Below are positions 1 through 64,000 of a DNA stretch of 64,000 nucleotides, in pieces (within the stretch, counting starts at the first letter, position 1; each line of letters opens with the position of its first letter). The stretch lies in contig NC_081358.1 in NCBI RefSeq assembly GCF_030684315.1, forward strand, positions 32,675,979 to 32,739,978. The letters are read 5' to 3'. The notes below the pieces were generated by a model. The model made no database searches. It was not told where the DNA came from and worked only from the letters and a program-made list of their open reading frames with translations. The stretch is from Stegostoma tigrinum (lineage: Eukaryota). The translations under genes were made by a program, and so were the position numbers.

Positions 1-185
1 CAAAACCCTTCCCATCCAGATGCCTTTTAAATATTCTACTTGTACCTGCCTCTACCACCTCATCTGGTATCTCATTCCATGTACGAATCATGCTCCGTGT
101 GAAAAAGTTTCCCCTTATGCCCCTTTTATATCTTTCTCTTCTCACCATAAACCCATGCCCTCTAGTTTTGGATTCCCAACTCTGT
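1..185 (-). mobile_element. CR1-type LINE 3' region fragment
   Basis: Resembles the reverse complement of CR1 3' segments elsewhere in the window (e.g. 21500-21700); degraded. Confidence 0.6.
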
Positions 186-193
186 TCTTTCTT

Positions 194-332
194 GAGTTCT
201 GAAGAAGGGTCACTGAGCCTGTAATGTCAACTCTGAGCACTCTCCACAGATGCTGCCAGACCTGCTGAGATTTTCTAGCAATTTATGTTTTCATTTCAGA
301 TTTCTAGCATCAGCAGATCTTTTGGTTTTTTT
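194..332 (+). mobile_element. Penelope-derived terminal-repeat element (family B) with degenerate hammerhead motif
   Basis: GAGTT-CTGAAGA-A-GGGTCACTGAGCCT-GTAA-TGTC-AACTC (stem I GAGTT/AACTC, GAAA mutated), then CAGATGCTGCCAGACCTGCTG and the family tail. Confidence 0.7.
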
Positions 333-809
333 CAGTGTGTTTTCTAGACGTTGGCTTCCTTTAATTGTACCTAAAGCCCTGGGAGCTGGTATGTAAGGGT
401 GAAAGGGACTGACAGTTCAGTTCCGTAATCTACTTTTGCCAAAGATCCCAAACCAATCAACAGATATCTCCAAGCAAGGTAAGTTCTGTTTTGTATGCCT
501 GATGCTGTGAGTTCTGTTCATAATTACATCGTTTTGATTGTCTGCTGTGCAGCTTAGATTGGTGATGGGCAGATGTCTAACGCTACTATATTTAGAATGC
601 AGAAGCGCAAGTGAAACTGCTAGTTTCTATTTAAAGATAGTACTTAGTCAAAGCTAGTTTTTCAATGTTGGGTGAATTTGATAAACATGTATTAATTGAT
701 TTAGGAGGCTGAATGGAAGAAGGTAGAAATTTTGTTAGGTACAATACAGCTGTGAAGATAGTTCGTGAATTTTGCATGCAGATTGAAAGAAGTCTAAGTA
801 AAATAATTC

Positions 810-975
810 ACCTGGAAGGTGTGTTAGGAGCATTGGACAGTGTGGAGTGAGGAGGTGAATGGAGAAGTGTTATATATTCTCTGATTGCCATGGGGGAGTG
901 AGGAGGTGTTAGCTGTGATGGAGGAGTGGACCCGGGTGTCATGGAGGAAATGGCCTCTCCGGAATGCCCACTCAC
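810..975 (-). mobile_element. Old Penelope-like element internal fragment
   Basis: Purine-rich sequence resembling PLE coding region in antisense; recognised by eye only. Confidence 0.35.
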
Positions 976-1174
976 ATGCATCTATAGCATAACACAGGCT
1001 GTTTTGAAACTGTACGTAAGTTTATTTATGTTGACACTTTTGTAGAGTATTAATGTGTGTTTTTAAAATGAGTGGCAATTAAATGTGTATAAATGGGCTT
1101 GTGCAATTTCTAAATTACTTGATAGTTATCAGTTTGTGGTACACAACAGAAATGTATCTCTTCGTAAGTTCTAA

Positions 1175-2000
1175 TTTACGATGGTGGATAAGACAGATGA
1201 GTTCGGAGTATGGATTTACATGTGGAATTACAATGTTGTTGCCATCTCAGAGCCGTGGTTGAGGGAGGGACAGGATTGGCAACTCAGCATTCCACGGTAC
1301 ATGATTTTCAGGCAGGGTCAGCAAATATGTAAAACAGGAGGAGGGTCAACTTACTAATGAATGCGTCCGTCACTGCAGTGAAGAGGGATAATATCTTGGA
1401 AGGGTCTTCAAATGAGGCTTTGCGAGTAAAGTTTAGGAATGAAGAGGAGGCAGTCACATTGCTAGGAGTGTATTTAGAACCCTAATTAGCTAGTAGGCAA
1501 TACAGGAACAGATATGTAGACAATTCACTGAAGGGCGTAAGGATAACAATCAAGGAATCATAACAGGGATTTCAACTTCTCAAATTGCAATAGTCATAGT
1601 GTAAAGGGTTTAGAGGGCCAAGATTTCTTGAAATTTATTCAGGAGAGTTTTTTATATCAACATGTAGAAGGTCCAACAAGAGACTGCAGTACTGGCCCTA
1701 ATTCTGGGGAACAAAGCTGGACAGGCATTCCAAGTGGCAGAGAGGAGCGTTTTGATAATAGTGACCACAGCACAGTACGTTATAAGTTTCTTATAGAAAA
1801 GGAAAAAGACAGTCTGTCAAAAAGGATTTTGGATTGGGACAAGGAAGATTATTTTAAAAACTAACACAGTATCTGACCAAAGTAGACTAGGAACAGTTAC
1901 TTCTGGACAAATATACAGCAGAACACTGGGGGATTTCGAATTGTAATTGGTGAGGGTACGAGCCCAACCCTAGAGGGTGAAATGTAGGAGCGACATACAA
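1175..2000 (+). mobile_element. CR1-type LINE ORF2, AP-endonuclease region, pseudogenised
   Basis: Translates to NYNVVAISEPWLREGQDWQL and FLYQHVEGPTR...NSDH, typical CR1 APE motifs; frameshifts and stops. Confidence 0.8.
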
Positions 2001-2009
2001 CGAGACCTG

Positions 2010-2790
2010 GAAAATATCCAGGCCTGGGCTAACAAGAGGTGAGTGACATTTAAAATGCCAGGCAATGATCATCACCAAAGAGAGAGACAATCTAACCACA
2101 GCCCCTGACATTCAATGGCACTACCGTCACTGAATCCCTCACTATCAACATACTCAGGGTTACCTTTGACCAGAAATTCATCTGGACGTGCCATATAAAT
2201 ACAGTGGCTAAATGAGCAAGTCAGAGGCTAGGAATACTCACCTCCTGACTCTCGAGATCCTGTCTACCATCTCCAAGGCACCAGTCAGGACTGTGATGGA
2301 ATACTTCCCACTTGCTTAAATGAGTGCAGCCCCAACAACACTCAAGAAGCTTGACACTATTCAGGACAAAGCATCCTGCTAATTGATAGCACATCCACAA
2401 GCATCTATTCCCTCCACCACCGATGCTTAGGAGCAGCAGTGCTATCTACAAGATGAACTGCAGAAATTCATCCAAGATCCTCAGACATCACCTTCCAAAC
2501 CCCAAACCACTTCCATCTAGAAGGACAAGAGCAGCAGATATATGGGAACATCATTACCTGTAAGTTCCCCTCCAATCCACACACCATCCTGACTTGGAAA
2601 TATATCACTGTTCCTTCATTGTCGCTGGTTGGAAATTCTGGAATTCCCTCCCTAAGGGCTTTGTGGGTCAACCTACAGTGCATGGACTGCAATGGTACAA
2701 CAGGGCAGCTCACCACGGCCTCCTCAAGGGGCAACTAGAGATGGGCAATAATTACTGGCCATGTCCCAAAAGTGAACTTAAAAAAACATG
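2010..2790 (+). mobile_element. Non-LTR retrotransposon (second LINE family) RT C-terminus and 3' tail
   Basis: Collinear with 41200-41960; tail GGGCAACTAGAGATGGGCAATAA; interrupts the upstream CR1. Confidence 0.75.
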
Positions 2791-2929
2791 AGGCCAGAGA
2801 GCCCTGGATCTGTAGGAGTATTTAGGACTGGATAAGAAGGAATAAAGAGCCTTTTTGCAGGTAGAAGGGGAATAATTTAACAGGGAGAGTGCAGAGGGGA
2901 TCTCAAGTAATCATTGGTGACATCATTGG

Positions 2930-3945
2930 TACTTCTTTCCTCTTTGTCTGTCAATCTTTTCTGCTGCTTTCACTGCTCACATCCACATCTTTCAAGATGG
3001 CGTTGGAGTAATGGTGCAGGATTCAGGCTTTTTCCTGGGGCTCACCTGCTCCCAAATGCTTTATTTCTACTTTATCCTTTGCTTCTGCTTTTTTTCCTTT
3101 TCTTTTGTTTTCTTTTCCTTGCCTGTGGTGAGATCATCAGCAGCACCAGCACAGCATCAAGAGTTGGCCACACGCAGTGACTTCTCCTGGCAAATAGGAG
3201 CAGTGGTAACGACAGTCAGGACATCTTCCCAGTGTTCGGGGATGATCGCAATGGCAGCTGTCCTGGCTGTGGCGCCGGTGGCGGTGGAATCTTCAAGATG
3301 GCAGCGCCGACCAGGTGTCATCTGCAGCCAATGTGGGACTCCTGGTGTGGCGGTGGCCTGGCCTGGCAGTGGAGCTAGGGACTCCTGGTGGCTGTGGGCC
3401 CAGAGCGGGGACACCTGGTGCTGGCGTGGCAGCTGCGACAGCATGTTATGCCTGGAGCAGAGACTCCTGGCACCATTGAGGCAGCAGCGGAGCCAGGGAC
3501 TCCTGGTTGTGGTTGCGGTAGGCCCTGAGTGAGCACCTCTGGTTATCAATGAGTTGGCAACAATGGAGCTGGGTCTCCTGGTTGCTGATTCAGTGGTGTT
3601 AACGAGGTGGGCCCAGCAGCAAAGAGATGGTGCCTAAAGTGTGGGGACTCCTATGTTGGTTGATCCAAGTGCAGGGGGCAGTGAGATGGTGGAAGTTCTT
3701 GTTTAGTCATTGGAGCCTAGGTGCTGCCATGGACAGAGTTAAAAAGACCATCAGTCTGAACATTTTATCTCACAATTTTTCAAATTTATTCCTATGATCT
3801 GTAATGTTGTACTTTTTATTTCAATATATTTCCTGAGAATCTGTGTTTAAGTGTCTTTGTACCTCAGATGGTACCATAAAATGGCAAATTGTAAACTCTT
3901 CACTGTACTTTGAGTACATGTGACAACAAAACTAATTCAATTCAC
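2930..3945 (+). mobile_element. GC-rich interspersed element ending in a Rex1/Babar-type tail
   Basis: Ends TTGAGTACATGTGACAACAAAAC..AATTCAATTCA, the same tail as the Rex1-type copies; a related antisense copy lies at 25820-26380. Confidence 0.5.
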
Positions 3946-4019
3946 AATGTGGTCTCGACTCTGGAGAGACGAAGTGTAGACAAGGTGATCACTTCGCAGA
4001 ACGTCTACATTGAATCAAA

Positions 4020-4230
4020 GACTCCCTCCAGTGTGGAAACAGACCCTTTGGCCCAACAAGTCCACACCGACCCTCAGAGCATCCCACCCAGACCCAGCCT
4101 TATAACACACCTAATCTACACGTCCCTGAACACTATGGGCAATTTAGCCTGGCCAATTCACCCAGCCTGCACACTGTGGAAGGAAACCCATGCGGACACA
4201 GGTCCCTGGTGCTAGGAGGCAGCAGTGCTA
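4020..4230 (-). mobile_element. HE1-type V-SINE, internally deleted
   Basis: Antisense of GGCACGGTGGCTGAGTGGTTAGCACTGCTGCCTC tRNA-like head and the CR1-like tail. Confidence 0.8.
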
Positions 4231-4259
4231 ACCACTCAGCCACCGTGCCTTCCCTGTGT

Positions 4260-4635
4260 TCTATCCGCAATAAACATTGTGCATTTCCAGTCACCTGCCA
4301 CTTCAACACACCATTGTGTACTCTGGCCAACGTCTGTTCTGTTGTTGGAGGTGCGGTGACACCAAAGAGTGGTGACTGTTGTTCCAGCAACAGTGGTGAA
4401 GGGGACTCATACCTGATCACTATTCCCATGGCCCATGACACTGCACTTGACAAGAAGGACTGTAAAGGTGAACACCTCATCTATTTCTTTATTCTTCAAC
4501 CTTTTTATTCCACATTCTGGTTAATTTTTCTGTACTTTAAGATGGCACAAGAAACCGGCGACACCACAAAACACTTTTCACTGCAGTTTGCTACATGATA
4601 CATGTGACAATAAATAACTTAAATCAAATCAAATG
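4260..4635 (+). mobile_element. Element ending in a Rex1/Babar-type tail
   Basis: Ends TACATGTGACAATAAA..AAATCAAATCAAAT. Confidence 0.5.
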
Positions 4636-6259
4636 TAAGAACATAGATGATACCAAGCTTTGTCCTCCTTCCCTCCTGCGAATGGCACATTTAATGGCCA
4701 GAACTTATACAGTAGAATAGTATCAACATCTTGTAAATTGCAGGTTTCCCTGGTAAAGAAGCTACTTTTCAAGAAGGTCATTTTATGAACTAATTCTCCA
4801 CCAAAACTTTTAGTGACAATGGTCTTTTATAAATTGGAATTAAAATAAGATTAAAAAATCTCCTCTGCTAAGTGTTTGCCTATTTATAAAACTCCACTTC
4901 TGAGGAGATGGTTGATTCCGTTTTATTTACATTTATATATCACTGCTGGCGCAGAATTCTCCTTGTGCACAGTTATTATGCAAGGACTTGTTCGCAACAA
5001 TATTTTTGTTACCGTTATCCTGAAAATCTGTAACTAGATTTTTTTCTTGTAGGAACAAAGTGATTTTTTAAAAAAAATGATATCCTTGCTTGTTCTGCTG
5101 TGAATTTCAACCTTGACCGGCTGGTTATAGTCTGCTCTCTGAGTTGGAAGACTGTCTCAGCTGATGCTCCTGTATAGTACTGAGGGGCCTCTGATCTCTT
5201 GAAGGGCCATGAGTCTTTGAACAGAGGCCCTGTTTGGGATTACACTGGGAGAGCTCGCTATATGTAAACTGGACACAATGTCTCTGCCTACATTTGGAAA
5301 GTACTTAATTAGCTAGAAAATGCTTTGTAGCATTCTGATAATATGAAAAGTGCTATGTAAAGCAAACGTTTTTTGTTTTTCTGTGACTGACTCCTTGTAT
5401 TCTCTTTGCCTCTTACTACTTACCTCTAATTCTCACGCTCTCACTTTCTGTCTCTAAGCTATTTTTCTCTTTTACTTATTTGCTTTCACTTGTGTAGGTT
5501 TCATTCCCAAATAGGTAGGGAAGGTTTTGTCAGTGTGAGTTTGTGAAAAAGCATGTTCCCTGCTGTCTCTTGTGCGATGTGTTATTCTCATTTGTTGATT
5601 ATTGACTAGTCATCATTGCTTGTGAAAACGGTGTTTAGTGAACACAACTCAACAATGCTTTTTTTATATAAAGAACAAGAACATTGCATTCATTGACTAC
5701 AGTAATTATTATGCACTTCACGGACCAGTTACTTTGTGCCCTCATTTTAAAAAAATGCTTCTACTAAATTTGACTGTTACATCGTTTTACTTCAAAGTAA
5801 AGGCTGTTGCTTTCAGTTCTCTTTATTGCTTGATTTGCTTTTTCCTTATCCAGCAATGTCAGAGTGACTGGTTTGTCTCGAAGGTGGACTATCTGCAATA
5901 GTCAATACTTAAGAAATTAATTATGTGAGTGAGAACTCAGCCAGCTAACAGTGTTAGTAAAGTGATTCACAAGCTCCAATTTAGCAGATAAATTATGAAA
6001 GGCTCTTTTGTTGGCAATCTGGTTAATTGTCATCAATTCATATGCTCATGATTGTTCCTAGGATGCCATAGGATATTTTGGCAATTGAGCCAATTTTTAG
6101 TTCAAAGGTCAAAGGCTGATACTGCTTTCTGTAACATGAGAGTAGTTTAAGTTCATTATAATGTTCAACATTCCAACTCAAGTTCATGTAATCCTGCAAA
6201 CTGGGCTACAAGTTAGTGGAAGTGGCTTTCGTTTATCATTTTTTAACTGACCAGATCAT

Positions 6260-7420
6260 GGAAGCATAGAACATTGGAGCAGGAGTAGGCCTTTTGGCCT
6301 ATCGAGCCTGCTTCCTCATTCAACATGATTATCACTCATCCTTCATCTCAGTTTCACACACCTTCTCTTTCCCATACCCTTTGACATCCTCGGTCTTTAG
6401 AAATCTAACTATTTCTATTTTATGGAAATTGTACGTTTTGGCTTCCTAATTTTTCTGTGGTGAAGATATCCACAACTTCGTTACCCTCACTGGAAACAAA
6501 ATTCTCTTCAGCTCGGTCGATAATGGCCGAGCATATTTTTCTGAACCTTGACCCCTTGTTCTGCACACCTGGCCAAGGAAACTCCTCACTGCCTCCAGTT
6601 GGTTAAACCTTGTTAGATTGTTTTATGGTTCAAAGAGATCGCCTTGCATTTTCTAAATGTCAGTGAACACAGGCCCGGTCAACTCAGTCTGTCTTCTCAT
6701 CTGCACACCCTTTATTTTTGCTCACGTTAGAACACCAACCTGCACACAGAGTCAGGCCCTGTACAGCTGTATTGCGAATTTATCCAGTTCTCAAACTCTT
6801 TTGCAGCATAGGCCAATGAAACCGTTGCATTCCGAGCTCCTTGCTTTCCAAATCTTGTCATCATTTAATTAATACTCTGCCATTTTGTTTTGTCATAGAC
6901 AATTTCATACTGGTCCATTAAATACTATGTCTGTCATGAGCTCAAACGACTTGCCAAGATCACCTGAAAGCCTCCTTACATCCTCCTCATCATTCATTAT
7001 CCCACTTGGCTTTGTGTTGCCAGGAAAGCGGGAAATTAATATTTAGTTCCTTCATTCAATTCATTGATATATTTATTGTGACTTGCCCAAGCACTGATCC
7101 CTGCAGCGCTTCACTTTGCACTGCCTTTAAGTCTGAAAAAAACTGACCTGTTCCTACTCTTTGTTTCCTGTCAATCAATCTTGTCAATATTGTACCACAA
7201 CTCGTATGTGTTTTGATTTTTCACATTAACTTTTTTGATGTGGAACTTCAGCAAAAGCTTCTGAAAATCCAAGTTCATGACACCAAATGATTCTCCCTCA
7301 GCAATTCTACTAGTTACATTCTCAAAAAAAATTCTTAAAGGTTCATCAAACATAACTTCCCCTTCATAAATCCACGTTGACTTTGTGTAATCATATTAGC
7401 ATTTTATACTATAATAAAAC
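6260..7420 (-). mobile_element. CR1-type LINE, RT to 3' end, degraded
   Basis: ORF 7171-7353(-) FFENVTSRIAEGESFGVMNLDFQK matches the RT motif LDFQKAFD; CR1 tail near 6260. Confidence 0.75.
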
Positions 7421-7424
7421 ATAT

Positions 7425-7975
7425 GGCACATATTGTGTTCAATTCTGGTCACCATATTACAGGAAGGATGTAGAGGCTTTGGAGAGGGTTTATCAGGATG
7501 CTGCCTGGATATAGAGGGTATGAGCTATAAGGAGAGGGTAGAAAACTTGGGTTCTTTTCTCTGGAATGGTGGAGGCTGAGGAGAGACTTGATAGAAGTCT
7601 CTAAAATTATGAGAAGAATAGATAAGATTGGTGGTCAGAATCTTTTTCCCAGAGTTGAAATGTCCAATACCAGGGCATGCTTTTAAGGTTGGTTGGGGGT
7701 GGGGGGAGGTGCAGTGTAAGTTCTAAGGAGATGTGATGGCCAATTTTTTACACAGAGTGGAGGAAATCTGGAATGCGCTGCTATGATGGTAGTGGAAGCA
7801 GATACAAAGGGGTGTTTAAGGGGCTTCTGGATAAACACATGAATATGCAAGGAATGGAGGGATATGGACCAAGGGCAGGCAGAAGGGATTAGTCTAATTT
7901 GGCATCATGTTCAGCACAACATTGTGGGCCATGGGGCCCGTTCCTGTGCTGTACTGTTCTACGTTCTAGGTTCTA
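7425..7975 (+). mobile_element. CR1-type LINE 3' fragment
   Basis: YCVQFWSPYYRKDVEALER-like coding, then CR1 3' UTR ending TGTTCTACGTTCTA. Confidence 0.85.
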
Positions 7976-7979
7976 TAAG

Positions 7980-8420
7980 TAGTGGGTTTACATTTGCTAT
8001 CCTCCAGTTTTCTGGGACTGTTCAAGAATCTTTTGAAACGAAACCTGCTGTACGCACTCTCGGAAATCATTCACTACTGTATTATTCCTAATGAGATTTG
8101 TTCAGTCCATATGTTGAATAAAGTCACCCATGACTGCTGCAGCTTTGCCACAACCTTTGGTTGTTCTCCCTCCACCTTCAGAATGTCAAACAGCTGCTTA
8201 GCGACATTTGCAGCCACAGAAATGTCTATCCATTCTCCTATTGCTATTCCTCTCCCACGCTTGCTTGCCTCCCTCACCATGCAACTGAGTCAGGCCTGGT
8301 TCTACAGACTAAGCTCCTGCTGCAGCCCCCTGAGAAACCATCTCCCCCGCAACATCCCAACTGGAAACCCGGGATGAGAACTTGCACTAAATGCCTGGTA
8401 GTTACCTATTCCCTTTCTGC
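7980..8420 (-). mobile_element. CR1-type LINE ORF1 (SGNH esterase-like) remnant with a short ORF2 piece
   Basis: ORF 8074-8280(-) ..AIGE..QLFDILKVEGEQPKVV resembles CR1 ORF1 (IGDS..LQDILKGEGEQPEVVV); 7980-8035 encodes PENWRIANV-like ORF2. Confidence 0.65.
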
Positions 8421-8656
8421 CTGTGCACCCTTAAAATCAAATCTAATTAATTTTAAATTAAATTTTAAATGGTAAAATTAAATTTTAATCCTTAAAAGAG
8501 GAATTTAGAATAATTTAACTGTTGGAAAACTTAACAGAATAATAATTACAGTAACTATTACTGATTAACTGTTGCAATAAAGTCACATCCAATAAACACA
8601 CACCTCAGCATAAAAGGAACGTTCAGACACAGATTCTCACCTGCAGCTCTCTGATC

Positions 8657-8784
8657 CATCAGATGAAGGGTCTAGGCCTGAACCGTCAGCTTTCCTGCTC
8701 CTAAGATGCTGCTTGGCCTGTTGTGTTCATCCAGCCCCACACCTTGTCATCTCGGATTCTCCAGCATCTGCTGTTCCGATTATC
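8657..8784 (+). mobile_element. Penelope-derived terminal repeat (family A), single arm with tail, degenerate hammerhead
   Basis: CAGATGAAGGGTCTAGGCCTGAACCGTCAGC...CCAGCATCTGCTGTTCCGATTATC, homologous to 35221-35347. Confidence 0.8.
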
Positions 8785-10234
8785 GCAAAAATCCTGATCT
8801 GTGAGAGCTGACCACTCCCATTCAGGCTGTTTTTAAAAAAATACCCAAAGCCTCCCAAGCTGTTTACATAAGCTGTCTTTGGTAGCAAGCTTTTTAGCTC
8901 TGCCTTACAGCTTCTCTTCAAAAACAACCAGGACAAAATAACATCTTAAAGTGACAGCATTATCACAGTATGTAAATAGAACATAGAACAATACAGCGCA
9001 GAACAGGTCCTTCGGCCCTCGATGTTGCGCCGATCTGTGAACTAATGTAAGCCCCTCCCCCTACACTACCCAGAATAAATAACACAATAATTGTAAATGT
9101 CGAAACACAGGAGCAATTCGGCCCAGTGACCGTTCAATGTACTCATGGCTGATCCTGTATCACGAAAGCTTCTCCCCTTAACCATCCGCGCCTTTTAAAA
9201 GTGTCTAGAAAACTATCCATTTCTTGCTTCAGTATATTCAGTAACTTGACACCTGTAGCCTTCTATAGTAGAGAATTCCACTCTGAGTGAAGAAATTTCT
9301 CCTCACCTCACTTCTTAATGATGAAACTGTGAAATCTTGGTTGTGGAACCTTATCTTTAAATCAAGTCAATTCGGTCAGAGTTTTATACATCTCAGTGAG
9401 ATTCTTCACTCATTCTTTTCACCTTCAGCAAATATAGGCCCAGACAATCTCTCCTAGTATGAGAAATACTGCATCTCTTCCTGAATTCACATCTGGCCTT
9501 GCAAAGCAAGAAAAATAAACTCATAATCCACTTGAGATGAAACTCTTGTTTTCAGTATTAGCTTTTTCTTCAATTCACCTTTTAACTACAACTATTGATC
9601 TCATGCATTTTAGGATCCAGGCCCAAGGTAATCCATTTTGGTCACCTGTTTTAAAACTCAGTTGATTATGTCAGCTTGATTTTGAACTCAGTTAACTCCA
9701 GCGAGTGCAGAAAAAGAGGCGGGTGGTGCATCCAGCTCCCAGTGTTTACATTCATGAGGCCCTTGGGCTTGCTTCAATAAAATCTCACTCTCTTTTGACA
9801 ATATAAATGTAGTTGTTTTATTAGGCTTTTGAAAAAATACAACGTTGTTTAACATCTCCAACCATCATAGAAATATCTACAATGGCAAATATCTACAATC
9901 TCTCTCTCTTTTCAACTCACCTATCTCCACCAGTACCCTGACCCTACCAACTTCAATAGGACAGCTTACAGCATTTTGAACCTTCCAAATTCACACTTCA
10001 TGATTTTTTTTTAAAAAATCAGTACTTTCCATGAAAGTAAAAGTAAAATCTTTGAAATCTGAGTTGAAACTGATACAGAGATTATAAAAAAGCTCATGTG
10101 GCAGATTATTGGATCAAAGAACAATGTATCAATGCCTGTGTAGACCAGGAAACCCAAGTACATTATTAACCGTAATAATAAAATGTGAGGCTGGATGAAC
10201 ACAGCAGGCCCAGCAGCATCTCAGGAGCACAAAA

Positions 10235-10267
10235 GCTGACGTTTCAGGCCTAGACCCTTCATCAGAG
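10235..10267 (-). ncRNA. Minimal type I hammerhead ribozyme motif
   Basis: Minus strand CT-CTGATGA-A-GGGTCTAGGCCT-GAAA-CGTC-AG; core intact. Confidence 0.75.
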
Positions 10268-10495
10268 ACGGGGATGGGGTGAGGGTTCTGGAATAAATAG
10301 GGAGAGAGGGGGAGGCGGACCGAAGATGGAGAGAAAAGAAGATAGGTGGAGAGGAGAGTATAGGTGGGGAGGTAGGGAGGGGATAGGTCAGTCCAAGGAA
10401 GATGGACAGGTCAAGGAGGTGGGATGAGGTTAGTAGGTAGGAGATGGAGGTGCGGCTTGGGGTGGGAGGAAGGGATGGATGAGAGGAAGAACGGG

Positions 10496-10927
10496 TTAGG
10501 GAGGCAGAGACAGGTTGGACTGGTTTTGGGATGCAGTGGGTGGAGGGGACGAACTGGGCTGGTTTTGGGATGCGGTGGGGGAAGGGGAGATTTTGAAGCT
10601 GGTGAAGTCCACATTGATACCATTGGGCTGCAGGGTTCCCAAGCGGAATATGAGTTGCTGTTCCTGCAACCTTCGGGTGGCATCATTGTGGCACTGCAGG
10701 AGGCCCATGATGGACATGTCATCTAAAGAATGGGAGGGGGAGTGGAAATGGTTTGCGACTGGGAGGTGCAGTTGTTTATTGCGAACCGAGCGGAGGTGTT
10801 CTGCAAAGCGGTCCCCAAGCCTCCGCTTGGTTTCCCCAATGTAGAGGAAGCCACACCGGGTACAGTGGATGCAGTATACCACATTGGCAGATGTGCAGGT
10901 GAACCTCTGCTTAATATGGAAAGTCAT
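10496..10927 (-). pseudogene. PLE GIY-YIG endonuclease domain
   Basis: FTCTSANVVYCIHCTRCGFLYIGETKRRLGDRFAEH...VANHF...EQQLIFRLGTLQPNGIN: VVY/YIG motifs plus conserved R, E, N. Confidence 0.9.
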
Positions 10928-11145
10928 CTTGGGGCCTGGGATAGGGGTGAGGGAGGAGGTGTGGGGGCAAGTGTAAAGTTTTGGTCCTTGAAGAACTTGG
11001 ACATCTGGGATGTGCGGGAGTGGAATGCCTCATCGTGGGAGCAGATGCGGCGGAGGCGGAGGAATTGGGAATAGGGGATGGAATTTTTGCAGGAGGGTGG
11101 GTGGGAGAGGTGTATTCTAGGTAGCTGTGGGCTTGAAATGGACAT
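10924..11145 (-). pseudogene. PLE reverse transcriptase C-terminal (thumb) fragment
   Basis: SHPPSCKNSIPYSQFLRLRRICS, characteristic of PLE RT C-terminus; joined to the endonuclease linker by a deletion near 10975. Confidence 0.8.
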
Positions 11146-12269
11146 CAGTTACAAGCTGGTTGCCTGAGATGGAGACTGAGAGTTCCCATCATCACTGATA
11201 CATTATTAACCGTGTTGCATTTTGAGTGACTTCCTTGTACAACAAAGATCTATTGTACAGGCTAAGGTCAGTGTCAATCCTGAGCATATTTTCTCGATTA
11301 GGCTAAGAACATTGATCTTTGGAAACTTTAGATTTTTGATGAATACTGCAATGCAGTATTGAGGAGAGTGAGGCAAGGTTAAAATGCAATAACTTTAATG
11401 AAATGGAAACCCAAAAAGTAATTCATTTCTAGTGCAAGTGAACATAATTTTCCCTTGGCAGGGTCTCCTTCCTCACTGTTGTACAAATGCTAATACACTT
11501 TCATTTTGGACAATGATATTCACAGAAGACTTGTTGAGCTGAGTGCTTAAGCTCTCTGTTTAACCCTGTTGTTCACATTTGCACAGTCAAGTGCCTCAAA
11601 TCACCATTATCAACCTTGTTACCTATCCAACTCAATTTACACCATTCTGTGCCATTTCTGTTTTCTACAAAGGAGACAATGTTGCAATAAAGTATGAACA
11701 ATTTGTATCTTGCAATTCACAACATGGGAATTTTATTGTCTCATGACTCAGTCCTTTGCAGTCCCGATCTAGGACTCCTTCCTAATGTTTTCCTCAAAGA
11801 AGGAGACGCAGTAATGTTTGTCTGCGCCAAACTGAGAATCATTTGAGATTCAGTTAGCCCTGACTCATGGTATCCAATTTATGATACTGCTCTGCATCTA
11901 ATTCTGACATCCACTCTGTTTTCTGAAAAGGCAAGTTAGCTGAGATAGATGTGGCATCAGCTGACAGTTTGCTTTATACAGCTGGACACATTTTTAGCAT
12001 TCTAGTGACCTGTTTTAGATTTGGTCTTTTAGCATCAAAAACTTCACACAATGTTTCTTGGCTATCTCCGTCCAATCCAACAGCATTTTGTAGTAAGAAC
12101 ATAAGAACAGAGGTCGGCCATTCAGCCAGCTTGCCATTTGATGATCATGGCTGATCTCACCTCAGCCTCAACTCCGTTTTCCTGCCCATTCTCCAGTAGC
12201 CTTTAACCCATTACTAATTAAAAATCTTTAACAAATTAGTCAAACATCAATAATTTCATTGGATATGGA

Positions 12270-12600
12270 AAATATTTGTTGCCCATTTCCCTTGAACTGA
12301 ATGGCTTGATGTAACATTTCAGAGGTCAATTTAAAGTCAATCACATTGATGTGGGTCTGGAGTCATATATACTTTAGACCATATAAGGACAATAGAGTTA
12401 GGCAGATTTCCTTATCAAAGGGGATTGGTGAACCAAATATATTTTTATGATATTTGGTGGTGGTTTTAGCATTATTCATGCTGGCTTTCTATTCCAATTA
12501 TTTCCCCACATTAAGTTTGGGTTCCAGCATTTTCCATGGTGGGAACTGAACCACTGAAGCAGTACATTAACTTGGATTACTAGTTCAGTGACTTTACAAA
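12270..12600 (-). mobile_element. tRNA-derived SINE (non-HE1 family), degraded
   Basis: Homologous to 31230-31500 and 47317-47465. Confidence 0.55.
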
Positions 12601-12629
12601 TACATGACTGACTCCTCCAGAAGAAGAGA

Positions 12630-13345
12630 TTCTATTATAAGTAAAGTTAGATCACATGGGATCCAGGGAGAGCTAGCCAATTGGATACACATTCGGCTTG
12701 ATAGTTGGAAACAGGGGGTGTTGATAGAAGTTTGTTGTTGTTCAGACTGGAGGCCTTTGACCAGTGGTGTGCCGAAAGGATCAGTGCTGGGTCCACTGTT
12801 ACTCATTCTTTATAATAAACAATTTGGATGTGAGTATACGAGCATGGTTAGTAATTTTGTGGATGACACGAAAATTGATGGTATAGTGACAATGAAGAAG
12901 GTTATCTAAGAGTACTACAGGATCCTGATCAACTGGGTTAGGAGGCTGAGGAAAGGCAGATGGCGTTTAATTTAGATAAATCTAAAGTGTTGCATTTTGG
13001 TAAGACAAACCAGGGCAGGACTTACACAGTTAATGGTAGTGCCCTGAGGAGTGATGACAATCAGAGAGACTAAGGAGGGAGGCAGGTACACAGTTCCTTG
13101 AAAGTAGCATCACATGTAGACAGGTTTGTGAAGAAGGCATTTGGCACGCTGGTCTTCATTGGTCAGAGCATTGAGTGAACGAGCTGGGGTATTATATTAC
13201 GGCTATACAAGACATTGGTAAGGCCGCATTTGGAATATTGTGTACTGCTCTGCTCACCCTGATACAGGAAGGAGGATGTTAAACTGGAAAAGATGTAAAA
13301 AACAAGGATGTCACCAGGAGTGGAGAGTTTGACCCATAAGGAGAG
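12630..13345 (+). mobile_element. CR1-type LINE RT fragment
   Basis: KVRSHGIQGELANWI...SGVPKGSVLGPLL...FVDDTKI: RT core motifs. Confidence 0.9.
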
Positions 13346-13568
13346 ACTACAGTTTAGGCAGTTGCTAAAGACACCGTGATTGAGCCAAGGGTGCCCAGCC
13401 CTAGGATTTTCATAGACGTCTTTGGAATTAGCAATCACTCCATGCTGGCTGGTGCCGTTGAATAATCATCTGTGATGAGAATTAAAAGTTCCAAATTTCC
13501 GCACAGTTCTTGAAGGCTGCAAAAGGAAGATTCAAATGAGTCTAGTAGACAATCAATTAATAACAACT

Positions 13569-13819
13569 TGTAATTAAACAGTAGCTGGAATAACTCCTCG
13601 GAGGCCAGTATCCTGTCACCAAGTCACCCTTTATTTACATGTGGCATATCTTTGACACTGATCCAGCTCCCTCAGAGCCAGCTCTGAGTGGCCGGAACCT
13701 CTGGCACTCTTATTTACATCTGTCAGTCAGGGATCCCTGACTAGGACCAGACTAACAGCCCCAATCAAGGAACTCATATTCTATGGTGTATGTCTGACTG
13801 GCCTCACTCAGTAGCATCA
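13569..13819. mobile_element. Probable short solo LTR
   Basis: Begins TGTAAT, ends near CA, internal antisense AATAAA; no convincing TSD. Confidence 0.35.
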
Positions 13820-14728
13820 GGATGAATATGTTAGTCAAAGGTGTTAAGTAATTCAGCTGTATCTGTTTTATTGCAATTATACACATTGAGAATCTAGAAA
13901 TGGACTTGGGAATCTTCAATGGTTAAGTTCTTTTTTCATTCTGTAAAAAAGATAATACTAAGAAAAATGCCAAGTATACTTACTTGATTAGAGATGGACT
14001 GGCCTTTGTTTTTCACTGAAAGTTGCTGCATTTTAAACCTGTCTTTCATTCCTTAGTGCTGTATCATAGCTTGTTTTTTGTAAATCCACATTTTCCAAGG
14101 GCCTCATCTAAGAAATTACATGTTGCATCATCAAAACTTGCTGTCTTCTTCTTTTAATTTCTGAATACCTCACTGCAAAAATGGTATACTTTGGTTCAAA
14201 TTTCCTTGGGGTTTCTGCGAAACTCCTAGCTTCATTCTTGATATAAACTGCTGAAAGTGGCATCCGGTTGTTTACATTGTTGTGGAAAATTTTGGGCAGA
14301 AGGCTGACGTATTACATGTGTAAAGTTGGGAAATTTAATTGTAACTAAATTGAAACTGATCTGTTGCGAGCACAAGGCAAACTTGCAAACTTTTAAACGT
14401 AACTGCTAAAAATCATTCCATTTCTTAAAATACAGATTCATATTATTCTGCCAAAGTTAAAAAAAAGCTTTTCAAGTAGTGAACCCGAGGAATCTTTTCT
14501 GTAAAAGGCAGGCTTAGTACTTAGTATCTTTGAACATAAACAGTTATTGAAAGAAACCTGCAAATATGCTGGAAGAGACCAGTCCAAAAATGGAGGTGTT
14601 AATTATCAGATGGTACTCGAGAGAGTGGCTGTTTGATCCATCATACCTGTGCTAGGTCTTTAGAGCAATTATCTATTAAATCCACTCCATTGCTTTCACC
14701 TTGTAGTGCTGTAAAATTTAATTCTTCA

Positions 14729-14853
14729 GAGATAGTAGGAAGTGCAGATGCTGGAGAATCTGAGATTACAAAGCATGGAGCTGGATGAACACGGCAGGCC
14801 AAGCAGCATCAGAGGAGCAAGAAGGCTGACATTTCGGGCCTAGACCCTTCTTC
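14729..14853 (-). mobile_element. Penelope-derived terminal repeat (family A-like), single arm with tail
   Basis: GCAGATGCTGGAGAATC...GCTGACATTTCGGGCCTAGACCCTTC; sits in a CR1 tail fragment. Confidence 0.8.
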
Positions 14854-15355
14854 GACATGTTGATTGAAATGCTTCTTGAATGTTACTGTTGAATTTGGTT
14901 CCACCACCTTTTCAACCTGCACATTCTAGATAATCATGTTGCATTGAATTTAATTGGGGGAAAATTTGCGAATGTAACCACTGATTCATTTGTCAATCAC
15001 CTTCTTTTAAATGTGTGCCCTCTGTTTGCTGACCCCTTCTTTCCACTGGAAACTTTTTTCCTCTTTTTAAAACATTAATGATATTTGAATACCTTGATCA
15101 TATTCCATTTTGTTTTGCTAAAAGCAGAATATTCCAATTTGTGTAATCACTCCACAAGAATAAAGTCCCAGATCCCATTCCTAAGTGTCATCTACATCCT
15201 GACCAAGGCTCTGATGTGTTTCCTGAGCTCTGATGAAAGACATGTGACAAATATATATGAAAGAGAACAATGACCCTACTATCAAACCCCACCTCCCCCA
15301 CCCAGCATTTTTATAATTACTGTAAGATGCTGTGGTTGCTATGAGTCTGACATAA

Positions 15356-15504
15356 AAACAAAAATAAAGGCTGAAAGAATTGTGCATGCTGTAAATCAGG
15401 AACAGAAACCGAAGTTGCTGGAAAAGCTCAGCAGGTCTGGCAGTATCTGTGAAGGAAGAAGTCAGAGTTAACGTTTCTGGTCCGGTGACCCTTCCTCAGA
15501 ACTC
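15356..15504 (-). mobile_element. Penelope-derived terminal repeat (family B)
   Basis: Homologous to 194-332 and 62885-63020 in antisense. Confidence 0.8.
15465..15504 (-). ncRNA. Minimal type I hammerhead ribozyme motif
   Basis: Minus strand GAGTT-CTGAGGA-A-GGGTCACCGGACCA-GAAA-CGTT-AACTC; 5-bp stem I, one mismatch at the base of stem II. Confidence 0.7.
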
Positions 15505-16269
15505 AAACAAAAATGATGGCAATGCTCCACATGTTGCAGCATCTGTGAAGAGAAACAGGATTCTTGTTTCATTATTAAGCACCACCTCTACTTTCCAAGA
15601 TTTTCAGCTTTCTGAAGTCACTTTACCTTCTGCAATGTTCTGGTTAATTCCTCAGTAATCCCCTTTCCAATGGCACCTTTCCATGTAAACACCAGTCTTG
15701 TTACCTGCTTCCTTGCCATCATCTTTGTCCTAGAATCTCCTTCCATTTAAAACAGCAATTTACTTCAACTACTTTCAAATTTAATATGGCATCTTTTCTG
15801 TTCACAGCGTGATCTCCTGAAATTTGGGGAAACAAAATTGTTGCTACTAAGTGGGTTGAGGTGTCTGATTGGGTCCTCCCTCAAAATTGGTTGCAACAAA
15901 TATTTGAATACTTCATTAGCACACAGCTATTACATTCCAATTCAAATTTAGTTCATTAGAAGGAGCCATTTCCAGGGTTTTCTTGAGTAAAACAAATATT
16001 AATTTAAAATGTAACAATGAACACATAAGCACACAGACATAAATCAGTTTAAAAAGAGGGAGCAAGGTGTTGTTATACAGAGAGCAAGGTGCAGTGGAAG
16101 TTCAAAATTCTCAGAGTCTATTGTGGGGTTAGATTTTTACACCGAGTCCTGACTGTTTGCTTAGTTCTTTAGCAGAGGTGAAATCTGTAGACCTTGTGTT
16201 CTCAGTGGACAGTGCCCTTTATCAGGCAAATGTTTTGAGGTTGGGAGAGAAGAGTTTTCAGTATCATAA

Positions 16270-16590
16270 AATCCGTACACTGTGGGAAGTAGGCCACTCA
16301 GCCAGTCAAGTCTACACCAACCCTCTGGAGCTCATCCCACCCCATTTCCATAACTCTGTATTTCCCATGGCAAATCCACCTCACCTACACATCCCTGGAC
16401 ACTATGCACAATTTAGCATGGACAATCTACCTAACATGTGCATCTTCGGACGGGTGGGAGGAAACCAGAGCACTCAGAGGAAACCCACACAGACATGGAG
16501 AACTTGCAAACTCCACTCCGACAGTCGCCCGAGGGTAGAATCGACCCCAGGTCCCTGGCACTGTGAGGCAGCTGTGCTAACCACAGAACC
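16270..16590 (-). mobile_element. HE1-type V-SINE
   Basis: Antisense GTGGTTAGCACAGCTGCCTCACAG..GGAGTTTGCAAGTTCTCC..GGGTTTCCTC. Confidence 0.85.
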
Positions 16591-16949
16591 ACTCCTTGTC
16601 TTTGCGGGTGTCGTGCTTCTTCTCTCTTTCTTACTTACATATAACCTACTGAAAAATAGTTCACTGTATATTTCAAGATAAGCTGCATTAGCTCTTTCAT
16701 CTCCCAAAATGTGAATTTATCATGCAATCATGAGTAACCCAAGAGACAGAAAGATCTTAATGCCTTCCTAAGTTTCAGTACATCTTGACTCATGTGATCA
16801 ATCTCACACAGATGGTTTTGTATATTCCATGGAGGATATATGACCTCATCAGGGCATCACAGCAACCATTTTAGACCAGGAAAGCTAATTTTGAAACCAT
16901 TTTTAGTCCATCAAAGTCTCAGTTATTAAAGTTAAATGCCAATGGTTGA

Positions 16950-17090
16950 ATAAAAATGAAAAGAACTCCAAAAGCTGTCAATCAAAAACAAAAACAGGAA
17001 TTGCTGGAAAAGCTCAGCAGGTTTGGCAGCATTCGTGGAGAGGAATCAGAGTTAATGTTTTGGGTAGAGTAACCCTTCCCCAGAACTTGA
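16950..17090 (-). mobile_element. Penelope-derived terminal repeat (family B), degenerate hammerhead
   Basis: Homologous to 15356-15504. Confidence 0.7.
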
Positions 17091-17624
17091 GGGAGTTCCT
17101 CTGTTTTGAGAGAGGGTCACTTGACAAATGCTGAATGTTGAAGGCCCATTTTCACAATGGTAGTAACAAAATGTAACTTCTTTATAGAACACCTCACTCC
17201 AGCTCTCAAGTGTGATCTGCTTTTAATGACTTGTCATTGCTATTCTTTGCCTTGGACCCACTCTGTCCTTTCTGTGAATGGATTGCTACTTTGTGTCAAT
17301 GAAGCTCAACTTAAGCTCCAGGAACAGCACCATAACTTTTGCCCCATCACACCACAACCTTCTAGACTTCGTATTCAGTTCAACAAGTTGAGATCACAAC
17401 CTTTCCATTCATCTACATCTGTGTGTCTGTGTGTGTCTGTCTGTGTGTGTCTGTGTGTGTGTGTTTTGTGCACCTGTTTCATTCTTTATCCCTTCATGTT
17501 GTACTCAGATGGCTGCTATGTGGGCACAACATCTGTTTCTTTCCTACGCCCAATACCATTCACTTCAGCATCAATTTATCTTTTCTTTGCCAGTTACTGC
17601 TGACTCCCAGTGTCACTTGCATGT

Positions 17625-17740
17625 GCACATGCACGCCAATCCAGGAACACACATGCACGCCAATCCAGAAACTCTTATACACGGCAATCTGGGAACATAC
17701 GTGCCTGCCAATCCACAAATGCACATGCACGCCAATCAAA
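17625..17740 (+). repeat. Short tandem repeat, ~24-bp unit, about 5 diverged copies
   Basis: Recurring CACATGCACGCCAATCC. Confidence 0.7.
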
Positions 17741-17949
17741 ACTGGAATTTAAAAAAAGTGAGAATGGGTGAGGAGGAGGAGAGAGGGAGGGTGGTGAGGG
17801 TGAGAGATAGCATGAGGACCGTGAGGTGGAAAAGTGAAGACTATGGGGGGAGAGTTTGTACATGGCTGGGGGATGGACGGTATCAAGGAAACTTAGTTTC
17901 CTACCTACCTTCTGTCTTGACCTAATCTGAAAACCATATCTTCCATGTT

Positions 17950-20100
17950 TTTCATTAAAGCCATTTATTTAAATTGTAAACGGTTGAGGTCCAAGCGCTG
18001 ATCCTGTGACACAACACTTAATCACATCTTGCCAACCTGAAACGACCTCATTTATACCTCTATCTGCTTCCTGTTAGCCAGCCAATCTTCTATTCATGTC
18101 AATATGGTACAGCTGACACCATGAGCCTTTTTCCCCACACTTATCCTTCATATTGGCACTTAATCAAATGCCTTCAAGAAATCATAGAGGGAAATTGATA
18201 GACTTTTCTATACTATCTGCACATGCTATGCCTCAAAGAATTCCAACAAATTGATTAAATATGATTTCCCCTTCACGAAACCACATTGACTCTGTCTAAT
18301 TACCTTGGAATGTCCTGCTATAACTTCTTTGAACAGCTTCTACCAATTTCCCCAAAAAACAGATGCTTGGCTAACTGGCCTGTAATATTTCCTTTTTCTA
18401 CTTCCCTTCCTTTCTGAATAAATTACATTGATATCTTTCAATTTAGTGGGGGCTTCCATGAATTTAGTGAGTTTTGGAAATTAAAACTGATATGCCAACT
18501 ATCTCATTTGCCACATCTTTGAAGACTGGAGTTTGAGCCATCAGGGCCTGAGCACTTATCACTCCTCAGTTCAAAAATTGTGCTTAGTAGCTCTTCTCTG
18601 GTGGCTGCAATTTTCCTGAGTCCCTCCCTCCTTTATTTCCTGATTTGTACTTACTTCTGCGATATTACTTGTGCTTCCAACAAAGAAAACTAATGCAAAA
18701 TATATGTTCAATTCATCTCATCATTTTTCATTCTCCAGTTTTACCTTCTATAGGACCAATGCCACTCGTTAATTTTTTTTAAAAAAGAAATTGAATACAT
18801 ATGGAAATGCTTAGTGTCTAATCTTTATATTTCTGACTAGCTGTCTCTCATTCTGTTTTATTTCCTTTATTAATTTGCTGGTCATTTTTGCTGGTTTTTA
18901 TATTCTGTTCAATCTTCTGACCTTCCACCATTCACATGTCTTTGCTTTTTTCTTTAAGTTTAATTCTATCTTTAATCTTTCTAGTTCATCACAGAAGATT
19001 AGTCTTCCTGGTGAAATTTTCTTTCCCACTAGAAATTCTCAATTCTGTGCATTCTGAAATATCCCTTTTAAAATCTGCAATTGCAATTGTTGACCTAATC
19101 TTTAGCCTAATTTTCCAATTCAGTTTAGATCCCTCTGCTTTCATTCCCACATAATTGCCCTTTTTGAAGTTTAAAAAAATCTTAAACTTGCTGCTCCCTC
19201 CCTAAAACTGAATATAAAATTCAGTCATATTATCATAATGGCTCTTTAGAGAAGCAGTGACCATGAGAGCATTGAGCCTTCCTTGTTGTACAGTGTCATT
19301 TTGCTTGCTCTCTCTCTCTCTCTCCAGAACATGCTTTTTAAAGAAACTAACCCAAAGTATTCTATGAATCCTCACTGAGGCCAAATTTGTCCTTCTAACT
19401 TTTCCAATCTGTACATAAATTAAAATATCCCTGGATTATTGTATGTCTTTCTGAAAAGCTCCCATTATTTCTTCCTTTTATTTCAACTGATCATGAAGTT
19501 ACCGTTAGCCGAACTGTGCACTATTCCTATAAGTGCCTTCTGGCCTTACACATTTTTTATCTTTGCCAAAACCAACCCATTTCTTTGTTTCCTTAAGATG
19601 AGTCATCCCTCTCAAATGTGTCAATGCCATCATTAACTAACAGGGCCTTCACTCTTTCTTAGCTGCCTGTCCTTTTTGGACGTCCAGCACACTTCAGCAT
19701 GCAGGTTCCAATTTATGCCTCCTGAGGCCCTGTGTCTATAACTGATACCAGAGTGCCATGGTCAAATGGCACATTGACTATGGCACCTAAGATTCCTGCC
19801 CTATTGGTGTCTTTACCTACTTCACTTATGGTCATGCTCTCCTTCCCTGACGACTGACTAGAAGATCCTTTCCTAAAGGGCAAAACTACCCCCTGGTGTA
19901 AAGAATCCAGGTAAACTTTCACATTCCTTGAAGTGTTATAGTGTTTGTCGTTCAGCCTTCATCACAAACTCTGATCTAAAGCTATTTGGACTCCAAACAC
20001 GTATTGCAGAGATAAAAATGGTTTCCTGAAGCTCCCTCACTCTGCAGCTATGACACATCACGTTCCTGCCATCTTTTAATGTGTTCTAATGAGCTATTTA
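17950..20100 (-). mobile_element. Long, heavily decayed CR1-type LINE (ORF1 to RT)
   Basis: Antisense RT segments near 18000-18550 and ORF1-like YLDSLHQGVVLPFR (ORF 19713-19922). Confidence 0.65.
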
Positions 20101-20659
20101 ACTATATTATTACATTACAATTTTTATTTGTATATGTTTATCAACCTTGCCACCAGTTGCCATGCTATTTGGTTCGATTTGATTAAGTTGGCTACTTTAC
20201 AACACCACTAACACAAAAAGCCCTATCTGACCCAACTACAGAAGAACGACATTCAACTGTTTTAATTAACCAAACCCAACAGCTTTTCCAGTGGACTCTC
20301 TGTTTAAACCCTGTTTAAGACTGACAATATCAGAATTTAATCTGTGGATTTCAGTTAAATGCCAACAAATGCTAAATACAAACAAAATTAGATCTGAACA
20401 AGAATTAAAACATTCTCACCTACCAATTGCCAGCCTGGCTTAGGCTGATATTTATGTGACCATCTTGTAATTATGCTGTTTAAATCTTTACTCATTTTTT
20501 AAACTAGAAAATAACTTTTGCAATCCTCTAGGCAGTTGGCACCAGTTCCGCATCCGAGGATGACTGAGGTCAAAGCCTTCACAATTTCCAGGATATTTCC
20601 CTAACTTAGTCTGAATGGGATGCATCCTAGGTAATGACTATTCTATCTAGACGAGCACC

Positions 20660-21110
20660 ACTAGAACGCAAGACCATAAGACATACTGCCTCAAAGAATT
20701 CTAACAGATTTGTCAGGCATAACCTCCTCTTGATGAAACCAAGATGACTTTACCCTATTTTACTATACGTTTCCAAATATTCAGAAATCTCATCCTTTAC
20801 AATGGACTCCAAAATCTTACCCATGACTGAGGTTAGGCTAATTGGCCAGTAATTTTCCATCTTTTGCCTTACTTCCTTTTTAAACAGGGGTGTCACATTA
20901 GTGATTTTCCAGTCCTCTGGGACCCTTCCTGACTCAAGTGATTTCTGGAAGATCACCACTAATGCTTCCACTACCTCTTCAGCTTTTTCCTTTTGAACTC
21001 TGGGGTGTAGTCCAGCTTGTTCCGGTGATTTGTCCACCTTCAGGCCAATCAGTTTTACAACACTCTTTCCCTGGTGATGGTCACCATACTCAGCTCTGCA
21101 CCCTGAACAG
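20660..21110 (-). mobile_element. CR1-type LINE RT N-terminal fragment
   Basis: LKVDKSP..GLHPRV..IFQKSLESGRVPEDWKITNVTPLFKK..NYWPISLTSVMGKILES. Confidence 0.9.
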
Positions 21111-21805
21111 AAGTACGTAAGCATTCAGGTACATAATTCTTTAAAGTATCTGCCACAGGTAGGCTGGCTGGTTAAGAAGACATTTAGGATACTTGCCTTC
21201 ATAGCACAGACCTTTGAGTTTAGGAGTTGGGACATCATGTTGAGGTTGTACAGGGTGTTGGTGTGGCCTGTTCTGGAGTACTGTGACCAGTTTTGGTCAC
21301 CTTATTATAGGAAGGATATCATTAAGCTGGAAAGACTTCAGAAAAGATTTGCCAGGATATTGCAAGGAATGGCGGATTTAAGTTATAAGGAGAGGTTGTA
21401 TAGGTTGGGACGTTTTTTACCAAAATATAGGAGGTTGAGGGGTGACATCATAGAGGTTTATAGAACTGTGAGGGGTATAGATAAGGTGAATGGCCAGTGT
21501 CTTTTCCCGTAGGATGGGGATTTCAAGACAAGGGGGCATATTTTTATGGTGAGAAGAGAAAAATTTTAAAAAGACATGAGGGGCAACCTTTTTACACAGT
21601 TGATTGTGTGTGGAATGCAATGCCAGTGAAATTGGTGGATGTGAGTACAGCTACAACATCAAAAAAACATTTGGATGAGTACATGAATGAAGAGTGTTTG
21701 GAGGGATAAGGGCCAAGTGCAGGCAGGTGGGACTAGTTTAGTTTCAGATTATGGTCAGAATAGACTGGTTGGGCTAAAGAGTCTGTTTCCATGACTCTAT
21801 GACCT
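21110..21805 (+). mobile_element. CR1-type LINE 3' fragment
   Basis: LYRVLVWPVLEYCDQFWSPYYRKDIIKLERLQKRF, then CR1 3' UTR ending ATGACTCTATGA. Confidence 0.9.
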
Positions 21806-22467
21806 ATCCTTTTATTTATGTTTCTCTATCCATATTGATCCCACTCCATGTCACTGCTGCCCCCTTCTTTTACTGCCACATTATCAGCATCTTTTTGAGT
21901 GAAGACTGAGTGCTGCAATGACAAAAAAAATCTTGTTTTGAGCCCTACCTGTTTCAACTTTGTCTTAACCACCCTCTTAGTATTTGTGTATATACGAAAC
22001 TTTGCATACTAACCAAGTGCTGTAACTGGTATCCATGTATAATTCACTCAATTTACAGAATGTATTGCTTCACAGATTTCTGACAGGAATGGATTGTAAT
22101 ATATGCTTAAAATGTATAACTTGCAGTAATTAGACAAATGCAGTTGTATCATGATCAATGTAGACATTTCACTTGATGAAATACACCATATTTACACACA
22201 ATATCGCCAAATTTTATTATTTTAGGCATGGTGTAAGTGACGTTGATATAACCGTGCCAGAGAAGCATGCTTTTACTGAGGCTGAAGATTCATGAATTCA
22301 CTTTTTTCTGCCAACTTCAAATTCATATTTGTTTTACAATGAACTGATATTGCTTCTTTTCATTTTGTAATTTTACATTCTTCACTGGGGACAGTGCAAT
22401 TACTGTCACATTTCATCTGGATAAATACACTATTGTGTATGCACTCTACATGCATGCAGTTTAGAGT

Positions 22468-22990
22468 TGATTGATTGATTTATTGTCACATGTACTGAAA
22501 TACAGTGAAAAGCATTGTGTACAAACAGTACAGGCAGATCAAAACAAGCAAAGGATTTACAGATCAAAAAGTCTTAGAGTCACACAGGTTACATTGGAGG
22601 TTACATTATTTGAAGCAAGAGTCAATTCAACAGCTGAGAAGCAGCTGTTCCTGAATCTGCTTGTGCATGTGTTCAGGCTTCTGTATCTTCAGCCGGATGA
22701 AAGAGGTTGTGGGAGGTCATTGCTAGGTTGCGATGGGTCTTTGTTGTTGGCTGCCTTTCTGCGGCAGTGAGCTGTGAAAATAGAGTCCATGGATGGAATG
22801 TTGGCTTCCTGATGGTCTGGGCTGTGCACATAACCTTCTGTAGTTTCTTATGGCCCTGGGCAGAGCAGTTGCTGTACCAGGCCGTTATGCACATGGACAG
22901 TATGCTTTCAATGGTGCATCTGTAGAAGTTGGTGAGAGACCTTATGGACATGCCAAATTCCCTGAGCTGCCTGAGGGAGAAGAAGCATTA
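22468..22990 (-). mobile_element. Rex1/Babar-type LINE 3' fragment
   Basis: LTNFYRCTIESILS.CITAWYSNCSAQ..KKLQKV; tail ends in (ATCA)n. Confidence 0.8.
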
Positions 22991-23959
22991 GAATGGAACA
23001 AAGTTGCTCTGCGGTAACAAGCTGCTAAAAGTAGCAGGAAACCACAGGTAATGATCAAAGAAATGGGCCACCACTAAAAGAGCTGAGCAAGATACAATTG
23101 CTGCAATTTTATTCTTTCCTGCAACTGGTCAAAGTAAAGCATGATATGAAACAGAGCTCACAATATTTCTGTTTGCAGTGACAAAATTACAAAATTGCTA
23201 CAGTTTTATTAAACAAACATTGCAGCATTTAAGAAGCAGCTGGATGAGCATTTGAAATACCAGGGCAGAAAGATCCCAGACAAAAGGCAGGATGCAAGTA
23301 CTGTGGAGAGTATCATACAATGGAAAAGGAGACACGTCCAGAGTGGGGAAAGCAGTGTTCTCACTGCATGAAGCTGACTCGTTTGAAACACTTTTTTTTT
23401 GCTAGAAGAATGCACAAAAAACAGGTAGAGCTATCAGTCACAGATTCAGACACATCTTTAAATTAGTCGCAGGGTGAGGGTATCTTTGAATAGGCCAACA
23501 TTTATTGCCTATCTCCAATTGTCCACAGGGCAGTTAAGAGTCAGATGTAGGCCGGACCAGGTAAGGATGGCAGTTGCCTTCCATCACCCTCTTGATGAAT
23601 AAAAACATTTCTTTGCAACTCCCCTCTAAACTTTCTACCACTTGCCTTTAAATCTATGCCCCTGGTTTTTGACCTCTCCTAAAGAAAACAAGTGCCTTTC
23701 TATCCACTCCTTGTGTCCCTCATAATCTTTTACATCTTTTTCAGGCCCCTTCTCAACCTTTGCTGATCCAAGGATTGCATATCCAATCTTTCCTTAAATC
23801 TCTGACTGTTTAGTCCAGGCGACATCCTCATAAATCCACCCTGCAACCTCTCTAGTTCACTCCCATCCTTCGTTTAGTCTGGTGACAAGAAGTGCACATA
23901 TTCTAGATGCAGCTTAACAGGTGTCTTACGCAGTTTCAGCTTTGGTCACATGTTGCAGC

Positions 23960-24540
23960 TAGTAAATTCACACAACTCTGACCACAAGCCACTTGAAAGC
24001 AATTTCCTCAAGCCGCTGCTAATGCTTCAAATCATATGCAAAGATGGTTGCTTCAGTTTCAGATATGCCATAAAATCAAGGGAAACAGATGTACGTCATT
24101 GTTTAATTAACAGTATTAAAAGCTACATTCTCTACGAACAAAATAGAGGATGCACCAATAAAGTGTGAAAGCTTTTAAGATTCAAATCAAAGCAGCAGCC
24201 TGACATGCTGTGGAAGCAGAGACAGCGAGATGAGCATTTCATCAAATCAAGGAAACTACCCAACAAGATGCAAGTCTACAATTGTTGCAGGAAGTATGGG
24301 TGAGTGGCTGGCCTGAAAGCATTGAGGACACTCCCTCTGGTCACCAGCACATTGGGCATGTAGAAATGAATTAACAATTCAAGATGGTATATTGTACAAA
24401 GCAAGTCATTATCCCTAATGTGGGAGGAGTCTCGTGAAAGTGTATTCATTGCAAGTCACAAGGAAATTGTCAAGTCTGAACAGGGAAAAGGGGTGCATTA
24501 CCAGCCATAGACAATGAAATGAAGGACCACATGGGACCTT
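23960..24540 (+). mobile_element. Gypsy LTR-retrotransposon pol remnant (RNase H to integrase N-terminal region)
   Basis: Across frames: SDHKPLES.FLKPL, MQRWLLQFQ, GKQMYV, DASLQLLQEVWVSGWP, RNELTIQDGILYK. Confidence 0.75.
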
Positions 24541-25819
24541 TGAGTGCCAAGCCTAGCAAGCTAGAGAGCGATTTAACCCCATTACAAATAAGACTGTTAT
24601 CATGTGAGCTTATTAACTTCAAGTAAGTTGTTAAGATTCCTACTTCGAGTGCAGCAGTCTGATCCTTGATTTTTATTAGTTAGTGAGCTGCCTGTCAAAG
24701 TTTGTTTATTGAATGTTTGCAGTGATAGGAACAGTGATGAGATATGAAGATTAAGATAAAGTCATTGAGATCTGCAGCAAAGAACAAGACCCTCTGGAGC
24801 ACCTCACCTGCACCCTTCAAAGCCAAGCACCAAACTATTTTTAATCTCGTTTTCCAGCACTTGGCCTTATATGCCTTGGCATTGCAAGTGCATATCTAAA
24901 TAATTCTTAAATGATGTCCAGTCAGTGAGCTCCAGATTCCCACCACCCTCTGAGTGAAAAAAAATGTTCCTTGCAATCCCTGTAAACCTCTTGTCCCTTT
25001 ACCTAAATCCGTTCCCCTTGTCATTAATTGTTCCATCAAGGAGCAAGGCTACTGTCAAATAATGTGTTTGCAATTACCTTACTACCTAATTCCGTCTGTA
25101 CATTTTAAAATGATTTTCTGTTTGGTATTCATATATCTTAATGATTCATGGCAGCATCTAAATCCACATACCATGCCAAAACAGGTGGAATTATCAGAGC
25201 CAGAAAAATCGTTAATAATTGTGTTTTGCAATAATTCCATGTATTCATCTGCAAGATAACATTTGTTTACAAGACTTTAGTTCCCACATTCTCTGAGCCA
25301 CAGTCTAAATCTTCTGGACTCCAGGTCCAGTGTCATGTTATTCGTTTTTTCCCTTGATGCCAATAATCAAAATGATATTTATGGCGTGATGCCCAAACTT
25401 TAATGTTGTTATTAGTTATTATTTGAATGGAATGGACGAAATTCATAAATTCTGGTTGCTTAGAATCTCACAGTTGAGGCAGTCCTTCTAACTGAAGCAC
25501 ATAGAACATTATACTCCAAGCAGTTGCAGGATGTCGATCATTGAAAGTTGGCTGTCTACATCTTTGGCTGTTTTGTCATGAATTATTTACCACTAAGAAG
25601 CCATCATTCTACAGATCAAGATATGTTCATCTCATCAACATTATATAAGGCTGAAATACTTTCATCAGTGACCGTCAAAGAGTATTCAGGGTAAGTTTAG
25701 TTCCGAAGGCTTGGACAAAATGGCAGAAGAAGCAAAACCGACATTGTCAAGTGACCATTGTTGAATTTTCAGTAGTGCACAGATGATAGATCTACTTGAT
25801 TATCCACAGAAAATCATTA

Positions 25820-26380
25820 TAATTATAACAATTAGGTTTTATTGTCACATATACTCAAGTTCAAGAGTACAGGAGTACAGTGAAAAGTTTACAATGTCAC
25901 CTCTCATGGCACCATCTTAAGTGCAATGTACCGAGGTACAAATCTTAGACCAAAAAGAGGAATAAAGAGAAGCTTTTGCAATCACTTATAGTGATTCATA
26001 CTACATGTTAGAAATAAGACATAGTTAAAAGGATTAACATTAAAGTGATGTAAACAGATTACTGATAAACATCACATTGTAGTAGCTCCACATGGGGGCT
26101 TCCATAAGGACCGGCCTCGTGAGCCGCTGATGGTCTACGGTGGACCCCAGTCCAACAACTGTCCCCACTCCTCTCCATGCCTCCAGCCTGCTCCACTCCT
26201 GCTCTCAGCCGCTCCACACCACTCCATGCCCCTAGCCCACTCTGCATACTCTTGGTGACCAGCCTCTTCTGCTCCAGAGCTGCTTTACTCTGGCTCCCAG
26301 CTACTCCAAGGTAAGTTTCCTTTATCAGAAAAAAAAATTAAGACCTTAGAAAGAAAGAGAGAGGAAGAGAAGGGAATAAA
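25820..26380 (-). mobile_element. Element with Rex1-type tail, related to 2930-3945
   Basis: Starts TTTATTGTCACATATACTCAAG; shares GGCACCATCTTA..GTAC motif with 3850-3925 and 31620-31720. Confidence 0.5.
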
Positions 26381-26774
26381 AATTAATACCGACTTTGGTT
26401 GCAAACGTAGCAAGATAATTTCCTAACAAATTTTTCCAAAGTTTCAGCTATTCATTTATGAGTTGCTAAAGACTAGTTACAGTTTCAAACTGTATAAGAC
26501 CTTCTGAAGGATCCAAAATTCCAGTAATTGATCTGCATCTCATTAGCCAATTTAATTTCATAAAATTTGCCACAAGCAAATTCTGAAGCTGAAAAAAAGT
26601 GTAACAGCTATTATGAATGATGTCTAGATTGTTCAGTTAAATGGTTTTCTTGGAAACAATGACTTTGAGCATTCCTGCTTAACTTCTATGTTATACTTCA
26701 TTCCAACATGGATGAAAGAATTGCAGCAATGTCCCACCTCAAATTGAGGATCATGGTGCCTTCTTTGATCACTT

Positions 26775-27095
26775 TCGTGGTTGTTTCCGTTAGGAGGGGA
26801 GACGAGGACCTGTGGGCACAGCCTTAGAATTAGAGGGAGTAAATTTAGAACGTAAATGAGGAGACATTTCTTCAGCCAGGGAGTGGAATTCATTGCCATG
26901 GAGTGTGGTGGAGGCCGAGATGTTAAATGTCTTCAAGGCAGAGATTGATAATTTCTTGATCTCGCAAGGAATTAAGGGCTATGGGGAGAGTGCGGGTAAG
27001 TGGAGTCGAAATGCTCATCAGCGATGATTAAATGGTGGAGTGACTCAATGGGCCGAATGGCCTTACTTCCACTCCGATGTCTTATGGTCTTATGT
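26775..27095 (+). mobile_element. CR1-type LINE 3' end
   Basis: 3' UTR ending TCTTATGGTCTTATG. Confidence 0.8.
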
Positions 27096-27726
27096 CCAAC
27101 TGAAACATGGTTACAATTCTAAAACCATGATGAAGGAGCATGCTGATAAGACATATCATCTCGAAAAATCAAAGTTGGTGTTCAAATCCGATTGGGTGTT
27201 GTTCCATAATTGTCAAGAAAAGCTGAAGCGATTTGCAAACTTGGTTCCGTATGATTGTTGAGGATTTCCACAAGATGACAAGTGATGGATCTTTCCTTAA
27301 GATTGGTATAAGCTTTGCTATACCCTCAACATGTATAGATCCACCAAAGGAGGATCTTTGTGGTTCTGAAACAAAATATCAGCCATCAATATCCAACTAA
27401 TACACATCTCTCCTGCACTGTCTTTTCAGAAATGGAGATCCTTTCAAAAGTTTGCATGTTACATTTTAGAAAATACAGTGTTTGAATTGTAAATAGAGGA
27501 AAGAGAATGTTTTCTATGTTGTCCGTAATTTGCTTATTCATTCGGAATACAGACTCAACTACCAGAGCTATGTGGATCCCATCAGTATGGAGCAAATCTG
27601 ACCTATCGCCAACTTTGTTAACTGTGACTAACTTGGAGAGGGTTGTGAACTGCACTCTTTTCTAAATGGCTGTTAAATTCCTGAGCCATGATTGGCTGGC
27701 TATCGTTACATATTCGAATGTAGAAT

Positions 27727-27815
27727 AGGTCAGGAGTCACATGACACCAGGTTACAGTCCGACAGCTTTATTTTAAATCATAAGCTTTCGGAGCGCTGCT
27801 CCTTCGTCAGATGTA
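27727..27815 (-). mobile_element. Penelope-derived terminal repeat (family C)
   Basis: Homologous to the arms of 57940-58080; contains a hammerhead motif. Confidence 0.7.
27779..27813 (-). ncRNA. Minimal type I hammerhead ribozyme motif (family C)
   Basis: Minus strand CAT-CTGACGA-A-GGAGC AGC GCTCC-GAAA-GCTT-ATG; perfect stems I and II, palindromic AAGCTT stem III. Confidence 0.8.
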
Positions 27816-29475
27816 GTCAGGTGGAATTTGGAATAACTAGGTTTGTGCTGATCTGATATCAATGCAGGTGCTTTCAGCAGAGCATTAAGACAGCAAACAG
27901 GACCGTAAACCCCAGGAAAGTTCTTCTGAACCCAGAGACTTTGGGCTCAATTGAACTGCATTAATTTCTGGCCTCTACTGAGTATACTGAAGTCATTGTG
28001 GGTCAGAGAGTCATACATCTGTACAGCATGGAAACAGACCCTTCAGCCCAATTCGTCTATGCTGACCAGATATCCCAAATTCAGGTTAAATAATGTGGAC
28101 ATACAGTGGTTGCTCAGAAACCTCCTTAAATCCCTGCCTTAGTTTATATGTAACTTTAGAAACTTCTGAAGGAAGACTATCCTGAAGTATTTGTTTCCAA
28201 GGCGTGTAAATATCTCTTTTCAGCCCTGGTCTTTCATCCATGCACAGACCTAACTTGAACAGAGATGAGTAATTGGCTACAATAGACTGTTTGCAATATG
28301 TTAACAACAAATCTGTGAAATCCACAGCTCTGGTCATTTTAGAAACAAGTGTGGAGAATTTCAGAAATTGTGAGTGCATCCAGATGGCTTGGAGTAAGGC
28401 CATTAAAAAAAAACTGCATTTGTTCTTGGATATGGATAGTACTGAAAATAGCCTTGGCCAAGATTTGCTCAATCCATCTGAACTGCAATCATGTTCCTGG
28501 ACTGCATTAGGAAACAGAAATGTCTCTCAAAGCAGTTTAATAAATTCAGAAAATAGGAAAAGCTTTACACCTGGCTGTTTGCTTTTGAGGAACCGAATGA
28601 TTTGTGTAGTTCTAAGCACCAGTGTATGCAACATACTTTGTACAGCAGTAAATTTTGAAGTGTTAAGTTCAGCTGTTTCTTTGTCTTAGGAGAAATGTTC
28701 ACAGGTTTACGTTACCCTCGTTATCCAAATTTATGATTATCTCGCGCATCCAAGCCCAAAAGAGTATGAGTTTAGATTGTGCAGGTGCGTATGAATTTAA
28801 TCATGTATCAGTCCGTGAAATTAAGGCCTGCCTACTGTCCATGGATGACTGACACTAATGGATTACAGGCTAAATAATGTGGACATACATCAAAATTGAC
28901 CAATCAGTTTAGTGCAGCTTGAGCTAGGTTTACTGTCTACTGATTACATTGGCTTTGCATTTTTATTTGTAATTTGCATGCAGTGACTTTTTGGTTGTTA
29001 ATTTTTCATTGGAATTACAGTGTTGCTTTTAAATGGTGTTCATCCATTACCCCAATCTGCAGCACAAGTATATTACGCTAAAAGGTGACTGGACAATAAT
29101 AACTTGATTATGTGTATGTTTGAAATCTAGCATATACAAATGACACTGGCTTTAAGAGTTTTAAAATGGCACAAGTAACACATTACTTTTGTAAAGGGAA
29201 AAATGTAATGATGAATTGTAATTGAAACAAGTATCATAAAATCTACTATGGGTTCAACGGATTCATGTCTTTCTTCAGGGTTTAGATATGTTACATATAA
29301 AGCCACTTTTAACTTTATCTCTTTTTTAAAAATTAACCTTTATAGATATATTGGCCATGAATCAATAAGCATTTATACCATTTAAAATTAGTGCTTGCAA
29401 AATGCCAGACCAAAGATTGCAATTTTAATAATTATATGCTAAAATTCACTAAGCATAACTCATGTCTTCTTTCAG

Positions 29476-29663
29476 AAAATAATGAACTGCAGATGCTGGA
29501 AATCTGAAACAAAAACAGAAAATGCTGGAGAAACGCAGCAGGTCTGGCAGCATCTGAGGAGAGAAAACAAAGAAAAATATTTTCTGGACTTGAAACATTA
29601 ACTCTGTTTTCTCTCCTCAGGTGCTGCCAGACTGCTGAGTTTCCCCAGTAGGTTCTGTTTTTG
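29476..29663. mobile_element. Miniature palindromic family B element
   Basis: Arms ~29510-29570 and ~29600-29663 are inverted; the left arm carries an extra ~34-nt tail. Confidence 0.75.
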
Positions 29664-29924
29664 CCCCCTATCATCTTTATTTCTTTTTGTAAGCAGAATT
29701 ATGGAATGCTATAAATTAGACATGTTCTGTCCAGTATTCAATATTGTTCTTTTGTGGGTGAAATGCTCCTGTTTCTCAATCTTTTGAAACTAATGGATGG
29801 TGTGGAACAAGTGTGTCAGAGCCCTGCTGAACCTACATAAAATCACCCTGCTGAATCTACATAAAATCGCCTCTGAAACATCAGCTCTTGACAGGCAATT
29901 TTCCTGTTCCCTGTGAATACTTCA

Positions 29925-31110
29925 CTAACCTGGCTAACTGAAACTAAGGTGCTGGTTGTTGATGGTCCTGTTGTATTGCCCTGGATTATTGCCTGGGAAG
30001 CATCTAACCTAGTCTAACTCCTGGGTAACTTCACAAGTGACACCTTCCAGTGATGATCTTGCCTGCCCAGATTGACTCACCTTACCCACCTGTACCCCTT
30101 CCATCTGCTACTCACTCCACATACTCCCACCCAATACACACCTAACTATACCCCATCCACCTGCTGCCCACTCCACATACCCCCAACCAATACACACCTA
30201 ACTATACCCCATCCACCTGCTGCCCACTCCACATACCCCCACCCAATACACACCTAACTATACCCCATCCACCCGCTACCCACTCCACATACTCCCACCC
30301 AATACACACCTAACTATACCCCATCCACCCGCTACCCACTCCACATACCCCCACCCAATATACACCTAACTATACCCCATCCACCTGCTGCCCACTCCAC
30401 ATACCTCCAACCAATACACACCTAACTATACCCCATCCACCTGCTGCCCACTCCACATACCCCCACCCAATATACACCTAACTATACTCCACTCAGTCGC
30501 TACCCACTCCACATACCCCCACCCAATATACACCTAACTATACCCCCCCAGTCGCTACCCACTCCACATACCCCCACCCAAAACACACCTAACTATACTC
30601 CACCAATATATACCTCCAGCACTGTCCATTGAACCAGGGCTGATCCCTGGCTTGATGGTAATGGTTGAGTGTGGGATATGCCAGGCCATGAGGTTACAGA
30701 TTGTGCTGGAGTACAATTCTTCTGCTGTTGATTGGCCACAGTGCCTCATGGATGCCCTATTTTGAGTTTCTAGATCTGTGCGAAGTCTGTCCGATTTAGC
30801 ATGGCGATAGTGCCACACAACACAATGGGGGTTATTCTCAATGTGAAAGCGGGACTTTGTCTCCACAAGAACTGTGCGCTGGTCACTGACATGGAGTCAG
30901 TAGACTGCTGAGGCTGAGATCAAGAATATTTTTCACTCTTGTTGGTTCGCTGATCACCTTTTGCAGAGAAGGCCTAGCACCTATGTCCTTTAGGACCCGA
31001 CCAGGTTAGTCTGTGGCACTGCTGCTGAGCCACTCTTAGAAATGGACATTGAACTGCCCCACCTATAGTACATTTTGCATCTTTAGTGATTGTTCCAGAT
31101 GGTCTCACCT
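29925..31110 (-). mobile_element. Non-LTR LINE endonuclease/linker fragment interrupted by a minisatellite
   Basis: ORF 30555-30866(-) HIENNPHCVVWHY..A..DRLRTDL..ICNLMAWHIPHSTITIKPG; LINE ORF2-like. Confidence 0.6.
30095..30615 (+). repeat. 56-bp minisatellite, about 9 copies
   Basis: Unit CTCCACATACCCCCACCCAATACACACCTAACTATACCCCATCCACCTGCTGCCCA; successive starts at 30171 and 30227. Confidence 0.95.
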
Positions 31111-31229
31111 TCAAGGAGGATTAGCTGGGATGAGGTAAGGGGGTTGGGATTGTGGAAGCAGTCTCTGGTGAACATCTACAACCTTCTTTGCTCAAGCTTT
31201 CTTTGCCTTTCTAGTTGTTGATACAATTG

Positions 31230-31500
31230 ACTGGCTTTCTAGCCAGATAAGAGTCAACCACATTGCTGTGGGTCTGGATACTTACCTGGTATTCAGACCA
31301 GGTAAGGATGGGATTTGTCTTCCTTGAAGGACAATAGTGAACCAGATGAGCTGTTGCAACGCTTGACAATGGGCATCATTAGACTTTGAATCCAGGTTTT
31401 TATTGAATTTGGATTCCACCACCTGCTGTGGTGGGATTTGAATCCATTCCACAGAATATTACTGGTCCAGTGACAATACCGCTAGACCATTGCCTCCTCA
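31230..31500 (-). mobile_element. tRNA-derived SINE (non-HE1 family)
   Basis: Antisense head with A-box-like TGGTCTAGCGG and B-box-like GATTCAAATCC; body CTGGTTCACTA..CCTTACCTGGTCTG. Confidence 0.7.
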
Positions 31501-34103
31501 TTATGGTCCAGATGGTACAATTTTAAAGTAGGCGCAGGAATACAGAGATCTAAGATGTACGTACATGAACCTTTTGAGATGGCAGAACAAGTTAAGAAAG
31601 CTTCTGGATTTTAATTTGATTTTATTGTCACATGTACTCAAGTACAGGGAGTACCATGAAAAGTGTGTAGTGTCAGCACACAAGGCACCATCTATGGTAC
31701 AAATACCTAGGTACAGAATCTTAAGAACAAGGTAGAAAGAAAGAACAAAGTTAAAAGTTAAACAATGCAGTAATTATGGTACAGTGTAAAACATACAAAA
31801 TAAGGCTAAAAGTTAAACATTGCACATCTTTGTAGGTTTAAGTAGAAAATAATTCCTTGGCCCATTTTTAAATGAAAAAATGGTGAGAAACAAGCAAGGA
31901 ACTCTGTCTTTTGTGAAAGAAATGAAACTGGATAGGTCTTAGCTGGAATAAGTGTGTTCAGTTCTAAGCACTGTGCTTTTGTAAGAATGTCAGGAAAGAG
32001 TACAGGGGAGACATACTACAATGGGATGTGGGTTTCTTATATGGAGTTACACTGGAAATGGTAAATGTTCTCAAAACAGAGAAAGTCATTTGGAAAGTTG
32101 ATAGGTGTATTCAAAACATTATGGGTTGAACAGGCTCCTCTCCTGTTTTAGGTTTTCAATAATAAATGGTATTTCTGGTTTAAATATATCATCCCTTTTA
32201 AGATTATGTAGATATATGTTATACCCCTTTTATGCAATCATTTTAATACATAATTATATGTAGTTAATGACTAAGATACTAGATTTAGATTATTTATTAA
32301 TTTTGTTAATACCCAACTACTTTTCCATTTCAACCTGTGTGTGTTTTTCTGATGTTGTAGGACTTGCTGGCAGTGAGTGCTCTTTTATTGAGTTGTGTTC
32401 CTAAACGGATTAATTTCAATGTTTAACTGAAGAAACATCAGCGCAGCCTATCTGTAAAATTGGGACATTTTGGGGTAGATCACTGGACCAAGTTTGCACC
32501 TTACAGTGGAAAGCAAAGCACTGCTTGTTAAATGCAATGTTTATCTATTTCCATCATGCTTTGAAATGCACAAGTTTCTCTATAACCATCAAAACTGTTG
32601 AGTTTGACCACTGAAATGTAATAATAATTTAATATCATTATTCTGGTTTCTGGATAGTATAATTGGATAAAACTGAGCTTGTTAATTATAAGTAATAATG
32701 CTAATATTATCCTGTCTATTTCAGTAAATGACTGTAGGAACATGTGTTTTTGTGGACCTTTACAATGATGTAAATTAAATCCTGTAAATCCAGAATTATA
32801 ATACTTTTGGATAAGTATAGTTTGTGTTATTTATTGGTATAATCTGAGTTCATGTTTATTATTAACATCACTGCTTTCGATTTCTGTGGATAAAAAAGAA
32901 ACAGGTCTAATCCTTCCACCAGAGTGGAAAGACTCATTATCAAATTGATGACAAAAAGTCCCCTGAACAGTTGACTCTTGGGCTTCCACAGAACCAGTCA
33001 TGAATACTCAAACCATCTGTTTTGCTGGAGTTTGTCAGTGCGAACGTGGTGGAGGCAGCTGCTTCAATAGGGATGTCTTGGATAATGGACCAAGTCTTTG
33101 TCTCTGAGCAATTCTCTTGCATTCACAGGCATTGCCCAAGCATACTATAGAGCAATGAAAATCAAACTCTTGTTTGTGGCATGTTACCAATCTGAAAAAA
33201 GTGGAAGGCAACTTAATTGTTGACACACAGTTTAGAGATGCAAATAGGTTTGGAACAGCTGTGTGCGAGCTTATTAAGGACCTGTTTGAAAGCCAGAGGG
33301 CTCTGTAAGCTGCTTTTGATTTGAAATAGGTTTTGGTGAGGGCTGTAAACATTATTTTGTAGTACTACAGAAGTAAATATTATGGAAGGTGTAGAAATCT
33401 TGTGACTGTAAGGTGATCTGATTAAAAATACACGGATTTTGGTTTACCTGATGTGCTGATGGAAGATTGTTACAGTGGGACAGGCTGCTGTTTGCTGTGG
33501 AAAGTGACCCCATGCCCAAATATTAAGACAGCCTGTTTGGAATTTTGCCAGCTCTCTATAAAGACTGATATCAAAGAGTATGCATACATTGTGAAAGATT
33601 GCCAAATAGTTGAAAATGCCGGGGAATGTTCATCAAGGTATATTGGTAATGTATTTGATTTGATCTGTTTTGATTTATTATTGCCACATGTACCTAGGTA
33701 CAATGCAAACTTTTGTTTTGCATGCAGTACAGGCAGATCATACCATATGAAAGTGCATTAGAGTAATAGAATCGAGCCCGGAATACAGAGTTACATCTGC
33801 GGAAACTGCACAGTTAGCGAGATCAACATTAAATTTAAAATTTGAGGTGTCTATTCAGAAGTTGAATAACAACTGGGAAGAAGCTGTCCTTCAACCTATT
33901 TGTACAAAAAACCCAATTTATATATCTTCTGTCTGATGGAAGAGGGTGGAAGAAAGTATGACCAGGGTGGGAGAAGTCTTTAATTATGTTGTTTGCTTTC
34001 CCGAGGCAGTGGGAAGTATAGCCGGAGTCAATGGATTGGAGATAATAAAATGTGAGGCTGGATGAACACAGCAGGCCAAGCAGCATCTCAGGAGCACAAA
34101 AGA

Positions 34104-34134
34104 TGACGTTTCGGGCCTAGACCCTTCATCAGAG
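34104..34134 (-). ncRNA. Minimal hammerhead motif
   Basis: Minus strand CTGATGA-A-GGGTCTAGGCCC-GAAA-CGTC. Confidence 0.7.
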
Positions 34135-35220
34135 AGGGGGATGGAGAGAGGGAACTGGAATAAATAGGGAGAGAGGGGGAGGCGGACCGAAGATGGAGAG
34201 TAAAGAAGATAGGTGGAGAGAGTATAGGTAGGGAGGGGATAGGTCAGTCCAGGGAAGACGTACAGGTCAAGGAGGTGGGATGAGGTTAGTAGGTAGATGG
34301 GGGTGCGGCTTGGCGTGGGAGGAAGGGATGGGTGAGAGGAAGAACCGGTTAGGGAGGCAGAGACAGGTTGGACTGGTTTTGGGATGCAGTGGGTGGGGGG
34401 GAAGAGCTGGGCTGGTTGTGTGGTGCAGTGGGGGGAGGGGACGAACTGGGCTGGTTTAGGGATGCAGTAGGGGAAGGGGAGATTTTGAAACTGGTGAAGT
34501 CCACATTGATACCATTAGGCTGCAGGGTTCCCAGGCGGAATATGAGTTGCTGTTCCTGCAACCTTCGGGTGGCATCATTGTGGCAGTGCAGGAGGCCCAT
34601 GATGGACATGTCATCTAGAGAATGGGAGGGGGAGTGGAAATGGTTTGCGACTGGGAGGTGCAGTAGTTTGTTGCGAACTGTGCGGAGGTGTTCTGCAAAG
34701 CGGTCTCCAAGCCTCCGCTTGGTTTCCCCAATGTAGAGGAAGCCACACCGGGTACAGTGGATGCAGTATACCACAACCCGAAGGTTGCAGGAACAGCAAC
34801 TCATATTCCGCCTGGGAACCCTGCAGCCTAATGGTATCAATGTGGACTTCACCAGTTTCAAAATCTCCCCTTCCCCTACTGCATCCCTAAACCAGCCCAG
34901 TTCGTCCCCTCCCCCCACTGCACCACACAACCAGCCCAGCTCTTCCCCCCCCACCCACTGCATCCCAAAACCAGTCCAACCTGTCTCTGCCTCCCTAACC
35001 GGTTCTTCCTCTCACCCATCCCTTCCTCCCACCCCAAGCCGCACCCCCATCTACCTACTAACCTCATCCCACCTCCTTGACCTGTCCATCTTCCCTGGAC
35101 TGACCTATCCCCTCCCTACCTCCCCACCTATAGTCTCTCCCCCTATCTTCTTTACTCTCCATCTTCGGTCCGCCTCCCCCTCTCTCCCTATTTATTCCAG
35201 TTCCCTCTCCCCATCCCTCT

Positions 35221-35252
35221 CTCTGATGAAGGGTCTAGGCCCGAAACATCAG
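35221..35252 (+). ncRNA. Minimal hammerhead motif (stem III CpG decayed)
   Basis: CT-CTGATGA-A-GGGTCTAGGCCC-GAAA-CATC-AG. Confidence 0.65.
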
Positions 35253-35729
35253 CTTTTGTGCTCCTGAGATGCTGCTTGGCCTGCTGTGTTCATCCAGCTT
35301 CACACTTTGTTATCTTGGATTGTCCAGCATCTGCAGTTCCCATTATCAATGGATGGGAGGCTGGTTTGTGTGATGGGATCTTGGTATGTGGAGACAAAGA
35401 GAGCCATTTGTAAATGTGAGGGGTAGGAGGTCATTAAAATATCTCATAATAGGAAGTGCAAAGAAATTATGGCAGAAATCAATACCAGGCATGTAACCTC
35501 ATATGGACTCTCATCAAAACCTATTTCAAATCAAAAGCGCTTACAGAGCTATGCAGGAAGAAGTTTAATGATTGTGTGTGTCTTACTGAGGCAAACATGT
35601 TCAGTCTCTTCAGATGATGCATTTTATCAACCTCACCACTCGCCTCACTGCCTCAGATATTCAAATAGCAATCTCCACTCAAAAATATCCTATAGGGCAC
35701 TTACTAACACACTTCCCCTTTCTCAGGAG

Positions 35730-36258
35730 AGAGTGTAGGTTGTACAAATCACTAAAGTAACAACACACATTAGTATGGGTCATTCAAACAAAAGACAAAG
35801 GATAAAGCTACTTACCCTGACTCATTTCTAGAAAAAGTGACTTGAAAGTAAAGACATTTTGCGAAACATGCAGAGATGTTTGGTTTGACCATACTTGGAG
35901 TGCTGTGAACATTCCTAGTCTACATATTACAAAAAGAATCATAGAGGAGTTAGCAAAGTTGTTAACAAACATCTGTCAAATAAAACCAGAACTGAGAGAA
36001 TTAGGAATGATGTAATAAGTTGGGCCCTTTCTCTAGAGAACAGAAAATGGACGGGTGACCTGAGGAAAGCCTTCATTATGAAATAGTTTGATAGAGCAGA
36101 CATCGAGAAGATGTTTCCAGTTGTGAAAATGACCAGAATTAGGAGCCACAAATATAAGAAATTTATTAATGACACTACCAGGAAATATAGGAAAAACATA
36201 TTTCCCGAAGGGAGTAGCTGAAATGAACACTTGCAAATTCAAAGGAGAAGCTGTATTT
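35730..36258 (+). mobile_element. CR1-type LINE 3' fragment, degraded
   Basis: GTTTGACCATACTTGGAGTGCTGTGAACA.. and CR1 3' coding/UTR pattern. Confidence 0.65.
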
Positions 36259-37062
36259 TGTAACAAAAATTGTATTTTTTTTTGGTTTTAGTGAGTTGTT
36301 TTCTCTCTCAGAAAGAAGTACACAATGTTGCAGATTTTGTTTTAACAATAAAACAGAATTTTAGAAAACAAAAGAAATGGAAAAAATAGAATAAGCCAAT
36401 CTATTTACTTATTTAAAATGCAAATTCAGGAGAGTTTTAAACAAACAGTACATGCCTTTGCAAGATTTTGTTTTTAAAAGAATCCATTGTCCAGCAACCC
36501 TTTTGCAGTACTCATATCAAAAACCCTTTCTCTACTGCCTCAACAGGTTTAAGGTAATTGTGACTTTACCTTCTGGACTGGAACCCTGATAGCTTATTCC
36601 TGGAGCTAATATATATCTGACCTCAAACAAACTCTGTTTCAAGTACACTTCATAAATTTGTCCCAACACTTCTGGTACTATCACTAACTACTTACTATTC
36701 TAGTTTTACTGTATTATCCCCTTCTTGGGAGCACTCTATACTTCTCAATGTAAGGAGTTCACAGAATTTCCCCACTCAAAGTAAAACTAGAAACAAATAT
36801 TTCTTCCTTTAAGCTATGAAGGTTTCCCTTAAAGTTGAAAAAAGCTCCCAGTCCAGAAATTTTTAACAGAAGCCTTGACATACAATTGCCTACTTTACTA
36901 GCTCATAAATCCTAAAGGAAATAAGAACCTGTAACGCTATCAAAGTAATCTCAAGAAACAACACTGGCTATAGAAACACTTACAAGTTAATCACTAACTT
37001 CAGACACACCTAAAGTGTACTAAGTCAAAATTCAAAACACAACCCTAAAGTATGTGATATAA

Positions 37063-37950
37063 GAGATAATGGGAACTGCAGATGCTGGAGAATCCAAGAT
37101 AATAAAATGTGAGGCTGGATGAACACAGCAGGCCAAGCAGCATCTCAGGAGCACAAAAGTTGATGTTTCGGGCCTAGACCCCTTCATCAGAGAGGGGGAT
37201 GGGGAGAGGGTTCTGGAATAAATAGGGAGAGAGGGGGAGGCGGACTGAAGATGGAGAGTAAAGAAGATAGGTGGAGAGAGTGTAGGTGGGGAGGTAGGGA
37301 GGGGATAGGTCAGTCCAGGGAAGACGGACAGGTCAAGGAGGTGGGATGAGGTTAGTAGGTAGATGGGGGTGTGGCTTGGGGTGGGAGGAAGGGATGGGTG
37401 AGAGGAAGAACAGGTTAGGGAGGCAGAGACAGGTTGGACTGGTTTTGGGATGCAGTGGGTGGAGGGGAAGAGCTGGGCTGGTTGTGTGGTGCAGTGGGGG
37501 GAGGGGACAAATTGGGCTGGTTTAGGGATGCGGTGGGGGAAGGGGAGATTTTGAAACTGGTGAAGTCCACGTTGATACCATTAGGCTGCAGGGTTCCCAG
37601 GCGGAATATGAGTTGCTGTTCCTGCAACCTTTGGGTGGCATCATTGTGGCACTCCCTTCCTCCCACCCCAAGCCGCACCCTCATCTACCTACTAACCTCA
37701 TCCCACCTCCTTGACCTGTCCGTCTTCCCTGGACTGACCTATCCCCTCCCTACCTCCCCAACTATACTCTCTCCACCTATCTTCTTTTCTCTCCATCTTC
37801 GGTCCGCCTCCCCCTCTCTCCCTATTTATTCCAGAACCCTCACCCCATCCCCCTCTCTGATGAAGGGTCTAGGCCCGAAACGTCAGCTTTTGTGCTCCTG
37901 AGATGCTGCTTGGCCTGCTGTGTTCATCCAGCCTCACATTTTATTATCTT
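37063..37950. mobile_element. Palindromic Penelope insertion (family A)
   Basis: Tail 37063-37095, inverted arms 37096-37394 and 37653-37950; exact 14-bp TSD AGTATGTGATATAA (37049-37062, 37951-37964). Confidence 0.92.
37855..37886 (+). ncRNA. Minimal type I hammerhead ribozyme motif, fully consensus
   Basis: CT-CTGATGA-A-GGGTCTAGGCCC-GAAA-CGTC-AG; predicted cleavage after C37884. Confidence 0.8.
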
Positions 37951-38008
37951 AGTATGTGATATAACTCAGTTTATCACAATATTAAAGGATAGATGAAGAA
38001 GGGTAGAG

Positions 38009-38732
38009 TGTTGTTTGGAACATCAGTACTACTTTGAACTATTGGTCTGGGTCCTTCTCTCGTCTGGAATTGAGAGTGGGCCTTGGTTGAGCCCAAGGAC
38101 ATTGCCATCAGTCAAGGGGCCCAGGCACAGTTAAGTCAAGAGCATTGTCTGATATCAGTCCAGGGTCATGGTATGGTCAGATGGGTGCTTGGGACCATCG
38201 GAATCAGAGGATCAGGGAGTGGACCACAGTCAGCCCTGCAGATCCAGTGCAACCAGTCAGTGGATTAGCGAGCAGTCAGATTGGAAGCTGCACAGAAATC
38301 CGTCAGGTCTCTGGTCAGTCAAATGTTGGGCTCATCCTTCTACGTTGATCAGCAGTGACGGTCAGACTGGGAGCCTGTTCGCTTATAGTTGAGAAGAGTT
38401 ACTGGCGACTGCCATCCAATCTGGTTTAGTTATGCCAGCTATTTAATATATAACTTAGTTTCTAACCAGCAGCAATTTACCTTTGCTTGTGTTGATTCTG
38501 ATTTTAGGAGTGTAGGCAGTTGCCATAGATAACATTTAGAAACTGCATTATATGGTGAAAATTCTTCTGTTTTAAACAATGGGATAACGTGACTTTATTC
38601 TGTCAGTGGCTAATCAGGATTTCAAATTCCTTTTCCTAAAGAAAATGTTCCTGGTCTTGACCAAGATTATTTTTTTCCAAAGTGATGTTTTAAGGAGGAA
38701 ACTTCAAAGGGACATACCAAGACTTTTGTAAC
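38009..38732. mobile_element. Possible solo LTR
   Basis: TGTT...AACA termini; flanks AGAG/ATAG. Confidence 0.35.
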
Positions 38733-39764
38733 AATAGCATGTAAAAGTTAGGAGTGAGGCAGAAGGTGTGGAATTCAGAACGCTATAAAGCACAGATGCT
38801 ACATCAAACTGAAGGGAATTGAAAAATTAGAGAAGAGTGAGGCTGCGGAGAAATTATAAGAGCAACCAGTTAAAGTTGAATATTTCAGGGATGGTGCCAT
38901 AGATTGAAGGGCTGATTGGTGAGTGAAACTAAAGACAGGAAATATTTTGAGAAATGTGGTTTTGGATGCAATAGAGTTTATAAAGAGTGAACCTTGAGAG
39001 GTGAGTGACAATAACGTTGACGAATTACCAGAGCTTCTCCAATCATTCTGTTGATATTAGCACGTATCCATTCACTGGCCCATTCTTTTTGGAGATGTGC
39101 TCGCTGGAGTGTGGCGTCCCACGTCTGAGTCTGTCCAATATTTTTATCCTTTAGTTTAAATGCATGGTTAAATGATAGGCTCATTTCACTAATCTGATTC
39201 TCCCTGTCCCGTCTAAGTGACCCATTGAATTGTTTTTAGGTGTGATTTGACTGACCTCCCATTCATTATCAAATCCAAACAGGCTTGAAGCTAACTCCTC
39301 TAGCAATTTTTGTATTTCCTTTTGAAGCCATGTTGTGCTGTACCCCAACTGGACTATCAATGTGAGCTGGCAGTTTGTTTATACCTTTGACTTCCTGACG
39401 GCAGCAACAATGTTATGAATTTTTTTCCATATTATTTTATAATTACTTTTCAATCTCTTTTATTTGCTAACCGGTGTTCTAGGTGCTTATTTCCTTGAAC
39501 ACTTCCATGATAATCATGCTAACCTTACAATATTACAGATAATTACTATGAATATATCTTGGGAGCAGTATGCAACAGATGACTTTTATTAATGAATTTA
39601 GTTAGTTTGAAAGAGGCCCTGGTTCCATTGTATTTTTAGATCATGAAAATAAACTTTGTTTCAGAATTTCACCTTGGAATTTTTGAAGATAAAACATCCG
39701 ATTTGAATTTAAGAAACAGTCTAGTTCTGAAAATATATACATAAAATACAGGGTGCATCATCAT

Positions 39765-40610
39765 GATTGATTGATTAATTGGTCTTTATTGTCATGTGTA
39801 CCAAAATACAGTGAGAAGCTTTGTTTCCGAGAGTACAGGCAGATCACAGCAAGCAAAGGATGTACAGATCAAGAAGACTTACAAATTACATTGCAGGTTA
39901 CATTATTTGAGGCCAAAGCTCATTCAACAGTCTGATAATGGCCAGAAAGAAGCTGTTCCTGAACCTGCTTGTGCGTGTGTTCAGGCTTCTGTGTCTTCTG
40001 CCTGATGGAAGAGGTTGGAGGAGGTCATTACCGGGGTGAGATGGTCTTTAATGATGTTGGCCATCTTTCTACGGCAGTGAGCCATGTAAATAGAGTCCAT
40101 GGATGGAAGATTGCCTTCCATGATGGTCTGGGCTGTGCACATCACCTTCTGTAGTTTTTTATGATCCTGCGCAGAGCAGTTGTGTACCAGGCTGTTATGT
40201 ACCTAGACAAAATGTTTTCAAAATTGGTGAGGGACCTTATGGACATGCCAAATTTCCTGAGCTGCCTGTCGAAGAAGAGGCATTGCTGAGTCCTCTTGAT
40301 CATTGTATCCTCGTGGGAAGTCCAGGACCGGGTGTCAGATATTATCACTGAGGAACCTGATGCTCTTCACTCTCTCAACCTCAGTTCTGTGATGTAGATG
40401 GGGGTGTGTTCTCCTTTTTTTCTGAAGTTGGTGATCAGTTCTTTAGTTTTGCTGACATTGAGAGACAAATTGTTTTCATTGCACCGTGTCACCAAGCTCT
40501 CTATCTCCCTTCTGTATATTGACTCATTAGCAATCAACATCTGTCCCACTACAGTGATGTCATCAGCAGTGTTGTAGATGGTGTTCATTCGGAATTTGGC
40601 AACAATGGAC
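39765..40610 (-). mobile_element. Rex1/Babar-type LINE RT to 3' end
   Basis: TADDITVVG..NESIYRREIESLVTRCNENNLSLNVSKTKELI; (ATCA)n tail. Confidence 0.85.
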
Positions 40611-40674
40611 ACATTTCATGTATTTGAGTATTTAAAAATGTTTTCTATTTTAAATATGTGCATCCAAAAAATTT

Positions 40675-41965
40675 CAAAGATGTCTGCTCTTTGATCATCA
40701 GTAAATTGATGGAAGGTGTCATCAACAGTGCTATCAAACAGCACCTGCTCAGCAATAACCTGCTCAGTGATGCCCAGTTTGGGTTCCACCAGGGTCACTC
40801 AGCTCCTGACCTCATTACAGCCTTCATTCATACATGGACAAAAGAGCTGAATTCCACAGGTGAGGTCAGAGTAACAGCCCTTGCCACCAAGGCTGTATTC
40901 GACCAAGTGTGGCATCAAGGAGCCCTAGCAAAACTGGAAGCAGTGGGAATCGGGGGAAAACTCCCTGTGATTACAGTCACACCTGACACATAGGAAGATC
41001 ATCATCGTTGTTGGAGGTCAATCATCTCAGTTTAAGGACATCTCGGCAGGAGTTCCTCAGGGTAGTGTCCTCATCAGTGACCTTCCCTCCGTCATAAGGT
41101 CAGAAGTGGGGATGTTCACTAATGATTACACAATATTCAGCACCATTCCAATTCCTCAGACACTGATGCAGTCCATGTTCAAATACAACAAAATCTGTAT
41201 AATATCTAGGCTTGGGCTAACAAGTTGTAAGTGACATTCGTGCCACACAAATCCTACGTAATGACAGTCTCCAGTAAGAGTCAATCTAACCACTGCTCCT
41301 TGACATTCAGTGGCATCACCATTCTTGAAGACCCCACAATCAACATCCAGGGACTTACTATTGAACAGAAATTCAACTGGACTTGCCATATAGGTACAGT
41401 GGACAAACAGGCTAGGAATACTGCAGCAAATAACTCATCTCCTGACTCCCCAAAACCTGCCCACCAACTGTAAGACACAAGTCAGGAGTATGATGGGATA
41501 CTCCCCACTTGTCAGGATGACTGAAGCTCCAACAACACTCAAGATGCTAAACACCATCCAGCGCAAAGCAGCCCACTTGATTGGCACCACATCCACAAGC
41601 ATCCACTCCTTCCAACACTCAGTAGCAGCAGTGTGTATGATCTCCAAAGTGCACTTAAGAAATTCATCAAACATCCTTAGACAGCACCTTCCAAACCAAC
41701 AAACACTTCCATCTAGAAGGACAAAAACAGCAAATACATGGGAACTCTTCCTCCTGAAAATTCTTCTCCAGGCCATTCACCATCCTGACTTAAAAGTATA
41801 TTGCCGTTCCTTCAGTGTCACCGAGTCAAAATCCTGAAATTCCCTCTCCAAGGGTATTATGGGTCAGCCCACAGCATATGGATTGCAACTCACCACCGTC
41901 TCAAGGACAATTAGAGATAGCCTGACCCAGACACAGTCCCCACATCCCAAAAAGGCATAAAGAAG
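40675..41965 (+). mobile_element. Non-LTR LINE RT domain to 3' tail, degraded
   Basis: ISKLMEGVIN..LLSDAQFGF..VFDQVWHQG, then GVPQGSVL; collinear with 2010-2790. Confidence 0.85.
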
Positions 41966-42819
41966 CTAAATTTAAAATGCTCTAATATCCACTGTAGATG
42001 AGCTTGGCCAAATAACCTTCTGCACTGTAACAATTTTATGAAGAGCAATCTTAACATTTTTGTGTAAAACTGCAGCATTTTCATGATTCTTTTGTTTAAA
42101 TATTTTCTTTCAAAAACATCACTGAACTCTTAAGCTGGCTGCTATCAAACTGGAATTTACTGGAACCCTCTGCGACATTCTGCAAATCAAAGCCAGCTAA
42201 TACTCAAATAAAAACCAAATTCTGCTCATCTGAAATATAAGCAGAAAGTGCAGAACAAACTCAATAGGTTTAACAGCATCTGTGGAGAGTGAAACACAGT
42301 TAACATTTCCAATGCATTTGTAACTCTTGTTTGGAGTTGCATAACAATGAGTCCATTAACATCCCCTTATAACACCTGTAGATTTTTGACTGCTCAGTAT
42401 TGTGAAATGCCCTGATCGACTACCACAAACACGATGGGTACAATGGAATTGCTCATTTCTGCTGTCCATTGCTAAAATGCTAAGGATATTTTGATAGGTA
42501 TTCTTTTGACACTGAGTCATCAAACCATAGATAGGCAGATGCCACCCAATGGCCATTTGATGAAGCCAGTGAAAGTGCCATGTTTCTCTGAAATCTTAGT
42601 AGAAACTATCCTGGCATGGGACTGGCACCTGTCTCTTGTTGTGTGTTATTTAAGCACATGGTTTTATCTCATGACTTCAGTTGTTGAGTTGACATCATGA
42701 GAAAGACAACTCCAGGCCTCAGCAGCTTGAAAGGCCTACTCACCAGTCTCACTCAAAAAATCTTCAGACTTTGTCTGCAAAACTGGGCAACAGCACACAA
42801 CTGGTGCACAAGAAATATC

Positions 42820-43210
42820 AGGAACATAGTAATAGGAGTAGGCCATTCAGCCCCTCGAGCTTGTTCTGTCATTCATTGAGATCATGGCTGATCCATGGCC
42901 CAAATCTACATACCTGCCTTTGGTCCATATCCCTTAATGCCTTTCCCTTAACAAACATTTATTAATCTCAGATTTAAAATTAACAACTAATCTTGCATAA
43001 GCTGTTGTTTGCAGCAGAAAGTTTCAAACCTCTACCATACTTTGTGTATAGAAGTGCTTCCTAACATCTCTCCTGAACAGTTTGACCTTCATTCTCAAAC
43101 TATGCCTCTGGTTCTAGATTTCCCAAGCAGTAGAAATAGTTTATCTTAATGTACCCTGTCTTTTCCTGTTTATATTGTGAGGACTTCAATGAGATCAACT
43201 ATTAACCTTC
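42820..43210 (-). mobile_element. CR1-type LINE 3' end
   Basis: GGAGTAGGCCATTCAGCCCCTCGAGC.. antisense CR1 tail. Confidence 0.75.
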
Positions 43211-44439
43211 TGTTTCATCTTTGAATGCAACTGCAGTTCCTGTTCCTTGCCTCCTGTTCCTGGCGTCCTGAATCTGAATGGACCAAACGGCTTAATTCTG
43301 TTTCTATACCTTTTTGGATTTCTGGTTTTAATCAAACAGTACATGGCTGTCTTGCATTCAGGAATGGAAAAGCAGTCATAATTTAAATTTGCCCTCTACC
43401 CATTCCTTTGTTTTGATTTACAGCATCTGCAGTTCTTTCAGTTTTTTTTACAAGTTAGGAGTGTGATAGAATGCTCTCCACTTGCCTGGATGGATGCAGC
43501 TCCAACATCACTGAAGAAGCATCATCTCAACCCCAATTTCTGCTCCTCCGTTAGCTATCTTGTAGTGACAGTGATGTTAGAACTTTTGATTTACAACCTA
43601 ACTCCTGGCTCACCTCCAAACGCTGGCACTTCTTCCATTCTCACCTTTCTTTCGTAGCTGAGATGTGACATAACTATTATGCCCATTGCAAATATGTATG
43701 ATAGTGATCATTTGCTTATTGCTCAAACTAGGTTCTGAATTCTTTTGAAGTCCATAGCTTTCTTTTGTTATATACATGCAGCCCTTTTAATATTCAGAGG
43801 GATAATTTTACCAATGAAACCCTTGCACAGCAGAAGCTTCTTTAGTTTAATGGATAGATGAATGTGACTTTCTGATCATACAAATGATAAACTGCTCCTG
43901 AAAAGAACACTTTCCTGACCTATATCAAGGAGAAACAGTGTAGCTGTTGTAAATCAGCTAGGAAATATTTTGATTAATGATGTAGTATATGGGCAGATTG
44001 AAAATGATATTCAAGGTAACAGTAATTGAGAAATTAAAAAAAGTCTGCAATTATTAACAGCAACTTGTTAACTAAAATTCGCTATAAATCTTTTGCTGCA
44101 GCTTTATTCTGTTGTACTGGCAAGATCACAGACTATTTCCTCCAGCAGGAGCTGCAGCAGTACTGATTGTATTCGAGTGTAAAAAAACAGAAACTAGGAG
44201 CCGTGCTCCATTCGGCCGTTCGAATATGCTCGGCCATTCCGTTTGATCATGGCTGATCACCTATCTTAATGTCATATTCCCAGTTTATACTCTTCGCTGT
44301 CTTTAAAATCAAAAAATTATGGATCTTTTTCGTGAATGCATTCAGTGACTTGGCTTCCACAGCCGCCTTTTGGTACAGACTTCCACTGGTTTATTGCCTT
44401 TTGAGTGAAGGCATTTTTTCTCATCTCAGTCCTGAACGC

Positions 44440-46138
44440 TGTTATGAGGCAGAGGCCAAACCCCTCCTCACCCGCGCCACCCCCCTCCACGCACCCCGCC
44501 CCCCTCACCGCGTGCACCGCCCCCCCCGCGCGCTCACCCCCCGCGCGCGCACACACCCGCCCCCCCCCCGCGCGCGCACACACGCCCGCCCCCCCGCGCG
44601 CACACCCCCCCACCCGCCCCGCGCGCACACACCCCCACCCGCGCGCGCACACACGCTCGCCCCCCCGCGCGCACACCCCCACCCCCGCACGCGCGCGCCC
44701 CCCACCCGCGCGCACACACCCCCCGCCCCCCCGCGCGCACACACCCCCCGCCCCCCCGCGCGCGCACACACCCCCGCCTGCGCGCACACCCCCCGGGCCC
44801 CCGCGCGCGCACCCCCCCCACACGCACAGCACCCCCGCGCGCACACAGCACCCCCGCGCGCACACCCCCCACCCCCGTGCGCACATGCCCCCCCACCCGC
44901 GCGCGCACACCCCCGCCCCCCCACGCGCACACACCCCCGCCCCCCCACGCGCACACACCCCCCCGCCCCCCCGCGCGCACACACCCCCCGCCCCCCCGCG
45001 CGCACACACGCCCCGCGCGCGCACACACCCCCGCGCACCCCCCCGCGCGCACACACACCCCCGCCCCCCCCGCGCGCACCCCCCCCGCGCGCGCACCCCC
45101 CCACACGCACAGCACCCCCGCGCGCACACAGCCCCCCCCGCGCGTGCACACAGCCCCCCGCCCCCCCGCGCGCGCACAGCCCCCCCCGCCCCCGCACAGC
45201 CCCCCCCGCGCGCGCACAGCCCCAATAATTGAAATACAAACACCTGGAGAAGCTCACCTCCCCTCATAATAAGTTAAAGGAAATGTGAAAAATGGCATAA
45301 CCTGCCTCTCATCCCCCAAGCTGTTATAAAGGAGTGGTTAAATGAAATGAACTCCTAACAGTCACTTCATATTTAACGAGTAATTATTTATTTGTCTAGC
45401 TCTAACAGTAAACAAATTAACAGAACTACTAACAAACTAAACCATTCCCCCTTAATTGCTAACTGCTCCGAAATGAAACAAAACTCCAATGGTCCCACAT
45501 ATATAAACCAAAGTAATAAGAAAAATAAATTAAAATTCAATCTCTCAAAATTACAGTCAGGATACATTTTTGAAATGCTCTATGCCTTCTCTGCAGATCC
45601 TTTGTCAGGAATGCCTTTCTCCATCGTACCACGTGTCAGGAATGTTAGCTAAGAGTGCCGCTATACCTTGAGTTTAGATGATGGTTTTCTAAGATCTTAG
45701 GGAATTCTGTGAGAGCCACTGATTCTTTACCTTATAGCTTTGGTCTCTCAGCAGATGATAATTGACTCTCACCCCAATTTTTGAATGTTCTCTTCTTTCA
45801 TAGCCTTGATGACCTATTGACTTCTTACAATGTGATTGGTTCCAGGTCATCAAAAAAATTGGCTTTAAATTTAATTGTGTTTTGGTATGTAGGGCCCAGT
45901 TTAAATTAATAGGCTGAATTCAAAAACCCCTTGTCTTGGTAAAAATGCTTCTATGCCTGCTAACAGAGTAGCCTTTTGATACACTTTCAATTTCAAGAAC
46001 TCTGTGTGCATCTGCTGCTGCTGCAGACATGCTTTTTAATGTACAACTTTAAAAGAACACATCTTCTTTTAAAGGGGCCATGCAGTCTTACCCCTTTAGA
46101 TTTTGTAAACATTAAATACTCTACCCAAATTCATAACA
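44440..46138. mobile_element. Solo LTR (Gypsy-like) containing a large low-complexity expansion
   Basis: Perfect 8-bp terminal inverted repeat TGTTATGA...TCATAACA; flanks ACGC/ACGG. Confidence 0.7.
44470..45223. repeat. Complex C-run/(CG)n/(CA)n low-complexity array
   Basis: About 750 nt of CCCCC-GCGCG-CACAC variants, nearly devoid of T. Confidence 0.95.
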
Positions 46139-47221
46139 ACGGTCTATCCTATATCTGACAACTGTGTGCCCTGGTTCTCGACTCCCCAACCACTGAAACC
46201 ATCCATCCTTGAATCTATTTGATCCAGCCCTGTTAGAATTTTATATGTTTCAATCAGATCCCCTCTCATCGTTTGAAAACCCTAGTGAAGAAAGACCCAA
46301 TCGAGCCAACCTCTCCTCCCCATATCAGCCTCACTGCACTCTCTCCATGGTAATTTTATCCTTTTAGACACAGAGACCAAAACTCCAGATGCAGTCTCAC
46401 TAAGGCCCTGTATAGCTGCAGTAATATATACCTCCTTCTGAACTCAAATCCTCTTGCAATGAAAGCCAATAGACCATTTACCTTCCCAATTGCTTGTTGC
46501 ACCTGCCTGTCTGTTTTCATTGACTGGTGTGCAAGATCACCAATTTCCTTTGTACATTGACACTTCTCTGTATATCACCTTATTAATAACATTGTGCCTT
46601 CTTGATTTTCACATGAGGTGATGTGATCATTGGAAGAAGATCACAGCTCAGAAGAAGGTGTGATGATGACGAGTCTATGATAAATTTTCTGATGTTAATG
46701 AATATGTAGTGTATTGAATGTATTGTTCTTCACATTTTCATCATCTATTGCCTAGCAATAGGCAGTAAATGTTCTGAGCTCTTTCTTTTCGTATGCTTTA
46801 TGACTGCTCTGTCTGCACCTCATGTTGCATCTGTGCAACATTGAATCCAAATCTATCACATAGGAATCTGGAGCAGGAGAATTCAGCCCTTCGAGCCCGC
46901 TCTGCTTTTTAACATAATCCTGGCTGATCTTATCCTGGTCTTAACTCCACTTGCCTGCCTGTTTCCCATAGCTATTTATCTTGCTTTCCATCAGGAACAT
47001 ATCTATTTCTTTCTTGAATCTGTTGTGTGTGTCTGCCTCCACTGCATCTTGGGACAGTGAGTTGTACAGATTCACAACCCTCTGAGAGAAGTAGCTTTCT
47101 CCTCATCTCAGTTTGGAACCTACCTCCTCCCACTCTATATCCATGACCTCATGTTTGAGACTGTCCCACAAAAAAACATCTGTTCAGCGCCCACCCTATC
47201 AATCATTTGACAATACAATAT

Positions 47222-47540
47222 GCAGCTGGAGGAACATTTTCTGAAGAAAGGTCCTGACCCAAAATGTCAAGTTTCCTGCACCTCTGATGTTGCCAGGCCT
47301 GCAGTGTTCCTCCATCTGGTTCACTAATGTCCTTTAGGGAAGGAAACTGCCATCCTTACCTGGTCTGGCCCACACACGACTGTGGACCCACATCAATGTT
47401 GTTGACTCTTCACTGCCCTCTGGGCAATTAGGGATGGGCAATAAATGCTGCCTAGCCAGTGAGTGAAGAAAACACACTGAAGGAAAAGCTCACAATGTGT
47501 TATCTCTGACTCCAGCATCTGCAGTTCTTACTATCTCTAT
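47222..47540 (+). mobile_element. Family A-like PLE terminal repeat with degenerate hammerhead, split by a SINE fragment
   Basis: TTCTGAAGAAAGGTCCTGACCCAAAATGTC.. at 47240-47270; tail CTCCAGCATCTGCAGTTCTTACTATCTCT at 47510-47538. Confidence 0.65.
47317..47465 (+). mobile_element. tRNA-SINE 3' half with LINE-like tail
   Basis: CTGGTTCACTAATGTCCTTTAGGGAAGG..GGGCAATTAGGGATGGGCAATAAATG. Confidence 0.7.
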
Positions 47541-47689
47541 TTGTCATTTTGAAATGGTTCATCCTGCAAACGGGGGCAGAAATTCCTGAACATTTGAAAT
47601 AAAGCCACTGGATAAGGGTATTGTTTTGGAGGTTTTTAGTTCCATCTTTTATTGTCTAGAAGATTTATATTTAATATTAGTAAGTACTG

Positions 47690-48240
47690 ATCAACACCCA
47701 CTTTTGGAATACTGTGTTTAATTCTGGTCTCCCTGCTATAGGAAAAATATTGTTAAACTTTAAAGGGTTCAGAAAATATTTACAAAGATTTTTCCAGGGT
47801 TGGAGGGTTTGAGCTATAGTGAGAGGCTGAACAGACTGGGGCTATTTTCCCCTGGAGCGTCGGAGGGGTGACCTTGTAGAGAGTTATAAAATCATGAGGC
47901 ACATGGATACAATGAATAGCCAAGGTCTTTTCCTTAGGTTAGGGGAGCCCAAAACTAGAGTACATAGGTTTAAAGTGAGGTGTGAAAAATTTAAAAGGGA
48001 CCTAAGGGGCTTTTTCACACAGTTGGTGGTGCATGTATGGAACGAGTTGCTAGAGGAAGTGGTAGAGGCGGGTTTAACTATAACAGTTAAAAGGCATCTG
48101 GATGAGCATATGAATGGGAAAGGCTAGAGGGATATGGGCCAAATGCTGGAAAATGGGACTAAATTAATTTAAGATATCTAGTTGGCATGAGTGAATTGGA
48201 CTTAAGGGTCTGTTTCCATGCTGAACATCTCTATGACACC
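47690..48240 (+). mobile_element. CR1-type LINE 3' fragment
   Basis: GAATACTGTG..TTCTGGTCTCCCTGCTATAGGAA, KTRVHRFKVR, CR1 tail. Confidence 0.85.
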
Positions 48241-51200
48241 ATGAGTCTATAACATTTCTGTTTTTAATGTAATTATGTGTAGCGTGATGAAAGATGAGAG
48301 GTTTATATATGATAATCTCATTTTCTACAACTTTGAATTTCAAATTAGATGCACCTGTATGACTTCTTTTGTGAACGAGCTTCATAAATAAACAGGTCAG
48401 TCTTTTGCGGAACAATGATTTGAAAGCAGTATATGTCAGGGAGCAGATGACTAAAGGCCTCCTGGAGAGTTAATATGAGCTTGTTTATATTGTGGGGTTT
48501 TATGATGTGAAAGAAGAAGCATAGAGTACATCAGCTTACTTTTAGATTGAGTGTAATTAAGGTTTGATTTTTAACCTTAGACAAACTCAGAAACAGGAAA
48601 GCTTTTGGTTCAATTCAAAGGTGACCTGACTGAATTCAAATAGTTTATTCTAGAAAAAAAGAGTTTGTTCAGAGCATTCAAAGGAGTAGGTCAACTCAGC
48701 ATCATGATCTCAGTTGTGTGCATCAGTGAAAAAGGCTTTACCGCTTCCAGGACCGTAACTGGAAAGAAGCAGTTAACTCAGGTATTGATAAGCAAGGAAA
48801 ATTACTTTGTGTTTTTGGTTAACTATAAAGTGATGCTGTTGGGAATTTGTTTGAAATATTTCGAACTGTTATATGTAGGTAGCTTTGTTTATTTAGTTTT
48901 TTTGCATTATAAATTTCTGTTTGCAGTTAAAACCAAATCTACAGCCTTGTAAGTTAATGTTTCAGGGAAAAACTGCCATGTTAAATTATGAAAACATCCA
49001 TCAAGCTAGATTTCATTCTGGGTTTGATTTTGTCCAGTAGTAGCACCAGCTGGGATCATAATGATGGGCAAGATTTCTTTACAGAAGGATTTTCACTGGA
49101 TGTAGATTCTTCCATGCTGACTCATTGCTCCAGCATTTGAATCAGACTTGCACTTGGTTCCTAAAGGAGATGAAGTATAGAGGCATAAATTTGATGCTCA
49201 TCTCAGTTTCATGGGATGGGTAACATAGCTACTGCCCTGAAATCTGCATTTGCATTTTGTAACAACTGAGGGCACGAAGGATGCAAGTCGCCTCTACGGA
49301 AAGTTACCTATTAAACTGTATCGCTTTGCATATGTATAAATTGCAGACTACCATTTGCAAGTTCGTCCATAAAGAATAATTACCCATGAGTCATGAATTG
49401 TTTGGTCATTCTAATCCATTCCAATTTTGGCTGTGCCTAAGTAAGTGTTGCAGAAGATCCTTTGTGTTCAGATTTTTTTTGTGGTGCCAGAGAGTTGTTG
49501 TTGGCTGTGCTGATGAGTGATGCTGCTTCTCTGGGAATGTTGCCATGGTGAGTACTGCTGCCATGGCATTTGTGCTGCTTGCATTTTTTAAAAATCCATT
49601 CTTCCCCTTTAAAACCAACACTTTTAGAGCTTTTTGCCTACACTGGCCGGAACTCTCCAGTTACTGGGAGACCTACGATAAGTGTCAGAAATGATCCTGA
49701 CCAAGGAAAGTGGAGCAGGCTTCGTGTGGAATTGGCATACCTGGGGAAACCTGGAAATCCCACACTGCTGGAAGACCTCCCTGAAGAAAACTAAAAGCAT
49801 TGCCACAGTCGAATTAGTTACAAATTTCTCGGCTGTTAGTCAGATGACCTGTTTGTCCTCACGTAGAATATTGCTAAGTTTCAGCAATGTCCTTTATTCC
49901 GTCTCTGTGTGTTTTTGTAAGTGAGATCCAGTACAGAAAGTATTTGTGTGTGTGAAGCTGGTCGGGCTTCTCATTCACTCCCTTGCTCTTTTAATCGGCA
50001 TTTCTCCAGTGTAAGATAATTAGCACTTACTGCCATGTAAAGTCATTATCAGTTGTAAGTTGACAGGAGGAAGCCTATTTACTGGAGATTCAAATGGGTT
50101 AGCATCATGCAACTTCCTAAATTAATGTGGTGCAAAGCAAATAGAAACAGTCAGATGTGAGTTCTTTTCAAGCAATTAAACAAAGTTTAATTACAACAAT
50201 ATTAAGTGGCTTTCTTCCCCAATGTTTCAGTCAATGTATTGGCAAGAATATAACTCACTCTGGGTGTATCTGAGGGGATGAGTAACGTCTGTTCAGCAGG
50301 CCCATGATCAGTCGGCACGGTTTTAATTGTTCCTCCAGTTAAAGGTAAAGATGGGTTGGCCACACGCTTTTCGCAGTGTCTGACTTTCCTGTCCTTGGAA
50401 GTCAATGGAAATTAAGCCACTTTTTGTCAAGTTAAGCAGGTGGAATTCCCGGCTGAAACCAAGCAGGACCTTTCCCGTTTTTCTGGTCCATCCCGTTAGA
50501 GATCTCACTAAAACCCAGACAGGGGTCAGTGCAGCTTTCCCACACTGGCATTAGGATTGTGCCCATGTTTTCACCATGCTTTCCATGGCATCGGGTTCTA
50601 GGAGAGTAGGGGTCTAGGACCATGTCGTTTCTACTGTTTTCGGGTTCCTATTTCATGCCTGCACCCATCTCACATCCTTCAACAATTTAAACAGGGGCCA
50701 AAATAATTTTCTTTATTTTGATGGGTACTTTTTGATTTTCAGGATCTTCTTTTTTCATTCATTTATTAGGGATGCTGTCACACAGTGAACCAGCTCATCT
50801 TTTATCTATGTGCCTCTCTCCCTACCCTCACCCCCTTTCCCTGGCCCACCCTCACATTATCTCCTTGCCCCACCCTCACACTCACTCCCCGCCCCACATT
50901 CACACCCCCTCCCTCTCCCATCCTCGCACCCTCTCACTTTCCCATCTTTGTGGCCTCCTTCTCTACTCTTCTGAATTTGGCCACCTCGATGTGAGTGTAT
51001 AAGGAGTACAGTAAGGGGCTGAGTAGACAGCTTTGCGGGGCACTGGTGTTGAGGGTTTTCGTCGAGGAGGTGTTGTTGCCCATTCTTACTGGTTGCGGTC
51101 TGTGGGCCAGGAAGCCAAGGATCCAGTTGCAGAGTGTTAAGATGTAGAGAAATTTCTTTACCCAGAAAGTGGTGACCGTGTGGAATTCTCTGCTTTAGAA

Positions 51201-52047
51201 AGCAGTCAACGCCAAAACCTTAACTGTTTTCAAGAAGACAATAGATAAAGTTCTTTAGTGCTAAAGTGATCAATGGGTTTGGGGAACAGGGGATTGAGTT
51301 AGATGATCAGCCATGATCTTATTGATCAAAGGCCCGAATAGCCTCGTCCTGTTTCTATGTGAGGTCTCCAGATCCCTCTGTTCTGGAGCTTTCTACTGTC
51401 TTTCTCATTTAATTAATATTCAGCTCCTCTATTCTTTCTGCCAAATTGCTAAACTCACATTTTGCTACTTTATATTTCATCTGCCAAGTTCTTGCCCAAT
51501 CTCTTAACCTTTCTGTACCTCTTTGCAGTAGCTTTGTGTCATCCTCAGCAAATTCCCTCCCACAATTGTTGTATCATCCATAAGCTTAGCTACATACGTT
51601 CACTTCCCTCGTTCAGTTTTTTAAAAAACCCAGCAATTCAGGCAGCATGATCCTTCTTAGAATCCTCACAAAACCACTGAGACATAGTATGAAAGAAACG
51701 TGAAACTGAAGAGGGTGTTAAGTTAAGTCACATGGGGGTGGAACTGAGGAAGAATCCAGACATAGTGCCAAAATAGACACATGGAGAATTCTGCCGATTG
51801 ATGTGATGCATGTAATCGTGTCACTAGGGAAATAAGATGAAGCAAAAGGCCCAAGCTGTTCTTCCCGTCTGCAGTTATATCTCATCTGCCCTCTTACCCA
51901 CTGCACCCCCACCTCCACTCCACTCCACTCCACTCTCTCGTAATTTCTCCTTCCCACCCTCTCTCCAAGTTACCCGCCATGAACTGTGTCCAATCACAAA
52001 CCATCTCTGCTGCCTTATGCATGGGGCATTTTGCTTTCTTTTTGCTT

Positions 52048-52053
<6 letters not shown>

Positions 52054-52083
<30 letters not shown>
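52054..52083. repeat. (TC)n microsatellite
   Basis: About 15 TC units. Confidence 0.95.
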
Positions 52084-52086
<3 letters not shown>

Positions 52087-52947
52087 TTCTTTATTTCTTT
52101 CTTTTGATACTTAAATACAAACTGAAGTGAATACAAAAGGACCCTGACGCCCATTTATTCTCATTAGCATTCCTTGATTGACAAGCTTGGCCACCGTGTG
52201 ATATAACTACAATTCTGATTGATCAATTATGCCATCAATCTGTCTTTGTCTACAGCTACTTTTGGTAATTTTTGGAAGATCACTGCTGACCCCCCTACCA
52301 ATGTGTTTGGGAACCTAGAACACAGAGTCCCCATGAAGTGGCAGGCTGTGTCAATAGAAAATACTGAATGAACTAAGGATGATTAATCATAACATTCAGG
52401 AGCCCCTTTAGTGCTGAATGGCTTGCTGCAAATTGTTTGTGGTGGCCTCATTGGAAAATATTTTACTTGAGCAATTCTCTGTGATATTCACAAGCTACTT
52501 TACAAAACAAAAGTGGTGTATTAACAGGCGATTTCAGTTTGATTACAAATCAATATTGTTGTTTTTCATGCTTTAGTCAGTGCCTTGGAATTAACCAGTC
52601 TGTGTTTAAAGAAATAAAAACAAATTCTTTAGCACTACAGGCATAGAAGAAAATATAAATTGCAGAAAATGAACCATACGTGCACACTCAACAAGAACTT
52701 GTGTTTATGTGATAGAATATCTCAAGGCACTAATTTTCCACTGCATTTCCCTGCAGCCTCTGGGACTCAACATCAGGTTCAGTGACTTTAGAGCCTGATT
52801 CCGTCCTTCCATGTTTTAAACCCTCCCCCACACCCAGGCCTGTTATGACATGGACTGCTTTAAGCGCAGATTACCTATTTCCACCCACTCTCTGGTCTAT
52901 TATCACATTATACAGTTTGCTTACAGCGCAAACCATTTTATGCTATG

Positions 52948-53120
52948 TAGGAGCAAATTACAGCAGATCCTGGAATCTGTACTGCAAATAACAAATGCTG
53001 GAAATCACAGCGGGTAGGACAACATCCATGGAGATACAGCAAGCTCCTCCGCTCTGAAGAGTCATCTGTACTCAAAACATTAGTTTGCTGCCTTTCCATG
53101 GATGTTGTCTGACTCGCCAT
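52948..53120. mobile_element. Miniature palindromic PLE-derived element (family D, or diverged B)
   Basis: Inverted segments 53018-53045 and 53082-53109 around a degenerate hammerhead (TGAAGAGTCATCTGTACTCAAAACATT); tail-like GCAGATCCTGGAATC on the left. Confidence 0.6.
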
Positions 53121-53318
53121 TCTCTGCTACCCTCAGCACTCATTGTCACTTCTTCAGCTTCTGTCCTGATCTGCCATCCATAATCTTCTTGTTCAGCTAC
53201 CAGTTTCCGATCTCTCTCTGAGCTCCACTACCACCTATTTGCTCATTTCCCTTCCCCCTCCACTCCCCTTCCCCAACCTCATTGTCAGTATAAATACTGG
53301 CTTCTCCTCACTGCTGCT

Positions 53319-53422
53319 AGCTCTGATGAAGAGTCATTCGACTCGAAATGTTAACTCTGCTTTCTCTCCACAGATGCTGCCACATCCAGTGAGTTACTCC
53401 AACAATTTTGTTTTTTTTTCAA
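53319..53422 (+). mobile_element. Family B PLE terminal repeat with hammerhead motif
   Basis: CTGATGA(53323)-A-GAGTC ATTC GACTC-GAAA-TGTT-AACT; perfect stem II differing in sequence from other copies. Confidence 0.75.
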
Positions 53423-53426
53423 ATCT

Positions 53427-53910
53427 GGGCGGCCTGATGTCTCAGTGGTTAGCATTGCTGCCTCACAGCAAGAGGGACCAGAGTTTGATTCCAGCCTTGA
53501 GCGACTGTCTATGTGGTGTTTGCATGTTCGCCCTGTGTTTGTGTGGGTTTCCTCGTACAGTCCAAAGATGAGCAGGTTGGGTGGATTGGCCATGGTAAAT
53601 GAGGGGTAGATAGTCATAGAATTATACAGCACGGAAACAGACCCTTAGGTCCGCCCAGTCCATGCTTAACAAAATCCCAAACTAAAGCAGTCCCACCTGC
53701 CTGCTCCTGGCCCATATCGCTCCAAACCTTTCCTATTCATACATCCATCCAAATGCCTTTTAAACATTGTGACGGTGCCCACATCTACCATTCCCTCAGG
53801 AAGTTCATTCCACACATGAACCACCATCTGGGTGGGATGCTCTTTGGAGGGTTGGTATGGACTTGATGGGCTGAATGGCCTGCTTCCACGGTGATGGGAT
53901 TCTATATTCT
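53427..53910 (+). mobile_element. HE1-type V-SINE interrupted by an antisense CR1 tail (53610-53830)
   Basis: GGGCGGC..CTCAGTGGTTAGCATTGCTGCCTCACAG head; tail resumes near 53830. Confidence 0.75.
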
Positions 53911-54154
53911 ATGTCCAGCATTCACAGTTCTTTGTTTAGAGGAGAGTTATAAGCTAAAATTTGGTATTGAATGCATTGCAGACGTAGGTTATAAGATGTA
54001 TTTTAAAAGCAGAAAGAAAGATCTGGAATGTTACGGACAGATTCCAGAACCTGAGGCCCAGCTGACTGTGAAGGTCTTGTCACCAGTATTCCCTCCAATT
54101 CCTTTTCTGGCTATGCAGGCTGCTGAAGTCCTGTGCTTGGCAAAAGCTTGTGGA

Positions 54155-54158
<4 letters not shown>

Positions 54159-54226
<68 letters not shown>
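54159..54226. repeat. (TG)n microsatellite
   Basis: About 34 TG units. Confidence 0.97.
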
Positions 54227-54229
<3 letters not shown>

Positions 54230-54974
54230 TCACACGTGGTTGTCAACAATGCTGGCATATTAACATCGGGAAGCTCCAAGAACCCAGAATTCAAGGAGAG
54301 CAGGAGATTCAGAGGACTGGTTGTGGGGTTGGAGGAGATTCAAAAAGAAGGAGGGGCCAGGCAGTGGAGGGATTTGAAGATGAGGATTCGAATCTTAAAA
54401 TTGTGATTGCTGAACTGGGAGCCAGTGTTGTTACAAAAACAGAGGAGTGTGGTGAGAGTAAGAAGACAAGCTTATTCCAACCCTAACAGCTCACAGTATG
54501 TCAAAGTTTTTTTTTACATCTTCCTTGGTTCTTACTTTAAATTACTTTACTTTAAATCTCTGGCTCCTCATTGTTTTCTCCTTTATAAACAGGAGCAGCT
54601 CCTCCCTATCTATGTTGTCCAGCTGCTTATGATTTTGAAAATCTCTGTCAGACCTTCTCCTAGCCATTGACTCTTCAAAGAGAACTGTTCCAACTTCTCC
54701 AATCAATCCTCATCACTGATGTTTCTCATTCCTAGATGAATCCAGATGGACTTTTTTGAAAATCAGCAGTTTCAATACTGATGCTATGTTTTTCCTGTAG
54801 TATTTAATTAATTTTCTAGATGCTGTGGCACAATTTTAATAATGTGTCTCTGGATCATTAGACCTTTGGCTTTGCTGTACACATACATAGTATGCAACTG
54901 AGATCTTTTAAAGTGTCAATTTTCAACAGAATCAAAATAAGAACTTCTTTTTGGGCACAGACAATGTAGAGGTA

Positions 54975-55610
54975 CTGTTTATTCTTGCTGGCATCGGTTG
55001 TAGCATTGAGTATAAGAGCAAGGAGATAATGTTGACTTGTACAGAGCATTGGTTAGGCCACACCTGGAGTACTGTGTGTAGCTCTGGTCACCTCACTATA
55101 GAAAGGATGAGATAGCATGAGAGGGGGTACAGAGGAGATTCACAAGGATGTTGCCTGGGATGGAGAAATTGAGCCAGAAGGAGATACTAGATAGACTTGG
55201 ATTGTTTTCTTTAGAGCAGAGAAGACTGAGGGGTTTACATGAATGAGGTGTATAAGATTATGAGGGATATGGACAGGTCGAATAGGGAGCAGTTGTTTCT
55301 CTGGGATGAGGGGTCAATCATGAGACAGTATAGGTTTAGGGTAAGGGGCAGGAGATGCAACGGGCATTTGGGAATAAGCCTCACTCAATGGGGAGTGGGA
55401 ATCTGGAATACCATGCCTGGGGAAGGGAATGGAGGCTGGAAATCTTACAACCTTTAAAACATACTTGGATGAGTACTTCAAATATTGTAACATTCAATGA
55501 TATGGGATAAATGCAGCAAACTGGGATTAGCACCACCTTTTGTGGTGGTTATGTCAGTGTGGACTCGATTGGCTGAAGGGCCTTTTCTGTGCTGTATGAA
55601 TCTATGACTC
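54975..55610 (+). mobile_element. CR1-type LINE 3' fragment
   Basis: LYRALVRPHLEYCV..WSPHYRKD; tail ATGAATCTATGACTCT. Confidence 0.85.
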
Positions 55611-57119
55611 TCTTCTCAATACAGAAGCAGTGCTGTAATGGAAATAATAGCACTGGTATTTCAATGTCAGCAATATTTTCACTTTTTTTGTCTTACTTTG
55701 GTGTTATAATTTGTAACTTATCTCTTATGAATGATACTTGGTGTTTAGTTTTGTTTGTGCTTTTCCAAAAGCTTGGACTTGTTGCAGTATTAAGTAGCCA
55801 CTCTGCTGTTGTCCCATATTCTGCATTAATGTTGAACAATCACATAATTTAATACTACTTTCTCAATGTTGTAACTAGGTGAGCTACTTGTAGTGCGGGT
55901 CAGAATCGATAGTTCTGTGTGGTATTGAGAGTTCACTTCTATTTGTTTTTGTCTCTGTACGACTTGGTGTAAACCTTTTACCATGTTTTGCCAGCTATGC
56001 TCGTTGAATATTCATTTCTATTTAATAAACCTGTTACATTTTTACATATTATTTTAAAATATTTATGTTTTAACCAAAAGAAAATATCCTCCCGTACTGT
56101 TTTAGTGAACTTCATTTTGTTGTAGATGCGTTTACAATGATGATTATTTGTTGTGTACATCTATTTAATTTTTGTTAAAGCATGAAGATTTTTCAGCAGT
56201 GCTTCCATCTCCTTGCTTTTGAAGCAACTTTCCCTGGAAAAATTTGTCTTGTCTAAAAGTTTAATTTAATTAATTGAATTTAAAATTTTCTGTCTGCTCT
56301 GGTGCAATGTCAACAATATCTCTGGATCCTTAGATCTTTTGTTTATTAGTCAAGTAACCTGACCACTTTGCTCCAGTCTATGACGGAAATCTTTTAAAGC
56401 ATCAAGTTTCACTTATTAATTACTTCGTCCTGCAGTGCTAGTTCTGCTTGCCAAAAGTGGCCCATAAGGCACTTGCATTCCATGCCCTGCTCCAACCCAG
56501 AGAGTCGGGCTTCTTACTCCTTTAAAGTTTTGGAACATGTTGTGACCATTTTGGCTCCATGACCTGTAATCACTTACTGGGTAAAATGGCATGGCAAACA
56601 AACACCAGCTAATCTGAAGGAAACATCTTAGGGAACCCGATACAAGATGGTTCAATTCGTCTTTCGCCCCGTGCCGTGTTTGGTTGGCCGATTAGCATAC
56701 CATTTATTTCCCCTCTTTCCATGGGGCACTGTTGTCTCAGTGTCTCTCACATTAGTTCAACCTTCTAGAGAACTAAGATTGCATTTTTAGAGAGAAGATT
56801 GTAACTTGAAGGCATGACGAGCCACTTTATGCATCATATCATTGTCAATTGCTCCTGTGTGTGGATGTTTGTCATTTACCAAGGTAAATGTGTTTTTGAG
56901 ACATGTTGTCCACTGAAGGGGAACACCATTTGAGTTTGATAGACTTTCTTTGTTCAAAGAATAGGAGAGGAGGTTGAAGAATTTTATGCCTCTGAGAACA
57001 CTGAGAAGCTTTACGTGATAATGTTATATAATAGAACATAAAGGAAATAGCTCAACTAAAAATAGTTAGAAAGGTACAATACATGTATGATGATATTTAT
57101 AACATTATGTTTCTGTTAA

Positions 57120-57880
57120 ACATGACATTGGTGGGACCACATCTGGTGTAATGTGTGTAATGCTGATCTCCTAATTTAGGGAAGTATGTTGGAGGCAGGT
57201 GAGAGAATGCTTACCAGACCAGTACCTGGATTATTTTATGAGGGATTGTTGGATAGGCTTAGCTTTTATCCGTTGGGGCTTAGAGGAGCAGGAGGTGTGA
57301 AACAAAAAACAGAAATTGCTGATGAACCTCAGCAGCTGTCTGGCACTAGTGGGAAGAAAGCAGAGTTAACATCTTGAGTCAGGTGACTCTTCATCAGAAC
57401 ACAGTTAATTCTGCTTCCCCCCCCACCGATGCTGCCAGTCCTGCAGGGTTTCACCACAATTTCTGTTTTTGTTTCAGATTTCCAGCATCTGCAGTTCTTT
57501 GTCATATGACACAGGAGTAGGAGGTGACTTGACTGAAACATATAATATCTGAAATGTTTTATCAGGGTACATGTGGAAAAGGATGCCGTCATGAGTGGGA
57601 GAATCTAGAACCAGCAATCATTGCCTAAAAGTAAGGGATGAACCATGTGGGACAAAGAGATAAAAGATTTAATTTTCTCAGGAGGTGAAGATCTTTGGAG
57701 CTATGCCTGCGCTGTCTTTTGAATGTTTTTAAGGTAGAGGCAGACAGACCATTGACAAACCAGGGGGCGAACAGTTATTGAGAAGAGGCAGAACGTGGAA
57801 TAATTGGATCAGCCTTGATCTGACTGAATAGCAAAGCAGGCTTGATGAGTCAAACAGTGTACTCCTACTAACACTCATAC
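57120..57880 (+). mobile_element. CR1-type LINE 3' fragment, interrupted by a family B palindrome
   Basis: Degraded CR1 coding and tail on both sides of 57298-57512. Confidence 0.65.
57298..57512. mobile_element. Miniature palindromic family B element
   Basis: Left arm TGAAACAAAAAACAGAAATTG.. inverted to ..CAATTTCTGTTTTTGTTTCA plus tail; minus-strand hammerhead ~57363-57400; flanking AGGAGCAGGAGGTG / AGGAGTAGGAGGTG. Confidence 0.8.
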
Positions 57881-57939
57881 TTCACAAATGAACTTTTGGA
57901 CTTTCACGTGGTTTTAAGACAGCTATGGCTTAATTTAAT

Positions 57940-58080
57940 GTGGAGATGCTGGTGTTGAACTGGAGTAGAGAAAGTCAGAAGTCACACTACACTGGGTTAT
58001 AGTCCAACGGGCTTATTTGAAATCACTAGCTTTCAAATAAACCTGTTGGAGAATAACTGGTGTCATGTGACTTCTGACTT
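57940..58080. mobile_element. Miniature palindromic family C element
   Basis: AAAGTCAGAAGTCACA.. inverted to ..TGTGACTTCTGACTTT; ~30-nt tail on the left; flanks TGGCTTAATT / TGGCTTAACT. Confidence 0.7.
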
Positions 58081-59844
58081 TGGCTTAACTGAGGAACAAA
58101 ATTTTAGTATTGTACTAAAAGGGGCTTATGTATCTTTGTAGATTTTTAAGGAACCATATTTTATCGTCCTCACTTTTGCAGTACCAGCGCTGCTTTTCTG
58201 GAATACAAAGTAGTCCTGGGATATATGTGTGCCTCAGATTGTTCGCCCAATACAACATTGTGATGACGACAGCTTGCGTTGATACCGTCTCCAATGTTAT
58301 ATACTGGTGCCTGCGCATGGAGCACTGATCAAGTGATTTCTTGTGATAGCACTTTGACCATGTAGACATCTGGTTGTGGTGAGAATCATCAAAGTGGTGC
58401 ATTTTTAACTCGGAGTAATGGACTGATAATCCTGCTCAATAAAAATGCATCATTTCTTTTGTACTTCTTTCTGAATTGTTTAAAGGACTTTTGGGAGGAA
58501 CCAAAAGTTAAAACTCACATAAAGGCACAAGGCAAAAGCAAATGAATGTATGGCTCAATTATGCACTTTCATTGCCCGAAAGAAAGCGCATCAATTCAAT
58601 TGCAATTGTAAAGTCCTTCCATTAGAAGTTTATTTTAATGAGTTTCGGCTTTTTGTCTGTTTTTGTTCTTTAATTGATGCTGGTCAGTTAGAGCGTTATC
58701 CAGTACAGACACAAGACAGATTGTCCAGCCTCACAACCATTGTGAAGAGCTGATAGAGTGAAATGGACCGTATGGTTCAAAACTGAGCAAGATATTTAGC
58801 GCCAATAAATAAAGCTTTAATTCGATTGTTCAGTATGTGTTAGTGAAAGGCTTTTGATTAGCATGAATCTTGGCCTTTTTGAGGCCTGTGAACCTAAACG
58901 TTGCTCATTGCCCAGTGCCTCAAAGGGTAGTCAAACAGATAAAAATCTGTCAGACATGTAACAATCTGTCCCAACTAATGAAAACAACTTTTGTCAATTG
59001 CGTGCATTAAATTTTGTTGCCCCTTTTTCTCCTCTTGCCGAGTGGATGCATTTTCTGAGTGCTTTTTATGGTCTGTCTTTATTTTTAGAATTTTCTGCAG
59101 GTTTGCATTTCTGTTTTGTGATCTTCTTTTAAAGGGATTTATTCATATTGCCATGCAATATATCAATCTATATGAAACTGCATCAATTTCTTGAAACATA
59201 TTTTAATTTTAGTTTTTAAAAAATTCATTGAGCTTTGCAAATATGTTATAGTGAAGATTATCTATTCTGTCCGGCTGTATTTCATGCAAAGTTATTAGCA
59301 ATTTGATGTGTTTCAGACCAAACTTTGCAGATTGTAAGCACACTGAAGTGGTTTCTTTCCATGTTTCTGACAAAGCGCTGATGTTTGGTTTGAGATTCTG
59401 CAGAAGAACACGAGCAGGCAGCAAAAGCTGCGTGTTGTCAGTTCACAAATCTTCACACGGCACATGATAAAACTTCAATCCCCTTCACACCACAGAAATG
59501 CTGTTGCAGTGCTAAAGTTTACTGTTATCTCTGCAACTTTTCCCAACCAAAAAAACTAATTGAAAAGAAAACAAAACAAAACACTCTTCAACACCTTTAG
59601 CACAGTCAACAAGCTGTTGATTTTAAAGCAATTTATAGCGCTGGATCTGTTTTATAAATTCCAAGTTTTTTTGTGAATGCTTTGCTTTTCTTGACTCATT
59701 TAAGAAATTTGATGCTATTTTGTATTTTACAATTGGTCATGCTTCCCTTTCTTGGACATGAACCAGCTAAAGTGTTCCGATGAACACTATATACAAAATC
59801 CTATCATGTGCGATCTGATTTAGTGTGAATATTTCAGGGTAAAT

Positions 59845-60175
59845 GCTGAGATGATGTTTCCCCTCATGGGAGAGTTTAGGACCAGAGGGTGTAGTCTCAG
59901 AATAAAACAGTGCCATTTTAAGACTGAGATAAGGAGGAATTTCTGCAGTCAGAGGGTCGTGTGCCTTTGGAACTCATTGCCACAAAGATTATGCGGCAGA
60001 GTCCTTGTGTATTTTTAAGGCTGAGATAGATTCCTAATCAGCTGGGGAATCTAGGTTTACAGGGAAAGGGCAGGAAAGTGGATGTGAGGGATTTTAGGTC
60101 AGCCGTGATCCTACTGAGTGGTCTAGTAGATCTTGAATGGCCTCCTCCTGCTCCTATTTCTTTTGGTCTTGTGAT
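59845..60175 (+). mobile_element. CR1-type LINE 3' end
   Basis: AAGACTGAGATAAGGAGGAATTTC.. and tail CTCCTGCTCCTATTTCTT. Confidence 0.8.
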
Positions 60176-61343
60176 TTTTTTTTTCCAACTGAGTACATAT
60201 GCAATGTGTTTGATGATAGATTAGCAATTTTTTAATTGAATTGTTGATTGAGATGCTTTTCCAATCATTAGTTCTGATTATCAATAGAGTTGGTAACAGA
60301 TAAAATATCGTTTCCTGAATTTGCAACACTATTCTAAATCTGTTGGTAAAGAATCTTTTATAATTTTATTACATACAGCACAGAGGAAATTGCATTACAC
60401 TAGTTTAAAAGAATAGGTTTATGAAATAATGATTATACTTGTTTCCACCACTGAACGACAGCCCAGGTAATGTTTCTATTCCTGTTTGTATGTCTGTAAA
60501 TGATATATCTTAAACTCCAATGGACAGATTTCAGGAATCTTGGAACACAGCTCACAGCTCAAGGAAGAACCGAATATTGTATGTCGGACATCCTGGAATT
60601 TTTAAAGGATCTGTAAATAGGGAGATGGCACAATTGACTTTCTTTTAGAAAGACTGTTGTGCATTGTTTTATTTAGTCTTGTGTATTATTTTGACTGCTA
60701 TTGTTGAATCCACCACAGTTAGCTAACTGCGAGCAGAGATTTTGGAGCAAGTTTTTGGGAGTAGATTGTTCTGAAACTTCCTCAGTGTAATGGATGTTCC
60801 TTGCTGCAAACTGGAACCTGTTTATTTTGTAGCCACAGAACATCTACTGGGTTTTGAAAAGCTTTAAAGGAGAACTAAGTAATTGTAATATCATTCAATT
60901 AGCAAGGGAGAATTATGTGTTGTGGATTTGCTTCTTTGTGTCCCTGACTAAATGATAATGCATTGAAGATTTGTCAGACACAATTGTTTCTTCCTGAGCC
61001 CTCCTCAACTGTGTCTGTAGTTGGTGTGGTGGTTTTTGTTGGGATATATTTAAGTGTGAGTTGAGAATGGAAGAGGTGACTGATGAGTAAGCAGAGCAAT
61101 ATTACTGGACATTAATGTTTAAACAGCACACATTTTCCCTGCAACTGCTGTCCCATTCTGTGCTCCTAAACATTCTCCTAACTCATGTAGAAGTAATTGA
61201 ACATCTCATCAATCAGCAGATCCCAACTCCAAAAATTGTAGAAGAGAGTCAAAAACATTAACAAGAAACACGGCCCCCAACACGGCATGTTTGTACCTGG
61301 TACCTTTGACACCAAACCCCTTGTTCTGGTTTATAAGAAATCT

Positions 61344-61665
61344 GGGCAGTACGGTGGCTCAGTGGTTAGCACTGCTGCCTCACAGCACCAGGAACCCCGG
61401 TTCGATCCCACCCTCGGGCGATTGTCTGGGTGGAGTTTGCACATTCTCCCAGTGTCTGTGTGGGTTTCCTTTGGGTGCTCGGGTTTCCTCCTACAATCCA
61501 AAGATGTGCAGGCTAGGTGGATTGGCCATGTTAAATTGCTTATAGTATTCAGGGATGTGTAGATTAGGTGGGTTTATAGGGGGAATGGGTTTGGGTGGGT
61601 GCTCTGGGGGTCAGTGTGGATTTGTTGGGATGAAGGGCCTGTTTCCACACTGTAGGGGTTCTATG
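61344..61665 (+). mobile_element. HE1-type V-SINE, near full length
   Basis: tRNA head (A box TGGCTCAGTGG, B box GGTTCGATCCC), V-domain GGAGTTTGCACATTCTCCC..GGGTTTCCTCC, CR1-like tail. Confidence 0.9.
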
Positions 61666-61694
61666 AAAATAGGGATTCTATGAAAATAGATACG

Positions 61695-62030
61695 TGAAGA
61701 ATTTTCCTGATGTTGGGGAAGTCCAGAGCTAGGGTTTATGGTCTTAGAGTAAGGAGAAGGCCATTCAGGACTGAGATGAGGAAGAATTTCTTCACTTGAA
61801 GAGCTGTGAACTTGTGGAATTCTCTCCCACAGAAGCTGTTGGGACCAGTTCATTAGGTATATTCAAGAGGGAGCTGGACATGGCCCTTGTGGCTGAAGGG
61901 ATCAAGGGAAATGGAGAGAGGGTGGGAATGGGATACTGAGATTACATGATCAACCATGATTGTGTTGAATGGTGGTGCAGGCTCAAAGGGCAGAATGGGC
62001 CTACCGCTACATCCATTTTCAATGTTACAG
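61695..62030 (+). mobile_element. CR1-type LINE 3' end
   Basis: GGACTGAGATGAGGAAGAATTTCTTCAC.. to CR1 tail. Confidence 0.8.
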
Positions 62031-62697
62031 GTTTGTGTTTTTTTGAAGTTATCGAGAGAACATGAGAAATTCAGCACTCGCATAGTTAAACGTGAGAATG
62101 AATGGGTGACTGCTTTCATCTCAAGTTTTTGTTTTACTTGTCCTGTCTATTGCAGTATCAGTTGCCTGGCAGTCATGTAGTTCCACTCATATTCAGAAAG
62201 ATGTCTTTCAAACAGCCCCTGTAGACATTAATTTGACAAACAATTTCTCTTGATTCTTTAGGCTAAGAAACAAAGACAAAATGGAATTATGATGCCATAA
62301 ACATGTCAAATGGAGCTCTAGTTTATTTTCTATTTTGTATTCTTAAAACAAATTAACCACATTCACTATTTATTTTCCGTTGTATATTACTGATTCTGCT
62401 ATGATGATCTAGGGAGAAAGCCTTGCCCAGTGAATCAGAAACTTGCAGGTTTGCTAGTAGCTTGCTGGTGAAAAGGTTACAAATCTTGCTTCTTATCCCT
62501 GGGTTCACAGGGTTGGACCCCAGGGCTACCTAAAGCTCAAATCCACCAGCCACATGTGTAATGAGGTTTGTCAGTGCTTGGCTGCATTGTTCAATGTGGC
62601 ACTTCATGGATGTAAAGTTTCTTCTCTGAAAAAGCGAGTTTATTAATCTTGCCCTGTGGCTCCTAAGCCTGCTGTTGCATTCCAAGCTTGGAGGGGA

Positions 62698-62771
62698 GTG
62701 TGCGTGTGTACGTGCGTGTGTGCGCGCGTGTGTGCGCGTGTCTGCGGCGGCATGGGTATGTGGGGGGGGGG

Positions 62772-62802
<31 letters not shown>
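62698..62802. repeat. Compound (GT)/(GC)/G-run microsatellite
   Basis: Seen directly. Confidence 0.9.
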
Positions 62803-62803
<1 letters not shown>

Positions 62804-63022
62804 GAGAGAAATCAGAGCTAACATTTTGGGCTGAGTGACCCTTCCTCAGAACTGGGTGAGGTATCATATGAGAGGCTCCTCATAGTTCTAAGGAAGGGTC
62901 ACTGGACCTGAAGTATTAATTCTGATTTCTCTCCACAGATATTGTCAGACCTACTGCGATTTTCCAGAAATTTCTGTTTTTGTTTCTGATTTATCGCATC
63001 CACAGTTCTTTTGGTTTTTATG
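62800..63022. mobile_element. Miniature palindromic family B element with two diverging degenerate hammerheads
   Basis: 62800-62853 inverted to 62885-62938; the right arm continues through the tail. Confidence 0.75.
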
Positions 63023-63098
63023 AAAAGATGATCAGTTTTCCCTTCTGTGGCAAGGAAGAAACGGAAACAAAATAAATAAAAACACATCTTAAATTCTT

Positions 63099-63319
63099 AG
63101 ATAACAAAGTGTGAAGCTGGATGAACACAGCAGGCCAAGCAGCATCTCAGGAGCACAAAAGCTGCCGTTTCGGGCCTAGACCCTTCATCCCTCTCTGATG
63201 AAGGGTCTAGGCCCGAAACATCAGCTTTTGTGCTCCTAAGATGCTGCTTGGCCTGCTGTGTTCATCCAGCTTCACACTTTGTTATCTTGGATTCTCCAGC
63301 ATCTGCAGTTCCCATTATC
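63099..63319. mobile_element. Miniature palindromic family A element
   Basis: 91-bp arms 63099-63189 and 63197-63287 (3 mismatches), 7-nt loop, tail to ~63319; TSD TCTTAAATTCTTAG / TCTTACATTCTTAG. Confidence 0.92.
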
Positions 63320-64000
63320 TCTTACATTCTTAGGTTTATTGACTACCCTTCTTGGCAGGCAGAATCATGGGTTTACATGGCAAATTGAACTCAAAGACAT
63401 TGTATTTCAAGAGAAACTTGTCAGCTAAGAATGCACCTTGCTGCTTACAATATAAAATGGCTACATAAACACAGGAAAGGAGTGTGTAGATCACTTACTC
63501 CATTATAGGCATGTACTGTGGGGTTTGGGGGTTGCAGAGAGAAATCAAAGTTCAGGTACTTATGGAATTTGCAGACATGCGTATATTTTACAGTCCTATG
63601 ATATGTTTATGCATTTTAATGAAATAAATAGTTCGACTATTGGGTTCTAAGATTAACCATCCTTTATCTGAAGTTGATCCTGTTTTTCTCACATATTTGT
63701 TACTGAATTTAAAATATGTCAAGGATTTGAATAAGATGGCACAGTTGAAAATTGACTACACAAATATTGGTTTAGATTTTTTCCAGCAAAATAGGAAACT
63801 ACAGGCAAGTCTGTTTTCAGATCAGATATCTGTCTTAGTGAGAACCTAATTAAAGGTATGGGAGTATCTCTCAATTAATAACAAGATTGGCTTCCTAACC
63901 ATTTAGAATCAGTGGGGTGGTAACTGAGTTGGGTGAGATGATGCGTGGGACTCATTTAGACTCCTCACAGCAACCAGACTGCCAGCTGGCCTGAGAGAGA

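What the first reader, a model, noticed from the sequence alone, without database searches (positions are those of the whole stretch)
194..63319. Dense multi-family population of hammerhead-ribozyme-bearing Penelope terminal-repeat elements
Seen: about 15 loci in 64 kb carry CTGANGA-A-stem II-GAAA-NNTH or a clear decay of it. Stem II differs between families but keeps pairing: GGGTC/GGCCC (A), GGGTC/GACC(C) and GAGTC/GACTC (B), GGAGC/GCTCC (C). Stem III is only a self-complementary tetramer (ACGT or AGCT). Best copies are 37855-37886(+), 27779-27813(-), 10235-10267(-), 15465-15504(-) and 53319-53356(+). Established: minimal type I hammerheads occur in Penelope-like pseudo-LTRs and are thought to cleave efficiently as dimers. 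Inference: most copies are 90-220 nt and lack coding sequence, so they behave as non-autonomous, ribozyme-bearing miniature retroelements mobilised by the Neptune-like GIY-YIG elements seen at 10, 34 and 37 kb. This could be a very high-copy ribozyme system in this genome.
Basis: partly seen in the sequence, partly recalled or inferred. Interest (0 to 1): 0.75.

Follow-up and report, generated by a model that had tools for sequence, protein, structure and literature searches.

The report
Shark Penelope tails with hammerhead ribozymes
The scattered hammerhead-ribozyme motifs are real, mostly decayed, and sit in the terminal repeats of a very abundant Penelope-type jumping gene of a shark (a known arrangement); many short copies begin at the ribozyme's front edge, likely because reverse transcription runs off the start of an uncut transcript, not because they are a separate mini-element.

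Summary
Observation confirmed: 18 hammerhead-bearing arms plus one decayed nested copy, in 15 insertions; only 2 of 18 are fully intact. They are minimal type I hammerheads in pseudo-LTRs of Neptune-type Penelope-like elements of a carpet-shark-like genome (GIY-YIG region 94-96% identical to zebra and whale shark proteins). This kind was described in 2014, and this scan reported it before on other DNA. Family A has roughly 60,000-100,000 long copies and probably several times more short ones. The 'non-autonomous mini-element' reading is only partly supported. Six of 15 insertions keep coding remnants, short copies are as close to ORF-linked copies as those are to each other, and three inverted pairs share target duplications. 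Short copies are not random truncations either: in public contigs 936 junctions fall one base before the ribozyme core, a TATA-like box sits 34 nt upstream in families A and B, and 3' ends match the two-site Penelope tail. Likely mechanism: internally primed reverse transcription runs off the 5' end of an uncut transcript. Cleavage and transcription starts are untested.

The parts
192..330 (+). Family B short copy: hammerhead (C3=199, GTAA for GAAA) plus long tail
8659..8784 (+). Family A short copy, older (87% to A35223); damaged core; long tail
10175..11185 (-). Family A long 5'-truncated PLE copy: RT C-terminal remnant 11185-10975, internal deletion, GIY-YIG endonuclease 10981-10571, pLTR, hammerhead (C3=10265), short tail
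14728..14853 (-). Family A short copy, older (85%), starts inside the core (+2), long tail
15374..15560 (-). Family B copy (C3=15499, G10.1-A11.1 mismatch) preceded directly by a tail-only unit 15505-15560
15657..15773 (+). Decayed PLE RT-EN linker remnant, head-to-head with the B copy at 15.4 kb
   Evidence: E=0.01; E=0.025; translation
16947..17087 (-). Family B copy, decayed hammerhead (C3=17083), long tail
17181..17402 (+). Decayed GIY-YIG C-terminal half, head-to-head with the B copy at 17 kb
   Evidence: E=6e-5; E=5e-4
27715..27850 (-). Family C copy with an intact minimal hammerhead (C3=27810; CAU/AUG stem I, GGAGC/GCUCC stem II, AGCU palindrome); outer limits approximate
29470..29663 (.). 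Family B head-to-head inverted insertion, both arms cut inside or below the hammerhead
34040..35347 (.). One family A head-to-head inverted insertion broken within the endonuclease; hammerheads C3=34132(-) and 35223(+); 9-bp target duplication at 34028-34036 and 35346-35354 (14 bp with one mismatch)
35189..35195 (+). TATA-like TATTTAT 34 nt above C3; the only such site in 320 nt; same position in all 5 long A arms
37062..37950 (.). One family A head-to-head inverted insertion; hammerheads C3=37190(-) and 37857(+); 14-bp target duplication at 37049-37062 and 37951-37964
37855..37886 (+). Intact family A minimal type I hammerhead; predicted cut after C37884
42228..42309 (-). Family B tail starting at the GAAA box
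47240..47538 (+). Old A-like copy 47240-47317 (decayed hammerhead) and tail piece 47490-47538, probably one split insertion
52724..53424 (+). Long family B copy: weak endonuclease C-terminal remnant 52724-52797, pLTR, TATAAAT at 53289-53295 (34 nt above C3), hammerhead C3=53323, short tail
   Evidence: (E=0.57, weak)
52925..53111 (.). Nested, strongly decayed inverted B-like insertion with a hammerhead relic at 53051-53111(+)
   Evidence: E about 9e-4
57298..57500 (.). Family B inverted pair: minus arm with decayed hammerhead (C3=57397), plus arm starting near the cut site
57975..58079 (.). Family C head-to-head pair of tails
62800..63019 (.). Family B inverted pair, two decayed hammerheads (C3=62849(-), 62888(+))
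63099..63319 (.). Young family A inverted pair of short arms starting at +2 and -11 from C3; 8-bp target duplication (14 bp with one mismatch)

Best explanation
The motifs are minimal type I hammerheads in the pseudo-LTRs of abundant Neptune-type Penelope-like retrotransposons of a shark, left as mostly decayed insertions, and the short copies are likely run-off cDNAs made by the elements' own reverse transcriptase from an uncut transcript that probably starts at the ribozyme's 5' edge. Shown: order RT remnant, GIY-YIG, pLTR, hammerhead, tail in family A; two 3' ends about 32 nt apart; head-to-head inversions with 8-14 bp target duplications; a 5'-junction hotspot at -1 from C3; a TATA-like box at -34 in A and in B53323. 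Inferred: (1) transcription starts in the pLTR about 30 nt below the TATA-like box, so the hammerhead is the first thing in the RNA. (2) The RT/endonuclease nicks AT-rich DNA and primes at one of two internal tail sites (+92 or +124), as shown in vitro for the anole PLE. (3) Priming on a downstream pLTR gives long, truncated or inverted copies; priming on the first pLTR runs off the 5' end and gives a 95-130 nt hammerhead-plus-tail insert. (4) The template is uncut, because inserts keep the whole motif; the monomer folds as an inactive rod and would need a partner or the element's protein to cleave. (5) Inserted copies decay neutrally, and selection on the motif acts only in active lineages.
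For: PLE identity. Coding remnants on 6 of 15 hammerhead-bearing insertions. Two tail ends at +90..93 and +124 in 9 of 10 hammerhead-bearing A arms; contig 3' junctions at 35314/5/6 in 1028/2905/815 contigs. PLE tail and internal priming: PMC11167929. All 5 short A arms start at -11..+2 and all 5 long arms extend to -204 or further. Run X1: 936 contigs leave the element at 35222 into unrelated flanks (agreement 0.38), and contig depth steps up 2.3-5.8x at that edge; run X9 5-13x, with 13 contigs at 35222. TATA-like site at exactly -34, the only one in 320 nt (A) and 150 nt (B53323). Short 63-kb arms are 1-2 of 89 nt from an ORF-linked arm. Monomer minimum-energy fold pairs CUGAUG with CGUCAG. 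Core versus flank differences: A 8/99 vs 23/261, p=1.0; B 8/77 vs 34/196, p=0.19. In an unrelated hammerhead-bearing PLE family from metagenome contigs, 16 of 34 informative copies start 13-28 nt above C3.
Against: No RNA data: the transcription start and cleavage are untested. The best-studied Penelope has a TATA-less internal promoter and a start about 120 nt upstream of the hammerhead region (PMC2377424; intron end at helix I per PMC4209133). TATTTAT is a one-mismatch TATA, and C27810 has no TATA-like site in 60 nt. Run X14 shows only a 1.5-2x step and no listed 35222 row. The tables were cut (2102 loose ends and 557 joints hidden; X1 saturated). The real +124 end is missing from the listed loose ends too, so the lack of a row at the cut site is weak, and depth keeps rising over 35240-35285. 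The hotspot also coincides with the base of the monomer hairpin (rival 1). B 5' ends cannot be placed exactly because no matching upstream reference exists. In the six best A copies the core is somewhat better kept (1/66 vs 15/174, p=0.077), partly because those copies were chosen for having a core. The metagenome cluster is biased: all copies were found by their hammerhead, and some starts reflect subfamily divergence.
Confidence: 0.6

Rival explanations
1. Same PLE origin, but the fixed 5' edge comes from structure: reverse transcription stops, folds back or integrates when the nascent cDNA completes the hammerhead hairpin.
For: The monomer hairpin begins exactly at C3 and stem I at -2; the hotspot is at -1. 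B alignments end at the stem I base, -4/-5. Head-to-head fold-backs near the motif occur at 63, 62.8 and 57 kb. Self-priming was proposed for rotifer PLEs (PMC3846280).
Against: It does not explain the TATA-like box at -34 in two diverged families. In the metagenome family stem I starts at -5 but starts cluster at -13..-28. Head-to-tail joints land more often on -4 (60 contigs) than on -1/0 (35) in the listed rows.
Confidence: 0.15
2. One reading: the short units are a self-propagating non-autonomous family (SINE-like or retrozyme-like) that carries its own internal promoter and is mobilised in trans by the Neptune protein.
For: Discrete length and fixed ends; short copies seem to outnumber long ones in contigs. 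Head-to-tail tandems of the 95-130 nt unit exist (95 contigs in the listed rows). Penelope has an internal promoter, and pLTR sequence is enough for mobilisation in trans. Non-autonomous PLE derivatives and pLTR-derived retrozymes are published.
Against: Short and ORF-linked arms are intermingled. Units do not start at the cut site, as ribozyme-released monomers would. Short copies lack the TATA-like box. No tRNA-derived head was found. No tandem hammerheads lie in the window.
Confidence: 0.2
3. Plain random 5' truncation; the apparent fixed edge is a detection bias from looking for hammerheads.
For: 5' truncation is the rule in PLEs. Tail-only copies exist here (29.5, 42.2, 47.5, 57.4, 58.0 kb). 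Long arms end at scattered places.
Against: 936 contigs break at one base with unrelated flanks, and depth steps up at that edge in two runs laid on a reference that includes the upstream pLTR. No A arm starts between -12 and -203.
Confidence: 0.05

Closest known systems
Minimal hammerheads (min-HHR) in pLTRs of metazoan PLEs, including fish Xena, Poseidon and Neptune (Cervera & de la Pena 2014, PMC4209133)
   Same: Type I topology, extra nucleotide between A9 and 10.1, G10.1-C11.1, palindromic 15.2-16.2 with no stem III loop, mostly solo copies, pairs on opposite strands, several families per genome
   Different: Shark host (no shark term in the 2 of 3 supplements searched). Estimated copy number well above the about 4,000 and 9,000 motifs given for coelacanth and Xenopus. 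Shorter stems in A (stem I 2 bp, stem II 4 bp).
Neptune/Nematis-type endonuclease-bearing PLEs (Craig et al. 2021, PMC8557442)
   Same: [quoted passage not shown]
   Different: No full RT in the window, so clade placement by tree was not done
Anole Poseidon PAc (Frangieh et al. 2024, PMC11167929)
   Same: Two tail ends; distance from stem II to tail end 116 nt here versus RT starts 111-118 nt into the ORF there; uncut RNA as template; hammerhead inactive alone
   Different: Different clade. I saw no mention of a fixed 5' junction at the hammerhead edge or of run-off copies in the parts read.
Non-LTR retrozymes of animals (Li et al. 2026, bioRxiv 10.64898/2026.07.22.740005)
   Same: pLTR-derived, type I hammerhead, non-coding; reported in one chondrichthyan genome
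   Different: Retrozymes are tandem arrays. The window holds only solo and inverted units; tandems are a small minority.

Membership tests
PLE minimal type I hammerhead (min-HHR) | Core CUGANGA...GAAA..UH | tested here: met
   Complete 10-nt core in 9 of 18 arms; strict intact in 2 of 18
PLE minimal type I hammerhead (min-HHR) | Extra nucleotide after A9, G10.1-C11.1, paired stem II | tested here: met
   stem II differs between A, B and C and stays paired
PLE minimal type I hammerhead (min-HHR) | Palindromic stem III without loop; stem I closing across the cut site, covarying between families | tested here: met
   ACGU or AGCU; stem I CU/AG, GAGUU/AACUC, CAU/AUG. In metagenome hits, where stem I was not in the pattern, stem I >=3 bp in 9 of 19 palindromic types vs 3 of 54 others (types are not independent)
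PLE minimal type I hammerhead (min-HHR) | Location in a PLE pLTR | tested here: met
   A: 310-345 nt below the GIY-YIG end. B: weaker, three adjacent remnants. C: not shown in the window; a C-like motif lies downstream of a PLE endonuclease in L058
PLE minimal type I hammerhead (min-HHR) | Self-cleavage as dimer or with protein | not testable with these tools
   Folding only: the inactive rod is the monomer minimum, and co-fold minima are not the active dimer
Neptune-clade PLE | GIY-YIG endonuclease C-terminal to RT | tested here: met
   RT C-terminal remnant precedes the endonuclease at 11185-10571; relatives P0002 and P0010 have RVT_1 then GIY-YIG
Neptune-clade PLE | [quoted passage not shown] | tested here: met
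   VVYCIHCTRCGFLYIG and downstream histidines
Neptune-clade PLE | CX2-5CxxC linker motif | tested here: inconclusive
   Complete in the 94-96% identical relatives P0001 and P0002; in the window only partial (deleted at 10.98 kb, decayed at 15.7 kb). Shared with Nematis
Neptune-clade PLE | RT phylogeny with reference Neptune and Nematis elements | not tested
   No RT core in the window and no reference set fetched. Li et al. found only Neptune and Poseidon in vertebrates
Endonuclease-bearing PLE insertion | Optional 30-40 bp tail, inverted arms, target duplication | tested here: met
   Ends at +92 and +124; duplications of 8-14 bp on 3 of 3 A inverted pairs, none convincing on the 7 other events tested
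Non-LTR retrozyme | Head-to-tail tandem units each with a hammerhead | tested here: not met
   None in the window; 95 contigs with such joints elsewhere in the genome against at least 936 solo 5' junctions
Non-LTR retrozyme | Circular RNA monomers released by self-cleavage | not testable with these tools
   No RNA run with raw reads was listed
Non-autonomous SINE-like family | Own lineage distinct from autonomous copies | tested here: inconclusive
   Not met for the 63-kb arms; the two older short A copies have no ORF-linked peer in the window; n is small

The most novel reading that the evidence does not exclude
Shark Neptune elements routinely shed a 95-130 nt run-off product (transcript start, hammerhead, RT-binding tail) that keeps an internal promoter and is re-copied in trans, giving hundreds of thousands of ribozyme-bearing mini-retroelements. 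Its head-to-tail tandems place two hammerheads about 100 nt apart and are dimer-competent retrozymes caught at birth. This would be a direct route from PLE to SINE-like element and retrozyme, and one of the largest ribozyme-motif populations in a vertebrate.
Probability: 0.2. Interest if true: 0.6.

Novelty: new member of a known kind. Interest (0 to 1): 0.35.

Why it matters
The class is known, so the catch itself is not surprising. Two things add value. First, scale: about 10^5 long and probably several 10^5 short family A copies make sharks an unusually rich natural record of PLE integration products. Second, the fixed 5' junction at the hammerhead edge, together with the two tail ends, makes an open question testable from genomes alone: which RNA is the template for Penelope-like insertion, and does the ribozyme cut it first? 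The data favour an uncut RNA starting at the ribozyme, in line with the single in vitro study. They also suggest how pLTR-only units, and from them retrozymes, arise.

Tried and rejected
Rfam scan at E<=5: no hammerhead family hit; the miRNA-family hits at 29.5, 57.3, 62.8 and 63.2 kb are the inverted pairs. No whole genome is held, so there was no genome-wide descriptor count. A protein search with the frame reading through B53323 found nothing (161 candidates, none at E<=10; weak). Viral contigs gave 1 hit with no PLE link. The metagenome scan gave 119 loci, none similar to the window by blastn; 13 of 47 copies of the main family were dropped as cut by contig ends before the 16-of-34 count. 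No RNA holder was listed, which says nothing about expression. Bisulfite reads (X21) are strand-biased over the hammerhead, so they were used only for upstream depth; their loose end at 35224 was rejected as a conversion artefact. Per-base variation over the core could not be read (153 rows hidden). B57397 was mis-registered by one base and redone. Whole short units fold no better than shuffles for A and B (z -0.2 to 0.7); only the C unit and one B tail reach z about -2.3. Literature: 'Penelope + pLTR + TATA + transcription start' 0 papers; 'Penelope-like + strong-stop' 1 unrelated; 'hammerhead ribozyme + shark + retrotransposon' 3, none on shark PLEs (two judged from the listing only). The library lacks most subscription papers; Lunse et al. 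2017 was not held and is known to me only from a review's passages and reference list. One supplement of PMC4209133, the figure content of PMC11167929's supplements and the bioRxiv supplements could not be seen and may list shark elements or 5' boundaries. Dfam and Repbase could not be checked.
Full report
Observation. The five named motifs are present as written, and the predicted cut after C37884 is correctly placed. A pattern covering the three families matches 5 times against none in 100 shuffles. A structural descriptor matches 7 times against a shuffle mean of 0.015. Self-comparison, alignments and profile scans give 18 arms with a recognisable hammerhead (A 10, B 7, C 1) plus one decayed nested relic, in 15 insertions; three further insertions are tail-only or cut inside the motif. 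Only A37857 and C27810 pass a strict test of core, stems and palindrome (2 of 18). Rfam does not detect them.

What it is. Family A lies 310-345 nt below a GIY-YIG endonuclease (Pfam E=3e-4, just under the curated cut-off), which is preceded at 11 kb by the end of a reverse transcriptase. The region is 96% and 94% identical to zebra shark and whale shark proteins, so the host is very likely an orectolobiform shark (inference). These relatives have RT then GIY-YIG and the CX2-5CxxC linker that marks Neptune and Nematis (PMC8557442, passages). No RT tree was made. A and B are homologous over hammerhead and tail (cross-hits down to E=3e-10). Three B insertions have PLE coding remnants beside them: a GIY-YIG half at 17181-17402 (E=6e-5), a linker piece at 15657-15773 (E=0.01) and a weak endonuclease end at 52724-52797 (E=0.57). 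C has no coding neighbour here, but a near-identical motif lies downstream of a PLE endonuclease in L058. In all, 6 of 15 hammerhead-bearing insertions keep coding sequence and 9 do not. The elements at 34-35, 37 and 63 kb are each one head-to-head insertion with a target duplication of 9, 14 and 8 bp; the 7 other events tested showed none that was convincing. A arms end at +90..93 or +124 from C3, the optional 30-40 bp PLE tail.

Is the motif under selection? Between families the core is constant while stems change and stay paired (stem I CU/AG, GAGUU/AACUC, CAU/AUG). Among metagenome hits, where stem I was not part of the query, 9 of 19 types with a palindromic stem III have 3 or more stem I pairs against 3 of 54 others (p=1e-4; types not independent). 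Within families the core is not significantly better kept than its neighbours (A 8/99 vs 23/261; B 8/77 vs 34/196; best six A copies 1/66 vs 15/174, p=0.077). So the motif is maintained in active lineages, and inserted copies decay. The intact A monomer folds with its core paired away, and the co-fold minima are not the active dimer. This fits the low activity reported for dimers (PMC4209133, parts 1-2 of 4 read) and the protein dependence of the anole PLE ribozyme (PMC11167929, parts 1-2 of 4). Li et al. saw cleavage in 1 of 9 Xenopus dimers (parts 1-3 of 5).

Copy number. I laid four public runs on 34780-35450. Raw bisulfite reads of the same species label (X21; 1,938 million letters) cover the upstream pLTR 20,000-26,000 deep from the one strand that still matches. 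With the whale shark genome size as a stand-in (2.96-3.73 Gb, PMC8455134 passages) this is about 61,000-100,000 long copies. The window's density (11 A arms in 64 kb) would give 500,000-640,000 arms if typical. These are order-of-magnitude estimates. Cervera and de la Pena give about 4,000 and 9,000 descriptor hits for coelacanth and Xenopus, which counts intact motifs and is not strictly comparable.

Why the short copies are short. All 5 short A arms with a hammerhead start at -11..+2 and all 5 long arms reach -204 or further. In X1 contigs, 936 leave the element at 35222, one base before C3, into unrelated flanks, and summed contig depth rises 2.3-5.8x at that edge; X9 shows 5-13x and 13 such contigs; X14 shows only 1.5-2x and no listed row. 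Contig depth is not a copy number, and the tables were cut, so the lack of a listed junction at the cut site (35250/35251) is weak evidence. Listed joints include 95 contigs joining a tail end back to -4, -1 or 0 (head-to-tail units of 94-129 nt) and 212 tail-to-tail inversions. A TATA-like 7-mer lies at exactly -34 in all long A arms and in B53323, the only such site in 320 and 150 nt, which would put a start near -4. A putative TATA and initiator in a pLTR were noted for rotifer PLEs (PMC3846280, passages), whereas Drosophila Penelope has a TATA-less internal promoter (PMC2377424, passages). In an unrelated PLE family from metagenome contigs, 16 of 34 informative copies start 13-28 nt above C3, 6 of them at -17 (13 of 47 dropped as contig-cut). 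Frangieh et al. showed that the PLE enzyme primes inside its RNA 111-118 nt below stem II, that shorter 5' ends give shorter products, and that uncut RNA is the main template. The A tail ends 116 nt below stem II. The simplest reading is therefore run-off: priming in the first pLTR copies back to the transcript start and inserts hammerhead plus tail. This step is inference; confidence 0.6, against 0.9 for the PLE-pLTR hammerhead identity itself. The short 63-kb arms are 1-2 of 89 nt from an ORF-linked arm, which argues against a separate lineage, on few copies.

Rivals.

Novelty. Minimal hammerheads in fish Neptune pLTRs, solo copies, inverted pairs and tails are all published, and earlier notes of this scan describe the same thing in other shark-like genomes (summaries only). 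I found no paper on shark PLE hammerheads or on run-off copies starting at the ribozyme edge, nor a scan note with those words, but the library is incomplete and repeat databases could not be checked. Verdict: new member of a known kind, with one modest, testable mechanistic addition; interest 0.35.

Noticed in passing
window 53349-53376 (+) and other B copies: Just below the B cut site the sequence reads like a 3' splice site (TTAAC branch-like motif overlapping the cut, pyrimidine run, CAG followed by ATG). A copies lack it. It may be a pLTR intron acceptor or just base composition.
   Followed up: no
window 34040-35347: The two arms of this single insertion differ at the three tail positions that separate two A subtypes, suggesting two templates or differing 5' and 3' pLTRs in the source element.
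   Followed up: partly
joints 35253/35254 to 35219 and 35347 to 35251/35270: A few contigs carry a duplication of the hammerhead alone (about 35 nt), and a few join the tail end to the cut site; not examined.
   Followed up: no
window 56421-56623 (-): Decayed 28S rRNA fragment (Rfam LSU_rRNA_eukarya, E=1.5e-14).
   Followed up: no
window 30028-30603: Tandem array of a 56-nt unit, about 10 copies.
   Followed up: no
window 44448-45230: Very G+C-rich minisatellite of about 22-25 nt units.
   Followed up: no
window 12592-12909, 20750-21793, 22467-22989, 39771-41890, 47700-48240, 55006-55273: Fragments of other non-LTR retrotransposons (RVT_1 hits at 12.6 and 40.6 kb); family names not tested.
   Followed up: no
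window 779-1072 (-): Another decayed PLE RT-EN linker remnant (E about 9e-4), not attached to a hammerhead copy in the right orientation.
   Followed up: partly
L012, L018, L043, L066, L111 and about 45 related loci: A second hammerhead-bearing PLE family in metagenome contigs shows short fold-backs 12-17 nt above the core, with starts at an initiator-like CAGTT.
   Followed up: partly
window 62689-62804 and 17402-17465: Two B-linked pieces abut (TG)n repeats, consistent with the microsatellite bias reported for Neptune-type elements.
   Followed up: no
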